From: Oopsacas minuta | Lineage: Eukaryota; Animalia; Porifera | NCBI GenBank assembly: GCA_024704765.1 | Contig: JAKMXF010000309.1 | Coordinates: 287,887-351,886, forward strand | Length of the DNA stretch: 64,000 bases | Direction: 5' to 3' | Part shown: one piece after another, positions 1-64,000 of the stretch | Layout: each line of letters begins with the position of its first letter | Position numbering within the stretch: position 1 is the first letter of the stretch | Made by a program: the position numbers and the translations under genes | The notes under the pieces: generated by a model | The model's input: only the letters and a program-made list of their open reading frames with translations | Told to the model about the DNA's origin: nothing | Databases searched by the model: none

Positions 1-92
1 GTAACACCTTCAGTTATAGGTGGATAAGTTCGATGGGTCTTTCAGTTTATAAGTGGGGGTGGATCTGTGGGTAAGCCATATACAATTAACGA

Positions 93-288
93 AGCGAGAG
101 CCTAGGTAACTGTAATGGTGACAAGGGCAACGTATAGGTACAACAGCTAGGAAGGTGCATCCCAATTATGGGATGCATGCTCCCCTTGTCACTCTCCAAT
201 CGTATAGGCTCGCGGTTGGGGAAAGGTACGGAGTGTGTCCCAAGTGCACTCACAGCGAAATCGCTGCATCCCCTGAGGGACCAACCGC
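93..288. ncRNA. Candidate structured RNA / multi-hairpin element of unknown class
   Basis: Perfect stems: 98-104/205-211, 118-127/183-192, 157-165/170-178, 212-219/281-288, plus three small hairpins within 231-280. Confidence 0.35.
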
Positions 289-1068
289 CTAATCTAATTT
301 ACAATTCAATTTACCTCGTATCTTCGCTCTTAAATATAACTGAACTATATAACCTAATTTCTCCCCTGCATATAGTGTTTCTATACCACCCAACACCTCT
401 CCATTCGACGTCACAAGCCCTCTCCCCCTCCACTCATAAACAGAAGCAAGTACAACTCTCTCTTTCCCTCTTAAATATGCGTCGCCTCCAGTTGTTCAAT
501 AAGCAAGCACAGTTATTTATAGATTCTAAATTCATAACTGATAGTATTCGATTATAATAATTTTATGAATTATTAAATAATAAAGCAAAGTATCATAAAT
601 TATACACACTTAAGGGGTAAGTATAATTAGATGGAGTGCCATGGGGAACAAGAACAACCTGGAGGACAGGGATAGTATTGGATACTATACTAAAGCTTCT
701 ACTTTTAGGTGTGAAATTAGCATTCTAACAGAAATAACTAACTAGTAGTAGGACTGGTAGCTACTGATTCGAGTATAGGAGGGTAGAGTATTTCTATAAT
801 TAGAACTGTGCCTAAAAATAGTATCAAATTCATTTTAGTTGAGTCTTTGTAGAATGAGTAAATAATTCTTGGTTCTGGGAGTATTTCGTTCATGCATTGA
901 GAAAATAAAATCGGCTAATATTTGAAAAATTAATTTATAAGAAGTTATTCTTAAACTAAAATTGCTATAAATAGAATAAGAATACTTTCAATGTAATATA
1001 ATACTATAGCATTATATACAATACAAATAAATTGTTATGGTTATTAAAGTAATACAAGTTATTCAATA

Positions 1069-1218
1069 CAGTCAACTCCTGGTATATCGAAGCTCAAGGG
1101 GCCGTGATAAATACTGCAATACAAATCATGCAATATATATTAGTTTGACGGTTTGAGACCATATTTGTACAATTTAAGACTTCGATGTATCCGTGTTGGA
1201 TATGACAGGAGTTAACGG
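1069..1218. mobile_element. MITE family A (TIR CAGTCAACTCC.GTTATATCGAA, TA flanks, Tc1/mariner-like)
   Basis: Shares TIR and internal motifs (gctcaaggg, ccatatttgtacaattt) with at least 10 other copies in the window. Confidence 0.75.
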
Positions 1219-1316
1219 CATATATCGATAGAGACCATGGGTTTATGAAAAACAGTGAATTTTCAGAATCCCACCGAGTTAGCCAATAAATACATACACA
1301 ATAAAACGAAAACAAA

Positions 1317-2151
1317 TTAATACGAAGGATCTTCATACAAATAATCGTTAGTATCATCCAATGGTATAAGTATAGTGCGTTGTATCTCCGTTGTAGTTAA
1401 AGCAGAATCAGAATTACCATCAACTTCCTTTTTATTGAAATACTGCCATTTCCTATTACAACGACATTCAACACCACATTTACATGAATCACATTTCATG
1501 CATGGGAAATGGCAGCCAGGGCATTCTTGTGACATACAATCGCATAGATCTTGTTTGGAAGCACTTAGTTGTCCTTCATTATTGTACACAGCTAAAATAG
1601 TACATGTATAGATAGAATATGAGATTGTTAATATTACAGTAGACACTGGTGAACCGGAAACAGGACTATACAAAGTGTTAAATTACTCTAGTTAATAGGG
1701 ACAACACCTTTATTCTGCTTAATTGGGTCAAAATGGTACTGGTCACGATGTGACCCTATTAAGCAGAGTCTACTGTATACGCAAAATGTGTGAAAATGAT
1801 AAGTTATATGATAAAATCATATAGATATGTATTTGGAACTATTTTTCTAGCAAAGTTTTGAAATATATGTAAAAGGTGGGAAAATTTGGTTAATCATATG
1901 ATAAATCAAAATTCTATAGAAATCAATATAAACTAACCTAAAAACTGGTCGGTTGGCTGGTCATTGACTGGGACACCAAGGATTTTGCCTCTAGATCTTG
2001 GAGGTATTGTTTGGTAGAAAGCTTGGAAATGAGGACCTGGATTTTGAAACTCTAAACTTTTCAATTCATTTTTCAAAGCAGTCATTTGTCGTGGATTTTG
2101 CTCTTTGTTTTTAGTTTTGCCATCTTTCAGTTTCTTTTTGCCTTTTCCCAT
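1317..2151 (-). CDS. ARL14EP: ARL14 effector protein-like (ARF7EP_C cysteine-rich domain); 2 exons 2151-1938 and 1591-1317, 162 aa
   Basis: Exon 2 has YNNEGQL..DLCDC..ECPGCHFPCMKCDSCKCGVECRCNRKWQY, the ARF7EP_C pattern. Exon 1 has LKSLEFQNPG. GT-AG phase-1 join is in frame. Confidence 0.8.
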
Positions 2152-2218
2152 TTATTAAGAGCTATACTGTCGATACATAGTTAATACAAATTTTGAATAG
2201 GAAGATGTGCTTTAAGGA

Positions 2219-2540
2219 AAATGGTCCCTTCGGTATAGGCTTATTAGATATTTAACCATGGATGGCGGATTTTGTGTATTTGCTTGGATGTTGTTCTAGG
2301 TCAGCGATCACAACCCGTGGTCCACATACGATAGCAGGGGGCCCAAAGGATCTCAAAATTTGTATTGTGGACTATGGGAGGGGTCCACAGAATGTGTTAA
2401 AATTGGTATAAGGGGTCCACACGGGTGAAAAAAGGTTGGAGAATCGGAAACAATATTCTTGATTTGCATAACATCAAATAAATAAAATCCACCATCCATG
2501 GTTAAACATCTGATAATCATATAGAGGGACATTCGCCCCA
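2219..2540. mobile_element. Long-TIR element (aaaatggtccc...tttaaccatggatgg.ggattt) with a nested family B MITE; related copies at ~54276-54533 and ~54948-55115
   Basis: Inverted pair tttaaccatggatggcggattt / aaatccaccatccatggttaaa recurs in two TRAF introns. Ends approximate. Confidence 0.65.
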
Positions 2541-2624
2541 AAAGTATGCAAATATATGTTGTTTCTATATTTGGTATATAAACAATGAAGTAGTATGCAA
2601 AAATGTTTGATCAGTATTTTATCA

Positions 2625-4746
2625 TTACCAGGAGCTGAAATCACCAAATCCAGTTTTAGCCTTTTTCTTCAATTCTTCTCCAGGAATAATTGAATCTCCT
2701 TTCCTTTTAATTTTCATATTATCTGTTATGCAAACTTCATTTTTATGAGTTACATCTAAATACTTTCCTACTTTATTCGTTGATGATTGCGAAATATTAT
2801 CATCTGATTTAGGTGGTAAGAGTCGCTTGTCTATGTAAGGTTTGATTGCTTGCTCCTTCTGTTCTGATAATTTCGCATCCTCAAACGCAATTTTATCATC
2901 AACTTCTTGGAAAGGATCGACAAACACCATCGTTGTGAGTATTTTAACCTCAGAAATGGGGAGATCGTGTTTATCAGTTTTAATTTTCTCGATTTTATCT
3001 AGAATATCAAATCCACCAACTACCTTGCCAAATACTGTATGTTTGTTGTTAAGATGCATGCATAAACGGTATGTAATGAAAAACTGTGATCGATTGGTGT
3101 CTGGTCCCGAATTTGCCATACTCAAAATACCGCGGTCAGAATGAAGCAAATTCGGCTTGAACTCGTCCTTAAAATCTTCCCCCCAGAAAGATTGGCCGCC
3201 AGAACCATCGCCTTTTGGGTCACCCCCTTGTAGAACGAAATTCCGTATTGAGCGATGGAAAATCGTTTCATCATAATAGCCTTTTTTGCAAAGTTTCAAG
3301 AAATTTTCGCAGGTTTTAGACACAAATTCGCAGTGTAATTCGAGGTTAATATTCCCGAAATTTGTGACTAATCTCACATAGCCTTTCTTCTTCACCATAC
3401 TATAGCGGACGAGATCTTTGCCTAGCTTGGCAGGTTTGATATGAGTTTCGCGAGGTGTTGCGGTTGATGTGAATGAAATAGAAGCTTGCCCTGTTGAATA
3501 ATGTGCTGTATTTCGCTCTGTTAATGGTTCTTCTATCACCTTTGAAGTGTCAATTTTCGCGGAATCGATCTTCGATTTCTTTTCTTCCTTATAGAGCTCT
3601 TCTAAAGCCGATTTACACTCAAATGTCAAATGTCTTATATTTCTCATTGGATTCTTATCTTCTTCATTTTTCCATGAAAGATCGTGTTTTATGTAAAAGA
3701 AATTTGTAATATTGAATTTATTTAAATTCTTTGGATCCTGAAGTGTGATTATGTCAGATTTCGCGAATGGTTCGTCTGAGAGTAATTCGCGAAAATTTTT
3801 CGGTTTTATGTTGAGTTCTTGTAAAGCTTCGTTTGAATAGACATTGCCTAAAAATAATAAAATTTCAGAAGTTTCGACATAATTTTCTCTCAATTTGGAT
3901 TATTAAGATGCTAATACAGAAGACCCCGGTTATAAGAACACCCTTGCGAGTAGTTCCATATGTTCTTGTAACCGGTATAAATATACAGGAATATATGAGA
4001 ACTGTTTTTCCAGAGGATGGTGCTTATATCCGGTGTTCTCATAACAGGCATCTGTTGTGTTGTACGAAATAATCTATTTTGACCAAGAAAGTGTATAATT
4101 GTATGTGAATAAATCGTGTTAGAGATTAGAAAGTGTCAAAATCAAATTCTATGTCACCTTTCACCCCTAATTATTCGGTGGAAGGTAATTTCTGGACAAT
4201 TTTGGAAATTGACCAAAAGATGTGAAAATATGATTAATCATGCGATAAGTGTATCTACACTCAATAGTGTCTACTGACCAATACGAATACAGTAACCTCC
4301 ACAATCGGGGCCTGTGGAAACAGGAAACGGATAATTCCTAGTCCAATACAGTGCTAAAATCTAGGAATAATTTTACCTGTGGTTTTGATGAGAATAACAT
4401 GAGAATGTTCCGTAAATTCCTTATACGTCATAGGACAATGTATTTTACTATCAGCGTTTTTATGAAAGTTAACTTTTATCAAAGATTTGGCATTGAGAAG
4501 TTTTCCAGTTATTGGACAGTGTTTGAATTTCTTCAAAAACGGTAGAATTTGTGGTAAATCATATAATATACCATCTTCAGTACAATAAGGATGTTCGGCA
4601 GGTTGTAGTGACAAACCGCAGTAATTATACGGTAGGCGACGGTATTCGGTAGATTCGGTACTTGATGCTTTCTTGCCTCCGTATATAGTACTCCACTCTT
4701 TTGTTGTGAGGTACATCTTGTCCTTTTGATGTTGTTTCTTACCCAT
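2625..4746 (-). CDS. PPIL2: U-box cyclophilin (Cyp60/PPIL2); 2 exons 4746-4377 and 3847-2625, 530 aa
   Basis: N-terminus MGKKQHQKDKMYLT, U-box region (LSLQP..HPYC..G.LYD), cyclophilin domain (FHRSIRNFVLQGGDPKGDGSGG, SMANSGPDTNRSQFFIT), C-terminal FGDFSSW. Phase-1 intron. Confidence 0.95.
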
Positions 4747-4949
4747 AATTGTGCTAGGTTATATATAGTGGGAATTGAAATTTAATGATTCTGCTTAAGA
4801 AAGGTCAGATCGGGACTAGGACATAAAGATTGAAAAAGCACCAAATTTTGAATAACTAATGTCAGTAATCACATCAATAGACTAAATTAAATTACCCAAA
4901 CTAATAACTACGAAAGTTCTCTATCAAATCCATTCTATATTACATCTAA

Positions 4950-5615
4950 CTACATTTCCGGTGCTCCAGGAACAGATGGTGTTTTCCCGCTCTTAGATTC
5001 ATACCATGCCTTTGTAATTGTACGCTTCATGTCTTCATCACCTTCATCGTACATTTTCTGCATCATTTTCATAATGCCAGCACTCGGGTCGTCTGAATCT
5101 TTCTTGGAAATGTCGTCAAGTTTCTCTTTCTCTTTTTTCGCTTCTTTCGTCTTGCGTTCCACCATGGTTACTTCTTCCCAGTTACCAGGTGAGGCTTTTG
5201 GCATGCTGATAATAACTGATCCTCTCTTCAAGATTGCCTTTGCGGAATCTGCCTTGATCTTACCGGATAATTCGCCGATAGAAAAATTGTAATTTCTGTT
5301 ATTCAAATCGTTGACCTTTACATTAACAGAATTTGCAGTGAACTCAGTTACGATTTGACTATCAATAGCACCCTCCAAACCAGGGATATCAGAAACGTAG
5401 ATCTTGACAGTTGAATCGGTTTGGTCCCAACCATATGTTTTGACTTGAATGGTAGGCTTTATTTGTACGGCGGGGGTAGCATGTTGAGGTTTAATTGTCT
5501 TAGAAATCGAGGATTTATTGCGGTTGATAGCATCTTGTAATAGAGAGATAGTCATAGGGTGTTTGGCTTGTGGAATTAGTGATTCCAATTCCTGTACGAA
5601 CGCTTCTATATCCAT
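4950..5615 (-). CDS. CACYBP: Calcyclin-binding protein / Siah-interacting protein, intronless
   Basis: YGWDQTDSTVKIYV (CS domain) and DPSAGIMKMMQKMYDEGDEDMKRTITKAW (SGS domain). True ATG is at 5615; the ORF track starts at a TTG. Confidence 0.9.
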   Translation of the reverse strand: MDIEAFVQELESLIPQAKHPMTISLLQDAINRNKSSISKTIKPQHATPAVQIKPTIQVKTYGWDQTDSTVKIYVSDIPGLEGAIDSQIVTEFTANSVNVKVNDLNNRNYNFSIGELSGKIKADSAKAILKRGSVIISMPKASPGNWEEVTMVERKTKEAKKEKEKLDDISKKDSDDPSAGIMKMMQKMYDEGDEDMKRTITKAWYESKSGKTPSVPGAPEM

Positions 5616-5684
5616 TTCTAATGCTAAGAAATAAGTCAATTTTTCGAAAAATCCACACGAAATTTTCGCCCTCGTATTTATATA

Positions 5685-5913
5685 CAGTCAGCTCCCGTTA
5701 TATCGAAAGTTAAGGAACCGCGATAATTACTTGGATAAAAGCAGAGTTCGATATAACCGGTGAAGTCAATGTTACTTTTACGATTTGGGACCATATTGTA
5801 CAAATTCAGACTGGGCCCCCATATCAATTCAACACATTCTGTGGACCACCTCCCATAGAATGCAATACAAACTTTGGGATCATGTGGACAACCATGGCCT
5901 TGGTTGGAACCGC
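5685..5913. mobile_element. Truncated MITE A joined to a MITE B fragment
   Basis: Left TIR of family A at 5685. Family B internal motifs and right end (ggttggaaccgct) at about 5810-5913. Confidence 0.6.
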
Positions 5914-6371
5914 TAGCTATATTCTCGCCTTCTTACAATATACAACAAGATAGCCAAGGCAATATTTAGATACCGGTTAACAGGTGAAATGTAGGACTTC
6001 TGGACAGAGGCAGTAAAGACCCCGAAAAACCTTATTTTTGTCTTGTTCTATAAAAAAATGAAATCTGGTAAAGTATATTTGGATAACTGAATATATGAAA
6101 TAGACCGATTGTATTTAAGATAAATTGTTCATCCCAAACTTGTAATAAATGTATCAACAAAACACAATAATCACAACCAAGAAATATATATAAATATTTC
6201 AACACCTTCAAAAATACGTACATTTCTAAACAAAACTTTCACTATCTAGTACACAAGCAATAAATCCCAAAATATATACAACAAACAATTCAAAATAGTG
6301 TGTAAAGAAACAATACAAAATGTACAGTGTATTTTTGCATAGAAATATGTATGCAATAGAATTCAATGTGT

Positions 6372-8949
6372 TTACAATTGTGTATCAAATTCTTCGACAT
6401 TTTGGTAGACAGGAATTGTCCCTTGTTGTGGGATTGGGTCAATTTTGAATGGGATTGGCGGTGCTGGACCGTATGTCGGTTCTTCTGACGTCATTGCCTC
6501 AGGTTTAGTCGGGTGTGTACGTTGGTTTATATACTGTTTCACTGCCATATATACAAAACGATATTGTCCCTCGGTTTGCACCATCCCTGAACGCTGAGCA
6601 CGTAGCATTTGTATACTTTTTTGTATATCGATTTCAACATCAAAACCTTGTTTATCAATCAAATGCAATAAAATATCGATTATTATAAAGGTACCTGTAC
6701 GTCCTATACCCGCACTGCAATGGACGACGATTGGACCAGGTGAATTTCCCTCTGACCTGAAATGCTCTTGACGTTTATTAACTTCGCTTAAGAAGCTCAA
6801 AACATTCCCTGCATCATTGGGTATACCATGATCAGGCCAGCTAACGAAATGAAAATAGTAGATGATACGTTCTTCTGGGTCACCCTCTTTGGTCGCACGT
6901 AATTCCCGCACAACGTGAGATATGTATTTCTTCTCGTGTGTACACGTCACCATGATGTTCTTGAATGTTCTTGTCGTATCCTTTTCTGTCCAGTAGCGAG
7001 CGCATTTATTTTTCCCTCTCTCAATTTCGTTACATGTCATTACGATTACACGTGTGTTATCTTGCCAGAGCATACGCCAGAAGTCAATCACTGTGTGTGG
7101 TAGGCAACCTGAATAGATTAAGGTAACATGCTATCCCAATTGAAATTGAATATAGTAGAGAATTTACACCGAAGTTACAAATGTTCAAAAGTTAAGATTT
7201 CTACTACAATAATCTCGAAAATTATATTTTGAAAAGTTACAAACCTTGTGTAGCAATATAAGCCTTCTCACTACCCTCAACTTCTCCACTGATATAATTA
7301 GCGTTTATATAATCACTCTCTCCATCTCCATCTTCATCTGCTAGAATTACACGAGTATGATCGAATGGGAGAATATTCTTATATCTGTATAGGAAATAAA
7401 TATATACTGAGTTAAAAGTGAAATTTTTGAAATTCAATAATATCATATAGGAAATGGAAGAATTGCTCCCTATGGGCTATTTATAGCGGTTCCCAACCTG
7501 TTTTACCCACGGCCTCGCTATACTATCTTTAACACATTATGTGGACCCTCTGCTTTCTCCCGTAGACCACCGACCAAGGAGTACATGAACCTCAGGTTGG
7601 GAAAAGTTGCTCAATTTCGCGATTCAGAGGAAGTACTGAGGGTTAAAAGAGTGAATTTGAGTGAAACTATCAACATTTAAAATGTTTGTAAATACAATAA
7701 AACGTATAATCTCACCTATTCTTAACTCTACAGTCAGGCCTATTACCTTCCTTCCTATTGAATAAATGCTTACATTCCATCTGTTGTAATTGTTCAAATT
7801 CCTCCCAAAATCCTGCTTTACTTCCTCCAATCTCTTTCCCCAATTCTTCTACCCGAGGAGTTATGTCGGTTGGTATTATTCGTGTAGCATTGAATGGTTG
7901 TTTCAAATGAAGTACAGCTCCTAAAGGCAATACTTATGTTACTATGGTAACTATACATGGTTAATGGAATGTCAGAACTATGAATGAAACAATTCTGGAC
8001 GAGGCATATTGTCTAAATCTGTGCCTAAACCTGTCTTATGTACTTATGACATCACTTGGTGTATAATTCAATAAATAGTCACAATACCTGTAATCTCGAC
8101 TAATGGTATCTTCTTATAGTGTTCTATCAACTCATTCAATCCATTAAACTGTTGTCCACCTCCTACGTCACATTTCCCATCCTTACATCTTATCATTACA
8201 TGTGATACTCTATTGTCTATTAGTGCTGATAGCACATAATCACCTGGTTGACTGAGGGAGGCTCTCACAAGGTAACTACCGTTCTGTCCACGGTCTAGAA
8301 GTAGCTTGTCTGCCTCTTTGCCTAGAAAAGCATGTATGCATGTATGTTAGATACAGTGTTCATGCCGAAAGTTGATTCAAAAGTTCAAGAGTTCATACCA
8401 TACGTCAAAAGTTCATGTTATTCCCAATTAATAGTCTGAAATTTCCATTTATGGATATATTTGTCCAAAATCTCGGGATTTATCGGGGCTCTGAATTTAG
8501 GTAACTGAAATTTGTAGGCCCAAAGATTCCCTCAGTTTCAGACTACTAACTTTCTATTGTGACCAAATTTCCGCGATTAGTTTCTTCATATACATACCTG
8601 AAATAGATCCATGAAACCATCTCTCTCTCGTCTCCTCTCTACAACTCAATGGATGTCTCAGTTCAATAATTTCACCATTCTTCTCCCGTAATTGCCCTGT
8701 ATTCTCCATATAATATTGTACTAACTCAGCTAGTGTAGCGAACTTCTCTCCACCAAATAAATCGTAATAATCTCCCTGATTTTGTATACGAATATGTGTA
8801 ACTTCTGAGCCACGCCTGACGGATAAGGTGAAGTCCCCCATTTGGCTTCCACTAGGGCGGGCGATAAAGGAACCATCTCGTCCATGGTCGAGCAATAAAC
8901 TCTCTGCCTCTGGCCCTAGAAGTGTAGGATGAAACCAACGTCTGTTCAT
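6372..8949 (-). CDS. PTPN11: SH2-SH2-PTP tyrosine phosphatase (SHP2/corkscrew); 5 exons 8949-8598, 8321-8088, 7920-7716, 7384-7245, 7108-6372, 555 aa
   Basis: RRWFHP N-SH2, ERWFHG C-SH2, [27 protein letters not shown] and [11 protein letters not shown]. All exon phases are consistent. Confidence 0.95.
7485..7608. mobile_element. MITE family B in a PTPN11 intron
   Basis: gcggttcccaacct ... aggttgggaaaagttg. Confidence 0.7.
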
Positions 8950-9004
8950 GCTAAGTGAAAACAGAATTTGGAATTATTATATTATGCTATCCAGCTACTG
9001 CATA

Positions 9005-9154
9005 CAGTCACCTCAAGTTATATCGAACACGGATATATTGAAATCTGAAATGCACAAATATGGTCCCAAACCGTCAAAGTAACGTATATAACATCAGTTA
9101 TATCAAAGGAATTATCATGGCCCCCTGGAGCTTCGATATAACGGGAGGTAATTG
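9005..9154. mobile_element. MITE family A
   Basis: TA|cagtcacctcaagttatatcgaa ... ttcgatataacgggaggtaattg|TA. Confidence 0.85.
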
Positions 9155-9980
9155 TATTTTAACAATGCATTGACATATTTTGATAACATAGTTCCTCAAG
9201 AGGGTAAAGGAGCATTCTATTTCTTCCATACGCAGTTTCCGCCCCCAAAACAAAGAGATTCAAAGAGAAATTTTATGAATTTTTACTATGGAAAGTTTGG
9301 ACAAATTACCTTCTTCTGAGATTTGAAATTCTGACCAATACAGTGACGGCAAATTATATTTCAAGTCAGTGTGTATGAGAATGTACTTTCCAGTGCCAAT
9401 TATACCCAATTTTTCTCCCCAAAAAGTAGGTGCTTGCAGCGCTCAATAGCTTCTGCAGTATCAAAACCCATTACAACTTGTAAAAGAACCGGCAGGCATA
9501 TTGATTGAATAAATTTGAAACAATATAGAGGGTTTATATAAGAATTCAGTAGTTGAATAGATTACATTATTTATTGCAAGAGTGATATCATTAGGTTACT
9601 CGTAAAATAATATCATAATTTGTAATTAACCACCATTAAGTAAGTATTCTGAGAAGTGAAATAATACTGTGATGGTGAGGAATTACTTATGTACAGGAAA
9701 TGTAATAATATATGACAATTCATATTATCCACTTCCTCTTTCAGAATTTTACTACAATGATCTAAGAAGTGAGTAATCTATTGAATTTCAGTTTCTTAGA
9801 AAACCATGATGTGAGTTTACTCAAAAAATGTTATCACTACGTACTATAGCTCAAACGCGAACACTACAAGAAATAATAATCATAAGAAATACGAACGATA
9901 CAGCAATAATAATACAATCAGAAAGTGATAAAAATAATTAAACCAAGTGATGAGAGTGTGTATTATATCGACCTTATAGA

Positions 9981-10583
9981 TTATTTCGGGAAGCCCATAT
10001 ACGGCTGAGGTACACCCTGACAAACATCATAAGAAGGGGGATCAGTCTCCATGAGGTAATTGGGGTAGCAGATCGGATCTGGTTGTCCAGGGTAAGGCAC
10101 CGGTGACGCGTACGAGTATCCTAGCGTGTGGACCGGCTGGGACTGGGGGTAACCATATGATTGGCTGTCAGGGTTAATCATGGCCGGTATGTTCGTCGGC
10201 GTGTTTGGAATATTGATGGGTACATTCTGCCTCATGTCGCGTGTATTTTTAGCTTCCACACACATAAATACACATAATATGCAACCAATTACAATACAAG
10301 GCAAGCAAGATATGAGATAGCAAGCTGACATTGTTGCTATGTAGATAACTGGTGAGACGGTGACGACGTCAGGTACATTTGTACAGTTATCGTTATAGGT
10401 GTAGTAATAGTTAGCGTAATAGGTAAAGTAGTTGTAAAAGTAGGTATTGTAAGTGTGGTAGGAGTAACTACGTTCTAGTCTAGTCGGTGCGCCGTGATTC
10501 TTGACTTCTTCTCCAACACTTTTCTGATATTTTAAGGTTAATACGAAGATTATGAATGAGAGGGAAATCAACTTTAAATCCAT
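9981..10583 (-). CDS. Tyr-rich single-pass membrane protein, paralog A (CYYR1/Shisa-like topology)
   Basis: Signal peptide, RLER|S, Tyr-rich tract, Cys-rich TM (CYLISCLPC), Pro/Tyr/Gln tail with PPSY. First ATG is at 10583. Confidence 0.8.
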   Translation of the reverse strand: MDLKLISLSFIIFVLTLKYQKSVGEEVKNHGAPTRLERSYSYHTYNTYFYNYFTYYANYYYTYNDNCTNVPDVVTVSPVIYIATMSACYLISCLPCIVIGCILCVFMCVEAKNTRDMRQNVPINIPNTPTNIPAMINPDSQSYGYPQSQPVHTLGYSYASPVPYPGQPDPICYPNYLMETDPPSYDVCQGVPQPYMGFPK

Positions 10584-10848
10584 CTTCACATATAGAGCGG
10601 GATTCTACTATTTAAACTGAATGCAAACCTTCAAAAATAGCAAATTTAAGCGTCTCGCGTATGCAAACAAAATGAGAAAAGATAGAGAAATATAAATAGT
10701 AATAAATTCGAACAAAAAGTATAAGAAAAAAGTTAGATAGTGTTTAAGCATAAAGTGGTATAAAAAAGTTAGAAAGAGATATATGGAAATAAGTTTGTTA
10801 TAGAATCGTGTTAGGTTTGGAAGGCTGTATAGGTTTGTTACCCAGCAT

Positions 10849-11331
10849 CTACAAGTGGGGCTTCTCAATACTAGGATCTACAAGTGGGTAGTATCCATGA
10901 GTTTGCACTGGTTGCGGCTGTTGTGGGTAACCTTGGGGTTGTGGGGTATAACCTTGAGGTCGTGGGTAGCCATAAGGCTGAGGTGGAGGAGCAGCAGTTG
11001 CAGTAGCTACAGGCATTGAAGTAATTATATGACTAGGTGCATTACTTTTACTACGATTACTATTCACAGCAACGACGATAACACCAATAATCCCTGCTAT
11101 AATACAGGGGAAGCAAGTACAGCAAAAACAAGCTATACTGCAAACTATATACACCCATGCTCTAGCAAGGCTGTAGTTATAGTTATAGGAGTAGTAGTAG
11201 TAGTAGTAGTAAGTAGTGTCATAATAGTTGTAGTAACTGGCACGTGCTGATCTGTCAAGGTTTTCCTCCGTACTCACCTCACAGAGGATGGTCATGAGAA
11301 GTACGAGTAGTGTGATGAACTTCAGGTACAT
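10849..11331 (-). CDS. Tyr-rich single-pass membrane protein, paralog B
   Basis: MYLKFITLLV signal peptide, RSAR|A, YYNYYDTTYYYYYYYSYNYNY, Cys-rich TM (ACFCCTCFPC), PQGY repeats. Confidence 0.8.
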   Translation of the reverse strand: MYLKFITLLVLLMTILCEVSTEENLDRSARASYYNYYDTTYYYYYYYSYNYNYSLARAWVYIVCSIACFCCTCFPCIIAGIIGVIVVAVNSNRSKSNAPSHIITSMPVATATAAPPPQPYGYPRPQGYTPQPQGYPQQPQPVQTHGYYPLVDPSIEKPHL

Positions 11332-12188
11332 AGATGCTATATTAGGTTTTACAAAGCAGTTTGAAATACGAAACTGTTTAAAATTAATTTCCCTTGAAAA
11401 TACCAGTGATTTTGTAGTATGTATAGACGCAAAATCGTGTGACACACGACGAGATCGTGAGGTTGAGAGCCCTGATTATGGCGTTTAGACAGGGTACGTG
11501 AAATAAGTATATAAGGACTACACCTGACAGCTGTAACTTTAATAGCTAGCCAACTTTACCGTGACAATTTTTCGATATTTTGTATACAAATAACTTTAGA
11601 ATATTTCATAAATGAACTTTGAAATCAAAGAATCAACATTTTGCATTTTATAGCTTTAGCATATTTCCAACATATCAGGCTATTAGGCGATTCCTAGATC
11701 ACTTCTTCTCGACCTGAAAATATTTTCTAGATGTGGAATGTGTGATTCATCACATATTTATGAAACAAACTTGATGACAATAAAGCTTCAATGAAATTCC
11801 AGAATTGATTGAAACTTGGAGGACCCCCAGGGCTGATTTTTGGCACACAGAGTATTTGGGCCTGCCTCGGACAAGTTCGAGTCTTGGACGAAATTAAGAC
11901 AAAATTGTCGCCTTTTTGGATTTACGAAAAATCACATTATTAGCACCGCTCAGCCAATATACATTATAGAAGTTTGAAATTTTAATCACAGGAATTGGCC
12001 AAATGCAAACTCAAAATGGGATTAATACGTCATCATGACCATTCAAAAAATCCAAATTGTCCAAATTTCGAAAAATTCTAGAATTCTAAACACCATTAAA
12101 AAAGGCATATATTAAACTACACAAATATAAGTTATGAAAAAGTTAGAAATAGTGAATGGAAATAGCCCTGTAGTAAGTAGGTTGGAAT

Positions 12189-12700
12189 CTATACGGGGTT
12201 GTTAGTGGGACTGGTAGTGCCTTGAGTAACGGAATAAGAAGGAGGGCGAGCTTCAGCTGCAGTACCAGCATCATGGTCATCAGGTGGCTTTGCAATGCTA
12301 GATGGCCTAAGAGGGCGGGGTCCTTGTGTTTGCATTGGTTGAGGATATACACAAAGCTGTCGGTATCCAACATAATGTTGAGGAGTTATAGGGATAGTGG
12401 AGGTGGTAGGTCTGTTTGTATTATGTTTAGTGACTGCAACAATTGAAAAACAGATGGCAATACAGGCACCAATTCCAAGGATAATCAAAGGCATGCAGCA
12501 CATTAAACATCCTAGGAAAACCAATGCGTTTATCCATGCTGAATAATTGATATAACCGTTGTAGGAATAATTATTATAGTAATAGCGTATGGTTGTATTC
12601 TAGTATCATCTTCAACAAGGTCATTACCCATGCTTAGAACACATTGTGTAGAGATAAGGATTAGAAGGATGGCGAGTATTGAGGTACGCTTCAGCTCCAT
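12189..12700 (-). pseudogene. Tyr-rich membrane protein, paralog C, frameshifted
   Basis: The ATG at 12700 encodes a signal peptide but stops after 56 aa. The homologous YYYNNY-TM-PPSY part is in another frame (offset 176 nt), and no GT-AG intron can repair it. Confidence 0.65.
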
Positions 12701-12987
12701 GGTAAACTAGATATGGAATTTCAAGGTGTTACAATATTCAAATGTATCTCTTACTCATAAACATATTTTGTTCACAAAGATTGTGGTAATAATAATGTTG
12801 TATTCGAATTCATATACGAGAGATATTATAAAATTTAGTTTGAAATATCGCGAAAATGTTAGTGAAATGTGGTTACAAACATCACATAAACAAACATACA
12901 CTACATCAAAAGAAGTGATAAAATATCAATCAAAGTATTTGGGGACAGTAAAAATAAAGTGAAAATAAGAATAGTTGGGTATAACTC

Positions 12988-13509
12988 TTAAATCTGGAAG
13001 CCAATATGAGGTTTTTGAAGAGGGGGGCCTTGAATCGCAGGAAAAGAATGAGGACCAGCTTGCATATCACCATCATGGTAACCATTTGGCGCCTTAGTAA
13101 TGTTAGGTTGTGGAGGCGGGTTGTTATGGGTTTGAACTGGATGAGGGTTGGCATAAGGTGCATTAGTCATAGGGGCGGCGGCGACAACAGGCATTGGACC
13201 AGTCGTAGATATATGACTTGGTGCATCTAGTGTTCTAGCTGTGCCAATAGCAAAGCATAGAACGACACAGCTTATTATTCCAATTATAATACATAGTATG
13301 GCAGTTACGACCAAACAAAGTATAACAATTACTATAAATATTAATACTGTTCCAGTAGAGCTATAGGTAGAGTTATAGTAATTATAATAGTAGTAAGAGG
13401 ATGTTGTGTTAATTTCTAAATGGGATCGTTCTGGCCGAATTTTAGATTCCTCCGTTGCCATGGTTACGCCATATTGTGTACAGATAATGAATAGAAGAAT
13501 GGCGAGCAT
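12988..13509 (-). CDS. Tyr-rich single-pass membrane protein, paralog D
   Basis: Signal peptide MLAILLFIIC, RPER|S, SSYYYYNYYNS, long Cys-containing TM, Pro-rich tail ending KPHIGFQI. The 5' end aligns with paralog C at nucleotide level. Confidence 0.8.
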   Translation of the reverse strand: MLAILLFIICTQYGVTMATEESKIRPERSHLEINTTSSYYYYNYYNSTYSSTGTVLIFIVIVILCLVVTAILCIIIGIISCVVLCFAIGTARTLDAPSHISTTGPMPVVAAAPMTNAPYANPHPVQTHNNPPPQPNITKAPNGYHDGDMQAGPHSFPAIQGPPLQKPHIGFQI

Positions 13510-14093
13510 TGAGATGCAGTTCTGCCCCACAGATTCCAGTATTGGCTTTTTGTATCTAATAGTAATTTGTATAGGATTTTGGTAGTTAAAATATAAGATA
13601 AGTTCGATAAGAGTACACCAGAAACGCGTTAATATAATACGGTATGAATTTCTAGATAAGACGAACATATATTTACTCAAAATCAGGTTAATAGACAATA
13701 TATATATTCAATACATATTACCCCGATTAATACGAACTCCAAATAAGGCAAACAAATGTCTACCGCCGGTCCGTGTTCGGTCCCTAAACTGGGGTTCATG
13801 AGACTCTTGGTGGTCTAAAGGGTCCACGGGTTAAAAATGTTGAGTAATTTAAGACAACACCATTTAATTCTAAAATAAAACAACTAGAGTACATTTACAA
13901 ACAGAATGATCACAAAATTATTCACATTTTGCTGTCAAAAGACAAACAAATATACACCAAACATAAATAGTATTGGAATATCAGGTAATTATGACAAAAT
14001 ATAATATTATATACAAGCAATGTATGAGATTACATTATCGTTACAGATAGGACAAAATTACAAAACTGGATCTTTTCAAAACTTTAAAATGAG

Positions 14094-17000
14094 TTAACCT
14101 TGATAAATTTCAGGTATCTTCGAGTGAGATGTACTAGCATATTCCCCGAAGCATAATTGAGACTTCTTGATTCCAGTCTGTAATTTGTAGCTGTTTGCAC
14201 CGAGTGATTTTAAAGGCAAGTTTATTCTTGGTTGTTGTTCTCGGACTTCTAATAAGCTGACGTCATCAATTGTCTAAAATTAAGTACATTAAACTCCAGT
14301 TTTAACGAAGTGATTCTTTAAACACTATAGCTTGAAAGTATTTGATTTACTCCGCTCATAACATGAAACGGGTCTCAATTACTTCATAATAATGATAGTT
14401 TACTGTTTGAATGTTACATTGTGTGTATTCAATGTAAAACAACCAAAATCTTAAATTACAGCCTGTGCCGACGTAATTTTCACAAATTGGATATTGACAC
14501 TTCATCAAAAGGTGTGAAAATATGATTAATTAAGTGACTTTCAGGATACAAGAACAATAAAAATATTATTCGAATTTACCTTTAGATTGTGCATTTGTAC
14601 ATTCAATTTTCCATTCCAGCCGGTGTAAGAAGAAGGACAATTCTCTGTAGAATTACATTCGAGTGTAACAGATTGTCTCACATATTCACTGATACTTGTT
14701 AGAATGTTAAGATTAGCAGCTTCAAAACTCTCAAAGTACATAATGTCAGAAGTATCTCTTTGCTAGAAAGAAATAGTATATAATAACAGAATTTAGAAAT
14801 TGGAATTTGTACAATTTGGCTAAAATAGGTAAGAGTTGACTGGCCCCTTTAAAGATTATAATAAATATATTTATACTCACATTTTGTGCTTCAAAGCAAG
14901 TCCATGCGAGTGTATACTCGTCTCTATTAACTTTTATAAGCTCAGAATCACATGTACATGGTATAGAGTCAAATGGTGATCCGCCGTTAGGATCACAGAG
15001 GAATTGACCTTCTACTTCTTTACCATCGATATCTATAGAAAAAATCAATTGAATTTGTTACAAAATTAAACCAAAAGGTGTGAAAATATGATAATTATAT
15101 GATAAATCATGGAGATATAGATTTGATAATGTCAAAATTGGAATCTACATATTTGATTACCCCTGACTAACAGTGAAACTAAATTCCTAGAAACATTTTG
15201 AATATATGCAAAGACTTGTGAAAATATGATTAATCACCAAAAAATGTGAAAATTTCAAAATACACACTCGAGGTGCAAATCTCCGACCCAAAATATATAT
15301 GTGTACAAATGTTCATGTTAATCAGACGGCTAGAATTCGCACGGCGGACGTAAGCCACATATCTTCTATGCCATGAGGATATCTCCCTATAAGAGTTGTA
15401 TTAAAATAGATTTTCAATATAACTTACAGGAGAGAGGTAGATTTGACTTCTCAAAGCAGGACCTAATGATTGTAGTGTCTATTCCCGTCTGACTGGAGTA
15501 TTTATTTCCACCTCGATTGTTAGTAGCTGCAGATGGTCCTGGAGGGCCTGGGGGTCCTGGTTGTCCTCTCTCACCACGACCTCCTTGTTCCCCAGATATA
15601 CCAGGTGATCCACGCATTCCAGGATTACCCTAACGAATATTTTTAAAAGTAAAGAATCTCGTTCCTAAAAATACTTTTAGGTAACTTACAATTGGTCCAC
15701 TTAAACCATTCTCTCCGTTAGGGCCTGTTGATCCAGGTGGTCCCTGTATAAATATTAATAACAATTAATCAGCTATAAATTTAATAATATAATAAACAGT
15801 CAACTCCGGTTACATCGAAGTGATTTTGACGGTCACATAAGCTTCAATATAACGAGAGTTAATTGTAGAGTGCATACCTGTATTCCAGGAGCACCGGGTG
15901 GACCAGATCTTCCTGTGCTTCCGGTTGTTCCCTGGGCACCTTGCCTGCCATTGAAACCTGTTCTTCCAGGGTCACCCCTTTCACCATTTGTCCCTTCTTC
16001 TCCTTTAGATCCTTTCTCACCAGTATCACCATCTCTTCCCTATAGTATTGATAATAAGGATCAAGGAAAGACATCGATATATTGGGTTGGAAATATCGAA
16101 AATATTGAATTGGGAAATTTCCAAAAAATATAGTAAAAATCGGAAAATTAGCCAATATTTTCGATCGTAAAAACTTCAAAGTAATTCAAATTTCGAACTA
16201 CAGCGTAACCTCCACAAAAGGGGTCTGTGGAAACGGGAACTTCTGGAAACGAAAGAAAAATATATTGAGTGAATTCCTAGTCCCAAAAAATGAAACTCCA
16301 CAAACGGGGAAGCATTTTTCGGCGTCCCCATTTATGGAGGTAACACTATACTTAAATTACTCACTGTTGTTCCATCTAATCCAGAAATACCCTTGATTCC
16401 CTTTTCACCAGTTGGTCCGTCAGATCCTGAATCGCCATCAGGACCAGCATCTCCTTGTGGTCCAGGTGCCCCGGGTAGACCAGGGCTTCCTGTGCTGCCC
16501 TGAGTTCCACTGTCTCCTTGAGGTCCCTCTTGTCCCCCACGACCACTGTTTCCACTGTCACCTATTTCTCCTGTACGACCCTGAGAATTTTGTTAAGTAA
16601 TACACGATTGAATATCGTAAAAGTATCAGAATACGATTTTGTTTGTTTGTTTGTTGGATTATTTGTTGGATTATTGGTGTTAAACTTACAACTGGACCAA
16701 GTGCTCCTTTAGGTCCTGGAAGCCCGGAAATACCTTGAAGACCAATACCTCCTTGGGATCCACTTTGGCCATCTGATCCAACTGCTCCCCTTGGGCCTTG
16801 ACCACCTGGTGGTCCCTGAACGCCTGATGCCCCTGTGCCGCCAGTAAATCCAACAGGACCTGGGAGTCCAGTCCCACCACGACCTCCTGGTCTACCCCTC
16901 TCACCGGAAACTCCTTTTGAACCTTTCTCACCTTTGAACCCAACTGGTCCTGGATTACCCTAATAAACAAAAAGTAAAGCATTTTTGGAATTCGTATTTT

Positions 17001-20000
17001 TAACGGAAATTACATTTGTTCCATCCAGGCCATTATTTCCTGGAGGGCCGTCAATCCCATCAGAACCATCTCTACCATCTATTCCTTGGCCTCCTTCTCC
17101 TCCCTGTTCACCTTTAGCACCCTAACACAAATATTTCTGTGAAATTTCGCAATTTATAAATACAATAAACACTGAAATTTCGCAATTTATAAATACAATA
17201 AACACTGAATTTGCTAAAGTTAGTAAACAAATATTAAAGGTTTTGTTAAGTATAACATGCGTAGTAGAAAATGAAATTACCTGTGGTCCAGCAAGTCCGA
17301 ATGAACCAAGAGCTCCGGTTAACCCTTGACTACCTCGTGGCCCACCATTACCTTTAGCACCAGATGGACCAGGATCTCCATCTCTTCCAATAGAACCGAA
17401 GTCTCCTGCTGGACCAACTGGCCCATCTACTCCGAGTGATCCTTTCTCTCCGAAAGATCCCTTGGGGCCTGGGAATCCCCTTGGACCTCTAGGACCCTAG
17501 AATAACAAAAATTCGATAAATATTACATTGAATACCGTTTGGGTGGGGAGTTTCGATTGTTGAAAATATAAAAGATTTTGAAACATAAATATCTTAAATA
17601 TTACATATAGTGGTGTACGTTGATTGCCTTATCAAGAACTTATTGTCCTTTTGTATTGGAAATTATTCCTCTAATATAAAGTTATTAGCAAGGGAAATTC
17701 GTGAAAAGTTTCGTGCAAAAAATACAGGTTTTTCTACTACTCCCTTCATCTCCAGTTTTCTTTTTCAGGAAAATAACGGTATGTAATTTCAACTTACTTG
17801 TGGTCCCACTACTCCTTCTGGTCCTGGAGGACCTAATGGCCCTTGTGTACCAGGAGTACCTTGAGCACCTGTTAATCCTCTAGGCCCTGGAGTTCCTGTT
17901 TCTCCCTATAAAACAAAAAATTACATAAGATTCTAACTTTCGCAAATTCTTGAAAAATAAAAATAAAACTCACATCAGCACCAGGTGGCCCTGGGTCACC
18001 TCGAACACCCTGTGTACCATCCATACCAGATTCTCCTGGTCCTCCATTGTTTCCATCCGGACCTGGTTGTCCATTATCACCCTATGTTAATCACAAAATA
18101 AACATTATTCAGGAAATAACAATCTGTGCCAACAGCTTTGTGGTAGACTGCGTACAGCCAAAACTATTATAGATTAATGGCTGAAACTTTAGGCTACAAG
18201 GGCAATTACCGTCCGGTGTCCATTGATGGTCACGAGATATGACATGTTTTACCACTTTGAATTATCGTTTTCCAACATTAATTTTTAACTAATATATGCC
18301 ATAGAAATACAACTTACATCTTGTCCATTAGGGCCTGGGGGACCAGCGGGGCCGGTGTTTCCAATAAGACCAAGTTCTCCAGGTGTCCCGAGTGCACCAG
18401 GTTCTCCTTGACGACCGTTTTCACCCTAAGGAATGCATATGATTAAGTAATCAGAATCTTGTCAAGTATGTAAATGTGAGGCTTACGTTTTGACCGTTAG
18501 TTCCTCGCTCTCCTTTAGAGCCCTTTAAGCCTTTCCTTCCCTATAAATATTAGAAATTAAAATGACAACATTTTACTTACAAAAATATAAAACTAACTTT
18601 AGCTCCATCAAGACCAGGATCACCATTTGGTCCAGTGACACCATCTATACCTATACCTCCATCTTGACCAGGTTCTCCTCGTTGTCCCTGCAAAATACAG
18701 TTAAATTAGATTCTTACTGGAAATTAGTTTTCAATTTACCTTTACTCCTTTCCTGCCACGGTCCCCAAAAGCTCCTTGACCACCTTGGGGGCCAAGTGGA
18801 CCCCTTTCACCACGATCTCCACTGTATCCCTTTTGTCCATCACGGCCCTGAAATGATACAATCATTATAAAATACGACGTCATTAGGATAATTCATAAAT
18901 GAGAGGAAATAATCTTACCTGGAATCCGGGGTCTCCAGTTTCTCCAACACCTCCGTCTTGTCCACGGTCACCCTATATAAATATGATGCATAAAAAAGAA
19001 AAAAGTATATTAAACATGTTACTGACCTTTAATCCTTTGGAACCAGGAGAACCTCTGGATCCTTGTCTACCCTGATCACCGTCTGGACCAGGTTCTCCAC
19101 CAGAACCTGTTTGTCCAAATGTCCCAGGGAATCCCTATTGGAGGAGAATTAAGATTTAAAGCAGTTTTGAGCCGATTAAGTGTTTGTTAGATTCATTGAT
19201 AAGTTTGAATGTTTGTTTGTTTGTTTGTTTGTTTGTTCATTTGTTTACTTGCATGCATATTTATTCATTTATTTATTTGTTCGTAACAGAACTTACAGCT
19301 GTTCCCGGTCTTCCTACTACTCCATCTTCTCCATCAAATCCATCAACACCATCATTACCAGCAGTACCAGAGAATCCATCAGCACCAGTTAAACCTTGAC
19401 CTCCAGGGGGTCCAACTGATCCAATACCTCCTTTAAATCCCTATATTGAAAAGTGTTAAAATTCGCAAGTTTCGCAGTGTTAAGTTAGACAAACCTTTGA
19501 TCCAGGGCGTCCACGATTTCCTGCTTGACCTCTTGCACCCGAGCGACCTAGAAAACCTCTAGAAGCAGGATAACCGGAAGTACCAACTAGACCTTGTGAA
19601 CCCTACATAAATATAAATACAAATTTATAACAAATGATCTTCGAAAAATTTATTCGTTTATACACAAATCGTAATTTGAAATGATCGCAAAAATTCACCG
19701 TGATCTGATCGAAATCGCGATCAGTTTTCGCGATCGACTAATGCCCTGTAAATGAAGAATATAAAGTGTAACCTCCACAAATGAGGCTCGTCGAAACATG
19801 AAATTTTTGGAAACTGAGTGAAAATAAATAGAGCGAATTCCTACACTACACAAATTTTAAAAGTACATACCTGACTACCAACAGCTCCCTTCAGGCCTTT
19901 CTCTCCATCCTCACCTCTCTCACCATATCTACCATTACGTCCGTTAGTTCCAGTATTACCACGTACTCCTTTGGGACCTTGTGAGCCTTCAGGGCCCTCA

Positions 20001-21648
20001 GAACCTTTCCTACCTTTCAAACCCTGGTCACCACGATTTCCAGCATTCCCGTTTTGACCTGGAGGCCCGTTTGCACCTGCAGGGCCATCACCACCTTGTA
20101 ATCCTTGACCTCCTACTCTACCTGGTAACCCGGCGAATCCCTGATCTCCTTTCTGACCTTGTTGACCAGGATTACCCTAATTAAGCACGAATTAAATAAT
20201 TACAGAATTCAAGCATTTGAAAGAAGTTTCATATTAACAGTGTCCTATTACTTACAATTAATCCTTCTTGTCCAGATTGTCCACCACCTCCAGTAATACC
20301 AGGGGCTCCTGGTGGTCCTCTCGCACCTTTGATTCCAGGCTCACCGGTTGGCCCATTTGGTCCTTGATCAGCATTCAAACCTGGATTGCCAGCTGGTCCA
20401 GGTGGTCCAGGGTCTCCTTGTTCACCATTTTCACCTGGTTGTCCTCCGATACCCTTTTAAGACAAATGTAAATATGAAGTATTGATATCTACTTATAAGG
20501 TAATCTGGTAATGGATGCTTACCGGTGATCCTTGTAATCCATCGTCTCCTTGTTGTCCAAATGCACCTGCTGATCCCTATACAAATTCAATTTCAAATTT
20601 TTCATTCTAGAAATATCTTTACCAAACATTAATACTAGTTCTAGCACTAATAAAGAGTTGTCTACTTACAGGGAATCCATCTATTCCAGCTTCTCCTTTA
20701 GCTCCCTTAGAACCTTGGTCACCATTTGCTCCATCAAAAGCATTTGCACCATCACGACCGTTGTCACCTCTGTCTCCTTTCTGACCAGGCATTCCTACTG
20801 GACCTTCTTCACCTTGACGGCCCTGAAGAAAATGTTATGTAATAAAGGATTTGTTTATTTGTTTGTTTGTTTGTTTGTTGTTTGTCGATTCGTGTAGAAT
20901 TAGTTTGTTTGTGTGCTAGTTGTATATTTGTTTGTTTATCAGATACGTTATAACTCGTGTTACCTGAGATCCAGGAGATCCAGTCCTACCATCTTGACCA
21001 TTATCTCCATAGACTCCCTAAAAAGCCAACAAAACATAAAGTAATGCAAATCACAAAAATATCGTATTTTAACGAAAATACTCACATCTCTTCCTGGATT
21101 TCCTGGTTGTCCGATAGAACCTGTAAATCCTACTACACCCTATATATATATATATGAATAATTAATTACGAAATACAAAGAAATAAATTACGGTAGATTA
21201 TTGAACTTACTTTTCGGCCCTGCAACCCTACTGAACCAACCCGTCCTCTATCACCTTTATCTCCCTAAAGAAATGAAATGGAATTTCAATAAAATGTTAA
21301 TTAAGTTGTTCGGAATTATTCAGAAATTACAAAATATTGTTCTAACAAAAAATTGGATAAAATTTGCACAAATACTTACAGTTGGGCCTGGATCTCCTTG
21401 GGGACCATCTGGACAGTCTGCACAATCACCACCTCCTGATTGCTAAGAAAAATAACAGAATTTTTAGATTATTTTAAAATCAGAGAATAAATTGTTACTT
21501 ACGCCTGAGATTGGTCCTTTCTAGAGAGAATAAAATACGTAAATATTCGTAACATTAGATAAGCAATCTATGAAATGTAACTTACATTATTTTGAGCGAA
21601 AGCCAAGAATAACAATGATGAAAATAATAATATTAATACAAGCTTCAT
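14094..21648 (-). CDS. Fibrillar collagen alpha chain A: ~30 exons, ~335 Gly-X-Y triplets, divergent COLFI-like C-propeptide, ~1250 aa
   Basis: Signal peptide [11 protein letters not shown]; 18-nt micro-exon at 21520-21503. Helical exons of 54/108/162/216/270/306 nt are all phase 0. C-terminal exons contain [39 protein letters not shown] and QLCF. Confidence 0.9.
15130..15405. repeat. Dispersed repeat shared with ~47475-47704 and, inverted and partial, ~33090-33300
   Basis: Collinear blocks attacccctgac, gcaaatctcc.accc, gctag.attcgcac and gg.atctcccta. Confidence 0.65.
15797..15865. mobile_element. MITE family A, short copy in a collagen A intron
   Basis: Both TIRs are present around a 20-nt core. 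Confidence 0.75.
16201..16348. mobile_element. MITE family C (TIR CAGTGTAACCTCCACAAA, TA flanks)
   Basis: TIR pair. Related copies at ~4289, ~19766, ~34424-34560, 37265, ~38703, ~51478 and 56180. Confidence 0.8.
17141..17206. repeat. 33-bp exact tandem duplication in a collagen A intron
   Basis: gaaatttcgcaatttataaatacaataaacact x2. Confidence 0.9.
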
Positions 21649-22435
21649 GTTGCTAGAAAATAATAAAATAACAAATAAATATAATTCTCAAAACGACGAT
21701 TTCAATTTCTCCTTTTACGGTGGACACGAATATTATAATCTCGAGAAAATAGTGTTTCGAAAATATGAGGAAAAATACGAATTTCACTGCAGCTTTTCAT
21801 ATGACAAACTATTAGCGAAATAAACATGTGAATAATATCATAAAGAAACTCACCTTGTGTATTTGTTTAAGTGAAAATACTATCTATATTTTTCTAATAC
21901 CGAAGGTCGGTTCTCATAATATAGACCAGAAAACCGAAAATCGAAGTGTTGATCTTGATAACACTCCAATGCAAAAGAATTGACAAATTTGTATTTACGA
22001 AGGACAACGAATACTCTCCCAAGAACAGAAATGAAGTTGGCTGTAGTACTTCTTCACAATGCAAATGATTTCGCCAGACAACTGGTATTAGCTATATACT
22101 TGAATTGAATTGCCATAGACAGTGCATGCTCTATAACAGTAAAATACCATTATACACTACAATGCTAATATTAACTAACTCAAACTGAGTCTAATATTGT
22201 ATTTAGAATAAAGCTTGTATTACTTTCAATGTGTAATACATAGTAGTAGCGGACAATTGGTATGCATAGAGATTGTATTATAATGTTGTAGTATTTGGAA
22301 ATTTGAGCATATTGAGTTGACTGTTTAGTTTATTCTATAAGGATTAGTATATCGAATCTATGAACATAGTTTGGAGACGATAAATGAATAGAAATTACGT
22401 TAAATAAGGAAATGATCACACAATAAATCGTGATA

Positions 22436-22578
22436 CAGTCAACCCCCCCGTTATATCGAAGCCCAAGGGACCGTGATAATTACTTCGATATATGTGGAGT
22501 TCAATATAATCCAGGAGTTTACCCAGGTACTTGGAGAACTCGATATACTGCGGATATTCGATATACGGGAGTTACCTG
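22436..22578. mobile_element. MITE family A
   Basis: TIRs with TA flanks on both sides. Confidence 0.85.
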
Positions 22579-22767
22579 TAATTATAAATATATACAAATA
22601 CATTAATATTAACTTACAATAATTCGAGGTGAATTCACTTTCCAGAAGCAGCCTATAAAATAAACAAATTTCAATAATATTATTGCAATGAATTGCTAAA
22701 CAACAAGTATGGGGTAAAGGGATTCGTGTAAGGTAGAGGCTCGAATAGATCAAAAGTAATAGTGTTA

Positions 22768-22834
22768 CAGTCAACTTCTGTACATCGAAGTAATTATCAC
22801 GGTCCCTTGAGCTTCGATGTACAGGAGTTGACTG
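22768..22834. mobile_element. MITE family A, short copy
   Basis: cagtcaacttctgtacatcgaag ... cttcgatgtacaggagttgactg, a near-perfect inverted repeat. Confidence 0.85.
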
Positions 22835-22914
22835 ACTAAAAATATCAATTGAAAACGTATCAAAATCAGATATAACACATAATAAGGCAACAAATGAATG
22901 GTTTAAGACAATAC

Positions 22915-23865
22915 TCAAAGTTTTTTTAAGTTTTGAAAATCCTCTTTGCTTAAGTTTAATAAATCTAATAACTTCTGTGGATCTTCTCCAGTTGCCATGT
23001 CCATAAAATCTTTGGGCACTTTCCCTGCTAAATGTTTTGCATTCGGGTATATACCCTGTACTTCTTTCTTGCGAATTTTCACACCTTCCCATGGTCCGTT
23101 CAGTTCTTCCCAGGTGAATAATAGTGCGTCAGTTAGCTCGTTAAACGGTGAGAAATCGACCAAAATGACACTCATAATATCTGATTGTACGTAGCAGTCA
23201 AAGACACAGTTTGGGAGTAATATTTTCTTCTTCACTTCTGTAGCGAAAAATTTTGAAATTAGTTCCAAAACTTCCATTTCTATGTCAGATAGAAATGCGT
23301 AGTAATCTGAATGATTTCGTTGTGAAATGGCGATAAGATTCGAGTTTTTAACGAAACAACGGAATTCCAAAGATGTATCAATTTCTCGCCATTCTCTGAG
23401 CACCAAATAATGATCGAAGAGTTCCGCATTTTCTGCAACACTTAAAATGATATTTTCGCTTAAATCAAATGTTGAAATCGTATCAGATGACTTCAATAAA
23501 TCATAAATTTCATCGAACTTTTTGCATTTCAAAGAATTTCCAATTTTAATCCACGCGGCATCGCATGGAGCGCTCCAGTTCAATTTCGGAAATACGGACC
23601 CGCCCAATAACTTGACACATTTTGCGATCTCCACTTCCAAACTAGGAAAAGACGGTTCAATAATTTCATCTCCATAAGAAATATCTTCGTCAGAATCTTG
23701 GCTAGATTTCCCTGCGATGTACTCAATAAATTCTTTAGAGAGTTTAATAATCAAACTCGGAATTGTTAACTTTGCAAAAACAGGATACCAAACGTTGAAT
23801 TGAGCACAAAATAAGGACTTTGATAGATCTTCATTTTCTGGATTATTATCAGAATATTCTGCCAT
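22915..23865 (-). CDS. CDC123: Cell division cycle 123 (D123 family ATP-grasp protein), intronless
   Basis: GGSVFPKLNWSAPCDAAW, LLKSSD, YLVLREW, EFRCFV, ISQR and LLFTWEEL. Confidence 0.95.
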   Translation of the reverse strand: MAEYSDNNPENEDLSKSLFCAQFNVWYPVFAKLTIPSLIIKLSKEFIEYIAGKSSQDSDEDISYGDEIIEPSFPSLEVEIAKCVKLLGGSVFPKLNWSAPCDAAWIKIGNSLKCKKFDEIYDLLKSSDTISTFDLSENIILSVAENAELFDHYLVLREWREIDTSLEFRCFVKNSNLIAISQRNHSDYYAFLSDIEMEVLELISKFFATEVKKKILLPNCVFDCYVQSDIMSVILVDFSPFNELTDALLFTWEELNGPWEGVKIRKKEVQGIYPNAKHLAGKVPKDFMDMATGEDPQKLLDLLNLSKEDFQNLKKL

Positions 23866-23959
23866 TATATATCGCTTTATATATTCTGTGGATTAGAAAA
23901 TGTCAAGATTTTAAAGATTCGACAGCATAGCGGGCCTTTGAGCTGTGATATAACTGAAT

Positions 23960-24228
23960 CATATCCAGTTATATCGAAGCTCAAAGGAGCGTGATAATTA
24001 CTTTGATATAAGAGGAGTTCTATATAACCCCGATTAAATATATGTCACTTTGACAAATTGTGACCATATTTGTACAATTTTACAACTCAATATAAGCGAG
24101 TATTTTGATATACAGTGAAACTTCGTTAATACGAACACCAACGGACGGGCAAAAATTGTTCGCTTTATCCAGAGTTCGTATTAAGAAGGTTCCACTGTAA
24201 TGGCGTTCGATATGACTGGAGTTTACTG
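23960..24228. mobile_element. MITE family A interrupted by a nested MITE at 24113-24197
   Basis: The inner element TA|cagtgaaacttcgttaatacgaac...gttcgtattaagaaggttccactg|TA splits the outer copy. Confidence 0.75.
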
Positions 24229-24525
24229 TTTATTTATGTTCCCCCCCCTCTCCTCCCCTCTATTCTATTACCCTCTTGCACAAGTTGAACATTTTTTTTC
24301 ATAATATTTACATCTGATACAAACAAACAAAAATGAAGCTACACAATTGTATAATAAGAAACAGTGAATAATATAATAATACACAAATAATCAAGTATGT
24401 AAAGTCTTAGAAAATACAAACACGATTGTTTACAGTTGGTAAAACATAAACAAACACTAAAATTACTGTTGAACACCAAAAGTCCATTAATTAAAAGGTA
24501 AATAATTAATTTTGGACAAATTTGG

Positions 24526-27500
24526 TTATTTTTGAGTCGTTCTAATACCGAAACACACTTCACTATTCGTGTTAAGCTTATGAGAACTTGGAAATGTAGC
24601 GATTGGAAGCTTATTCTGAAGATATTTTGGTTTTAGAAGTATTTCCTGGTTACTTGACTAGAGGGAAAATGGAGAAAATAAACTTAAAAAATTCAAAAAA
24701 ATTATGAGTAAAATTTGGAAACTGTTACTAACCTCCATGTCAAATTTACATTCCGAAACCTCAACTTGGTAACCAGGTAAATCGATCCTTTCAAGTCCGC
24801 ATGGGACTGTAATCTTCATGATATCTGATAGTAGTCCAAGATATCGCAACTGAGTTGATACAGCCGGGTTGTATTGAATCACTCCATTATCCTAAACGAA
24901 AATAAGGGTAAATTTGCTGGCTCAAAATCGCGAAATATAACACGACATACCAATCCAGTAATAGTTCCGTTCATGCATGAGAAGACAATTGAAGTCTGTG
25001 TGTCAATTTCCAAACTTTCGCAACCACAGGGCAAAGTATCGTAAGAAGAACCATCATTAGGATTACAATATGCAAACTTCTTGTCTGAAAATTTATTACC
25101 GACCATAAGCTCATCTTGATACCAATCTGCGCAACTCCTATAAATAGCAGAAAAAGTTTATTGTATAATTTACAAATTTAATTATTAATGTCTTACCTAA
25201 CAACGGGTAGACCGTTGTGGAATTCCATATGAGAGCTTGAGTATTTTCCACCACTACCACTTGATGCAGTACCAGGGGGACCTATTGAAATTAGTAATAA
25301 ATTGTGTACATTTCATAACAACTATATTATGTGAAAGGAATTTACCAGGAGGTCCTGGGGGTCCTTGTGATCCTGGAGGTCCATCACGTCCGTTAGAACA
25401 TGACGGTCCTGGTTGTCCAACGGGTCCTGGAGGACCTGGGGGTCCATTTTCACCATCGCGTCCAGGGAGACCAGTAGTTCCTGAAGGGCCCGATGGTCCA
25501 GAAGGTCCGGATGCTCCCGTATTTCCGGTATCACCTTGCAATCCGACTGCACCTGGATTTCCAGAATTACCAATGAACCCTTTGTCACCTTGATTACCCT
25601 TTGAACCCTTGTCTCCACGAGCACCATTTGCGCCCTTTGAACCAGTTAAGCCAGGAGATCCATCACGACCTAACAACGAGAAATATGTAGAGAATGTAAT
25701 ACAAATTTAACCAATTTTCTAAACTGAACTTACCTGCAGAACCTTGGGGTCCATCAGAACCAGCTCTTCCATCACTACCTGGGTTACCAGAGGCTCCAGG
25801 GGCACCATTCACACCAGTGGGTCCTGTAGGACCGGGGGGTCCAGGGGGTCCAGTTACACCTCTTTCACCAGTTATACCAGGAGTACCATCAACACCATTG
25901 AGACCTCTCTCACCCTGTAATCCAGTTAAACCAGAATCTCCAGAGGGACCTTGTTGTCCGGGGGGGCCTGGTGGTCCAGTTGCGCCACGAGTTCCTTCAG
26001 ATCCACGTGGGCCAGTGGGTCCATCTGGTCCTTGAGGTCCAATAGGTCCTGGGGGTCCAGGAGGGCCAGTACCACCGGGTGCTCCCTGTGAAAAAGAATA
26101 AATTATATCTGAAAATTAGTATTTTCATTTGCATGTTTGTTTTTTGTTACTTACAGCTGTTCCTTGTGGTCCAGTTGCTCCTGTAGTTCCAGTGAGACCG
26201 GGAGGACCGTCATCACCTTGACCACCATCTGAACCGGTAGCACCTGGATCTCCTCTATTTCCGTCGAGACCATCAGTACCTGCTGAACCAGGGGGTCCGG
26301 GGTTTCCATTTTGTCCGGGGGTGCCGTCACGACCTGGTACTCCTGTGTCTCCTGTGTCTCCTGATGGTCCTCTTGGTCCTTCAGTACCTGGTGGTCCTGG
26401 TGGGCCGCCTGGACCTGGTGCACCCTAAATATAGAAATTAATAATAAATAAGTAAAACTTTTGAAAAATAATTCATTGCAAAATCCCTGTATTTCACGTT
26501 ACAGGAAAATATCCAGAAATATAAAAAAAATTGTGAATTGGGATATAACTTACAGTTGGTCCAGTATCTCCAGAATTTCCTTGTTCCCCTGGACCTCCTG
26601 GGGGTCCTGAATCTCCAGTACTACCCTTCTCACCCTTCTCACCATCACCACCACCAGATCCTAAAGAACCGCTATCTCCAGATTGTCCGGGTGGTCCAAT
26701 ATCTCCTCGTTCTCCGACAGGTCCTACAGGTCCCTGTGGTCCAGGGGGTCCGGGGTTACCTGGTTGACCTTGATCTCCTTGTGGTCCATTTGGTCCAACT
26801 GGACCCTGTGGCCCTTGTGATCCCTATAATAAGTCAAAATATAAAACTGATACACAAATCAGACTAAAGAAATTTCTTAAGTTTTCACGGGTTAAATCAA
26901 ATACAGTCAACTCCCGTTATGTCAAGTGTGAAATTGTACAAATATGGTCCTAAACTGTCAAAGTACATATATATATATATATATCATCGGTCATTATTGG
27001 GTTCCCTTGAGCTTCGATATAACGGGAGCTAACTGTAATTATGTTTTGTAAATATTAACACACAAATTGTAAAAGATAGACAAATCAAAACTTACAGCTT
27101 GTCCGTTGCCTCCAGATGGTCCATCTTGTCCGGGGGGTCCGGTACCACCTGGCGATCCAACATCTCCTCGACTACCTGGGGTACCTGGTGCGCCATTTGA
27201 TCCGGGGTTACCTGATGAACCTGTTATACCAGTTGGTCCTGGGGCTCCATTGGGACCTTGTTCTCCTCTTATTCCAGGTGCACCAGTATCACCAATTAGT
27301 CCATCAAGTCCTGGAACACCATCAAGTCCAGGAGCTCCTACTTCTCCATCCGCTCCAGGATCACCTCCCTGGCCTGATTGACCTGCATCTCCTGGGAGTC
27401 CACGCCCACCTTGGGCTCCTTGGGGACCATCATTTCCGGGAATTCCATTAGGACCCTATTTTGTAATACAAAGTAAATTATGAAATACAAAAGTTTTTTT

Positions 27501-30463
27501 CGGAGAAATTTAACTTACAACTTCGCCTCCATCACCAGGGGGTCCATCATCTCCTTGAAGTCCAGGAGCTCCAGGAAATCCAGGCGGTCCATCAACACCT
27601 TGATCTCCATTGATACCTTGTATTCCTTGTATACCAGGCTCACCACGTGAACCCTTAGGTCCAATTGAACCATCGTCACCCTATAAAATAGCACAATATA
27701 AATATAAACAATAATAAACAACAAATAAATAAATAACTTACAGATGCTCCAGTTGGTCCAGGCTCTCCTTGTGCACCATCTACTCCAGGCTCACCGATAT
27801 TTCCTTGTTGGCCAGTTGGTCCAGCAGCACCTGCAGGTCCAGGAGATCCCTATAGATTAAATCATAAATTTGTAAGGAATAAATCTCAATTGTTGTTGTT
27901 TGTTTGTTTGTTCGTTGTCAAGGAAAGGATTCATTGTATGCTATTCTCAAATTGAAATTCCACATTTTTGAAGTAATCATAATTATATTTCTTTGTTGTT
28001 TTTATGAATATAAAGTAAACAAATAGTTGAAATCTCAAAATATACGTAGAGACTTGCTCTCAATTGCTACATGGGGTTACAAAGTATGCTGATTCCAAAA
28101 TTCGCACTTTTGAAGTGATTCATAACTAAATTTATTTGTTGTTTTTATGAATATAAAGTAAACAAACAATTTACTCACCACTAGTCCAGATTCACCTTGA
28201 GGACCTGGGTTACCACGATTGCCATTTGCACCTGGTATACCAGGACTTCCTGAATTTCCTGATCGTCCTGGATTTCCGGATGGGCCTGGGGGGCCTGGCT
28301 GACCTTGTGCACCTCTATCTCCACTCTCTCCTGTTGGTCCCTGACCACCGACTGGGCCCTGAGTACCATCTGAACCTCTGGGACCAACTGGCCCATCTTG
28401 ACCGTCTTTACCTGGTGGTCCAGCAGGTCCCTATTTGACATAAAATTCAATTACTATGAAATTAATATTTTAATTCCGATAATAAGGTATTCGTAAACAA
28501 CTCACTCTTGGTCCAATAGCTCCAACTTGTCCAGATACTCCTTGTCTTCCTTTCCTTCCTTTTTGTCCGTCTTCCCCATCTCTTCCTTCCGGCCCAGCCT
28601 CACCAGGGCCACCCTGACTTCCAGTTCTCCCTGTTGATCCGATGTCTCCAGGGGGACCTTGAGGTCCAGTTGCACCTGTTGCACCCTGTGAACCCGTGGT
28701 TCCTCGATCTCCTGGGGGTCCTCTACCTCCTGGAGCTCCAGTTGGACCTTGTGCACCCTCTGGTCCGATTATACCAACATCTCCTTGATCTCCCTTTGAA
28801 CCTTTCTCTCCCTAAAAGTAATAAGTTTTCATAAATGTGATTTTTGTCAATAGACACATTTGGGAATATTTGATTTTTCAAAAAGTGGAAAATAAGCGAT
28901 GTATTAACTTACAATTTGTCCGTCAGCACCAGACGATCCAGAAGCACCACCAATACCATCATTACCATTGGGACCTGGTTCACCAGCTGAACCCTTTAGC
29001 CCCCTTGTACCTTTGAAACCTCTAAGCCCTGCTGCTCCTGGGGGTCCGGTTACACCTGGAGGTCCTGGTGGTCCCTGTACTCCAGTGTTTCCATTGAGAC
29101 CAGCTGTACCTGGGGGGCCTGGTCGACCTTGACCACCTCGTGCACCACTTTGACCAGCTTGACCCTAAAGTTGTAAATAATCAAAAACTGCTTTGTAAAT
29201 ATATTATTGCTTCTCACACATGATTTACGTAATTCATAAGAAATTCCAGTTCGATTTTCTTGTGACAATATATAATATAAATTTATAGCGAGAACAGATT
29301 ATATTTGTATACAACTTACTGGTGATCCTGGTAGTCCCGCTGAACCTGGATCTCCTTTATCACCGGGATTACCATCTTGTCCTCTCAGTCCATTCTGACC
29401 ATCTCTACCTGGTAGGCCCTGTAATAAACAATAAATAAATAAATTCTCATAAATATCGATTATCAAAAAAACAAGATTCTTACAGCTTCTCCCTTTTGTC
29501 CTGTTTTACCGCTAGGCCCGTCAATACCAGTCAAACCGATTTCACCTTCAACACCCTGTAAGCCTGGAGCACCATCTTGTCCGGGTAGCCCCTAAAAAGG
29601 TGTGAAAATATGAATAATCATACGGGTATTTATAAATGCAAATACTTACGTCTTGACCTGGTTGTCCTGAAGGCCCTTGAGCTCCTGGCGAGCCAGCTGC
29701 TCCCTAAAAATACATATTATAAAATATGGATATATAAAGGTATAGTCTTGTGACGTCATTACACTTACCCCATTTCCTGATGGTCCTGTTGGTCCTGGGA
29801 AGCCTGGATCTCCTATTGTACCCTATTAGAAAATGAGAGTTATTAAATTGCAATTGTTGTCTGTGTGTCTGTCCGTTGTCAAGAAAGGATTTATGGTATG
29901 CTATTTTGAATTCGAATTTCGTAATGTCGCATAACTATGTATTTATCGGTTTATCAAGAAAGTAAACAGAATTATGTAAAACTAAATATATCGAATAGCT
30001 GATTCCGATTTTCACTCTTCTCAATTAGTCATATGTAAATGTATTTGTTGTTTTTATTAAAATATAGTAAACAAATTTTCGAAATCTCAAAATATTATTA
30101 TATATTTTAACAGTTTGGATTTTGTAGTTTGTTATGTTATAGTGTTTGTAAATTGTGAAAATTACTATTAAATTTTTTGTAAATTCAACTCACTGGCTCT
30201 CCCTTTTGTCCTGGATCTCCTGGTCCTCCTGGACTACACTATATGCAAACAAACATCAAATATATTCAAAACAAACAAACAAACAAACAAACACTCACCA
30301 CAACTCCGCCATTTGATCCAGATGCACCTGATGTCCCGGACTTTTCTATTTAGCAAGAGAACAATAAATTTCATATTTTAAGTGCAAATCTAATTTACTT
30401 ACGTTGAGCCCAAGCAGTTGCAAGTAAAACCGTGAGTAGTAATAGAATCCTAAATTTGGTCAT
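24526..30463 (-). CDS. Fibrillar collagen alpha chain B: ~21 exons, ~336 triplets, short COLFI-like C-propeptide
   Basis: Signal peptide [10 protein letters not shown] and a continuous Gly-X-Y run across exons. C-terminal [34 protein letters not shown] and EVCF. Confidence 0.9.
26904..27035. mobile_element. MITE family A in a collagen B intron
   Basis: TIRs with TA flanks and an internal (TA)n tract. Confidence 0.85.
27890..28165. repeat. Intronic repeat with internal duplication, shared with the collagen B intron at ~29850-30095
   Basis: cgttgtcaag(g)aaaggatt.at.gtatgctatt and ttgttgtttttatgaatataaagtaaacaaa recur. Confidence 0.65.
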
Positions 30464-31575
30464 TCTATATAGAGATAAAGGTAATTTTAAAATTACTATT
30501 CGTAGCAAGAAAATGTTGTTTCGTCTCGAATTGTATTTTAAAACTCACGTAAAAAGGGTGAAATTTTCCCTATAATCTTTCTCGTATCTTTACTGCCCCA
30601 ATAACATCTATTGGGAAATAAGTTGTTGAATCCTGAAATCAGTTTCTTGTCGTATTAAAACTGATCTCAACTTGTAGCAGATTTGGATAGAAAAAGTGAA
30701 GTAGAATGCAACTGTACAGTGCAAGATAATAATATATAGAAAGCTATACTAGCATAGTATCTTTCAACAATGCATTGCTCTAAAATATTAACTCGTCTAA
30801 AGTTATTGTATAGTAGAAATATGATATTATAAGATTCTATGTGTAGCGTACTAAGCCTGATATTGAATAGGTAGTAATTGCATTGTTGAAGTACATAGTC
30901 TATTATTACTAGAGAATTGTTGTAACGGCCGAATTTGTATGTCGATTGTGTTTGACTCAACCATAGGAATTGTATTGGTGACTTGATGCAGTTTAGTTTC
31001 CCGTTTTTGAAGTTTAATTTCGGGCAGAGATTGTGTTTGTTATTTTTTAGATAATATTTATACAATAAAATTGGTTGAAATACATTTGACTATTATCGTG
31101 AATTGTCGTATGAAGAGATAACCCCCCCCTCTCCATATATTCGCATTAGAATCAAATAAATCAGATAATCTGGAGTTATAATGCAAGTGTAAACTGGGAA
31201 TTATAGCGTCACAAAAATACAAAAAACTCCACTAAAAAATGACAAGGAAATTGCTAGAATATTTGCCGCGATATACTATTTTTAAGTTAGATAGAAGATT
31301 CGATCGTAAATGTTTATGTAAAAATGATTCGAACATACATACCTTCATTAGAAGTACAACTTCATACATCTTGTATATCAGCATCATATCTATAGTATAC
31401 AATAAAATTAATGTTATTAAGATAGTCTACGTGCTCTTCTAATTAAAACACTGACAATAATATTTCTAATACAACAACCTACTTGAACGACGAGTCAGTG
31501 GCGGATCCAGGATTTCAAGGGGTGTGAATTTTCGCGTTGCGAGCACTTTAAGGGTGTATGGGTATTTGCCAGATA

Positions 31576-31743
31576 CAGTCAACTCCAGTTATATCGAACA
31601 CGGATATATCCAAATACCCGTTTATATCGCAGTCTGAAATTGTACAAATATGGTCACTATCCGTCAAAGTAACATAAAATTCATTGGCTATATCGAAATA
31701 ATTACCGCGGTCCCTTGAGCTTCGATATGACGGGGGTTGACTG
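31576..31743. mobile_element. MITE family A
   Basis: cagtcaactccagttatatcgaa ... ttcgatatgacgggggttgactg. Confidence 0.85.
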
Positions 31744-31990
31744 GATATTGGTACGCCAACAAAAAAGCCGCTGACCAAATACACCCATTTGGATTTGACT
31801 CGTTCGCCATATCGAATTCAAATTATCCCCAATTTCCCATAATTCTAAAGAAAATAATAATCTTCAATACTAACACAACATGAGAAAGATAGTAACAGAG
31901 CAAGTTTTCAAGAAACGAGTAAACAGCACAGACAAACTGTAATGTATTATGTACATATGAATTCAGTGACTATGCTACATAAATACTTTC

Positions 31991-32791
31991 CTATTTCTCT
32001 TCAACTTCAACTGTTCCACGAATCTCCTTCGTAGCTCGTTGTGCGACCAAATCTGCTTTAGTCTTCTCCTCGTACTGACGTATGTCTTCCATTGTCATGT
32101 TGAACCATTCGTCCATCCATACGAACATTTGCCGGTGAGTACGTGTAAATAGCTTGCGTTGGAAATTTCCAATAAGATTTTCGGCTCTCGTTTGTAAGCC
32201 CCACCATTTGAACTCGGTGATTACAAGCTTGTAGGCACACATTATCGGTACGTGGGAATGTATGTAGTCCTTTTCCAGAGGCCCGCGGTTAGCTAGCACG
32301 GATTTATGCATTGCTGGATCCTCCGCTTCGTTATAACCGTAATGGTGTTGCTCGTTTACAATATCGATAATAATAATTTCGCGTTTTTCAAGCTGTTCTG
32401 GCGTGAGATCGTGGATATTTTCAATCGTGCCTCTATCGTTATCAACATGCTTGGTCGTGACACTCAGTATGAAATTATCCTTCATGTACCGTGGATTAGT
32501 TATAACAGTTTTGCAGTATGGGTAAGCATTCCAAGCCTCCTCATCAACTTCTAGGGAACCCTTTGGAGCAATGTATCTAACAAACTTAGGGACTTTCTGC
32601 TCTAAATGATAGAGTTTATGTGTGTATTGACCTTTTTCTGCGCCTTTTTCGTATGGTACGTTTTCTATAATTTCAACGCCATCTCCACCCCCGGTCTCAT
32701 TCATACTCACACGGGCCGTCGCGTAGAGCTGTCCGATTGGATATTCTTCAAGTTTGTAAGGAAGAATTATGCGGAATTCTTTGATGATCAT
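31991..32791 (-). CDS. PITPNA: Phosphatidylinositol transfer protein (class I PITP alpha/beta), intronless
   Basis: MIIKEFRIILP, YPIGQLY, NETGGGDGVE, EEAWNAYPYCKT, MCAYKLV and HRQMFVWMDEWF. Alpha and beta cannot be distinguished. Confidence 0.9.
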   Translation of the reverse strand: MIIKEFRIILPYKLEEYPIGQLYATARVSMNETGGGDGVEIIENVPYEKGAEKGQYTHKLYHLEQKVPKFVRYIAPKGSLEVDEEAWNAYPYCKTVITNPRYMKDNFILSVTTKHVDNDRGTIENIHDLTPEQLEKREIIIIDIVNEQHHYGYNEAEDPAMHKSVLANRGPLEKDYIHSHVPIMCAYKLVITEFKWWGLQTRAENLIGNFQRKLFTRTHRQMFVWMDEWFNMTMEDIRQYEEKTKADLVAQRATKEIRGTVEVEEK

Positions 32792-33128
32792 TCTATCTAG
32801 CTTTTAATTAAATTTTGGGTAAAAACTGATTCATTTATACATATTTTTTTGTGCTATATACGTGAAGTGACCATTTTTGGGCACAAATTTGTAAGTTTGC
32901 AATTGGCTAAATTACTTCAAAATGACAATATTGCAAATTATATATACTTTGCAAAAATTATATTTAAGTATCCACAATTCAAGGAAATTATATCACTTCT
33001 AATTATAATTATTGCATGATTACCAATTTGATAGAGTAATCAGATATCATTTATTAGAGAAAAGAATTAATTAGGTATTTGAAACGTAGTTATTTTTAGT
33101 ACAGAACCTATAGGGAGATGCCCTAATG

Positions 33129-33271
33129 CAGCAGTTCCCAACCTTTTTCACCTCATATCCCAATTTTAATATATTTTGTGGACACCTTCATATAGAGTGG
33201 AATAGATCCTATGACTCCACTGTTGTCCGTGGACCACCAAGAGGACCCCAGGTTGGGAACCGCTGGAGCTG
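33129..33271. mobile_element. MITE family B (hAT-like, TIR CAG.GGTTCCCAACC)
   Basis: TIR pair with an 8-bp TSD-like pair ccctaatg/tcctaatg. Inserted into another repeat whose intact end is seen at ~47670. Confidence 0.8.
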
Positions 33272-33495
33272 TCCTAATGGTGTGAACGATTTGCGAGGTT
33301 TCGTCAACCCATTCGTCCTGAGAAATCTAGTGGCTCGATTGACATGATTGATATATGGGTTTTGGGTGTAGATTTGTACCCGGGGTATAAATCTTTGAGA
33401 ATATTCTGGAATAATTACACACACATGCCTAATATATACACATTTGACAGTATTTACAATAAAATTCCCTTAAAATGTTAAAAAGTCTCAGCTCT

Positions 33496-34230
33496 TCAAT
33501 AGTCTGATGGAAAAGATCTCATCAAGATATTATCTTGTATTTCATTCTCTGAATTAACCTTGCTGTTAATATCTTTGCGATTAATAGGACGTGGTGATCT
33601 CGGTCTAGGAGGTGGGTTTTCTAACCCATCTTGGAAGGCTGGAACATCATCATCAAATGGATTAAATTGTATTTTAATTTTATTCCCTGGATTTTTCTTC
33701 GCTTTTGGAAAAAGGTTAGTTTTGGGTATCTCTATTACATCCACGGTTGATGTTCTTGCTAGCAGTGGACTGCGTTTGGAGGATAAACTTCCCAAAATTC
33801 CCTTACTTTTCAATTTACCATTAGTAGAATGTGTTAGAATATGCGAATTTAGTGTATTAATTACTTTTTCTTTTTCAGATAATTCTCGAATTAAATTACG
33901 GATGTCAACTTGAAATGCGTTCTTTTCGAGTTGCAATTCACGAATTATGAGATTTTGATCTTCGATTTTAGATTGCAATTCCTGGATTTTAATTGAACTC
34001 GTAGAGAAGGGATCAATCGAATTTTGCTTCAATTCGCAAATATTCAGTTTATTTGTTAGAGCTTCAAGTTCTTGATTTTTAATTTCTAACTCTAAGAGAA
34101 TATTTTCTTGGCTTTTATTCGAAACTGTGGCGCGTAGTTGACGAAATCTTGAACTTAGCCCTCCATAAGCCGATTTTAATTCCTCATATTCGAGTGATAA
34201 TTTATCGTAATCATTGTTTGTTGCAGACAT
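33496..34230 (-). CDS. Uncharacterised coiled-coil protein with NPF and Pro-rich motifs
   Basis: 244-aa ORF with heptad-like first half, FNPFDDD and PPPRPRSPRP. A clear acceptor (ttttacag) lies 8 nt before the ATG. Confidence 0.65.
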   Translation of the reverse strand: MSATNNDYDKLSLEYEELKSAYGGLSSRFRQLRATVSNKSQENILLELEIKNQELEALTNKLNICELKQNSIDPFSTSSIKIQELQSKIEDQNLIIRELQLEKNAFQVDIRNLIRELSEKEKVINTLNSHILTHSTNGKLKSKGILGSLSSKRSPLLARTSTVDVIEIPKTNLFPKAKKNPGNKIKIQFNPFDDDVPAFQDGLENPPPRPRSPRPINRKDINSKVNSENEIQDNILMRSFPSDY

Positions 34231-34684
34231 GAATAATTCTGTAAAATTGGATTAAATGATTGAGTTTTGCTTAAAAATTCTGATAAAAAAACCTATTAAA
34301 GATTCACCTGTGGCCACATTATGAATAAAATGTTCATAGATTTTGTTGTTGGCATGAAAATTTACAAATTTGACTAGCAAAACTAGCATTTTAAGGCTAG
34401 AAATACTCCAGATGATCGCCATGCTGTGTAACCCCACAAACGGGGTGTCAGGGACGCCGACAAATTCTTCCACATTTGTGGAGGTTCATTTATATGTAAT
34501 TAAGAATTTGTTTCTCTTTGGTTTTCACTATTTCCAAAGACCCATTTGTGGAGGCCTCACATATAAATTTACACAAATAATTTTCAATTATTTTACACCA
34601 CATAAGTATAGAATAAGCTTTATATAACATAGTTTGCGAAAATATAAAATAACCATCAGTTTGTATGAAGGAGCAGAGGGAGTG

Positions 34685-36211
34685 CTAATCTCTACCTAAA
34701 GTTATGTAACCAGGTTTCGGAGATTGCAAATGGGATCGCCATTTCATGCAGAGGCAAAATATGCCAGTCAGGCCAGCGACAAAAAGAGCAAAACCAGAAA
34801 TCATCCCTGCCCATGAGATAGATTTCGCAGTGTCGACTAAATCGAGTTTTCTGCGAAAATCGGTCGCCATTGCATCAGAAACTTCTCCAGTAACATCGAT
34901 ATAGAAAAGTGGGAAATATGTTATATCAGGAATGCGTCGAAAATACGTCACACTATTTTGTTTGAGCAGATAGTTGACTTGCAGACGACTGTGTGTAGCG
35001 AGCGTAGCTCCCGTAATAGGCTCGATATCCCCGTAGCTCATATGCAGATCCTCTTGGGGGTTCAGACCGGATACATTGGTGATGAGACAGTGGTCACCGT
35101 ATAGGAAATGTGGGAGGCTAGCGTATATGCCTAGACCCTTTGGGTCCGTACTGTTTCCAAGGAAAAATAGGCCACTTGGGCCGTTTTGGTAAAAACGAGC
35201 ATTTTCAGGATTCATAGTTGAGTTTTCTAATTCAGATGCTGGTATCGCGAATCTGTACGTTTTTATGCCTTTATGCGAGGGCTTGTCACCGCGAAATTTG
35301 ATAGATAACGGGCGAATCATTTCGTCAACGAAGATCTGTAAAATATCCTTCTCCTCGACTAACGGTTGGAAGACTAACCCTTCCGTACCGTTTATCATAT
35401 TCGCATAGTCATCTCTCCAAATTGTCAAACTTGAATTTCCCTCCCACACTTGATATTGCCCAATTTTTGATGGAATACACACACCAGTATGAACTGTAGA
35501 TAATTTCATAGAAGAATTACTCGTACTATGAATACTAAAGCTGCTGGCTGAATAGAAACCTAAATTCTGGAGACGACGAATAAAACTATCCGAATAGCCC
35601 CAAATTAGTTCTTTAACTTTTAACTTTTTGTATAACTTCGAGCCAGTGAGGTATATTAACCCGTCTAGGACAGATTCACCGAAAAATGAGCTCGTCTTTT
35701 CGGCTGCAGCGACTAGCGGAAGATTTAAGCTAACAATGACGTCATTTTCGCTGAGTTTACTTCCTGTAGCTTCTTGGTCAAATGTATAATATTTCCGTTG
35801 CCTATACGTAACTAGGCATTCATCTTCGGAATGTGTGATATCTTCCTTGACTCTAACCTCTCGAAATTTATATGGACCGACCGCGACGAAAGACGGTTTT
35901 TGACCGTAAATAAATTCACCAGGATTCGTCCAGTTGAAGAAGTAATAGTCATGGTATAAATCTATTTCTGGTGCACTCCATTGGTTAAAAAGCAGTGATC
36001 CGTTTTTCAATTTCATTTGACTGGCCACTGATTGAGCTATCGCTTTATCAACGTAACCCATTGAGATGCCAGCGAGGGAAATTGTTGATAAACCCGCAGC
36101 GATCATTAAGAATGATAGAGCCGATAGACAGACTAATAATTTTCTCTGTCGCATAAGTGCGATTTCCGCGATAGCATAACGCTTTTGGTGATCTTGAAAA
36201 CTCAACTGCAT
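34685..36211 (-). CDS. CD36 family class B scavenger receptor (SCARB/LIMP-2-like), intronless
   Basis: Two terminal TMs, YYFFNWTNP, GPYKFRE, INGTEG, SLPHFLYGD and IEPITG. The start may be Met20. Confidence 0.92.
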   Translation of the reverse strand: MQLSFQDHQKRYAIAEIALMRQRKLLVCLSALSFLMIAAGLSTISLAGISMGYVDKAIAQSVASQMKLKNGSLLFNQWSAPEIDLYHDYYFFNWTNPGEFIYGQKPSFVAVGPYKFREVRVKEDITHSEDECLVTYRQRKYYTFDQEATGSKLSENDVIVSLNLPLVAAAEKTSSFFGESVLDGLIYLTGSKLYKKLKVKELIWGYSDSFIRRLQNLGFYSASSFSIHSTSNSSMKLSTVHTGVCIPSKIGQYQVWEGNSSLTIWRDDYANMINGTEGLVFQPLVEEKDILQIFVDEMIRPLSIKFRGDKPSHKGIKTYRFAIPASELENSTMNPENARFYQNGPSGLFFLGNSTDPKGLGIYASLPHFLYGDHCLITNVSGLNPQEDLHMSYGDIEPITGATLATHSRLQVNYLLKQNSVTYFRRIPDITYFPLFYIDVTGEVSDAMATDFRRKLDLVDTAKSISWAGMISGFALFVAGLTGIFCLCMKWRSHLQSPKPGYITLGRD

Positions 36212-37264
36212 TTCTCAGAAAATTGATAATAAACACGAGATTTCACATATAGAAATGCCCAAGAGAATATTTCCATCGTATTTATGTGATAGCAAATAGG
36301 AAACCTTTCCCAATGCATTTTGACGTGTTCAGTCAAAGGGCAGCCATTCATTAGCTATCAGCTTTTGGTGGCTCAATATACCAACCATAAATGCGGTTTT
36401 TAATGATTCAGTCTTTGAAATTTTCGCGTTGGGGTACACATATTAAAGTGTATTTGTTTGGGGGAGATTGATATGAAATAAATCGCGCTTTTTCACGATG
36501 ATTCAATACAGCGATTTTCTAATAACAATATATTGTTGGTTATGCAAATAAGAGTAGGAAAATAGTGGAATATGTAGAAACCAGAAGTAGAAATTACATA
36601 TATGTAATCTCGAACATGTGTTGGCTGTCAGTGAGATACAGTAGAACCTCATAAATGCGAATTTGCGGATAATACGAACAAATACTCACACAAAATCAGG
36701 TCTTTACAATGGTTACCCAATTGATTGCATCGAAGTAATTATCACAGTGCCTTGAGCTTCGATAAAGCGGTAATTGACTGTATTATTGTAGTATAAGCAA
36801 GAATATACGTATTTAATATATTACATGTTTGTTATCGATAATGTTAGCATAGATAGAACAGATTGAAGAATAATGAAGCAATAACGAGGCGGCTTACTTG
36901 TTAGGAAATCCTAAATGCGATATGAAATGTTTTGTGAAATATATAGGAAAGCCGTTTAACCTAATTAAACCTTATATACACAGCATGGCACACAAACAAA
37001 CAAAGAAACATTATGTTTGTTGGGGGTTTCATTGTATTAATGTTATTTATTAAGATGAGCTTTGAACTAATAGAAATATATTCAGTTAGAATTAAGTAAA
37101 TTTGCATTAAGGCTGTGTGGAGAAAGCGAGGTGGTAATTGAATTGAAATTGGTGGTTATATTTTGCAAGAATTAAATAGCAAATAGTCCAATATTATAGG
37201 CAATTTTTCCAGTTTTCTTGACCCAAAGTTTCGATGTTCTAATGTATTTTATCCTGGAAATTTT

Positions 37265-37392
37265 ACAGTAAAATCTTCACAAAGGGAACTTCTGGTGAAT
37301 AAACCTAATTCCTAGCCCCATATAATGAACCTAGGGGAAACGAGGTAGCATTCCTTGACGACCCTCGCACCCCGTTTGTGGAGGTTACACTG
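37265..37392. mobile_element. MITE family C
   Basis: TA|cagtaaaatcttcacaaa ... tttgtggaggttacactg|TA. Confidence 0.8.
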
Positions 37393-37687
37393 TAACATAC
37401 GTACATAATATTCATACCATGTGGGTGTCACAATTCGCAAATTAAAACTAGCGTTTCCAATAGCCTAGCTTTATAAATCGCACAAACATGGATTGCAGTT
37501 CATTTGATGTTTGTTATATGTTCATTATTGATGTAAAGAGAAAACGGTATAACTTAAAACTGATAATATTTAGGATAAATGTAAAAATATTTTACATTTA
37601 CGATCATGTTTGTGATAAATATATATATATAGTATCATTAGAACTCATGCTATGTACATTTGTAATGAGAAAAATACGAACCAGTTT

Positions 37688-40600
37688 TTAATCTTCACCA
37701 TTAGCATCTGTAGTCATTCTTGTCTCTTCCTGCGGTTTTTCACACTTGGGTAAACTCGGAATTTCGCCGTTTTCAGTTGGAAGCTTGGCTGCATCGTTCG
37801 CTTTTACTGCCTCACTATTATTGAGAAGACATGACGTCAATTCATGTACTTGTAAATCATCAATTTCTAGAAAATTCTCTCCACACTTACAATTCAATTT
37901 TCCTGCATTAGAATTAGTTTTCTTCAATAACTGAGCATTTAATGGAATATCCCAATTAATCCTACGTACATCTATGCTATGAAACGCGAAAAGATGAGAT
38001 TCTAACTCCATGAACTGCGCGTCATCATTGCAAATTGGGCAAGGGGTCACACGGAGTCCGCAGGTGGTCTCATGCTGGTGTATCTCATCCATAGGGAACG
38101 AAAGGTTACACCATTTATGTGTACATTTAATAGTGCGCTTTACACAAGAATTCAATTGATGAGCGTTTAGTTCGTATTGTGTATATACCTTACCACAACA
38201 GCATGTTAATTGCTTATGCATTATAAATGAGTGTTTCTCCTTAGTAACGAATGGAATGCATTCATTACAATCGGGACAGCGATATGTTGATAGCTTGCAA
38301 TGACGTTCATGCATAGCTAACCGGAGTGGAGGCATGTATACACCACAATGTGTGCATTGCACATGAGTATTTGGGTGGGTGTTCACGAGTTCATCAAGTG
38401 AATTGGTGGTTAATGGGCGTAGCTTGTTGCCTTGCTCCACACGACGAAGTCCTAGAAATGTAAATTGATAAATAAGATAACAACCTCGAATGTTTGGTAG
38501 CTTGAGTATTTAGCAATTTTGCGAAGGACATTTTTTGAACAAACGCAGGCGATCCAAAAATCTGGCATACCCTGGTTCAGTGTTGCCAGATGTGCGGACA
38601 GTTCAGCTAATCTTCGTGGTTAACGCCAAGGCAAGATCATGTCAAAAATTAATAGTTCATACCTCGTTCATGATAAAAGTAAAAGTTCATGCAAAACCAA
38701 ATCTGTAAACTTTGGCAACACTGGGACGGGGCCTTGTGGAAACGAAAATAAATAAAGGATATTCCTAGTCCCATGCAAATGTACCTCCACAAACAGGGAA
38801 TTTTTCGGCGTCTCTGGCACACCGTTTGTGGAGGTCCCATTGTACTACAGTCTTTATAACATGTAGCTTACCATTAGGAGACATCTGTAAGCCATCATCT
38901 CTATGAAAACAAATACTAAATACACTAGCTTGTGTAAAACTCATTACACCAACATATATAGATTCTTTCGGATTAAACAGCTGATCAGTGGAACTTAAAC
39001 GTAATTCCTTACAACCTACATCCTGACTACACCATTGGTATAATACTTGTGATGGTGCAGTGTGTGTTTGTGATACATAAAGATCTGGATCGCCTTTTTC
39101 AACGGTTAAAGAGATTCGTATTCGCTCTGGGTGATTGTTATTTGGCATGTAGAGTAACACGAAATGTCTATACATTCCTAATGCCAGTTTACACTGCTTT
39201 GGGTAACCAAGGTATAGTCGTTGAGCTTGTCCCTCCTCTGGACTGTACAGTTCATTACAATCAAGAGGTTCTATTATATCAGTGCTAATATCCGCGTTTA
39301 CAATGCAAATACCATCTGCTGGCTTACAATTCAACACTTTCAAGCTATATTTATTCATTTCGTATTGAACTTCTATTCGCATACCAACTGTTAAGTTTTG
39401 ATACTTTTTAAGCCAAAATTCTAGAATTTCCGTGCGTTTTTCATACGGGATACTTAGCCAAGCGCTGGAGAGAGGCTGCAACCGACAGAACACACCCTTC
39501 GGTATGTCTTCATGCTTGAACTCCACCTCTTCACCCTCTGCAATACCCAGGTGATGGAATATCCACTTCGGAATGTATGCAACATCAATTTGGGTACTAG
39601 TGAATTCAAGTACACCGACAAATAGCTTTTGATTCGTTTTCAAATTTGTTAGAGAGAATGTGATTGGATATTGGAAATTATTCCGCTCGCATATTACTAG
39701 GATGGAAGGTGATAATATAATCTTGTCGGATGGGTGGGGGATATCTCTGCCAATTTCTTTATCAGAAAGACAAGTTAACTTTTGTGGGAAGGTAAGATCT
39801 GTAGCGTTAAATGGTATCATCCCTTGTTGATGGGTGTGGCTGTAAGGACATTGGTCGCCTTTGCGGCAGAACCCTGACATGAAATATGGGCATGGATCTC
39901 CTGGTTGTGGGGAGGTGATTGACTCATTTGAGTCTAAACTTATATCAGAGTTGTAGAAGGTGGAGTATGGGTTGAGTGGGGGTGTTGATGCGTCGCTACG
40001 GACAGGGCTAACACGAGGGGAGAGAGTCTCAGGGGATGTATGGTCAAATGGGGGTGTGGTCAAGGTGGATAAGGGTGGAGGTGATTCAGGGGATACACAA
40101 CGTAGAGAAGAAGGGGAATTGTTTTCTGGGGTGCAGGTTGCGCGGGGCTTTTGGTCAAGTGTATCGTTGAGGAAGTTTATGAGTGTCGGTGAGATATTTC
40201 GTGGTATTGATTTACTGAATGTAAAGTCTGGGCTAGAGCATGCGGCTATTTGTTCGCTAGAGATAGAACGAATTATTGGAGCGCCAAGGAAATCTAGAAT
40301 AGTATAGAATATTTGTAAATTTGTTTGTCTGTCTGTGTTTGTTGGCTTATTTACTTATTTGTTCCTTGATCGCTAGTTTGTTTGTTTGCTTGTTCGTTTG
40401 TTTACTACTTTGATTGTTAGTTTTTTTATTGTTTGCTATTTTGATGACTAATTTGTTTGTTTGTTTATGTATTTGTTAATTCACCGGTTCCCAGCCTGGG
40501 GTGCGAGGAGCCCTTGGCCTGGTGGTCCACGGGTGAAAAAGGTTGGGAACCGCTGACTAATGTGATAATTTACATAAACTTACCAGTAGAATTCATAATA

Positions 40601-41630
40601 TGCTTCCCAACAGTCGTCTTAGTACTATCCATAACTTCCATAGAATTACTTCTGCGTAGTCCACCACCAGGTTTATCAATAGTAAAATCTATAGACGTTA
40701 AATCTCCTAAACATGAGAGATTTAAATTAGGAAATACACTATTATTCTGATAGGATTCTGAAAATGAATGTGGACGTTGATGCCGAGGTAATAGCGGTGC
40801 TGTATAATCCTGTTTAGAGCGGACAATACTGTCATCTGAGCTTAGAAAATCTGCGTTTTGTAACACGTCAAAACTGAGATCTTTCGCGATCTCTTGTGTG
40901 TAGATACGTGAGTCGAGTTGGTCCTTTGTGAGGTGTTCTTTTTCGCAGAATATCATAATTGGACAATAGTTATTAGCCAGGAAATATTGACATGTGTTTG
41001 CTTTTAAAAGTTGAATAAGTAAAGTCAATTCTTTTTCGCGTTTTCGAATGAGTTCTTCGTTATCAATTGGGGAGTTTAAAATCGCGGTTTTCGACACTTT
41101 GGTTGTACTAAATGGATCGAAATCTCTATCAGGGTTTCCAGTAGATAAACCAACGCTCAATTTAGGGAAAGCACCCCTGAGAAGTTCGATGAGATCCTGC
41201 CGGTCATAAAGTGATCCAAAACTACAAATTAAATATTCAGTTACGAATGTTAACAGAGGGTAACTACCGTCTTCTATTTGTAACGACACTAAGGATGTTA
41301 GATGGAAACCTAAAATAACAAACAAATAATTCATAATTTGTTGAATTAAGAGTTGGCAAGTATGAATCTATCAAGATTCAACTAACCCATATCATATATA
41401 TTTGACTTAGAAATAAAGTATACCATCTCAGTAGTAATATACAGCATACCAGGACATGACGTCATTGAATCGCACTTAATACAACTGCATGCTCTTAGTA
41501 TCAGTTCATCTGCCTGATAACCTTGTCTGTATAAGTTCTCTAAGGTAGTTTGGTCAAGTTTGGAGGATGGTTTGTAAGGTTCTGAGGTTGATACGTGTGT
41601 ACATGTGGATGTAGTACTGCTAAAAGCCAT
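37688..41630 (-). CDS. GRAM - CCCH zinc finger - UFD1-like - PPC-like - TRAF-type zinc finger protein; 4 exons 41630-41387, 41309-40584, 40293-38872, 38451-37688, 1051 aa
   Basis: All three phase-1 GT-AG joins are in frame (3156 nt total). GRAM-like CSC..PGMLYIT..VYF, C-x7-C-x5-C-x3-H finger, UFD1 motifs (DKIILSPS, VGVLEF, RLQP), GDPDLYVS and six C2HC/C2H2-type knuckles. Confidence 0.75.
38703..38842. mobile_element. MITE family C in intron 3 of the GRAM-UFD1 gene
   Basis: Shared internal motifs (attcctagtccc, tttttcggcgtc) and right TIR. Start approximate. Confidence 0.7.
40482..40555. mobile_element. MITE family B, short copy
   Basis: caccggttcccagcct ... aggttgggaaccgctg. Confidence 0.8.
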
Positions 41631-41670
41631 AGCTAGTATGTATTCTTTGAAATAATACAAAGTTAATGTG

Positions 41671-41868
41671 AATTCCTTAATGGTCACCATGGAAACATAA
41701 GATCGTTTATTAGAAAGTATTCTTTCACAGGGAATTAAATGCTAAAGTAAATTCCTTAATGGTAACCATGGAAACATAAGATCGTTTATTAGAAAGTATT
41801 CTTTCACAGGGAATTAAATGCTAAAGTAAATTCTTTGAATGGTAACCATGGAAACATAAGATCGTTTT
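41671..41868. repeat. 79-bp tandem repeat (~2.5 copies), each unit carrying an RFX X-box-like motif
   Basis: Units start at 41671, 41750 and 41829. GT(C/A)ACCATGGAAAC occurs at 41683, 41762 and 41842. Confidence 0.9.
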
Positions 41869-42036
41869 AGTTACTAAATAAGCCATAGTAATGTATTATT
41901 TCAAAACGAATTTATGTTTTCGTATATTCCTGAATTGTAACCATGGATACATGACAGCTGTCAGAACCAAAGAAAACCTTCTGGCAAGTTCGAGTGAGGA
42001 AATTTCGTACGTCAAAACACATATTTTTTGTTACAA

Positions 42037-42996
42037 CTAATCAAATGGTAAACAATTTGCAGAAACTTTAAGTAGATGACTTGATTTATTAAATTTAGCC
42101 GCTACACTAGTCTCATCAACTTGTTGTTCAAGCTTAACAGACAATTCATAGTGTTCACTACGTAGATACAATTCATCTGCCGAAATATGTAAATCCAATT
42201 CACTTACTGTGTTAATTTTCGGTAGAGTTATACATAATTTTAACAAGTTGATGTTTTCGTGTTTTATAATGTTAGATGAGTATAGTGGTATTTCTTTCGC
42301 GATATTTTCAACCGGAAGTTCTTCAATTAAAGTTTTTTCGGTTGATTTGGTATTCTCTGAGTTGTTAAGATTTATTTTCATGAGATTATCAATCATTTCT
42401 TTATTAGAAATATCGTCTTGCTCCTTTGTTGTATATTTCTCTGGTATAGATTTCCTATATATAATCTCGTATAGCCAATTTGAACTAATGGCTGGATCAC
42501 CCTTACAAGCTGATTTTAACCGCGAAAATTCCAATTCTATATTCAATTTCCGCACGTCCTTGACATATGTTAAAACCAACTCAAAAAGTTGTTGTAAATC
42601 GGTTTTATCCTTACAACATTCTGAGTATACTTTTGGATTAACCGCAACTGTAATAACGAAATGATCGGTTCCTCCTGTTGATAATATTTTCAAATCCGAG
42701 CAAGTCATTGGTATAGGCGAAGTGTCAGTTTTCGGTTCTCCTATTTGTTTCCATGTAAAAATATTCACATATAAGAATTTGGATATTGATTTATTCGGTG
42801 CTGTGTGAAATTCAGTGCGAATGCATGCTTCGCTTTTCGGCTTTGTGAATAGTTCAGCTCCCTGCTCCATATTTTGTTGTATAAAATTTTTGTAAGCATT
42901 TGGATCTTGTTCAGCTAAATCATCTAACATTTCCCAAATTTGTGAGGCTTGTTTAGGGAAAAGCGATGGATCCATTGAGTCAAATTTGTGCGCCAT
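42037..42996 (-). CDS. PIH1D2: PIH1 domain-containing protein 2, intronless
   Basis: QIWEMLDDLAEQDPNAYKNFIQQ, LYVNIFTWKQI and C-terminal CS domain (LPKINTVSELDLHIS, AAKFNK). Confidence 0.85.
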   Translation of the reverse strand: MAHKFDSMDPSLFPKQASQIWEMLDDLAEQDPNAYKNFIQQNMEQGAELFTKPKSEACIRTEFHTAPNKSISKFLYVNIFTWKQIGEPKTDTSPIPMTCSDLKILSTGGTDHFVITVAVNPKVYSECCKDKTDLQQLFELVLTYVKDVRKLNIELEFSRLKSACKGDPAISSNWLYEIIYRKSIPEKYTTKEQDDISNKEMIDNLMKINLNNSENTKSTEKTLIEELPVENIAKEIPLYSSNIIKHENINLLKLCITLPKINTVSELDLHISADELYLRSEHYELSVKLEQQVDETSVAAKFNKSSHLLKVSANCLPFD

Positions 42997-43142
42997 AGAA
43001 GTGAGAGATTTCGCGATGTAAAAGTGTGATAGGCTAACGAGTAAGGGAATTGTAATTTCCACGTATTAACCGAATTTGTATCAACTAAATCTACTGAACT
43101 AATTTTTAAACCAATCTCAAAATTCGTAAATTTAAATCGTAT

Positions 43143-44622
43143 TTATTCAATCATTTCTACAATAGGCAGATTAGCTGAGCGATCATAACTTATTAATAAT
43201 CTACAATCGAGTGATTTAAGTGTATTTTGACAGGAAATAAACCCATTTTTACCTCTCAGTTTCTGGAAAGGGTTTAGTTTATTAGGTTCTATTACTTCTT
43301 TAAACTCACGGCCTGAGAATCCAATTAATTTTTCCAGAACTTGATCTGAAAATCTAATATCCAATTTCGTGTTTTCTCTGTCTATAAGTTTTGCTTTTAA
43401 CTGCCAGGCTAGTGCTGGGGTGGTGTCAAGTTTCGAGATAAGTGTGAATACCTTACAGTGTGTATATGCTAGACAATTCTGTGATTGACTTATGGCGTGT
43501 GAAATTTCGCGAAGAGTGAGAGTTGGAGGAGAGGATGGTTCGAGTTCAACTTTCGGCTAAAAAAAGAAAAATTGCATACTTACCAAGCCCTGTCAAATAT
43601 TTTCCGGGACATACCGGTATCCCCGGTTGGTAGTATGGAATTGTATATTTGGCTTGGAAAATCGCATTTTAAGTTGTTTTCAAATTAATTGAAAATAAAG
43701 TTACCTCAAAATCCTCATCCATAATATCAGATAATGATATGTCATCTCCAATCAGCTGTTCATCAACAGCTTGATCTATTGCTTCATCTAACCAAGCTTC
43801 ATTAGCTATACTCATCTCATTAATACTGGGATTTTCTACTATTTTATCATCTGATATTATTATTGGACCTGTTGATAATGTTGTCGTTGTTGTTGTTGTT
43901 AGTGGTGGTGGTACAGTAGGTGTTGCTGAAGGTAATGGTGCTGTTGATGAGTTAGGGCCAGGGAGGTCTAGTTGTATGTCAAGTTCCCTTGATAGAAGTG
44001 GAAGTATAGAGTTATCTTCAATCAATTTCTCAACACTGCCTCCTAAAAAATTCGAGATTTGAAAGGGGTACCAAGTATGAAATAGGAATAAATACTTACC
44101 TAAAACATTCACATTACTTCCCTCAAGCAAGACAAACCCATTTCTAACAGGAATCATACCCTTGATAACAATTTTCGCCCCTGGCAACACATTGGGTGTC
44201 AAGGAATGTATAGGTTTGTACTCAATACCATATATGGTAGTGTTACCATCAGTTAACTCGAGTAAGTACATTCGCTTCGTAGGGACATCGGAAATCTTGT
44301 CTGTCTCAAGCTCAGATATAGAAACTTTGTCTCCTAACTTCAAATATTGTTGATATTTTGATGTTGATATATCGAGTAGTTTTGTCAACTGTAAAGTGTA
44401 GCTCATATGAAATACTCTAGTTATAGCGCGTATATCGTGTGGGAGAAATGGCTGGGAAGATTCTGTTATGTGTGTTATAAGCCATTTTTCGTATAGTCGG
44501 ATTGATTGTGGTTTGGAGCTTATTTCACGAAGAGATGGGAGTATTTTCGCGAGCCAGTCGTTACGTAAACAAAGGTTTGTTTGTTGTCTAAATGAATTTG
44601 ATAGTTCTTGCAATTCAGCCAT
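43143..44622 (-). CDS. RMI1: RecQ-mediated genome instability protein 1; 3 exons 44622-44100, 44042-43705, 43556-43143, 424 aa
   Basis: KRMYLLELTDG..YGIEYKPI..L..PGAKI OB fold, and C-terminal OB (WQLKAKL..DIRFSDQVLEKLIGFS). Joins are in frame. Confidence 0.88.
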
Positions 44623-44894
44623 CAAATTAAGATGAAATCACTCAATTACGTCACCAAATCATTAAGTGTATGGCTAAGAAATAAAAGAATTCATAAGGTA
44701 GCTTAGCAACGATTTGGTTGATTGGAATGCATTCTTTTACACCCTCATAATAAATTCAAAACACAATATACTATTGTAATTTATTGAAAACTGATCTAAC
44801 GTATTTGTGAATGGGGTATACTTGTACATATAATAAACTCTCATTTACATTCCAAAACCCTATATTGTAACTAAGCAGTTCGGAGTGATTATAA

Positions 44895-46673
44895 CTACAC
44901 AATTTGTCTATAGAAGAGGAGATAAGCTGTACGTTTTGCTTGATGTTTTAGGACGAAGTCTTCAGTTATAGGATGTATTTCCCGATCGTCAGTGAGTATC
45001 CATTGGTGAGAAGAATCGCAGAATATAGCGCTTGTATAGTGGCCGCCAGTCGCGGACTCACCGTGATGGTAGACGACTGCGATTAGCTTGTAGGTAACAG
45101 GACCTTTATCGCGAAATTCGTGTGATAATAACGATAGAGGGAGTGTGAGTTTCGCGGGATAATCAATCTGTTTTGACACCTTATAACAAGTATCCGCTAC
45201 AAAATTAAATCTTTTCATATGCAGAATCAAAACAGCTGGTAACTTGGATAAATTTTGTTTTCTATGTACTGTTGTTTCGTTAGAATTCGCATCGATGAAT
45301 CCGGCAACTTCTTCCGGTTTTAATAAACCGGATATAGCTTGTTGTATTGTCGTGACGTCAACTTGTTGCATGTCAAGTTGTAGAGAGAAGAAAGGTTGGT
45401 GAGTGACTGAATCTTTGGACTTTGATAAGTGAATTGATGAACGAATTTCGCCGCAGAATATCTGCGAAATTGGAGAGTTATTTATGAAATTTCGTCGTGT
45501 CGATGCGGTTTTGTTCCGCTTCCCAACTTCGAGCCATTCGTCATCGGTTATCGCAGTTTCAATTTCATATATCTGAGATTGGATATTAGCATCCTTTTTG
45601 TATATTTCAATTACGAATGACATTTCTTCATGGAGCTTCTGTAAAATAAATCCAAGAAATTCTTCTGAATCTTCTTGCCTACGTAGAGACAAATTTTGCG
45701 GCTGTAGCTTTTTAATCATATTATATATGTATATGGGTTCAATAGGGGTGGGAATTGGTTTAATTTGTGGGGCTTTACGAGTTTTCCCTGAGGTGACAAA
45801 AACCGGTATTTTAATTGTAGCATAATCGTGTAGAAATAGAATTAAACTGTCGAAAACTGGTGTAGCTGATGGTTTGGTTGAAAGTGACGGAAATGGTTCG
45901 AATGATTGTATCAAGGTAGAAAATTCACTACAGGAACAGAGGGCTTGTAAAGCCGCATGAACATAGCATAAATTCCCGCGGTTTATCAAGCCACGCGGTT
46001 GTGGTGACTCCTTCGCAACCAAATTGGTCGTTAGGAATGTGTAAAGACGTTGCCCTTTATCTATAGCATCTATTCGATCTATTGAATTTGTTTGTGTATC
46101 ACCGTTTGAGTTTTGTTTACCTTTTTTAGGTGTTATTGTTGTTTGATTGTCGAACAGACTGCTCCATATCTTCGTGCATTTATTATCGGTCTTTGGTTCT
46201 TGAATTTTCGGTGACGTAATACCATTTTTGGAAGTGTGTGAACTTCTGCTTTTTGTGTTCTCATTTGGTATGTGTGAATTTTCGCGAATAATTTCAATAT
46301 TATTCACGGCTTTTTCTTGTCTACCAAGTGTCATTGTTTGAGATTGATGGATCAACGGTTGTCGCGAGGTGGAAATAATCGGTAAAGGCAATATTTCATG
46401 TGAATAATCAGATTGACAAATTGGAGTTTTATTTGAAATTTGAACCACTGTGTTACCGAAATTATCTGCGGTGTTTTTCGCGGATTCTTGTGAAGATTTT
46501 CTCATATGAATGAATAATGGATTGTTGAAGTATATATAAGAACAGTTGCCTTTCTCAATGCGAAATTTAACACTTGGAGTTTGTGATATAAGCTTTAATG
46601 ATTCATCAGGACGGAAATTTCCGAATTGGCAAAATTCCAATAAATTGGCTGCATGGCCATTTTGATCTGTCAT
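44895..46673 (-). CDS. USP10: Ubiquitin carboxyl-terminal hydrolase 10, intronless
   Basis: PRGLINRGNLCY Cys box, RQEDSEEFL, QPFFSLQLDM, His box VVYHHG....GGHYT and an N-terminal FGNF motif (FGDF-like). Confidence 0.88.
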   Translation of the reverse strand: MTDQNGHAANLLEFCQFGNFRPDESLKLISQTPSVKFRIEKGNCSYIYFNNPLFIHMRKSSQESAKNTADNFGNTVVQISNKTPICQSDYSHEILPLPIISTSRQPLIHQSQTMTLGRQEKAVNNIEIIRENSHIPNENTKSRSSHTSKNGITSPKIQEPKTDNKCTKIWSSLFDNQTTITPKKGKQNSNGDTQTNSIDRIDAIDKGQRLYTFLTTNLVAKESPQPRGLINRGNLCYVHAALQALCSCSEFSTLIQSFEPFPSLSTKPSATPVFDSLILFLHDYATIKIPVFVTSGKTRKAPQIKPIPTPIEPIYIYNMIKKLQPQNLSLRRQEDSEEFLGFILQKLHEEMSFVIEIYKKDANIQSQIYEIETAITDDEWLEVGKRNKTASTRRNFINNSPISQIFCGEIRSSIHLSKSKDSVTHQPFFSLQLDMQQVDVTTIQQAISGLLKPEEVAGFIDANSNETTVHRKQNLSKLPAVLILHMKRFNFVADTCYKVSKQIDYPAKLTLPLSLLSHEFRDKGPVTYKLIAVVYHHGESATGGHYTSAIFCDSSHQWILTDDREIHPITEDFVLKHQAKRTAYLLFYRQIV

Positions 46674-46918
46674 TGCTAGTGTAAAAGTTTAAAGAGATAG
46701 TTAGGACACCATGGATTTAGGGAATTTCATAACATATACACAAAAAAATTCGAAAAAACACAGAAAATAAGCCAATATAAGTATTTGAAAAATACACTCA
46801 AGAAATGTATACAAAAATAATGCAAAAATAAATCAACGCAATTATACAAATATGAGCCAAATTTAAAATATAAATTAATGAAATAATCTTATCTACAAAA
46901 ACTACACTAATTCTCTCT

Positions 46919-48500
46919 CTATGGAGAGGTGGGAGAAGCTACCTCAAAGCTCTCACAAGAACCATCATGGAATAGATCGGAATTAAAACATATATAATGA
47001 CTATTAATAGGGAGCTTAACACTGGAGAACTTAGGAGGGAGACAGTCAACTTGAGCTTGACCTAAGAACATTATCTGAGACACGGCGTTCTCTGTTTGGA
47101 GTTTTTTCTCATACTTTACGAGTAAATTATGGCTACTAAGAGCTAGTTCATTCTGATCTACAGTACGGTCTACTACCTCGTAGTCAAGAGGGATAAACTC
47201 ACTTGTAGTTGAGCTGATAACTCGAATGTCTGTTACTACTATCTGATCTGATTCAGGAATTTCATGAAGAGATCTAAGGGAGAATGGAATGAAGATGTCT
47301 GTTATAACAAGCATCCTCTGGAAAACTGTTCTAATTTCTGAGCCAAAAATTGAAAATTCACAGATTCCCATAAACCCATAATTCAAATCTTTACACAGTG
47401 GATGCTGGTTATAAGAACACCCTTGGGAGAATCAATACATGTTCTTATAACCGGAATAAAATACAATGACAGGAATTACGGACTCTACACGCCAAATTAC
47501 CCCTGACAACATATTGAAACATAATCTCTAGCATGCTTATGAATTTACATAGAAAGGTGTGCAAATCTCCAACCCAGAATGTATATGCGTAACAATTTTC
47601 ATGTTCATTGGACTGCTAGATTTCGCACTGCCGCGGGGACGGATGTACGGATGTCGCACATCGTCAATGCCATTAGGGCATCTCCCTAAAGGAGCTGAAC
47701 TAAAATATATCTTAACGTCATAAACCCTACCTTTTAGAAGTTCCCTCTTTTATACTCAATGCATCCATGGTCTGTCGAGTGTAACACAAATATCTTTTAG
47801 GCTTAGCCGAAAATATCCTTAGTTTTAAGTTTTCCCATAAATCAACCTCTTTCCCACCAGCTGTTGAATCCAGTGCGGTATAACCGACCGGAATTGTCGA
47901 CTTATTTGATACTATTTTAATATCTGTAATGGGGCGAACTTGAGATGTGCTTTGAAGTTTGACATGTCTTATGAGACTTTTTCGACGTTCTGTGTCCAAA
48001 AATTGTAAAGGAATTTTTTTGATATTTTCGCTGATATTGTGTATGTAAGAATCGAGTGATTCCATAGCTTGTGTATTTTCAAATGTTGCCTCATCAGTTG
48101 ATGTTATGAGTTGTATCATATCAATTTTCGCCAGAATGCTATCCAAATGTTCACATTGCAAACTAATATGAGGGCAGTTGTCGGGAATAATTAATTCCGA
48201 CATTCGTGCTTCTATATTATGCACCATGTCCTCACTTATTTCCATTATATGATTCAATTTTTCTTTGTTCGCAATATTGTTAAGACGTTCTTTGAACCGT
48301 TTTAGTTCTGATAATCTTTGTAAACGATTGTCGTTATTTTGTTTATATTCATAGCGAATTCTATCAAAAATACCAAGGATACTTTTCCGCTTGTCTTCTA
48401 TTGAGGTGAATAGTTTCTCAAATAGTTCGATGATTTCGTTTTCTTTTGAGCTGAAATATAATTCCGTATCGATAGTTCCCTCAATCAGCTGTTCGGCCAT
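46919..48500 (-). CDS. MABP-domain (MVB12-like) protein with N-terminal coiled coil; 2 exons 48500-47731 and 47273-46919, 374 aa
   Basis: PITDIKIVS....PVGY..LD.TAGG.EVDLW....RYLCY and VVTDIRVI..IPLDYEVVDRTVD beta-prism repeats. Phase-2 join is in frame. Confidence 0.75.
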
Positions 48501-48623
48501 TATACAATGTTACTGCTAATCGCGAAATTTGACAAATCGTGAGGTTAGATTGACAAATAAAGTGTTTAGACATCCATGGTACAGTAATATTAAATGCAAG
48601 ACTATGGACGAAATACTGCATTT

Positions 48624-48741
48624 CACCGGTTCCCAACCTCTCCTCCGTAGACTCCTTAATACAAATTTGGAGATCTTATAGATTCCATTCTCTTGTCCGT
48701 GGACCACCAAGGGGGGAATGGACCCAGGTTGGGAACAGCTG
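48624..48741. mobile_element. MITE family B
   Basis: caccggttcccaacct ... aggttgggaacagctg. Confidence 0.8.
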
Positions 48742-48882
48742 TTATATTTCTGCAATGAAATATGCAACAATTGAATAAATTCTTTCTGTGAACCATGGAT
48801 AATAACAACCACAAATGCCATAACATATTATAATACAAATAAATAAACACCAATATAGAAAATAAAATTTTCTAACACATAT

Positions 48883-50757
48883 CTAAGATGGGATGTTACC
48901 GGGTATCTCTAGTAATTCACTATCTTTAAACTCATTTATTTCATTGTCAGTAACCTCGGCAAATATGAGATCAATCGAATCTTGATTTTCCTGATTAAAC
49001 ATATTGCCTGTTGGTAAATAACGGACTTTACTTAGACGTTTTAAACAATTTTCACTCTCTGTGAATAGAGATTGTAAGTTTTTAAGAGTTGCTTTAAAAT
49101 CCGTTGTAACTAATCCCAAGTGTTGTCGAACTTGAATTAAATCATGATTCAATAGGAATAACGCATGCTCCAATTTATTAATAGATAAATCGCCTCTGCG
49201 TTTAAAATACAGTGGAATCTCGTGAAATTCGTCGCCAGAAAATGATAACTCGTTATATATCATAGATTGCGAACCGTAGAACAACACAGGGAACCGCAAC
49301 GGCAATCTTAAAATCAACTGTAACAAAGATATGATATGTACTACAAATCCAAGTGACGTATTAATCCCAATATCCGGTATGTAAGTCTGGTTTATAGTAT
49401 TCTGTTTAGGCAATGGAATACCGAGAATAGTTGGTAGGAATATTTCCTGTGGAATCTCGAGCTTACCCGTTATCTGAGGCTCTGGGGGTATTACTATATC
49501 ATATATACTACCAAGGTTTTGTATTAGACTTAATCTTCTACATGTTATTGCATTTAGCTGGGTAACTAGTGTGTATTTACGGGTTGAATGTCTGTCACGT
49601 TTATCTTCTAATGATAATTGACTGCATTTGTGTTCTTCTATGCTCTGTTGTGTTTCTAATTGATGTACTCTGTTCTAAATTGATAAAGACCCTCTTTTTA
49701 TTGAACTATTGTTAAATTACGTATTTACAACACCCGCCATATGGAAGCTCAAGGGACCGTGATAATTACTTGGATATAACCGATAAAATAACATGTTACT
49801 TTGAAGGTTTGGCGCCATATTTGTACAATTTAAGACTTCGATATTAGCGGGGAATTCTATGTTAAGGGAGTTGACTGTATTTTAGTTTATTAACAACTTA
49901 CCTTTTCGATCACTTCAGATAAATAAGTTTTCTTCTTTTCAATAACATTTTGAAACTCCTTTTTCCTGTTCTTTAACTGATTAATACTATACCTCAAGTT
50001 CTCTAATTCTTGTGTATGTTCGTAGTGTAATTGTAACAGAACTTTGATTCCAGCACAGAAATTAGCCTTTCTTCTCTCTTCTGTGTAGGCTGCTCCTATC
50101 AATGGAGCTAGTGTGTGTAATGTAGGTAGGGAGTATGTCTTACCGAATGTTGTTGAAGAGGTGAAATCGTGAGAATAGGGAAGTTCTATGGGAAAAGAAT
50201 TATAATATACACAGAACCATGGATACATGGAATAATAGTATATGGATACTTGGTTAGAAAGAAATTTGACGTCACTTTATAATTTTCATAAATGTACAAG
50301 TACCTATTTCATGCGTAAAGACTTTCAATCCCTCTACAAGCGATCTGTCTGTGTATAGAAGATTGCTTTTACTTGCATTTCTAAGCCCGAAAAGCACCAA
50401 ATTCGGTGACGTCAAAACCCCAACTCGATGTTTCTCTATACCAACTAATTCATTCAAATCCACGGTCCATTCTAATAGTAATTTGCTAGAATTCTCTGTC
50501 ATCCAAATACGTAATATAAACCGCGATTCGCTACAGGTTAATTTATCCAGGTAAATCGTGTGAGATAGTTTCTTCCAATTAGGATTACGAGAGTTAGTAT
50601 GTTTTTCACTGCGATATAACAGTGTTGTGGGTGTAGACAGGGAGTGTAGGGTAAAGAAGAGAGATGGTATGTCTGTCGTGGACAAACGACGGAGTGATAT
50701 GTGACGTATGTGACGTATACGATAGCATACGTCAAGTTTAGGCGTATAGCTTGACAT
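48883..50757 (-). CDS. UVRAG: UV radiation resistance-associated gene protein; 3 exons 50757-50304, 50185-49902, 49674-48883, 509 aa
   Basis: C2 domain (RIRHIRHISLRR, LYRSE...NSRNPNW, LLLEW), coiled coil, BARA2-like (SLGFVVH....LPLRFP, LFLLNHDLIQVR). Confidence 0.88.
49723..49877. mobile_element. MITE family A in UVRAG intron 2
   Basis: Right TIR gggagttgactg|TA is intact; the left end is degenerate (start approximate). Confidence 0.7.
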
Positions 50758-52470
<1,713 letters not shown>

Positions 52471-52787
52471 AAATATCTAAAACTTTGACTAGTAGGTATT
52501 AGAATAAACACTACATACATATGTATGTATTTGTGTATATATAGTGAGACAGTTGAATCACACTGATTATTTTGATGATGTCATTTGTTATATAAGCATG
52601 TTATTATCGTTGTTGAATTGTTTAGGGAGACATTATACATATTTATTATTATAGATTAGGATAGAACCATTCGAATGGAAATTTCCAATATAATTGTGGT
52701 CTAAGTTTGATGAATCGAAATTCCCCCAATTACGCCCAGAAATCGCGAAATATACATATACCCTGGGTTTCACATATTTTCCAAGGT

Positions 52788-52866
52788 CAGCGGTTCTCTC
52801 ATGGATCCTTTTGTGGTCCAAGGAAGATAGCAGGGGGCTACGGGTGAAAAGGTTGGGAACCCTTGT
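52788..52866. mobile_element. MITE family B
   Basis: cagcggttctc ... ggttgggaacccttg, with shared gtggtcca core. Confidence 0.7.
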
Positions 52867-53194
52867 CCTAGGCCATGTTCCCTATGACAAAGGAACACGA
52901 ATTTCGCAGCTAATATGACCAAATATTCGCGTAATATTTCGCAATTTCGAACCCTTAGTATGAATCAAAGCTGTATATTATTTGTTTACTAAATACCTTA
53001 TAAGGTTTGTTTGCATTTTTCGAGTTTATAAATAGTTTTCGCGGCTTTTCATTCTTGATAAAATCATGTTTGATTCACTGTTTTTTACACAATATATTAT
53101 TTTATCATATTGAAAGTATTCACAGAAAGTTTATGTATGTAACACATTTTGATATATAATATTGCGAGAATTTTCTACTCTAATAGTTGGATTT

Positions 53195-56119
53195 ATGGAA
53201 GTATACACTCCCACAGAATCTGTTGAAATATGCGATTCTTCACACTTACAGATGTTGACACCAGATGACCACCAGGGGCTACTATACGTTAGAGTTGGTA
53301 CGATATACGGTGGGTATGACCCGGATTTTTTCATGGAGCCTATGGAAGATCATTTTGTATGTCCTATTTGTAAGGGCATATTGTCGTGTCCTACTCTTAT
53401 TGTAGAGTGTGGTCATGTGTTTTGTGAGAAATGTATTCAAGAAAGTAATAGGTAAGGACATGTTTCTCATCCATTGTTTTCCAGGAAACTGGGGTGTTTA
53501 ATATATACAGTGGATACTGGTTATAAAAACACCCTTGGGTTAGCAACCCTTGTTCTTGTAACCGGTAAAATATACAGGAATATATGAGAACCGTTTTCCA
53601 GAGGATGGTGCTTATATCCGGCATGTTCTTATAACCGGCATTTACTGTGGGATATTTTCGTTTTTACATCTCTGCAATTTAGACATTTCCGCGGGGATAC
53701 ACGTACACCAAAATGCCCAATGGACAATATAGCCTTACAAACAGATCTTATACAAGAAAGATTCCTGAGACGGTATCTGTTACAGAAATATGTATTTTGT
53801 CCTTTGAAAAAGAGAGGGTGCATATGGGAGGGAGATCTGAGTGAGATTGGTGGTCATCTGGATAACTGTTTATTTTTTAGGTAAATTATTATATTCTAAC
53901 AACTTATTCTGGTTTTAATTCGGTTTTAATTCTTATCCATTGTTTCATTTCACATAATAAGCAATTATTCTCTCTACTTTTTTAGAGAAATCTGTAAAGC
54001 TGGGTGTGGAAGTGTTATATATCGTAAAGATATGCAGCCTCACATCAAAGAATTATGTCCAAACAGGAAATTAAAATGTAGATACTGTAAGGATGAATTA
54101 TTATTTCGCGAGGTAGAACAGCATAATAAAGAATGCTATTACTTTCCAGTACACTGTATTAATCAGTGTGGTACATATCTAGAGCGTAAGAACCTTCATT
54201 ATCATTTGGAGACGGATTGTCCTGAGACGAGTATTGAGTGTATTTATTCAAAGTTAGTTATATTAATATGTTATGCGAAAATGGTCCCCTTATATGCTTA
54301 TTTAACCCTGGATGGTGAATTTAGTTTATCTACTTGGTTGTTCTAGGCTATTTTGAGGCACTCCTTGCATTGTTGAAGTGGATATTTACCATGAATTGTG
54401 GATATTCATGCTTGGATGTTGTTTTAGTATATTTTGAGTACCCTGATCTTGATTCGAAGGAGAAATTGTGTAAGAAACATAAAATATACTAAATCCACCT
54501 TCCATAGTCACAAGCATATCGAGAACCATTTTTGATGTCAAAAAATTATAGCACTCTAAAATCCATGGTTCGCTTATCTAATACCTAAGAATCTACACAA
54601 CTAATGAATTTAACTAAATTCCTTATGGAAGATTCAATTCGCTGCAATACAAGTATTCTTTATATACTATAAGTTCACACATAACAACAGTATATGGTAA
54701 TAGGAATTATTTATAGATATGGCTGTGATTTCCGCTCACCACGTAAAGCAATGACAGAGCACATGAAACAGAGGATAGAGCACCATCTCAATTGTATTTT
54801 GACTTATACGAGTAATCTTGAAAAGATGTGTATTAATCTACATTCCAAATACTCACAGTTGGAGAATAGAATGGAGACAGTGTGTAAATTGAATTCTGTA
54901 TCTTCTGAAGGTAGGATATGGGATTTTTACCTTGTTATGAGAAATATTTAACCATGGCTGGTGGATTTAGTTTTTCTGCTTGGATGTTGTTTTAGGTGAT
55001 TTTAGGCATTTCTCGCTTGGCTGGAGGGAGGATTCTATATATTGAACATAAATACACGAAATCTACCATCCATGGTTAAATATCTAATTAGCACCTAGTA
55101 GGGACCATTTTTGTCAAAACGTGATGCCATTTTACTGTAAATTATTAATAATAGATTCTTCCTATTCATCAGTCTCACATCGAGTTAAGCATTCTACTTG
55201 CAATGAATTTACTTCAATGGATGACGTCATTGACACGGGATCATCTAGTTACCCTATGGTATCTGGGCTGCATACGCCCTCGTGTCAAGCTAATAACAAT
55301 GAAGTGTTCTCTTGCAGGAGAATGTCTGACATCATGATAAATAATTCTTCTAATTATCACGTGGGTACCACGGATGCAGCTGTAAGCTTTACATGGCATA
55401 TTTATGACGTAAGTATTTAGCAGTTAGTGTTGCCATATAATGAAAAAGTTCATAGAATTCGGCTTTGGCATGAATTTTGTGGTCACATCATCTGGTAACA
55501 CTGATATCCAAGGTTTCACTGTAGCATTTTACATTATTATCCATGGCTCAATGATCGTATTGTAGGTTGAAGAGAAAATGCAGAATGAAGAGGAGGTATT
55601 TTCTGATGCTTTCTTTTCAGGGCCAGAAGGATACAAGTTCTGTCTGAGTGCAGATATGAATGGCTATGAATCAGGAGAGGGAACTCATTTGTCTGTGTTT
55701 ATTCATATGATGAAGGGAGCTAATGATCATAATATATCATGGCCCTTTAAAGGAAAATTCATTGTTACACTTTTGAATCAGATTGAAAATGATAGACATC
55801 ATTCTATAGGTTAGAATTTTAATTCTGAGAATTTCATAGTATAAAGTTATAAATAGACAGGTTTATCATATGATTAATCATTCGAGATTTTGTTTCAACG
55901 GCTATTCACTTTTTAGAAATTCAAGCTGGAGAAGCAAATATCAATGCTTTTCGTTGTCCAGAGCAAAGTCGAGGTACTCATGGCTGGGGGTCTCACGAGT
56001 TTATTTCTCACGAAGAGTTGAAAGCCATATCGCTATCTTGTCAATATTTGAAAAGTGATTCAATACATATTAGAGTTACAGCTGATTCAGAGGTCAAGCT
56101 ACCTATATGGCTATGGTGA
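53195..56119 (+). CDS. TNF receptor-associated factor (RING - TRAF zinc fingers - coiled coil - MATH); 7 exons, 538 aa
   Basis: Exons 53195-53451, 53683-53880, 53986-54252, 54717-54910, 55155-55408, 55566-55809, 55917-56119 sum to 1617 nt in frame. RING CPICKGIL...CGHVFC; MATH GYKFCL...GTHLSVF..MKG..D...WPF. Confidence 0.9.
53508..53647. mobile_element. MITE with TIR CAGT.GAT.CCGGTTATAAGAACA; related copies at 3917-4057 and ~47396-47460
   Basis: The internal segment (aatatacaggaatatatgagaac...ccagaggatggtgcttatatccgg) is nearly identical between the PPIL2 and TRAF introns. Confidence 0.8.
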
Positions 56120-56179
56120 TAAATGGAGGTAATGAGCTAATTGGCCACTTGAAATCACCCCAGCTTGCATACGTCACTA

Positions 56180-56278
56180 CAGTGTGAGCTCCACAAAAGG
56201 GTATCGGGGACCCCCGCCGAAAAATGCTACCCCGTTTCCCCATTTCTGCTCAATTCTCCGTTTGTGGAGGTTTCACTG
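56180..56278. mobile_element. MITE family C
   Basis: TA|cagtgtgagctccacaaa ... tttgtggaggtttcactg|TA. Confidence 0.8.
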
Positions 56279-59200
56279 TATTAGATGCAAATATTTTCTA
56301 CTTTTAAAATTTAATTTGTCGATTGTACAATTTCATAATCGTTCTAGTATCACTATAAATATCAGTGGTAGATCTATGTATAGCGTTATAACCATGTGAT
56401 TGATGCTAATTTATCTAAATTGTACTTAAAATGGTAGACTTTGCAGGCAATCAGCTCGCCTACCTTATCTACTCTGCACTATGGTCGAGTAATTCAGTTT
56501 GTTATGGCCAATGTCTACCCAATTATTCTGGTATCATCAGTTTAACCGAGGAATAGATTTCAGTTCCGTCGAAAAATCATTTTTATTTTAAAATTTGGAA
56601 GTTGTGGTCTGTTTTGGGGTAATATTTCTTCTACCTGCAGATAATTGTAACCACTTTTGTTTGTGTTTTATAGAATTATGAGGAATTTACAGCTCTACAA
56701 TTCTTGAGTTAAATAAATCTGTAACTTGTAATATATTATAATACATCTGCATTACATGTTTAATACATTCCATTGCTGTAATTTTGTAACTATGTTGTAT
56801 TTATGTAACCAATATTTATATTATTAAACTAGTTCATGAGATGTTTATATTTTAATTTTTCACCCACGTGACCCTTCCCATAGGCTCCAATACAAATTTT
56901 GAGATTCTGTAGACCCTCTGCTGTCGTCAGTGGACCCTAGGTGGGATCCGCTGATATAGGAGAATTTTCGAATCGAACCTTTGATAAACTTTCAGCTCTT
57001 AACCCTTTAGGTAATGTCTAAATGAATTCCTAAGGGAACATTGGTTTCCAGGGGCGTATCTATAATAATTTGTGGACGCAGGCCTGAGAAAGGAGGAAGT
57101 CTAATTATTGAACTGAATGAACCCTAATCTACCTAAAATGAATAATGATCCAATTGTTATTAATAAATAATCAACACAACATACACAATGGTTTATCAAT
57201 ATATGCGAACTACCTCTTTTTATGATGGAATACACATATTAGCTTATTTCACGGTAAAGGGAGAGGAGCTTGCAAACACATTGTAATTATAGGTTTACTG
57301 ATTCGCCAGCATAATTTTGTTTTTTTTTCAATATTCAGTCTACTGCCCACACCCTTTAAGCAATAATTATAATTATAAAGAAGTATACTGGATTCTAAGT
57401 CAAATATGATAATAGTTCTAAGCGTAGTATTACAAAATCAGAACCCCAGCTGATTATCTCAATACGATACACAGTTTTAGAAATTCGAACCAAATTAGAA
57501 ATCTAAAAATAAATTTCTATATTGCTCTCGAATTATATGTTATTGATCTTTTTCTAATGAGTATTGCGAGTATAAATTTATAAACCTCTTGAAAATAAAT
57601 ATGCTATGACGCTGCCATTTTGGATAATGCTATGCTAAGTCTTTTGAAAATGTTTATCAACAAAATCAAATTAATTATATCAAAAGATCGTAAAATTACC
57701 TACTAATCATAAATTCCCCGTTATCGTTACGGAATCAAATTTCTATTTTAACTACTAGTTGTCATAAACACGAATGTTGTATTTTCGTAGGTGAATATTA
57801 ATGACTGTGTAATCATGCAACGTCACTACAGTTATTTGTTCGACAGCAGTTGCTGAGACAGGTCCGAACAAAAACTTATCAAAATTTCAGATGACGATGT
57901 TGATGTCGTTGGAATTGGTGACGATCCTCTAACACAACTAGGGGTAAAATCGATACTTTCAAATCTATTTTACGCATTTTTCAATACTGATTCTTATTCT
58001 ATTTTTATCCAGATATTGTTAGTATGTTCTACTGTGAATAAAATTATGAATTATAGGTGATGAAATACGCTAGTTTTTCTGTTTAAAATACAACGGAAAC
58101 TGGTTGATATGAGCACTAACGGACGGTCAAAATTGTTTCTGGAGTAATACCAAATGGGGGACCTGATTTGTTGATATGTTTGTTGTTCGTCTTGTCCGGA
58201 AATTCCTATTAAACCTGTTCTTATTAACGAGATTCCACTGTGTGTATATTATGGGACCAAATATATTTTAGAATTTCTGGAGTTAAGTTTATTGATTGCA
58301 TGATAACTCGCATGAACGTACTCTTTGATCTGGATAGCTTGATTATTACTACGGAATATTTTGAATTTACCCAAATGTAATTTCCAGGAAACTTAACATT
58401 TGCATTGCATTGCGATAGTAACACTCTTCTTTCATGTAAGGAAATTATTAGCATAATTAGTAACTCTTTTGTTGGGAAGAAAATTATACCTAAGTTAATC
58501 AGTTCAAAAATTCCAGACAATATTATGGAGTGCTGAAAGACATTTATAAGCAATTTTACCTTAAAATACTATGTAATTTTACAAAAATTCTAGGAACAAG
58601 TGTCCATAATACTTCAAACAAACAACACATCTGCACACAACTGTGCTTAGTTTAATTGCGTAGGCTAGGCCATGAAGCTTTACTCAACATCTTTTTGCAA
58701 TGTCCAAACCAAATATACTAGCCTTAATTAAAAACTTATTAAAGTTTCACTAATCTCTGTCTCCCTTAGCAGATATTTTGAGCCCTGCCTACAATATAAC
58801 TACGCCTGAGTAGTGTTTTGTTAAAACTTTCTAATTTTAGGTTTAAAGGTATAATTTTAGATTTCGCATTTAATACGCGTTGCCTGTTATAAGAACTATC
58901 TAATTTTAGAATAATTATTAAATTGTATTTAGTGCCCACATTCCAAAGCACCCAACATGCAGGCATGGCAACAACGAAACTGACTCATGGTATGTGACAT
59001 GTATAATTGAAATGATCATGTGTGTACTTATCAGGTATTTACGAGGACATTTCTGCAATTCTGTTCACCAAAAATGCTTACATACTAGATTTGGACTTCA
59101 CTTAGATATTTAATCTTACTCCAAATTCCTTAATGAATTACTTAATGGTGCATTCCAGGGCAGGCAAATGGGCTGTCCTTCCACTAGGATTCAAGGTCAT

Positions 59201-61630
59201 TTTTCTAAGAATTTCAAATTATCATTTAATGATTTGCATTTTCTTGTTGTTCCCAAGCACTAATATACCGGAAACTATGATTTAAGTACAAACTTGTTGA
59301 TTAAGAATTCTTATGAATATTTATATCATATGCATTTTTACGAATCAGTTTACAAAACACACAAATATCAATCATTAAATTTATATAATAATATTAGCAA
59401 AAACAGGGTAATCTTTTTCTATTTATATACACAAACTGCAATGTGGCTATTTTTGCCAGATTATACGCAGCTGTATTCATACGTACTTTCACTGGAACTT
59501 CTACTAATGATATATTAATGAAATTGAATTCAAGATTGTAATATTACATTACGAATACAACAATGCATTGTATGTCCGTTTTAAATCTAAACTTCACCTT
59601 AAAAGGTTTAGTCAATGGTGTAGATTTATATTACTGTCATGATCGTGTGTTTCAATTTGAATATTAATCACTTTCAGTGTATTATATTCTATCCAATTTT
59701 TGATGCCTGCAAATTTTCTAATTTTGCTTTAGCAATCTATTTGCCATTAGAAGTTTTCAATGAATTTTAAATTAGTTTTTCTGACCCAGAGACATACTTA
59801 ACAACACCTTTGTAATTATTTCACTGTCGAGATCCCTGGATGATTGGGAAGCATGTATAGATATCCAGGAAAGTTTGAAATAATAAGAGATTGTAATCAC
59901 TCAATTTGGAAAAATACAAATTGCTATCAATATGATTTCATATGGAAGATGTGTATTTGCTAACCAAATCAAATAAAGGATGATTTAATACACGAGGAAT
60001 ATTATGAAATATTACCCTGTCTTATTCAGATCATCAAATATATGATTACATTCGGGTTTCTTGTAATACTTTGTATCATATTCTAATAGCACGAGCTATA
60101 TATATATCAGGAGATTTATATTATTAGGATATTACAAATAGTTTAATTGTAATCTAATGTAAGCGTATTTTGGGGAAATATTTCTTTTGTGTGATTTGAA
60201 AGGAAGTTTATTTTATAGTATACTCTATTATGTATCACCAAGCAAAAGATCATTTGTATGACAAATATTCCTAGAGCGAAGTTTACAATCGTAAAAATGG
60301 GGTCAAGTCATACAAATTGATTTTTTCTTATTTTGATGTAATAAAAAATGCCTTACATTTGTCTTACACACTATTTTTGAGTCTTTTTTGGGAAGAATTG
60401 TCTTTGAAATGTATCAACATTCATTTGCATAATTATCAGTATTTTTTGTCATCTTTGGAGGCGAAAATCATCAAAATTGATGTTGTCATCATAAATCCAA
60501 TAAATATAAAATATTTGTCATTACCGTAAGCTCCATTATTCCCGCTTTTCCTGCGGACTATATTAATTCAAATTCGGTTGTTTTGACTTGAAAACATGCG
60601 AGGAAAATTGACTATGAATACATTTTTCTGTTCTTTGAAGTCAATTCCCCCGATATGAATTATTGCTTAATTATAGGAACCGAAGTTAATTAATCTCTAA
60701 TTGATACTGAACTGAATTTTAGAAATCATGCTTGTAAAAATTTACATTATTAAACATAGCACGCAAACACTTGGTGGCGTCCGTGGGTTCGTGTAGATGC
60801 AAAATTTGATGCTTTAAATTCAAATTATATACAGACAGTATTCTAATGTCAAAAACTGGGGGAAATAGCGGCGGGACTCCGGTGTTTTACAGGTTTTTGA
60901 AATTCATTCTATCAATTTCAAAATTTCGTTGGTCAAAATAGCAGAGATTTCGTCTCTACATTTCTATTAACCAAATACTACCGGGAAAATGTGTGATTTT
61001 ATGACGTTAAAAGGTGATAAAATCTCGTTTTTGCCGCGGGAATTGATTAAAACGAAGCGGTAAATTTTTATGTTCCTTTTCTTATGAACGTAAAACTTCG
61101 GCCGCGATCGGTTAAAAATATGATTTCATATTTAAAAAATCTTTGTTTTAATTCTCCCACATTTAAGATTACTAACTTTACTTTGGTAAGCTCTTAAAGA
61201 ATATGCGATTGGGACACAGTGATTTCCCTAATTTTAATCGATTATTCTCCAAAACTTTTATGAAAGTGATCACGGTTAAATTATGGTTTTTATGTAAAGT
61301 TTCCGTTAAAACATTATTTCAATTTCTGGAATTGTGGCGTATTTAGATTTATCCCTTGGTCATGCTCCTACCCGATATCGTTATGAAAGGATTACACATA
61401 TACACTATTATATTGCACTTTATAGATATGGTAATTTTGGGCTAGATTTTAACTATAAAATTGGCTTGAAAAATTATTTCTACATAGTTACGATTGTTTC
61501 TGATTGGAATTTGATTGTTAAGGCAAATTGATGCAATATCGTGAACAGGATTATTTTCCGACATTTCCTAATTATAGGGTAAGTCTAATATTTATGAGAA
61601 AATTATTTATTTAAATAACAAATAGATTTA

Positions 61631-61753
61631 CTGTCACCTCCAGTTATATCGAAGCCCCGCGATAATTACTTCGATATATGACCGATGAATTTATGTGTCA
61701 CTTTACGACCATATTTGTACACTTTAGGACTTCAATATAACGAGAGTTGATTG
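61631..61753. mobile_element. MITE family A
   Basis: Both TIRs recognisable, TA flanks. Confidence 0.8.
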
Positions 61754-62254
61754 TATTCTTAAATATATCAATTCTTATATTTTCCCCCAATTGGAAATTT
61801 AAGAATTGAATTTTGGCTATAAAAGGAATTATTCCAAATAATTGGTATCTATATTGAGCCTAGCATATAGTTGAATTCGCCGATTTATCCAAATACTACA
61901 AATAATTCGCTCTGCTGCTGGAAAAATTTTTGAAAAATCATTGGCTATCTTCTGACGAACTTCTGACAATCTATTGGGCTAAATTTGTCTAGAATTCCAT
62001 TACTATTTCAAGGAAAGTACTGTAATACAGTTCTCCTATTTCCCACTCAAATTTTGGCCACATAATACAATAATAAACTAAAAGTAAATAATTGCAATTG
62101 GAACCAAAATGTCCCTGCAAACACAGACAACCACAATTTGAGTGGTTAAACTTTTAAACTTTCAAACTTTCAATATGATTTTCTATATAAGTGGAGTGAA
62201 TAAGTTTTTTGAAAAGTTCCAATTCACTTTAAATCTATTCAAAATTTGTTCTTG

Positions 62255-62597
62255 ATGAATGAAAGAAATCTGTTTGATCAATTTCCAAATCCTTGTCAAT
62301 TCAAAAATAATAATTGGCCGAAATGTAGTGCAGAGCCGGACATACGAATCAAATGCGAGGATGGAAATTACAATAAGTTGTATAAAAATTTATATTCTTA
62401 TTCGCCCTCCTACCAGGAACAACCCAGCTACTTTGATTCAGACAGGAAGCCTCAAATTAATAAGAATGTACATTTATCATGTAATATTCCAGGAGGGCAA
62501 CATCAAATGGATCAAACTAATTTCTATTACGGCGCCGGAGGTAACCATCAGGTTCCCGGGAGTGAAGATTCAATCAACTATGATACAAGTTCCAACG
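62255..62597 (+). CDS. Probable alternative first coding exon of the bZIP gene
   Basis: The 114-codon ORF ends at a strong donor (AACG|gtaagt, phase 1) that matches a phase-1 acceptor tattttttcccattcag|AA at 63440 in the bZIP frame. Confidence 0.5.
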
Positions 62598-62821
62598 GTA
62601 AGTTCCATTATTTAATATTTGGTGGTTCACTTTCTATTTTAGTCATGTTTTTATTCATGACTAAAATAGAATTTAAAATATAAATTTTTTGAAGTTATTG
62701 CCGCCTAAAATTTTATTTCTAACCATAAATTGATTTTTTTATACTTTATATGAACAAAAATTATACTACGGGTTTTTACAAAATATTCGAACACCATTTG
62801 GAATGATAAATTTGGATTTCA

Positions 62822-62961
62822 CAGTGGTGGATCAAGGATTATTCAAAGGTGAGGGGTTAAGCTTGATCGTTGCGAGCACTTTACGTGTGTCTGGGTATTA
62901 ATTGCTAAATACATTTCCACGTAATAATAATAGGTGGCTTCAGTCCATCGATCCGCCCCTG
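62822..62961. mobile_element. MITE with TIR CAG.GG.GGATC; partial copy at ~31497
   Basis: cagtggtggatc ... gatccgcccctg, and shared ttgcgagcacttta. Confidence 0.6.
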
Positions 62962-63309
62962 CCTTCATAAGGCACACCCACTTAATTGACACTTCCCTTA
63001 TGGATCTGAAGTATGCCCAGCTCATAGAGATAATACAAAATATGTCGCACAATTTACCGACTACAAAAACGCCAATTAAGGCGTTTTGATCTTTTTATGC
63101 AACTAACTTTATGCAAATACGAAAATCAAATCTAAGTAATAATTCCTTTCGTCTATAAAATATCCAAGCAAAAATAAATAATATTCAACGTGCAAACAGG
63201 TTTACGCAATAGAACTGAAACATCTGAGTGTAGAATTGCTAATTAGCTTACCTCGCACTCCCAAAGTATAAATAATATTTTTCATTAATTCCTTACATTC
63301 CTCGCAAAA

Positions 63310-64000
63310 ATGTTTCAATCCAACACGAACCCTTTTTACTCACCGAGATCGAATTCCCCTGACGATTATAATCAGGAGGTAAACACGGACGATGGTTACA
63401 ATTCTTCCCCTTCTAATTGCCAATATTTTTCCCATTCAGAATTCTACGCTGAGATGCCAAAACACAATCTGCCTCATGTAATTCACTCTGATGAGATGTA
63501 TCAAGGAGCTTTCCCACCGACGTCACATTCTCAAATACTTCCCATACCCATAAGCGAGGGGTCTACGTCCTCTCTGCCTGTCTCTCTCACGCCGTTCACT
63601 CTCTCTAATGGATCCGCACCTACCTCCCCATCGGTTGGGTACGAGCATGAACAATCACATTTCATTCAAACCAGTACAAGTGGGGGGTTTCCAGATCCGA
63701 TGATGTCGCCGTATCCAGCTGATGCTTACCAGCAGTTTTCCTATGATGGAGCGATGCAAGGGGCAAATAATAGAGTAGGAAAGGATCTAAAGTATTGCGA
63801 GAGAAGACGCAAAAATAATGAAGCCAGCAAGAAATCACGCGCCAAGAAAAAGGAGAAAGCAAGGGAAATGGAAAGCCGAGCACACGTTCTTGAGCAGGAA
63901 AACAGACACCTTCGTCAGAAATACTCTGAATTAGAGCAAGAAGTTGCGGTCTACAAACAACTAACTGAAAAGATTACTAATTGTGAATCGCAAGAGTGCA
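63310..64000 (+). CDS. PAR/NFIL3-like bZIP transcription factor, truncated by the window end
   Basis: Open frame from ATG 63310 to the window end, with KDLKYCERRRKNNEASKKSR followed by a leucine zipper (LEQENRHLRQKYSELEQEV). Confidence 0.88.
   Translation, partial: MFQSNTNPFYSPRSNSPDDYNQEVNTDDGYNSSPSNCQYFSHSEFYAEMPKHNLPHVIHSDEMYQGAFPPTSHSQILPIPISEGSTSSLPVSLTPFTLSNGSAPTSPSVGYEHEQSHFIQTSTSGGFPDPMMSPYPADAYQQFSYDGAMQGANNRVGKDLKYCERRRKNNEASKKSRAKKKEKAREMESRAHVLEQENRHLRQKYSELEQEVAVYKQLTEKITNCESQEC

Follow-up and report, generated by a model that had tools for sequence, protein, structure and literature searches.

Splice-acceptor-like sites beside the start codons of a glass sponge gene run: candidate spliced-leader acceptors, probable cis introns and a TATA box

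Gene organization and start codons

The window analysed here is a stretch of 64,000 nt from the genome of Oopsacas minuta (JAKMXF010000309.1:287887-351886, assembly GCA_024704765.1). A run of 20 consecutive co-oriented genes occupies its minus strand (1317..50757), with a median distance of 473 nt from each stop codon to the next ATG (range 146-1527 nt), and the gene order and strand of this run are retained in related sponges. Start codons were set without regard to YAG trinucleotides: the NCBI gene models of JAKMXF010000309.1 served as the base and were then corrected or confirmed by N-terminal alignment to orthologues from five related sponge genomes, which set the ATGs of collagen B (30463), collagen A (21648), PIH1D (42996) and TM-D (13509). 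For collagen A, collagen B and PIH1D the NCBI start appears to be incorrect; another NCBI model fuses RAB1 with a neighbouring gene. The resulting set of 22 starts includes CD36 and TM-D, and the bZIP gene is a 23rd gene.

YAG trinucleotides near start codons

When the gap is defined as the number of nucleotides between the G of the nearest YAG and the A of the ATG, 17 of the 22 starts have a YAG no more than 12 nt to their 5' side, versus an expectation of about 30% (binomial p = 5e-6; the background frequency is 0.296 when every position is counted and 0.299 at the window's 2204 other ATGs). The initial annotation had counted 16 of 22 genes; all 16 of its gap values were reproduced exactly, TM-D (12 nt) is the 17th, and the two counts differ solely in the genes listed. 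Gaps exceed 12 nt at CDC123 (20), TM-A (21), PIH1D (37), RMI1 (51), bZIP (128) and CD36 (143), which places the sites of CDC123, PIH1D and RMI1 within the 20-51 nt given earlier. Of the 64 trinucleotides, TAG shows the strongest enrichment (14 observed, 3.6 expected, p = 8e-7). It is in frame at only one gene, TM-C (gap 6), so the YAG pattern does not stem from stop-codon ascertainment. Before orthologous starts of the five related genomes, YAG lies within 12 nt at 26 of 37 positions versus a background of 32%, in intergenic DNA that is unalignable, although these genomes are not phylogenetically independent.

The longer words TAGC (10 observed, 0.9 expected) and TAGCA (8 observed, 0.39 expected) exceed expectation before the O. 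minuta starts far more than generic YAG does. TAGC(A) as a conserved requirement was rejected, being present at only 4 of the 37 starts in the relatives.

It is scarcely credible that chance, base composition, stop-codon ascertainment or a Kozak-type context could account for the pattern with no RNA processing at all. YAG is frequent in AT-rich DNA, being found within 12 nt of 30% of positions, and at gaps of 1-2 nt its AG places a purine at -3 or -4. Opposed to this are the departure from the other ATGs of the window, the single in-frame TAG, gaps that range over 1-12 nt rather than fixing one position, the conservation of proximity in five other genomes, and the acceptor-like flanks described below.

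Candidate acceptor sites

All sites in this section are on the minus strand unless stated otherwise. The ARL14EP-like gene (ATG 2151) has a candidate trans-splice acceptor TAG at 2162..2164 (gap 10), and a donor-like site was found nowhere in its upstream intergenic region of 473 nt. The candidate trans-splice acceptor of PPIL2 is the TAG at 4754..4756, 7 nt before the ATG (4746) of the NCBI model, and only 203 nt of intergenic DNA lie upstream. CACYBP (ATG 5615) has tandem TAGs at 5618..5626, with gaps of 2 and 8. The gene of a PTPN11-like SH2-phosphatase (PTP; ATG 8949) has a TAG at 8951..8953 (gap 1), preceded by a pyrimidine tract and scoring at the 94th percentile of all AGs. Among the genes designated TM, a TAG is found at 11337..11339 for TM-B (gap 5, ATG 11331) and, in frame, at 12707..12709 for TM-C (ATG 12700), and a CAG is found at 13522..13524 for TM-D, in a weak acceptor context (10th percentile). 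The more distant CAG of CDC123 (23886..23888, ATG 23865) follows a pyrimidine tract and has the top acceptor score within 150 nt (97th percentile).

PITP (ATG 32791) has a TAG at 32793..32795 (gap 1) and a second TAG 5 nt further 5', and an AG stands at the identical offset in four of six species. The coiled-coil gene (ATG 34230) has a CAG at 34239..34241 (gap 8); all six species have a YAG 6-11 nt from the ATG, and the remaining intergenic DNA is unalignable. At the GRAM-CCCH-UFD1 gene (ATG 41630; TAG at 41633..41635), the gaps in five species are 2, 2, 6, 2 and 2 nt, a donor is absent from the 406-nt intergenic region, and splicing at 41633-41635 would strip an in-frame upstream ATG at 41690. 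PIH1D has its TAG at 43034..43036, with gaps of 9, 1, 13 and 17 nt in relatives, and RMI1 (ATG 44622) has a TAG at 44674..44676, after a T-rich tract and at the 98th percentile, with gaps of 22 and 3 nt in relatives. USP10 (ATG 46673) has a TAG at 46676..46678 (gap 2); three species retain the seven bases through the ATG, AGCAATG, and the 245-nt intergenic region lacks a donor. A donor is likewise absent from the 382-nt intergenic region of MVB12 (ATG 48500), which has tandem TAG-CAG sites at 48513..48518 (gaps 15 and 12; 6 and 4 nt in relatives). UVRAG/VPS38 (ATG 50757) has a TAG at 50759..50761 (gap 1; 1 and 5 nt in relatives). On the plus strand, a TAG precedes RAB1 (51720..51722, gap 2, ATG 51725; 7 and 1 nt in relatives) and another precedes the RING-TRAF gene (53184..53186, gap 8, ATG 53195).

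Resemblance to splice acceptors

Before start codons, pyrimidines make up 0.60 of the 20 nt on the 5' side of the YAG, compared with 0.50 across all YAGs and 0.64 across 37 cis acceptors (p = 8e-4). The AG-free zone before start codons has a median length of 29 nt, compared with 12 nt for all YAGs and 40 nt for cis acceptors, as a trend only (p = 0.08), and TAG makes up 82% of the sites before start codons and 81% of cis acceptors versus 53% of YAGs across the window. These three measures agree with the earlier observation that many of the sites beside start codons follow pyrimidine tracts styled like those of internal acceptors. Scored with an acceptor profile, which is little informative in this AT-rich genome, the sites reach about the 80th-99th percentile of all AGs and fall below cis acceptors; by position-weight matrix, the site before the ATG is the top site within 150 nt in only 10 of 22 genes. 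A search for branch-point motifs returned AT-rich words only, with no discrimination. In favour of splicing, ATGs in the 100 nt beyond the acceptor are not depleted (31 observed versus 37 +/- 6). The poly(A) signals AATAAA and ATTAAA are missing from many spacers, with uninformative spacing.

5' ends of the collagen and CD36 genes

The two fibrillar collagens have a matching donor. In collagen A, a TAG (21653-21655) stands 4 nt before the signal-peptide ATG, and a donor aag|GTGAGT (G 21853) is found 205 nt upstream, delimiting a probable cis 5'UTR intron (21653..21853, minus strand). Its donor score of 11.1 versus a cis median of 9.1 and its acceptor at the 99th percentile are within-genome evidence only; promoter-like motifs are common to collagen A and collagen B. 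In collagen B, the probable cis 5'UTR intron (30465..30548, minus strand) extends from a GTGAGT donor (G 30548) to a TATAG acceptor (30465-30467) located 1 nt before the ATG. Alignment of five species shows GTGAGT and TATAG to be invariant and the spacer between them to be non-conserved and about 60-340 nt long, the combination of conserved donor, variable spacer and conserved acceptor that marks an intron. Upstream is a promoter-like block (30690..30850, minus strand) that is nearly invariant in the five species and contains a TATA-like run (30726-30738). This block was considered as a structured RNA or SL RNA gene and rejected, as it has neither covariation nor Sm-like conservation after the donor; a promoter with first exon is preferred for this reason. 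The acceptors of both collagens are thus probably those of cis 5'UTR introns, a widespread type in animals, plants and fungi in which the acceptor adjoins the ATG: a non-coding first exon would end in the GTGAGT donor, and a short intron that is not conserved would run to the TAG 1-4 nt from the start; about 15 other genes of the window differ in having no donor or conserved first exon.

CD36 (ATG 36211) is different again: YAG is absent within 143 nt of its ATG, where there is only a GAG at gap 2, and a TATA box, CATAAATAC (36278..36286, minus strand), is situated 67-75 nt before the ATG and is invariant in an alignment of six species. Recognized from conserved sequence, this TATA box and the promoter block of collagen B, both within the run, show that some of its genes, at the least, are transcribed independently.

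The core of animal initiators is 'CA', and leaders of 0-2 nt are incompatible with cap-dependent scanning in animals. Both facts bear on the idea that YAG, often as TAGCA, is an initiator-type transcription start giving very short leaders with no splicing. The enrichment of TAGC and TAGCA far beyond generic YAG, the match to the 'CA' core and the pyrimidine-rich upstream flank all suit this idea. It is nevertheless quite improbable: eight genes would require leaders of 0-2 nt, the relatives keep YAG (26 of 37 starts) but seldom TAGC (4 of 37), the ratio of TAG to CAG and the T-rich flank equal those of O. minuta cis acceptors, and the like site in collagen B pairs with a conserved donor.

Probable spliced-leader trans-splicing of genes with unpaired acceptors

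The YAGs before start codons are likely to be genuine 3' splice sites, and the window would then contain three kinds of 5' end. Class 1 would comprise about 15 mostly housekeeping genes with an unpaired acceptor 1-12 nt from the ATG (ARL14EP, PPIL2, CACYBP, PTP, TM-B, TM-C, TM-D, PITP, coiled-coil, GRAM-UFD1, USP10, MVB12, UVRAG, RAB1 and TRAF), with the putative acceptor further off, at 20-51 nt, in CDC123, PIH1D, RMI1 and TM-A. Pre-mRNAs of class 1 most likely acquire a capped spliced leader through the spliceosome, and the part upstream of the acceptor would be discarded; the acceptor could be 1-2 nt from the ATG because the spliced leader would provide the 5'UTR. Class 2, the two fibrillar collagens, would have a conserved promoter of their own, a non-coding first exon ending at GTGAGT, a short cis intron and an acceptor abutting the ATG, and class 3, CD36, would have a conserved TATA box and a short unspliced leader. 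From the genomic pattern we infer that splicing occurs at these sites, that a shared leader is the partner for class 1, and that its encoding locus is an SL RNA gene elsewhere in the genome. A scan of the window against Rfam gave zero matches.

For the roughly 15 genes of class 1, spliced-leader trans-splicing is the best reading, because a matching upstream donor is lacking and gaps of 1-2 nt are too small for a normal leader. The arrangement expected of an outron, with an acceptor upstream of the ATG and no paired donor, is present in the sequence of these genes and is lacking in collagen A and collagen B. Upstream donor-like sites number 3.7 per kb versus a background of 4.2, with no enrichment, and in seven intergenic regions even a lenient threshold yields none. 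By a donor model built from collagen introns only, a score of at least 7 is reached by 4 of 15 class 1 genes versus 10 expected if each had one cis donor (p = 1e-3).

These counts bear directly on the alternative that most or all of the acceptors belong to ordinary cis 5'UTR introns, each gene having its own promoter and short non-coding exon and no leader. Comparative data show this arrangement for collagen B and suggest it for collagen A, and donor-like sites of moderate score are found upstream of PTP (8.5), UVRAG (8.3), CACYBP (7.3) and PITP (7.2). As an account of the whole window it is unlikely, given the background density and shortfall of donors. Moreover, no conserved donor or exon block was found in five to six species upstream of the coiled-coil gene, GRAM-UFD1 or PITP, unlike collagen B, and intergenic regions 146-270 nt long would need room for an exon and an intron besides a 3'UTR and a promoter. 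Because 2 of the 17 sites proved to be probable cis introns, some class 1 sites could be cis introns as well, given weak donors or donors located beyond the neighbouring gene.

The initial annotation had proposed that most mRNAs receive a common leader and had named cis 5'UTR introns as the alternative that would refute this. Acceptor likeness, conservation of position, the lack of a plausible donor at most genes and the published trans-splicing of hexactinellids favour the proposal, yet as a general rule it lacks support: the cis alternative is the best reading for collagen A and collagen B, and the other 15 or so genes are without a matching donor.

Comparison with known systems

Spliced-leader trans-splicing, noted earlier as reported from hexactinellid ESTs, has indeed been published for this class, to which O. 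minuta belongs (PMC10282587 for Aphrocallistes vastus; Douris et al. 2010, as cited in PMC7986045). The likeness to the O. minuta window lies in the animal class and in unpaired acceptors near the ATG. The published reports drew on ESTs or long cDNA reads, whereas the window offers only a genomic footprint. In A. vastus, long cDNA reads revealed a leader of about 37 bp, present on only 4% of long reads (PMC10282587), a poor fit with 'most genes' that favours cis introns; the footprint in O. minuta, at about 15-19 of 23 genes, is far above this. None of the other papers searched gave a leader sequence of a sponge. The words 'splic' and 'operon' are both absent from the text of the O. minuta genome paper. 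Protein clusters of CACYBP, PITP, USP10 and others contained NCBI proteins only, with no O. minuta transcript contigs, and a contig search with PITP matched genomic contigs of relatives but no transcripts from glass sponges.

The operons of nematodes (C. elegans SL1/SL2) and tunicates (Ciona, Oikopleura) resemble the run in having an acceptor beside the ATG, co-oriented genes separated by a few hundred bases, and intervals between genes in which no promoter conservation can be recognised. The 20 minus-strand genes are co-oriented neighbours separated by short spacers, an arrangement kept in relatives. Intergenic distances in C. elegans operons are typically about 100 nt, and the median spacing of the O. 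minuta run is longer; unlike these operons, the run includes CD36 and collagens with TATA promoters of their own. For hexactinellids, operons are not reported (PMC7986045).

Implications

Trans-splicing itself is not a new mechanism. It is possible, though doubtful, that much of the O. minuta genome consists of long co-oriented gene trains that are polycistronic and resolved by spliced-leader trans-splicing, within which tissue-specific genes, among them the collagens and CD36, retain TATA promoters of their own and conventional 5' ends. If so, the trains would be the first sponge operons, and two modes of expression would be interspersed along a single strand in an arrangement conserved among glass sponges. 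Trans-splicing of most O. minuta mRNAs would mean that published gene models need revising and that 5' ends in this genome cannot be read as promoters. The split is a testable prediction for the existing RNA data of PRJNA761294: unpaired acceptors at housekeeping genes, cis introns at the collagens, and a TATA box with no acceptor at CD36. If the reading is true, glass sponges would offer a non-bilaterian case for the question of whether leader addition accompanied operon-like packing of genes.

Gene identities and start codons

CACYBP, PITP, USP10 and further proteins of the window are identical, residue by residue, to those of contig JAKMXF010000309.1 in GCA_024704765.1, and the genome paper gives JAKMXF000000000 as the whole-genome project of Oopsacas minuta. 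The gene names of the initial annotation agreed with Pfam, which backed PPIL2, CACYBP, an SH2 tyrosine phosphatase, CDC123, PITP, CD36, a CCCH-UFD1 protein, PIH1D, RMI1, USP10, MVB12, UVRAG/VPS38, RAB1 and a RING-TRAF protein. Start codons were set independently of any TAG or CAG (YAG) trinucleotide, from NCBI model coordinates and then by checking against orthologues, whose N-terminal peptides matched from residue 1 in almost all cases, so that most starts were confirmed and four were corrected. Orthologue N-termini place the PIH1D ATG at 42996 (-), the annotated start at 42975 being seven codons late. Collagen A (22150, -) and collagen B (31387, -) are annotated with coding starts 500-900 nt too far upstream, the conserved signal-peptide ATGs being at 21648 and, by orthologue comparison, at 30463, respectively. 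TM-D (12988-13509, -; TM-A to TM-D are gene handles) is missing from the NCBI annotation and has its ATG at 13509, and the annotated TM-C (12494, -) is only a 101-aa 3' open reading frame, with a frame break past the 12700 start. The NCBI model also fuses RAB1 with the adjacent RING-TRAF-MATH gene into one 741-aa product (51725-56119, +); RAB1 has its own stop codon at 52468-52470, after the C-terminal CC motif, and the RING-TRAF-MATH gene begins with a separate ATG at 53195.

Candidate splice acceptors beside start codons

YAG trinucleotides are concentrated immediately before start codons. With independently fixed starts, all 16 YAG-to-ATG gaps listed in the initial annotation were reproduced, as were its longer gaps for CDC123 (20 nt), PIH1D (37 nt) and RMI1 (51 nt), and TM-D was added as a seventeenth start with a proximal YAG. 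Gaps thus do not exceed 12 nt at 17 of the 22 starts, versus background frequencies in the window of 29.6% for positions in general and 29.9% for the 2204 other ATGs (binomial p ~5e-6). TAG shows the strongest enrichment of the 64 trinucleotides in the 12-nt zone before the ATG, with 14 occurrences versus 3.6 expected. A single TAG shares the reading frame of its ATG, and the pattern is therefore no by-product of open reading frames defined by stop codons. At 10 of the 17 sites the AG is followed by C, and in the 20 nt upstream of the 22 starts TAGC (10 versus 0.9 expected) and TAGCA (8 versus 0.39) are 11-fold and 20-fold in excess, an excess that is absent from the orthologous starts of related sponges. 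The bZIP gene (ATG 62255, basic-zipper exon at approximately 63700-64000), set apart from the 22, has no YAG within 128 nt, as first described; it is preceded by a gene-poor stretch of 32-33% GC without notable open reading frames (56100-62200).

The character of these sites was compared with a cis-splicing reference set, 37 acceptors and 37 donors of the Gly-X-Y exons in collagen A and B. Its T-rich acceptors comprise 29 that end in TAG, 7 in CAG and 1 in AAG. TAG makes up 82% of pre-ATG YAGs, 81% of cis YAG acceptors and 53% of YAGs in the window. Pyrimidine content in the 20 nt upstream is 0.60 for pre-ATG YAGs, 0.64 for cis acceptors and 0.50 for all window YAGs (p = 8e-4 for pre-ATG versus all YAGs), and the median AG-free zone is 29 nt (p = 0.08), 40 nt and 12 nt, respectively. 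Pre-ATG sites rank at approximately the 80th-99th percentile of all AGs by position-weight matrix, a matrix that by itself says little in this AT-rich genome.

Conservation in related sponge genomes

Five related sponge genomes were represented by long contigs from ENA and Logan metagenome assemblies, reached via the CD36 cluster and a PITP search: R1 (L005/L006), R2 (L010/L016), R3 (L011), R4 (L012) and R5 (L014/L015). Coding DNA is approximately 75-81% identical to that of the window, and order and strand are conserved for RAB1 followed by UVRAG, MVB12, USP10, RMI1, PIH1D, GRAM-UFD1, CD36, the coiled-coil gene, PITP and collagen B. A YAG lies within 12 nt at 26 of 37 orthologous starts, versus a 32% background, in relatives that are not phylogenetically independent. 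The gaps are 2, 6, 2 and 2 nt for GRAM-UFD1; 8, 11, 6, 6 and 7 nt for the coiled-coil gene; 1 and 5 nt for UVRAG; 6 and 4 nt for MVB12; and 7 and 1 nt for RAB1, while USP10 has a YAG at 2 nt and an AAG at 2 nt. Intergenic DNA upstream of the coiled-coil gene, GRAM-UFD1 and PITP did not align with the relatives beyond the proximal acceptor; as judged from these alignments, what is conserved is the putative acceptor beside the ATG, neither a promoter nor a first exon. R5 carries a tandem duplicate of MVB12 (L015, 4156 and 6029) with an identical ctag 6 nt before both ATGs. Dispersed MITE-like repeats (1714-1778, 24108-24184 and similar) also occur at non-syntenic sites in the related genomes.

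Collagen and CD36 5' ends

Cis-spliced 5' UTR introns, which the initial annotation had named as evidence that would speak against trans-splicing, probably account for the collagen genes. Upstream of collagen B, a non-coding block of approximately 160 nt (30690-30850, -) with a TATA-like run is near-invariant in five species and better conserved there than coding sequence. Downstream of the block these species have an unvarying GTGAGT (85 nt from the ATG in O. minuta), then a non-conserved spacer of ~60 to ~340 nt that leads up to TATAG, likewise invariant and separated from the ATG by one base. This layout is probably a cis 5' UTR intron, with a predicted junction of 30549 to 30464. The block was rejected as a structured RNA because it shows no covariation, which leaves a promoter or first exon. 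Collagen A has, 205 nt ahead of its ATG, aag|GTGAGT with a donor score of 11.1 (predicted junction 21854 to 21652), and its upstream region (22119-22235, -) has part of the block's motifs, which together with the collagen B block probably form a collagen promoter module.

CD36 is the sole gene described here as having no YAG for 143 nt upstream of its ATG. Instead, CATAAATAC (36278-36286), located 67-75 nt ahead of the ATG, is unchanged across six species, and the gene is predicted from genomic sequence to possess a TATA promoter of the classical type and an unspliced leader, with transcription starting ~30 nt downstream of this element. Another conserved non-coding block (36846-37007), common to R1 and R5, lies ~640-800 nt ahead of the same ATG and contains a conserved GTAA donor-like site. 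Given the collagen and CD36 exceptions, the window is predicted to contain three kinds of 5' end (unpaired acceptors, cis 5' UTR introns and a TATA promoter), of which the signal first described pools two.

Probable spliced-leader trans-splicing and gene organization

For the approximately 15 genes with unpaired acceptors, partners for cis splicing are scarce. Donor-like sites occur at 3.7 per kb in upstream intergenic DNA versus 4.2 per kb in the whole window, and none is present upstream of ARL14EP, TM-A, GRAM-UFD1, PIH1D, RMI1, USP10 or MVB12. Of the 15 genes other than the collagens that have a YAG near the ATG, 4 have an upstream donor with a score of at least 7, where ~10 would be expected if every one possessed a cis donor of usual strength (p = 1e-3). 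With 31 upstream ATGs versus 37 +/- 6 in shuffles, the 100 nt beyond the acceptor show no depletion of such codons. GRAM-UFD1 has an in-frame ATG 60 nt upstream (41690), common to no orthologue, which splicing at the TAG would remove. The start of this gene is directly preceded by a 79-nt tandem repeat (41664-41867; 2.6 copies, 96% matches), each unit of which contains an acceptor-like tttag|ca, and the ATG at 41690 lies in the last copy.

The best reading of these genes is spliced-leader (SL) trans-splicing, because eight genes have gaps of 1-2 nt, which would give no working 5' UTR unless one were supplied in trans, upstream donors are missing, nothing else is kept upstream, and the mechanism is documented for this sponge class, the hexactinellids (PMC7986045, PMC10282587). 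Where the acceptor sits 1-2 nt from the ATG, the leader would supply the 5' UTR. Trans-splicing, initially proposed for most genes of the window, is thus probable for those with unpaired acceptors but not for the collagens, with their GTGAGT donors; cis 5' UTR introns, conversely, fit collagen A and B but find no donor in seven upstream regions. Twenty co-oriented genes in a row, their spacers having a median of 473 nt (245-382 nt in the stretch RMI1, USP10, MVB12, UVRAG), suggest operons, a reading that is unproven and that cannot cover every gene, since there appear to be autonomous promoters inside the run. The mechanism that would act at the unpaired acceptors is of a known kind, not previously reported for this species.

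What the first reader, a model, noticed from the sequence alone, without database searches (positions are those of the whole stretch)
1317..50757. Twenty consecutive genes on one strand with very short spacers: operon-like block
Every gene from 1.3 to 50.8 kb is on the minus strand. Collapsing paralogs leaves 16 unrelated genes, which has a chance of about 2^-15 under random orientation. Stop-to-next-ATG spacers are as short as ~147 nt (RMI1 to PIH1D2), ~204 (CACYBP to PPIL2), ~246 (MVB12-like to USP10), ~266 (TM-B to TM-A), ~273 (USP10 to RMI1) and ~383 (UVRAG to MVB12-like). That leaves little room for a 3'UTR, a promoter and a 5'UTR intron. With the acceptor signal, this suggests polycistronic transcription resolved by trans-splicing; I am not aware of this being characterised in detail in sponges.
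Basis: partly seen in the sequence, partly recalled or inferred. Interest (0 to 1): 0.8.

Follow-up and report, generated by a model that had tools for sequence, protein, structure and literature searches.

The report
One-way gene array in glass sponge
Twenty unrelated genes of a glass sponge (very probably Oopsacas minuta) really do point the same way, and this is one example of a genome-wide habit of neighbouring genes sharing a strand; whether any of them are copied into one RNA, which would be the first operons in sponges, is still not shown.

Summary
Observation confirmed. All 20 genes from 1.3 to 50.8 kb (16 unrelated families) lie on the minus strand, and the quoted spacers are correct to within a few bases. 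The one-strand ORF block runs 59 kb, starting about 8.8 kb left of the window.

It is more than chance, but the odds are not 2^-15. In 447 genes of six unrelated Pfam families across the genome, gene pairs 5-80 kb apart share a strand in 169 of 270 cases (0.63, permutation p<0.0005). Beyond 80 kb the share is 0.49-0.51. This implies strand-polarised domains (about 75% of genes on one strand) and roughly a dozen comparable runs in the genome. The scan flagged similar runs in other windows of this genome.

The operon reading is neither shown nor excluded.
- Against one big operon: spacers range from 146 to about 1500 nt, their lengths are not conserved in four related sponges, head-to-head gene pairs are as close as 127-350 nt, RNA-like contigs leave a hole in one spacer, and neighbouring genes differ more than 10-fold in contig depth.
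- For small co-transcribed units: RNA contigs run unbroken across the 146-nt RMI1-to-PIH1D spacer, and only the divergent head of the block holds a conserved promoter-like element.

Spliced-leader trans-splicing is already known in glass sponges; operons are not reported there.

The parts
1320..2151 (-). ARL14EP-like gene (two exons), leftmost gene of the run inside the window
   Evidence: PF14949 hit, E 2.7e-20; ORFs
2625..4746 (-). PPIL2 (U-box exon plus cyclophilin exon)
   Evidence: PF00160 hit, E 3.8e-52; ORFs
4950..5615 (-). CACYBP (CS and SGS domains); 203-nt spacer to PPIL2
6372..8949 (-). SH2-SH2 tyrosine phosphatase (SHP type), several exons
   Evidence: PF00102 hit, E 7e-57; SH2-like ORFs
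9981..13509 (-). four tandem Tyr-rich single-pass membrane protein paralogues (TM-A, TM-B, TM-x, TM-C)
   Evidence: translations; no Pfam family
14544..21500 (-). fibrillar collagen 1 (many Gly-X-Y exons); ends approximate
   Evidence: Gly-X-Y ORFs on the minus strand; C-terminal exons match relatives on the same strand
22915..23865 (-). CDC123 (D123), single exon
   Evidence: PF07065 hit, E 7.6e-72; orthologues in relatives
24661..30463 (-). fibrillar collagen 2; ends approximate. ORF 30670-31089 just upstream also has a same-strand homologue in a relative
31991..32791 (-). phosphatidylinositol transfer protein
   Evidence: PF02121 hit, E 2e-103
33496..34230 (-). coiled-coil protein, no family
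34685..36211 (-). CD36 family scavenger receptor
   Evidence: PF01130 hit, E 2e-109
37688..41690 (-). GRAM-like / CCCH / UFD1 / TRAF-Sina zinc finger gene (one gene or closely linked exons)
   Evidence: exon order kept in relatives
42037..42996 (-). PIH1 domain gene, single exon
   Evidence: PF18201 and PF08190 hits; orthologues
42997..43142 (-). 146-nt RMI1-to-PIH1D spacer, with an acceptor-like TTAG ending at 43034. It has no AATAAA or ATTAAA. It is the only spacer where RNA-like contigs are continuous
   Evidence: sequence; X4 records 20 (42552-43035) and 21 (43006-43419) overlap by 30 nt, and record 20 stops at the AG
43143..44622 (-). RMI1, three exons; introns 43557-43704 and 44042-44098
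   Evidence: PF08585 hit; both introns are spliced out in X4 contigs with GT..AG ends on the minus strand
44841..44881 (-). conserved element just after the USP10 stop codon (3'UTR)
   Evidence: 14-mers with 2-4 summed mismatches across three species; no shuffle did as well; alignment
44895..46673 (-). USP10, single exon; acceptor-like TAG|CAATG conserved in relatives
   Evidence: PF00443 hit
46801..46836 (-). stretch of the MVB12-to-USP10 spacer with no RNA contig depth
   Evidence: the depth of bin 46801-47000 (453.8) equals contig 23 alone (553.5 x 164/200)
46919..48500 (-). MVB12-like gene, two exons (intron about 47276-47735)
   Evidence: PF10240 hit split over two ORFs; a loose end at 47275 reads into the upstream exon
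48883..50757 (-). UVRAG/VPS38-like gene, first gene of the block
   Evidence: PF17649 hit; orthologous exons
50758..51682 (.). divergent strand-switch spacer between UVRAG (-) and Rab (+). It holds a conserved 18-nt block with a CRE-like TGACGT at 51185-51202
   Evidence: (p 0.02 against shuffles); the same head-to-head pair occurs in L023 and L024
51683..52467 (+). Rab GTPase, first gene of the plus-strand side
   Evidence: PF00071 match at C309:339638-340239 (+)

Best explanation
The block is a conserved co-directional gene array. It is one of perhaps a dozen in a genome whose genes lie in strand-polarised domains of up to about 80 kb, with roughly three genes in four on the favoured strand.

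Inferred, not shown: most genes in the array start transcription from their own very compact promoters in the spacers and receive a spliced leader at the acceptor just before the start codon. Termination between co-oriented neighbours is leaky, so some RNA runs on into the next gene, as seen from RMI1 into PIH1D. Trans-splicing would make such read-through harmless or even useful, whereas read-through into a convergent gene would make antisense RNA. In a tightly packed genome that could favour head-to-tail order.

Shown here: the array is not one transcription unit in any demonstrated sense. Its tightest pairs remain candidates for true two-gene units.
For: Local polarity. In the 200 kb to the left, minus-strand coding outweighs plus-strand coding 29,138 to 7,640 aa. 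The plus-strand genes are scattered singly and are mostly real (NHL, Ank, B12D, Rdx).

Genome-wide polarity. For 447 genes of six families, after collapsing tandem paralogues, cross-family pairs share a strand as follows:
- 5-20 kb: 0.64
- 20-40 kb: 0.60
- 40-80 kb: 0.635
- 5-80 kb together: 169/270, permutation p<0.0005
- 80-160 kb: 0.49; further apart: 0.50-0.51
A bootstrap over contigs gives 0.556-0.702, and the result is 168/267 without the window's own contig. The baseline in most eukaryotes is about 50% (PMC2871058).

Room for promoters. Head-to-head ATG-to-ATG gaps are as small as 127, 261, 310, 343 and 349 nt, so a promoter fits in under 175 nt. Tandem spacers in the window range from 146 to about 1500 nt (exact ones: median 418).

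Spacer lengths are not conserved. RMI1 to PIH1D is 146 nt here and 292-647 nt in relatives. MVB12 to USP10 is 245 nt here and 306 to about 1250 nt in relatives. Spacers tolerate MITE and repeat insertions.

RNA-like run X4. Introns are spliced out. Depth is about 240-640 for PIH1D, 500-1900 for RMI1, 8,000-20,000 for USP10 and 450-740 for MVB12. Depth is zero at 46801-46836. Contigs are continuous across the PIH1D acceptor.

Literature. Spliced-leader trans-splicing is documented in glass sponges.
Against: - No transcription start was mapped, so own promoters are inferred, not seen.
- Four of five tandem spacers compared across three species hold no conserved block, while the divergent head spacer does. 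That pattern is what a single head promoter would give.
- TATA-like motifs at -90 to -30 are less frequent before tandem starts (18/102) than before divergent starts (14/31). The tandem set is diluted by internal exons, and the divergent set contains paralogous promoters.
- The median tandem spacer (about 420-470 nt) is shorter than the mean of the divergent and convergent medians (about 790 nt).
- Contig depth is a poor measure of expression, and a hole in contigs proves little. The tool itself says both.
Confidence: 0.45

Rival explanations
1. The block is a chain of small spliced-leader operons of 2-6 genes, for example UVRAG-MVB12-USP10-RMI1-PIH1D-GRAM/UFD1, CACYBP-PPIL2-ARL14EP and CD36-coiled-coil. 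Each would be transcribed from one promoter in a long spacer or at the divergent head, and resolved by 3' end formation plus trans-splicing. The 700-1500-nt spacers would hold the internal promoters.
For: - Spacers look two-classed: ten are 146-473 nt and nine are about 700-1500 nt.
- RNA contigs are unbroken from the last RMI1 exon into PIH1D. They branch exactly at the acceptor AG, depth is similar on both sides (435 and 481), and that spacer has no AATAAA.
- The only conserved non-coding block with a transcription-factor-like site lies in the divergent head spacer.
- Acceptor-like AG before the ATG of USP10 and PIH1D is kept in relatives.
- TATA-like motifs are rarer before tandem genes.
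- The genome-wide excess of co-orientation and the presence of SL trans-splicing in the group are the usual setting for operons.
Against: - Spacer lengths within the proposed six-gene unit vary 2-5 fold between species.
- RNA contig depth is zero inside the MVB12-to-USP10 spacer, and average depth is low in the USP10-to-RMI1 spacer.
- USP10 is 10-40 times deeper than the gene upstream of it.
- No contig joins two spliced genes other than through k-mer overlap at one spacer.
- No second leader type is known.
- Operons are so far unreported in hexactinellids (PMC7986045).
Confidence: 0.33
2. The whole 50-60 kb run is one kinetoplastid-like polycistronic unit, started at the divergent strand-switch region and cut into mRNAs by trans-splicing.
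For: Twenty or more co-oriented unrelated genes begin at a conserved divergent strand-switch region. Strand concordance stays flat out to 80 kb genome-wide.
Against: Domain polarity is only about 75%, with single opposite-strand genes scattered through neighbouring domains. Spacers reach up to 1.5 kb. TATA-like motifs stand before some internal genes such as PITP and CACYBP. There is a hole in the RNA contigs and large depth differences. Tissue-type genes (collagens, CD36) sit beside housekeeping genes.
Confidence: 0.04
3. The polarity reflects co-orientation of genes with replication fork movement, as in bacteria and human replication domains, and has nothing to do with polycistronic transcription.
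For: The pattern is that of a biased coin within domains rather than strict blocks, and it disappears beyond about 80 kb, a plausible half-replicon size. The block starts at a divergent switch.
Against: Third-codon-position GC and AT skews of plus-strand and minus-strand genes in the minus-rich domain are indistinguishable. The implied replication component is -0.005 and -0.002, with standard errors of about 0.01. No origin data exist.
Confidence: 0.08
4. The run is a chance or purely historical arrangement with no mechanistic meaning.
For: Glass sponge genomes rearrange little: 848 synteny blocks cover 8106 genes between A. vastus and O. minuta (PMC10282587). An old arrangement would therefore persist.
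Against: Random orientation is rejected genome-wide (p<0.0005). Slow rearrangement preserves an order but does not create a strand bias among unrelated genes.
Confidence: 0.07

Closest known systems
Spliced-leader operons of nematodes (C. elegans SL2 type)
   Same: Co-oriented unrelated genes. Some stop-to-ATG spacers are 150-400 nt. An acceptor lies just before the start codon. The animal lineage has SL trans-splicing. Gene order is conserved.
   Different: No polycistronic precursor is shown and no specialised downstream leader is known. Runs are far longer (20 genes against 2-8). Many spacers are 700-1500 nt and their lengths vary between species. Tissue-type genes are included.
Operons of tunicates (Ciona, Oikopleura)
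   Same: A very compact animal genome, apparently with one leader type, and many housekeeping genes in head-to-tail order.
   Different: There the intercistronic region is almost absent. Here the shortest spacer is 146 nt, with 109 nt from the stop codon to the acceptor.
Directional gene clusters of kinetoplastids
   Same: Tens of unrelated co-oriented genes start at a divergent strand-switch region, and every mRNA is likely to be trans-spliced.
   Different: Co-directionality is about 98% in Leishmania (PMC2871058) against about 63% strand concordance here. Opposite-strand genes are interspersed, introns are present, and TATA-like motifs occur before many genes.
Read-through and overlapping transcripts in compacted eukaryotic genomes (microsporidia, nucleomorphs); from my own knowledge, not checked in a paper here
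   Same: Short spacers, with RNA continuing from one gene into the next co-oriented gene.
   Different: Those genomes lack spliced-leader trans-splicing to rescue the downstream gene. Here read-through is seen at only one of four spacers.

Membership tests
Spliced-leader operon (nematode/tunicate type) | Two or more co-oriented genes separated by short intercistronic regions | tested here: met
   Seven spacers are 146-382 nt. Nine or so others are 700-1500 nt, so the feature holds only for sub-groups.
Spliced-leader operon (nematode/tunicate type) | A single primary transcript spans the genes | tested here: inconclusive
   Contigs of the RNA-like run X4 are continuous across RMI1 to PIH1D. There is a zero-depth stretch in MVB12 to USP10 and low average depth in USP10 to RMI1. 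Only contigs were available, not reads.
Spliced-leader operon (nematode/tunicate type) | Downstream genes receive a spliced leader at an acceptor close to the start codon | tested here: inconclusive
   Acceptor-like YAG stands 0-3 nt before 45 of 134 ORF starts, and before USP10 and PIH1D in relatives. No leader sequence appeared among the loose ends listed. SL trans-splicing in hexactinellids is taken from the literature.
Spliced-leader operon (nematode/tunicate type) | No promoter in front of downstream genes | not testable with these tools
   This needs TSS or chromatin data. Indirect signs point both ways: conserved blocks are absent from 4 of 5 tandem spacers, but equally short divergent spacers must hold two promoters.
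Spliced-leader operon (nematode/tunicate type) | The poly(A) signal of the upstream gene lies a short, fixed distance before the trans-splice site | tested here: inconclusive
   AATAAA or ATTAAA occurs in 3 of 7 short spacers, 18-130 nt before the acceptor or ATG. AATAAA near start codons is no more frequent in tandem pairs than in divergent pairs.
Kinetoplastid-type polycistronic transcription unit | Nearly all neighbouring genes are co-directional, with switches only at unit boundaries | tested here: not met
   About 17 plus-strand genes or small groups interrupt the minus-strand genes in the 200-kb flank. Genome-wide strand concordance is 0.63, not about 1.
Replication-oriented gene polarity | A strand compositional skew independent of transcription direction | tested here: not met
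   Third-position skews of plus-strand and minus-strand genes do not differ.

The most novel reading that the evidence does not exclude
The genome of this glass sponge is built from strand-polarised domains of roughly 50-80 kb. Each would start at a divergent strand-switch region with a conserved promoter element, be transcribed largely as a long multi-gene precursor, and be cut into mRNAs by spliced-leader trans-splicing. That would be a kinetoplastid-like mode of gene expression in an animal, with the scattered opposite-strand genes as independent units.
Probability: 0.08. Interest if true: 0.9.

Novelty: new member of a known kind. Interest (0 to 1): 0.55.

Why it matters
Spliced-leader trans-splicing has arisen or been kept in scattered animal groups. 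Where it has been studied in compact genomes it usually comes with operons. For glass sponges a 2021 methods paper states that operons have not been reported (PMC7986045). The two glass sponge genome papers do not discuss gene orientation: a text search found none of the relevant terms.

The measurable result here is that unrelated genes up to 80 kb apart share a strand 63% of the time, against about 50% in most eukaryotes. It turns a scatter of striking single runs into a genome-wide property that can be tested with the published annotation and with long-read RNA. If small operons are confirmed, they would be the first in Porifera and would bear on whether operons follow repeatedly from trans-splicing plus genome compaction. 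If they are not confirmed, the polarity needs another explanation.

Tried and rejected
- Own-genome transcript contigs: the exact-protein look-up found nothing on record.
- Logan contigs of relatives carrying PIH1D or USP10 (L027, L028, L029): they are collinear with genomic DNA or carry long non-coding flanks, so they give no transcript evidence.
I therefore used strands and coordinates of Pfam matches instead.
- AATTCCC: it is 2.4-fold over-represented and somewhat enriched upstream of ORFs, but it is too diffuse to call a promoter element.
- CCATGG: the 4-fold excess in non-coding DNA comes from the terminal inverted repeats of a MITE-like element and from a 79-nt tandem repeat, not from a spacer signal.
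- AATAAA 30-60 nt before start codons looked like an operon-style poly(A) signal, but it is at least as common before divergent genes.
- Replication-linked skew: none found.
- Rfam and tRNA scans of the window: nothing found, so no SL RNA or other RNA gene sits in the spacers.
- zf-RING_2 as a sampling family gave only 23 matches.
Full report
SOURCE. The window is contig C309:287887-351886 of a 61,460,524-base assembly in 365 contigs. The paper itself reports 16,413 genes, 1.59 introns per gene and a mean intergenic distance of 2 kb (PMC10280926). Earlier notes of this scan name the same species. I take the identity as very probable, not proven.

OBSERVATION. ORF lists, translations and Pfam scans give 20 minus-strand genes between 1320 and 50757. 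In order they are ARL14EP-like, PPIL2, CACYBP, an SH2-SH2 tyrosine phosphatase, four Tyr-rich membrane-protein paralogues, collagen 1, CDC123, collagen 2, PITP, a coiled-coil gene, CD36, a GRAM/CCCH/UFD1/TRAF zinc-finger gene, PIH1D, RMI1, USP10, MVB12-like and UVRAG-like. Collapsing paralogues leaves 16 families. Plus-strand ORFs inside the block are antisense frames of the collagens or low-complexity sequence. The plus-strand side begins with Rab at 51683, followed by TRAF and bZIP genes.

Multi-exon genes were searched only exon by exon, by reference.

IS IT MORE THAN CHANCE: LOCAL VIEW. A codon-usage score on stop-to-stop ORFs gave a strand map of the 264 kb.
- The window's block starts 8.8 kb before the window and spans 59.1 kb. 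The next-longest one-strand block is 26.8 kb.
- A 2,683-base stretch just left of the window is withheld and reads N, so that part is unchecked.
- In the flank, minus-strand coding outweighs plus-strand coding 29,138 to 7,640 aa.
- The plus-strand ORFs come singly or in twos. Those I tested are mostly real genes: NHL, ankyrin, B12D and Rdx.
- The flank therefore looks like a biased coin (about 0.8 minus), not like strict blocks.

IS IT MORE THAN CHANCE: GENOME-WIDE VIEW. No more DNA could be fetched, so I used the coordinates and strands of matches to unrelated Pfam families across the whole assembly: Pkinase plus PK_Tyr, Ras, Helicase_C, RRM_1, Ank_2 and zf-RING_2. I copied them by hand into scripts, so a few slips are possible. 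Same-family neighbours within 30 kb were collapsed to remove tandem paralogues, which left 447 genes. Only cross-family pairs at least 5 km... corrected: at least 5 kb apart were counted. The share on the same strand is:

| Distance | Same strand | Share |
|---|---|---|
| 5-20 kb | 39/61 | 0.64 |
| 20-40 kb | 43/72 | 0.60 |
| 40-80 kb | 87/137 | 0.635 |
| 5-80 kb together | 169/270 | 0.626 |
| 80-160 kb | - | 0.49 |
| 160-320 kb | - | 0.51 |
| beyond 320 kb | - | 0.50 |

None of 2000 strand randomisations reached the 5-80 kb value. A bootstrap over contigs gives 0.556-0.702, and leaving out C309 gives 168/267.

A first-order chain with 0.65-0.7 co-directional neighbours would decay to 0.5 within three or four genes. 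The flat profile out to 80 kb therefore points to domains with a polarity of about 0.75. With that polarity a run of 16 unrelated genes has a chance of about 1-3% per run, not 2^-15, and a 16,413-gene genome should hold roughly a dozen runs of 20 or more. Notes of this scan list runs of 20, 21, 21 and 27 genes in other windows of the same genome. I treat those as leads, not evidence, but they fit. In a survey of 64 eukaryotes, co-directional pairs were about 50% in most species and 98% in Leishmania (PMC2871058).

RNA. Four runs from one study hold the stretch. Laid on 41401-47400, X1-X3 behave as DNA: flat depth and Nextera adaptor ends. X4 behaves as RNA. Both RMI1 introns are skipped with GT..AG ends on the minus strand. 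The MVB12 intron is spliced in one contig and retained at depth 12 in another. Depth varies by gene: PIH1D about 240-640, RMI1 500-1900, USP10 8,000-20,000, MVB12 450-740. That X4 is RNA is my inference; the run's record does not say so.
- MVB12 to USP10: the depth of bin 46801-47000 (453.8) equals contig 23 alone (553.5 x 164/200). Positions 46801-46836 therefore carry no contig at all.
- USP10 to RMI1: average depth across about 44645-44790 can be at most about 200.
- RMI1 to PIH1D: contig 21 (43006-43419, depth 435) and contig 20 (42552-43035, depth 481) overlap by 30 nt, which is k-1 for 31-mers. Contig 20 stops exactly at the AG of an acceptor-like TTAG. This is what a branch between a leader-joined form and an unspliced continuation would give.
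- No leader sequence appeared among the 18 loose ends listed; 85 more were not shown.
Contigs cannot show starts, ends or levels reliably, and the tool warns that a hole proves nothing. RNA therefore neither shows nor excludes precursors, except that RNA from RMI1 does run into PIH1D.

THE SPACER-SIZE ARGUMENT. In the same 264 kb, head-to-head pairs have ATG-to-ATG gaps of 127, 261, 310, 343, 349, 504 ... 2692 nt (median 1029). Tail-to-tail gaps have a median of 557 nt, the shortest being 180-330 nt. Two promoters can therefore share under 350 nt and two 3' ends under 330 nt, so a tandem spacer of 150-380 nt does not by itself exclude a promoter. Even so, the exact tandem spacers of the window (median 418 nt) are shorter than the mean of the divergent and convergent medians (about 790 nt). 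They also look two-classed: ten at 146-473 nt and about nine at 700-1500 nt.

RELATIVES. USP10 has relatives at 61-72% identity on long ENA contigs, and PIH1D and CDC123 orthologues lie on the same contigs. In four of these genomes the order and strand TRAF(-) Rab(-) | UVRAG MVB12 USP10 RMI1 PIH1D GRAM/UFD1 (CD36) is kept. In two relatives CDC123 lies 24-30 kb downstream on the same strand. PITP, collagen 2, CDC123 and collagen 1 keep their order and strand in one of these; in the most divergent, only collagen 2 followed by CDC123 was found. This is not specific evidence for operons, because microsynteny among glass sponges is extensive in general (848 blocks, 8106 genes; PMC10282587).
- Spacer lengths are not kept. 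RMI1 to PIH1D is 146 nt here against 292-647 nt. MVB12 to USP10 is 245 nt against 306 to about 1250 nt. PIH1D to GRAM is 346 nt against about 220-580 nt. Only USP10 to RMI1 is always short (187-283 nt).
- Spacers take up repeats and MITE-like elements.
- A search for 14-mers shared by three species found a significant block in the divergent Rab|UVRAG spacer (TCGTATTGAATATGACGT, window 51185-51202, with a CRE-like core; p 0.02). It also found a conserved element just after the USP10 stop codon. It found nothing above chance in the other four tandem spacers.
- Acceptor-like AG before the ATG of USP10 and PIH1D is kept.

OTHER PROMOTER HINTS. TATA[AT]A at -90 to -30 from the ATG occurs before 14 of 31 divergent starts and 18 of 102 tandem starts (Fisher p 0.003). 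The tandem set includes internal exons and the divergent set includes paralogous promoters, so this is only a hint that tandem genes less often have a TATA promoter.

REPLICATION. If polarity followed replication forks, plus-strand and minus-strand genes in a minus-rich domain should differ in third-position skew. They do not: the implied component is -0.005 for GC and -0.002 for AT, with standard errors near 0.01.

LITERATURE. [quoted passage not shown] A leader of about 37 nt was seen in A. vastus long cDNA reads (PMC10282587). Neither genome paper contains the words operon (outside a reference list), same strand or orientation.

VERDICT. The reading as one polycistronic block is unlikely. 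Small co-transcribed units remain a live possibility (about one in three), with RMI1-PIH1D the best candidate. My best single account is compact own promoters plus leaky termination made tolerable by trans-splicing. The decisive data are long or nascent RNA reads and mapped transcription starts.

Noticed in passing
window 41664-41867: A 79-nt tandem repeat (2.6 copies, 96% matches) covers the 5' end and start-codon region of the GRAM/UFD1 gene. One DNA run's contig has one copy fewer (joint 41685 to 41765), so copy number varies or the assembly differs there.
   Followed up: partly
window 2252-2505 and 54948-55079; further copies in L010, L011, L015, L019, L021: MITE-like elements of about 130-260 nt with terminal inverted repeats TTAACCATGGATGGYGGA (TTAA ends) sit in spacers and introns. 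One fills more than half of the PPIL2-to-ARL14EP spacer.
   Followed up: partly
window 44841-44881 (-): About 40 nt directly after the USP10 stop codon are conserved in related glass sponges, while the rest of the spacer is not. This may be a 3'UTR regulatory element.
   Followed up: partly
window 51185-51202: An 18-nt block with a CRE-like TGACGT core is conserved in three species, in the middle of the head-to-head Rab/UVRAG spacer.
   Followed up: partly
L022 4278-8683; L024 6113-9350: The MVB12-like gene is tandemly duplicated in two related sponges but single in this genome and in two other relatives.
   Followed up: no
L004 4710-6389 (-) and 7668-9347 (+): Two 560-aa ORFs of identical length face away from each other and have near-identical upstream sequences, forming an inverted duplicate gene pair.
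   Followed up: no
contig C255, about 48-522 kb (coordinates from Pfam matches only): Ten of eleven sampled unrelated genes lie on the minus strand over about 470 kb. This is a strand bias on a larger scale than the genome-wide 80-kb limit, similar to C309.
   Followed up: no
window 43006-43600: Within the last RMI1 exon, the depth of RNA-like contigs drops about four-fold near 43419 (about 1700 to about 435). Downstream of that point it matches the depth of PIH1D. This could mean an alternative 3' end or a distinct RMI1-tail-plus-PIH1D transcript.
   Followed up: no
2,683 bases immediately left of the window (C309:285204-287886): This stretch is withheld and reads as N. I did not try to reach it by any other route.
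   Followed up: no

What the first reader, a model, noticed from the sequence alone, without database searches (positions are those of the whole stretch)
9981..13509. Tandem family of Tyr-rich, RXXR-processed single-pass membrane proteins
Four intronless paralogs share one plan: signal peptide, short pro-segment, then an RXXR site (RLER|S, RSAR|A, RPER|S). This is followed by a tiny ectodomain that is largely Tyr/Asn/Ser/Thr (e.g. YYNYYDTTYYYYYYYSYNYNY) with N-glycosylation sequons, a Cys-rich TM (CCxPC-like), and a Pro/Gln/Tyr tail with PPSY in A and C. The topology recalls CYYR1/VOPP1/WBP1/Shisa-like NEDD4 adaptors, but the six-Cys ectodomain is replaced by a poly-Tyr tract exposed after predicted convertase cleavage. 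Inference: a lineage-specific surface family, for example for phenolic cross-linking, adhesion or matrix/mineral templating. It lies directly beside two collagen genes.
Basis: partly seen in the sequence, partly recalled or inferred. Interest (0 to 1): 0.75.

Follow-up and report, generated by a model that had tools for sequence, protein, structure and literature searches.

The report
Sponge Tyr-rich CYYR1-like membrane adaptors
Four tandem genes (one broken) in a glass-sponge genome encode small single-pass membrane proteins with a tyrosine-rich outer stub and a PPxY tail; they look like fast-evolving distant relatives of the CYYR1/Shisa-like adaptors that recruit NEDD4-type ubiquitin ligases, not a sponge-only skeleton protein.

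Summary
Four collinear minus-strand single-exon genes lie at 9981-13509. A, B and D are intact; C is split by a frameshift.

All share the same plan: signal peptide, short acidic pro-segment, RxxR, Tyr/Asn/Ser-rich stub, one long Cys-rich helix, and a Pro/Gln/Tyr tail.

The genome matches the published Oopsacas minuta assembly. It holds two more copies on another contig. Syntenic arrays occur in at least three other assemblies, which I infer to be sponges. Amino-acid changes are fewer than synonymous changes, so these are genes under selection.

The family is not lineage-specific. An exhaustive profile search reaches mollusc proteins that pass Pfam's CYYR1 threshold, and nematode proteins with the same RxxR-Gln/Tyr/CxxPC layout. 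These scores lie far above region-shuffled decoys. The sponge proteins themselves fail the CYYR1 threshold and lack the six-Cys ectodomain.

Best reading (about 0.55): divergent CYYR1/Shisa-like type I adaptors, trimmed by a furin-type convertase, whose PPxY tail recruits WW-HECT ligases. Convertase, a WW-plus-HECT locus and a tyrosine sulfotransferase are all encoded in the genome.

Collagen adjacency is conserved synteny at one of the two loci only, so it is weak evidence for a matrix role. Verdict: a new variant of a known kind, of moderate interest.

The parts
9981..10583 (-). Gene A, intact, 200 aa. Signal peptide about aa 1-24 (10512-10583). RLER at 10470-10481. Tyr-rich stub at 10386-10469. 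Long helix aa 78-119 (10227-10352) containing CLPC (10296-10307). PVHT motif at 10125-10136. PPSY at 10029-10040. C-terminal GFPK at 9984-9995.
   Evidence: The AlphaFold2 model has one helix at 78-119 with pLDDT 86-92 and the rest disordered. The exact protein is in NCBI/UniRef. Its positional orthologue is L001:11606-12202.
10849..11331 (-). Gene B, intact, 160 aa. RSAR at 11242-11253. Tyr-rich stub at 11170-11241, which includes a TAC-type triplet repeat. Hydrophobic Cys-rich span within 11050-11169, with CFPC at 11104-11115. PVQT at 10900-10911. The tail is truncated, with no PPxY and no GF end.
   Evidence: The exact sequence is not in the public protein collection. It scores 121 bits against the family HMM.
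12189..12700 (-). Gene C, broken. The signal-peptide piece 12533-12700 is in one frame and runs to a stop codon at 12530-12532. The Tyr stub, helix and tail (12192-12599) are in another frame. The frames switch near 12597-12603, with TAG at 12600-12602 in the downstream frame. CCMPL lies at about 12486-12500. PMQT at 12327-12338. PPSY at 12234-12245. It is either a pseudogene or an assembly indel.
   Evidence: (search reports '1 TAG' inside the match). The public model is a 101-aa fragment.
12988..13509 (-). Gene D, intact, 173 aa. The signal peptide is shortened, because the ancestral start appears lost and an internal Met is used. RPER at 13426-13437. Tyr/Asn/Ser stub at 13354-13425 with NTT and NST sequons. 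Hydrophobic span within 13222-13374. PVQT at 13129-13140. PHSF stands in place of PPxY. C-terminal GFQI at 12991-13002.
   Evidence: It scores 170 bits against the family HMM. The exact sequence is not in the public protein collection.
14094..30463 (-). Two neighbouring collagen genes. This is context only and not part of the family. G-X-Y exon runs lie at 15878-20822 and 25401-29591, and a C-propeptide-like ORF lies at 14746-15048.
   Evidence: The same neighbourhood is seen in L001 and L012, but not at the second family locus on C210 or its counterpart L014.

Best explanation
These are real, rapidly evolving genes for small type I membrane proteins. They are a glass-sponge branch of the CYYR1/Shisa-like (STMC6) kind of single-pass PPxY adaptors.

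Proposed mechanism:
1. The signal peptide inserts the protein with its N-terminus in the lumen.
2. A furin-type proprotein convertase probably cuts after the conserved R-x-x-R and removes a 10-16 residue acidic pro-segment. In most family members this would expose Gln at the new N-terminus.
3. What remains is a 20-60 residue disordered, Tyr-rich stub sitting on one long Cys-rich helix.
4. The cytosolic tail carries conserved linear motifs: YPQPVQT, D-x-x-PPxY and a terminal IGFQ.
5. The PPxY recruits WW-domain HECT ligases of the NEDD4 family to endosomal or plasma membranes, as shown experimentally for human CYYR1.
6. Each protein has only one PPxY. Clustering through the Tyr stub or the Cys-rich helix may supply multivalency.

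Status of each step:
- Shown here: gene reality, architecture, conservation, the statistical link to CYYR1-like proteins, and presence of the partner enzymes in the genome.
- Inferred: cleavage, topology in vivo, WW binding and clustering.
For: Architecture and conserved columns:
- R35 is invariant; R38, the helix Pro and tail Pro/Tyr positions are at least 90% conserved across 23-24 sequences.
- AlphaFold2 gives one long helix at 78-119 with pLDDT 86-92 and the remainder disordered.

Gene reality:
- Two more copies lie in the same genome.
- Six tandem copies lie in the syntenic contig L001, and further arrays in L012 and L014.
- Between species pN is 0.25-0.41 against a saturated pS of about 0.79. 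Paralogue dN/dS is 0.28-0.45.

Link to CYYR1-like proteins:
- The exhaustive profile search gave 45 hits. P0022 (E 3.5e-8) and P0023 (E 1.5e-7) are among them.
[quoted passage not shown] Six other distant hits (P0023, P0042, P0039, P0028, P0038, P0029) give sub-threshold PF10873 matches of 13.9-27.2 bits.
- The alignment is collinear from the Arg/Tyr region to PPxY..GF.
- Region-preserving shuffles score 3.9 +/- 7.2 bits (maximum 27.9) against 50.0 bits for the real P0022.
- Reciprocal HMMs built from the mollusc and nematode sets score sponge proteins about 20 bits above decoys.
- hhalign gives 98.5% against the mollusc set, over the PPxY..GF tail. It gives 97.3% against the nematode set, over RxxRQ, the Tyr region and the CxxPC helix.
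- The nearest language-model clusters are CYYR1-like, shisa-5-like, CYYR1, WBP1-like and VOPP1.

Partner enzymes in the genome:
- A proprotein convertase P-domain gene (77.8 bits).
- WW domains and a HECT domain within the same ~4-kb stretch of the minus strand (G000:C88:649952-654110), taken to be one NEDD4-type gene.

Known function of the kind:
- CYYR1 PPxY motifs bind the WW domains of WWP1/WWP2, and CYYR1 also binds ITCH, at late endosomes (PMC11399591).
- CYYR1 has Cys inside its TM segment and belongs to STMC6 (PMC5578492).
Against: - No sponge member reaches Pfam's CYYR1 threshold. The best is 11-13 bits, E 0.17-0.5. A six-frame genome search with PF10873 found nothing.
- The six-Cys ectodomain that defines STMC6 is absent.
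- Every link runs through low-complexity and transmembrane sequence. Region-shuffled decoys can reach about 28-34 bits, so convergence of a simple architecture is not excluded.
- hhalign aligns only sub-regions, not the full length.
- Only 3 of the 6 O. minuta copies keep a canonical PPxY: A, C and E. Human CYYR1 needs at least two PPxY motifs to bind WWP1.
- Most sites are minimal R-x-x-R without a basic P2 residue. In molluscs the Arg residues follow the signal peptide directly, so the Arg pattern might be functional rather than a cleavage site.
- No expression, cleavage or binding data were available.
Confidence: 0.55

Rival explanations
1. The family would be a lineage-specific surface family whose exposed poly-Tyr stub works outside the cell, in phenolic (dityrosine or DOPA) cross-linking, adhesion, or templating of collagen matrix or silica. 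It would be co-located with collagen genes for that reason.
For: - The Tyr-rich stub is predicted to be extracellular or luminal.
- The array sits next to fibrillar-type collagen genes in the window, in L001 and in L012.
- The stub evolves fast, as many matrix proteins do. The A orthologue pair is 37% identical while neighbouring housekeeping genes are 80-81% identical.
Against: - The second locus (C210) and its counterpart L014 have no collagen nearby.
- The same plan occurs in non-siliceous animals: bivalves, a chiton and nematodes.
- Tract length ranges from nearly none to about 55 residues.
- The protein stays membrane-anchored, and its conserved motifs are mostly cytosolic.
- The known hexactinellid silica proteins hexaxilin, perisilin and glassin are secreted proteins of different composition (perisilin and glassin are His-rich), with no match to this family's plan.
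Confidence: 0.12
2. The stub is the functional end. The pro-segment plus RxxR would act as a maturation module, and the Tyr tract would be post-translationally modified, most plausibly O-sulfated by the sponge TPST. The result would be a strongly anionic juxtamembrane patch that binds a luminal or extracellular partner, and the PPxY tail would then route that partner for degradation. This elaborates the best explanation and does not exclude it.
For: - The genome encodes a clear tyrosylprotein sulfotransferase (E 3e-70 to human TPST1/2 structures).
- Several copies have Asp interleaved with Tyr, as in known sulfation sites: copy F, the A orthologue in L001, and copy E.
- The R-x-x-R followed by Gln is conserved from sponges to nematodes, directly ahead of the Tyr region.
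- The transmembrane Gla (PRRG) proteins have an analogous layout: propeptide, proteolytic removal of the propeptide, modified small ectodomain, TM segment and PPxY.
Against: - The window copies A, B and D have few or no acidic residues in the tract.
- The pro-segment is poorly conserved between paralogue groups.
- No modification data exist.
- The Pfam scans of the sponge proteins returned no significant family, so neither a Gla domain nor any other known modification domain was detected.
Confidence: 0.15
3. The resemblance to CYYR1-like proteins is convergent. Any short secretory protein with a low-complexity aromatic stub, a Cys-rich helix and a PPxY motif would score similarly. On this view the sponge family is an orphan of independent origin whose function cannot be inferred from CYYR1.
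For: - Sponge members fail the PF10873 threshold.
- Region-shuffled decoys reach up to about 28-34 bits.
- hhalign matches cover only sub-regions.
- One weak hit is an amoebozoan protein.
Against: - Real scores exceed the decoy maxima by more than 15-20 bits in both directions.
- Positional motifs are shared, not only composition: PPxY followed 6-10 residues later by a terminal GF, and RxxR-Gln followed by the Tyr region and a CxxPC helix.
- A language-model search, a method different from profile HMMs, ranks the same families first.
Confidence: 0.15
4. The ORFs are spurious or decaying. They would be chance ORFs over Tyr-codon microsatellites, or a dying gene cluster.
For: - C is frameshifted.
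- B contains a triplet repeat.
- B and D are absent from the public protein collection.
- No canonical poly(A) signal lies within 400 nt downstream of A, B or D.
Against: - Twelve or more copies in several genomes keep the same ordered motifs and open frames.
- Non-synonymous divergence is well below synonymous divergence.
- A, E and F are annotated gene models.
Confidence: 0.03

Closest known systems
[quoted passage not shown]
   Same: - Both have a signal peptide, a short ectodomain rich in Tyr, one long hydrophobic helix containing Cys, a Thr/Ser-rich juxtamembrane stretch and a Pro-rich tail with PPxY.
- Mollusc CYYR1-like proteins also have Arg/poly-Tyr stubs and a PPxY followed by a terminal GF motif.
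- Those mollusc proteins are retrieved by the sponge profile at E 1e-7 to 1e-8.
   Different: - Sponge proteins do not reach the PF10873 threshold.
- Their ectodomain has no six-Cys pattern.
- They have one PPxY or none, where human CYYR1 has three.
- They carry a conserved pro-segment with R-x-x-R ahead of the Tyr tract.
- They have their own tail motifs (YPQPVQT and IGFQ).
Shisa-like / STMC6 superfamily (Shisa, WBP1, VOPP1, WBP1L, TMEM92, nematode CX-module proteins)
   Same: - They are single-pass adaptors with a Pro-rich cytosolic tail and PY motifs.
- Several are shown to bring NEDD4-family ligases to membranes.
- These families are the nearest language-model neighbours.
- A nematode protein labelled 'CX domain-containing' shares the RxxR-Gln, Tyr region and CxxPC helix.
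   Different: The defining six conserved ectodomain cysteines are missing. Cys residues lie inside the helix instead.
PRRG1-4, the transmembrane Gla proteins (analogy only)
   Same: The layout is the same: a propeptide removed by proteolysis (furin/PACE-type processing is documented for vitamin K-dependent precursors), a small post-translationally modified ectodomain, one TM segment, and a PPxY/LPxY tail binding WW proteins.
   Different: There is no Gla domain and no detectable sequence similarity. Modification of the Tyr stub is hypothetical.
Commissureless / NDFIP / yeast Rcr1-type PY-motif trafficking adaptors (analogy only)
   Same: They are short membrane proteins whose PY motifs engage NEDD4/Rsp5 ligases to sort cargo to endosomes and lysosomes.
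   Different: Topology and ectodomains differ, and no homology is shown.

Membership tests
CYYR1 (Pfam PF10873) | Score at or above the curated gathering threshold (31 bits) on the family HMM | tested here: not met
   The best sponge members score 11-13 bits, E 0.17-0.5. A six-frame genome search with PF10873 found nothing.
CYYR1 (Pfam PF10873) | Transitive profile link to proteins that do pass the threshold | tested here: met
   The sponge profile finds P0022 at E 3.5e-8 among 1.84 billion proteins, and P0022 scores 35.4 bits on PF10873. The real score is 50 bits against a region-shuffled maximum of 27.9. The reciprocal HMM scores about 20 bits above decoys.
CYYR1 (Pfam PF10873) | Signal peptide, single TM segment, Cys residues within the TM segment | tested here: met
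   Hydropathy and motif scan. The AlphaFold2 model has a single helix at 78-119. The feature as described for CYYR1 comes from PMC5578492.
CYYR1 (Pfam PF10873) | Cys-rich ectodomain | tested here: not met
   There are 0-1 Cys between RxxR and the helix in the window copies. The stub is Tyr/Asn/Ser/Thr/Asp.
CYYR1 (Pfam PF10873) | Several PPxY motifs that bind the WW domains of NEDD4-family ligases | tested here: inconclusive
   A, C and E each have one canonical PPxY, as do most copies in other species. B, D and F have none. Binding is not testable here. Human CYYR1 needs at least two motifs.
Shisa-like / STMC6 superfamily | Six conserved cysteines in the N-terminal extracellular domain | tested here: not met
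   There are no conserved ectodomain Cys columns in A4 or A7.
Shisa-like / STMC6 superfamily | Single TM segment followed by a Pro-rich tail with PY motifs | tested here: met
Proprotein-convertase (furin-type) substrates | R-x-x-R (optimally R-x-K/R-R) in a luminal, accessible segment | tested here: met
   Both Arg columns are at least 90% conserved, and R35 is invariant in A7. The segment is predicted disordered. Nematode relatives carry R-x-K-R.
Proprotein-convertase (furin-type) substrates | Actual cleavage; processing enzyme present in the organism | not testable with these tools
   Only the presence of the enzyme could be checked. A P_proprotein domain scores 77.8 bits in a 949-aa open frame at G000:C297.
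Tyrosine O-sulfation substrates (TPST) | Tyr flanked by acidic residues in a secretory-pathway segment; TPST present | tested here: inconclusive
   A TPST orthologue is present (E 3e-70). Asp-Tyr alternation is strong in copy F and in the A orthologue in L001, but weak in window copies A, B and D.
Transmembrane Gla proteins (PRRG) | Gla domain after the propeptide | tested here: not met
   The Pfam scans of the sponge proteins returned no significant family and no Gla-domain match.

The most novel reading that the evidence does not exclude
The conserved acidic pro-segment plus R-x-x-R(Gln) ahead of the poly-Tyr stub is shared by sponges and nematodes. It would be an ancient maturation module analogous to the carboxylase-docking propeptide of the transmembrane Gla (PRRG) proteins. 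On this reading it directs dense modification of the Tyr tract, either sulfation by TPST or oxidation, before a convertase removes it. That would define a 'modified-tyrosine' class of PPxY membrane adaptors dating from before the sponge-bilaterian split.
Probability: 0.1. Interest if true: 0.75.

Novelty: new variant of a known kind. Interest (0 to 1): 0.4.

Why it matters
CYYR1 was first described as vertebrate-specific, and it gained a function only in 2024, as a PPxY adaptor that sends WWP1 to lysosomes.

A sponge branch, together with the mollusc and nematode relatives found here, would place this kind of adaptor at the base of animals. It would also show that the ancestral ectodomain may have been a Tyr-rich stub behind a convertase site, and not a six-Cys domain.

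The work adds gene models as well. Copies B and D are not in the public protein set under the boundaries tried here. Copy C can be flagged as broken.

Finally, it removes a tempting but weak link between these genes and collagen or silica skeleton formation.

Tried and rejected
- Direct Pfam scans of all sponge members gave nothing significant.
- A PF10873 six-frame search of the genome was blank.
- The word-indexed protein search with B alone gave one hit, with the 10-sequence alignment three hits (two of them the window's own proteins), and with P0022 two hits (itself and one mollusc relative). No vertebrate CYYR1 set could therefore be assembled for a direct profile-profile test.
- Known hexactinellid silica proteins (hexaxilin, perisilin, glassin) were considered and rejected. 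They are secreted proteins of different composition (perisilin and glassin are His-rich), with no match to this plan.
- Poly(A) and TATA motif scans were uninformative.
- A literature search for the ENA sample identifiers of the related contig found nothing, so the other assemblies are called sponges only from synteny and 80-81% identity of neighbouring genes.
- A helical hairpin reading of the 33-37 residue hydrophobic span was considered. AlphaFold2 gives one continuous helix, and the span is too short for two passes.
- Opposite-strand ORFs, such as the Val-rich ones at 11029-11250, are mirror images of the Tyr codons and were dismissed.
- No spliced model was needed, because the genes are single-exon. 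No toxin or virus sequence was involved.


Full report
**What is there**

The ORF list and the sequence show four collinear ORFs on the minus strand:
- A: 9981-10583, 200 aa.
- B: 10849-11331, 160 aa.
- C: 12189-12700.
- D: 12988-13509, 173 aa.

They are 26-33% identical to each other and share one plan:
- a hydrophobic N-terminus typical of a signal peptide;
- a short polar or acidic segment;
- R-x-x-R (RLER, RSAR, RPER);
- a stub in which Tyr makes up 29-58% of residues, with Asn, Ser, Thr and Asp;
- a 32-37 residue hydrophobic stretch rich in Cys with a central C-x-P-C;
- a Thr-rich juxtamembrane stretch;
- a Pro/Gln/Tyr tail with a P-V-Q-T motif, PPSY (in A and C) and a terminal GF-x(-x) (in A and D).

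C is interrupted. Its signal-peptide piece and its Tyr/helix/tail piece are in different frames. Stops in the downstream frame lie just before residue Asn-Thr-Thr. The public annotation holds only a 101-aa fragment that starts inside the helix.

D appears to have lost the ancestral start codon and to begin at an internal Met. Part of B's Tyr run is a triplet repeat. An HMM scan of the whole window found no further copy.

**Organism and context**

- The assembly has 61,460,524 bases in 365 contigs.
- This agrees with the published Oopsacas minuta (Hexactinellida) genome: 365 scaffolds, about 61 Mb, 36% G+C (PMC10280926; window composition).
- On one side of the array lie an SH2 tyrosine phosphatase, a CS-domain protein and a cyclophilin.
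- On the other side lie two collagen genes.

**Are they genes?**

Yes, on four grounds:
- The same genome has two more copies on contig C210: E (221 aa) and F (199 aa).
- An ENA metagenome scaffold (L001) carries six tandem copies in the same order: collagen, family array, phosphatase, CS-domain protein, cyclophilin.
- Two other assemblies carry syntenic arrays or the counterpart of E (L012, L014).
- A fourth assembly has more distant copies (L013).

Neighbouring housekeeping proteins are 80-81% identical between the window and L001. The positional orthologue of A is only 37% identical, so the family evolves fast.

Selection is nonetheless visible:
- Synonymous sites are saturated between species (pS about 0.79), while pN is 0.25-0.41.
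- Within-genome paralogues give dN/dS of 0.28-0.45.
- In a 24-sequence alignment the first Arg of R-x-x-R is invariant.
- The second Arg, the helix Pro and tail Pro/Tyr positions are at least 90% conserved.
- The consensus also has Gln after the second Arg, YPQPVQT, D-x-x-PPxY and a terminal IGFQ.

AlphaFold2 on that alignment gives an N-terminal helix at 3-21 and one continuous helix at 78-119 (pLDDT 86-92). Everything else is disordered.

**What is it related to?**

Pfam gives nothing significant for any sponge member. CYYR1 (PF10873) appears only at E 0.17-0.5.

Word-indexed searches found only the close sponge relatives. Because the claim of lineage specificity rests on absence of relatives, I ran the exhaustive profile search. 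It returned 45 proteins at E of 1e-3 or better, and 19 at 1e-10 or better.

The strong hits are sponge-type copies from ENA assemblies with long contigs. Below them come two further groups:
- Mollusc proteins. [quoted passage not shown] It passes the PF10873 threshold at 35.4 bits against a cut-off of 31. P0023, P0042, P0039, P0028, P0038 and P0029 give sub-threshold CYYR1 matches.
- Nematode proteins from Panagrellus and Acrobeloides. They share R-x-K-R-Gln, a Tyr-rich stretch and an L-C-x-P-C helix.

The sponge-to-mussel alignment is collinear from the Arg/Tyr region through the helix to PPxY and a terminal GF.

Such sequences are low-complexity, so I compared real scores with decoys shuffled separately within the signal, stub, helix and tail regions:
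- P0022 scores 50.0 bits, against 3.9 +/- 7.2 for decoys (maximum 27.9).
- Similar margins hold for P0023, P0025 and P0027.
- Reciprocal HMMs from the mollusc and nematode sets score sponge proteins about 20 bits above their decoys.

Decoys can reach about 28-34 bits, so hits near 36-40 bits are not trustworthy on their own.

Other methods agree in part:
- hhalign gives 98.5% against the mollusc set, but only over the PPxY..GF tail.
- hhalign gives 97.3% against the nematode set, over the RxxR, Tyr and helix region.
- The language-model atlas ranks a mollusc CYYR1-like cluster first (0.90). Shisa-5-like, CYYR1, WBP1-like and VOPP1 follow. This counts as a lead, not proof.

Together these results support remote homology with the CYYR1/Shisa-like (STMC6) kind. 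They do not establish membership of Pfam CYYR1, whose threshold and six-Cys ectodomain are not met.

**How it probably works**

Human CYYR1 is a signal-peptide, Cys-rich, single-pass protein. Its PPxY motifs bind the WW domains of WWP1 and WWP2, and it also binds ITCH; it acts at late endosomes and drives WWP1 to lysosomes. It is assigned to STMC6 with WBP1, VOPP1, WBP1L and TMEM92 (PMC11399591). Cys residues within its TM segment are noted in PMC5578492.

By homology and by motif, the sponge proteins are most likely PPxY adaptors of the same kind. The genome encodes the presumed partners:
- a proprotein convertase;
- WW domains and a HECT domain within the same ~4-kb stretch of the minus strand on contig C88, taken to be one NEDD4-type gene.

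The near-invariant R-x-x-R lies in a disordered luminal segment. It sits at a fixed position ahead of the Tyr tract and becomes R-x-K-R in nematodes. This is best explained as a convertase site, though cleavage is inferred and not shown.

Each protein has one PPxY at most, whereas CYYR1 needs two. I therefore infer that self-association through the Tyr stub or the Cys-rich helix supplies multivalency. This step is speculative.

**The Tyr stub**

Its length varies from almost nothing (P0007, P0020) to about 55 residues (copy F). It expands partly by triplet slippage, and it is not folded in the model. N-glycosylation sequons are present in the window copies but are not conserved elsewhere.

The genome has a clear tyrosylprotein sulfotransferase, and several copies interleave Asp with Tyr. 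Sulfation is therefore plausible for some members, but less so for A, B and D.

The layout resembles the transmembrane Gla proteins: propeptide, proteolytic removal of the propeptide, small modified ectodomain, TM segment and PPxY tail. That resemblance suggests the more novel reading given in the section on the most novel reading.

**Collagen and skeleton**

Collagen adjacency holds in the window, L001 and L012. It does not hold at the C210 locus or its counterpart L014. The known hexactinellid silica proteins are secreted and differ in composition (perisilin and glassin are His-rich), with no match to this plan. Relatives with the same plan live in animals without silica. I therefore give the matrix or mineral reading low weight.

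**Verdict**

'Lineage-specific' and the matrix role do not. This is a fast-evolving sponge variant of a known kind of PPxY membrane adaptor. It has a conserved pro-site and Tyr-stub module that has not been studied in any animal.

Noticed in passing
G000:C210:486805-488603 (L006:1363-2025 - and L006:2703-3299 -): Two further family members, E (221 aa, PPTY, terminal GFQS) and F (199 aa), lie on another contig. F has a 55-residue Asp/Tyr alternating tract and no PPxY. No collagen lies nearby. The counterpart of E in another assembly (L014:10001-10759) is 60% identical.
   Followed up: yes
L010:7952-8569 + (G000:C210, about 1.2 kb from copy E, convergent); counterpart L014:11338-11820 -: A small 'headless' membrane protein with no signal peptide and no Tyr tract. 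It begins almost directly with a Cys-rich helix (CGCLPL..), followed by the same MPGC-type juxtamembrane motif as copy E and a PPPPY tail. It is conserved in a second species and hits the family HMM only weakly (E 4e-5). It may be a truncated relative of the family.
   Followed up: partly
L017:1225-2280 + (G000:C318:265341-266396): A clear tyrosylprotein sulfotransferase orthologue of 352 aa, with E 3e-70 to the human TPST1/TPST2 structures.
   Followed up: partly
G000:C88:649952-654110 -: WW-domain matches (653247-654110) lie upstream of HECT-domain matches (649952-651691) on the same strand. The arrangement looks like a NEDD4-family ligase gene, and the HECT part shows several stops or introns in the six-frame matches.
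   Followed up: no
window 10849-11331 and 12988-13509: The exact proteins of copies B and D are not in the 15-billion-protein public collection, whereas A and a fragment of C are. B and D are probably unannotated in the public gene set, or are modelled with other boundaries.
   Followed up: partly
L001 (ENA ERZ23489137, scaffold_214), L012 (ERZ25072730), L014 (ERZ25072740), L013 (ERZ20067936): Contigs deposited as metagenome assemblies look like animal (inferred sponge) host DNA. L001, L012 and L014 are syntenic with the O. minuta loci, and L001's neighbouring genes are 80-81% identical to the window's; L013 shows no synteny but carries more distant family copies among eukaryote-type genes. 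Prokaryotic gene callers recovered the single-exon family members there.
   Followed up: partly
window 14746-15048 - and L001:6535-6798 +: A short Cys-containing ORF sits at the end of the neighbouring collagen gene and is conserved between the two species. It looks like a shrunken fibrillar-collagen C-propeptide, which agrees with the other first-stage note on this window.
   Followed up: no
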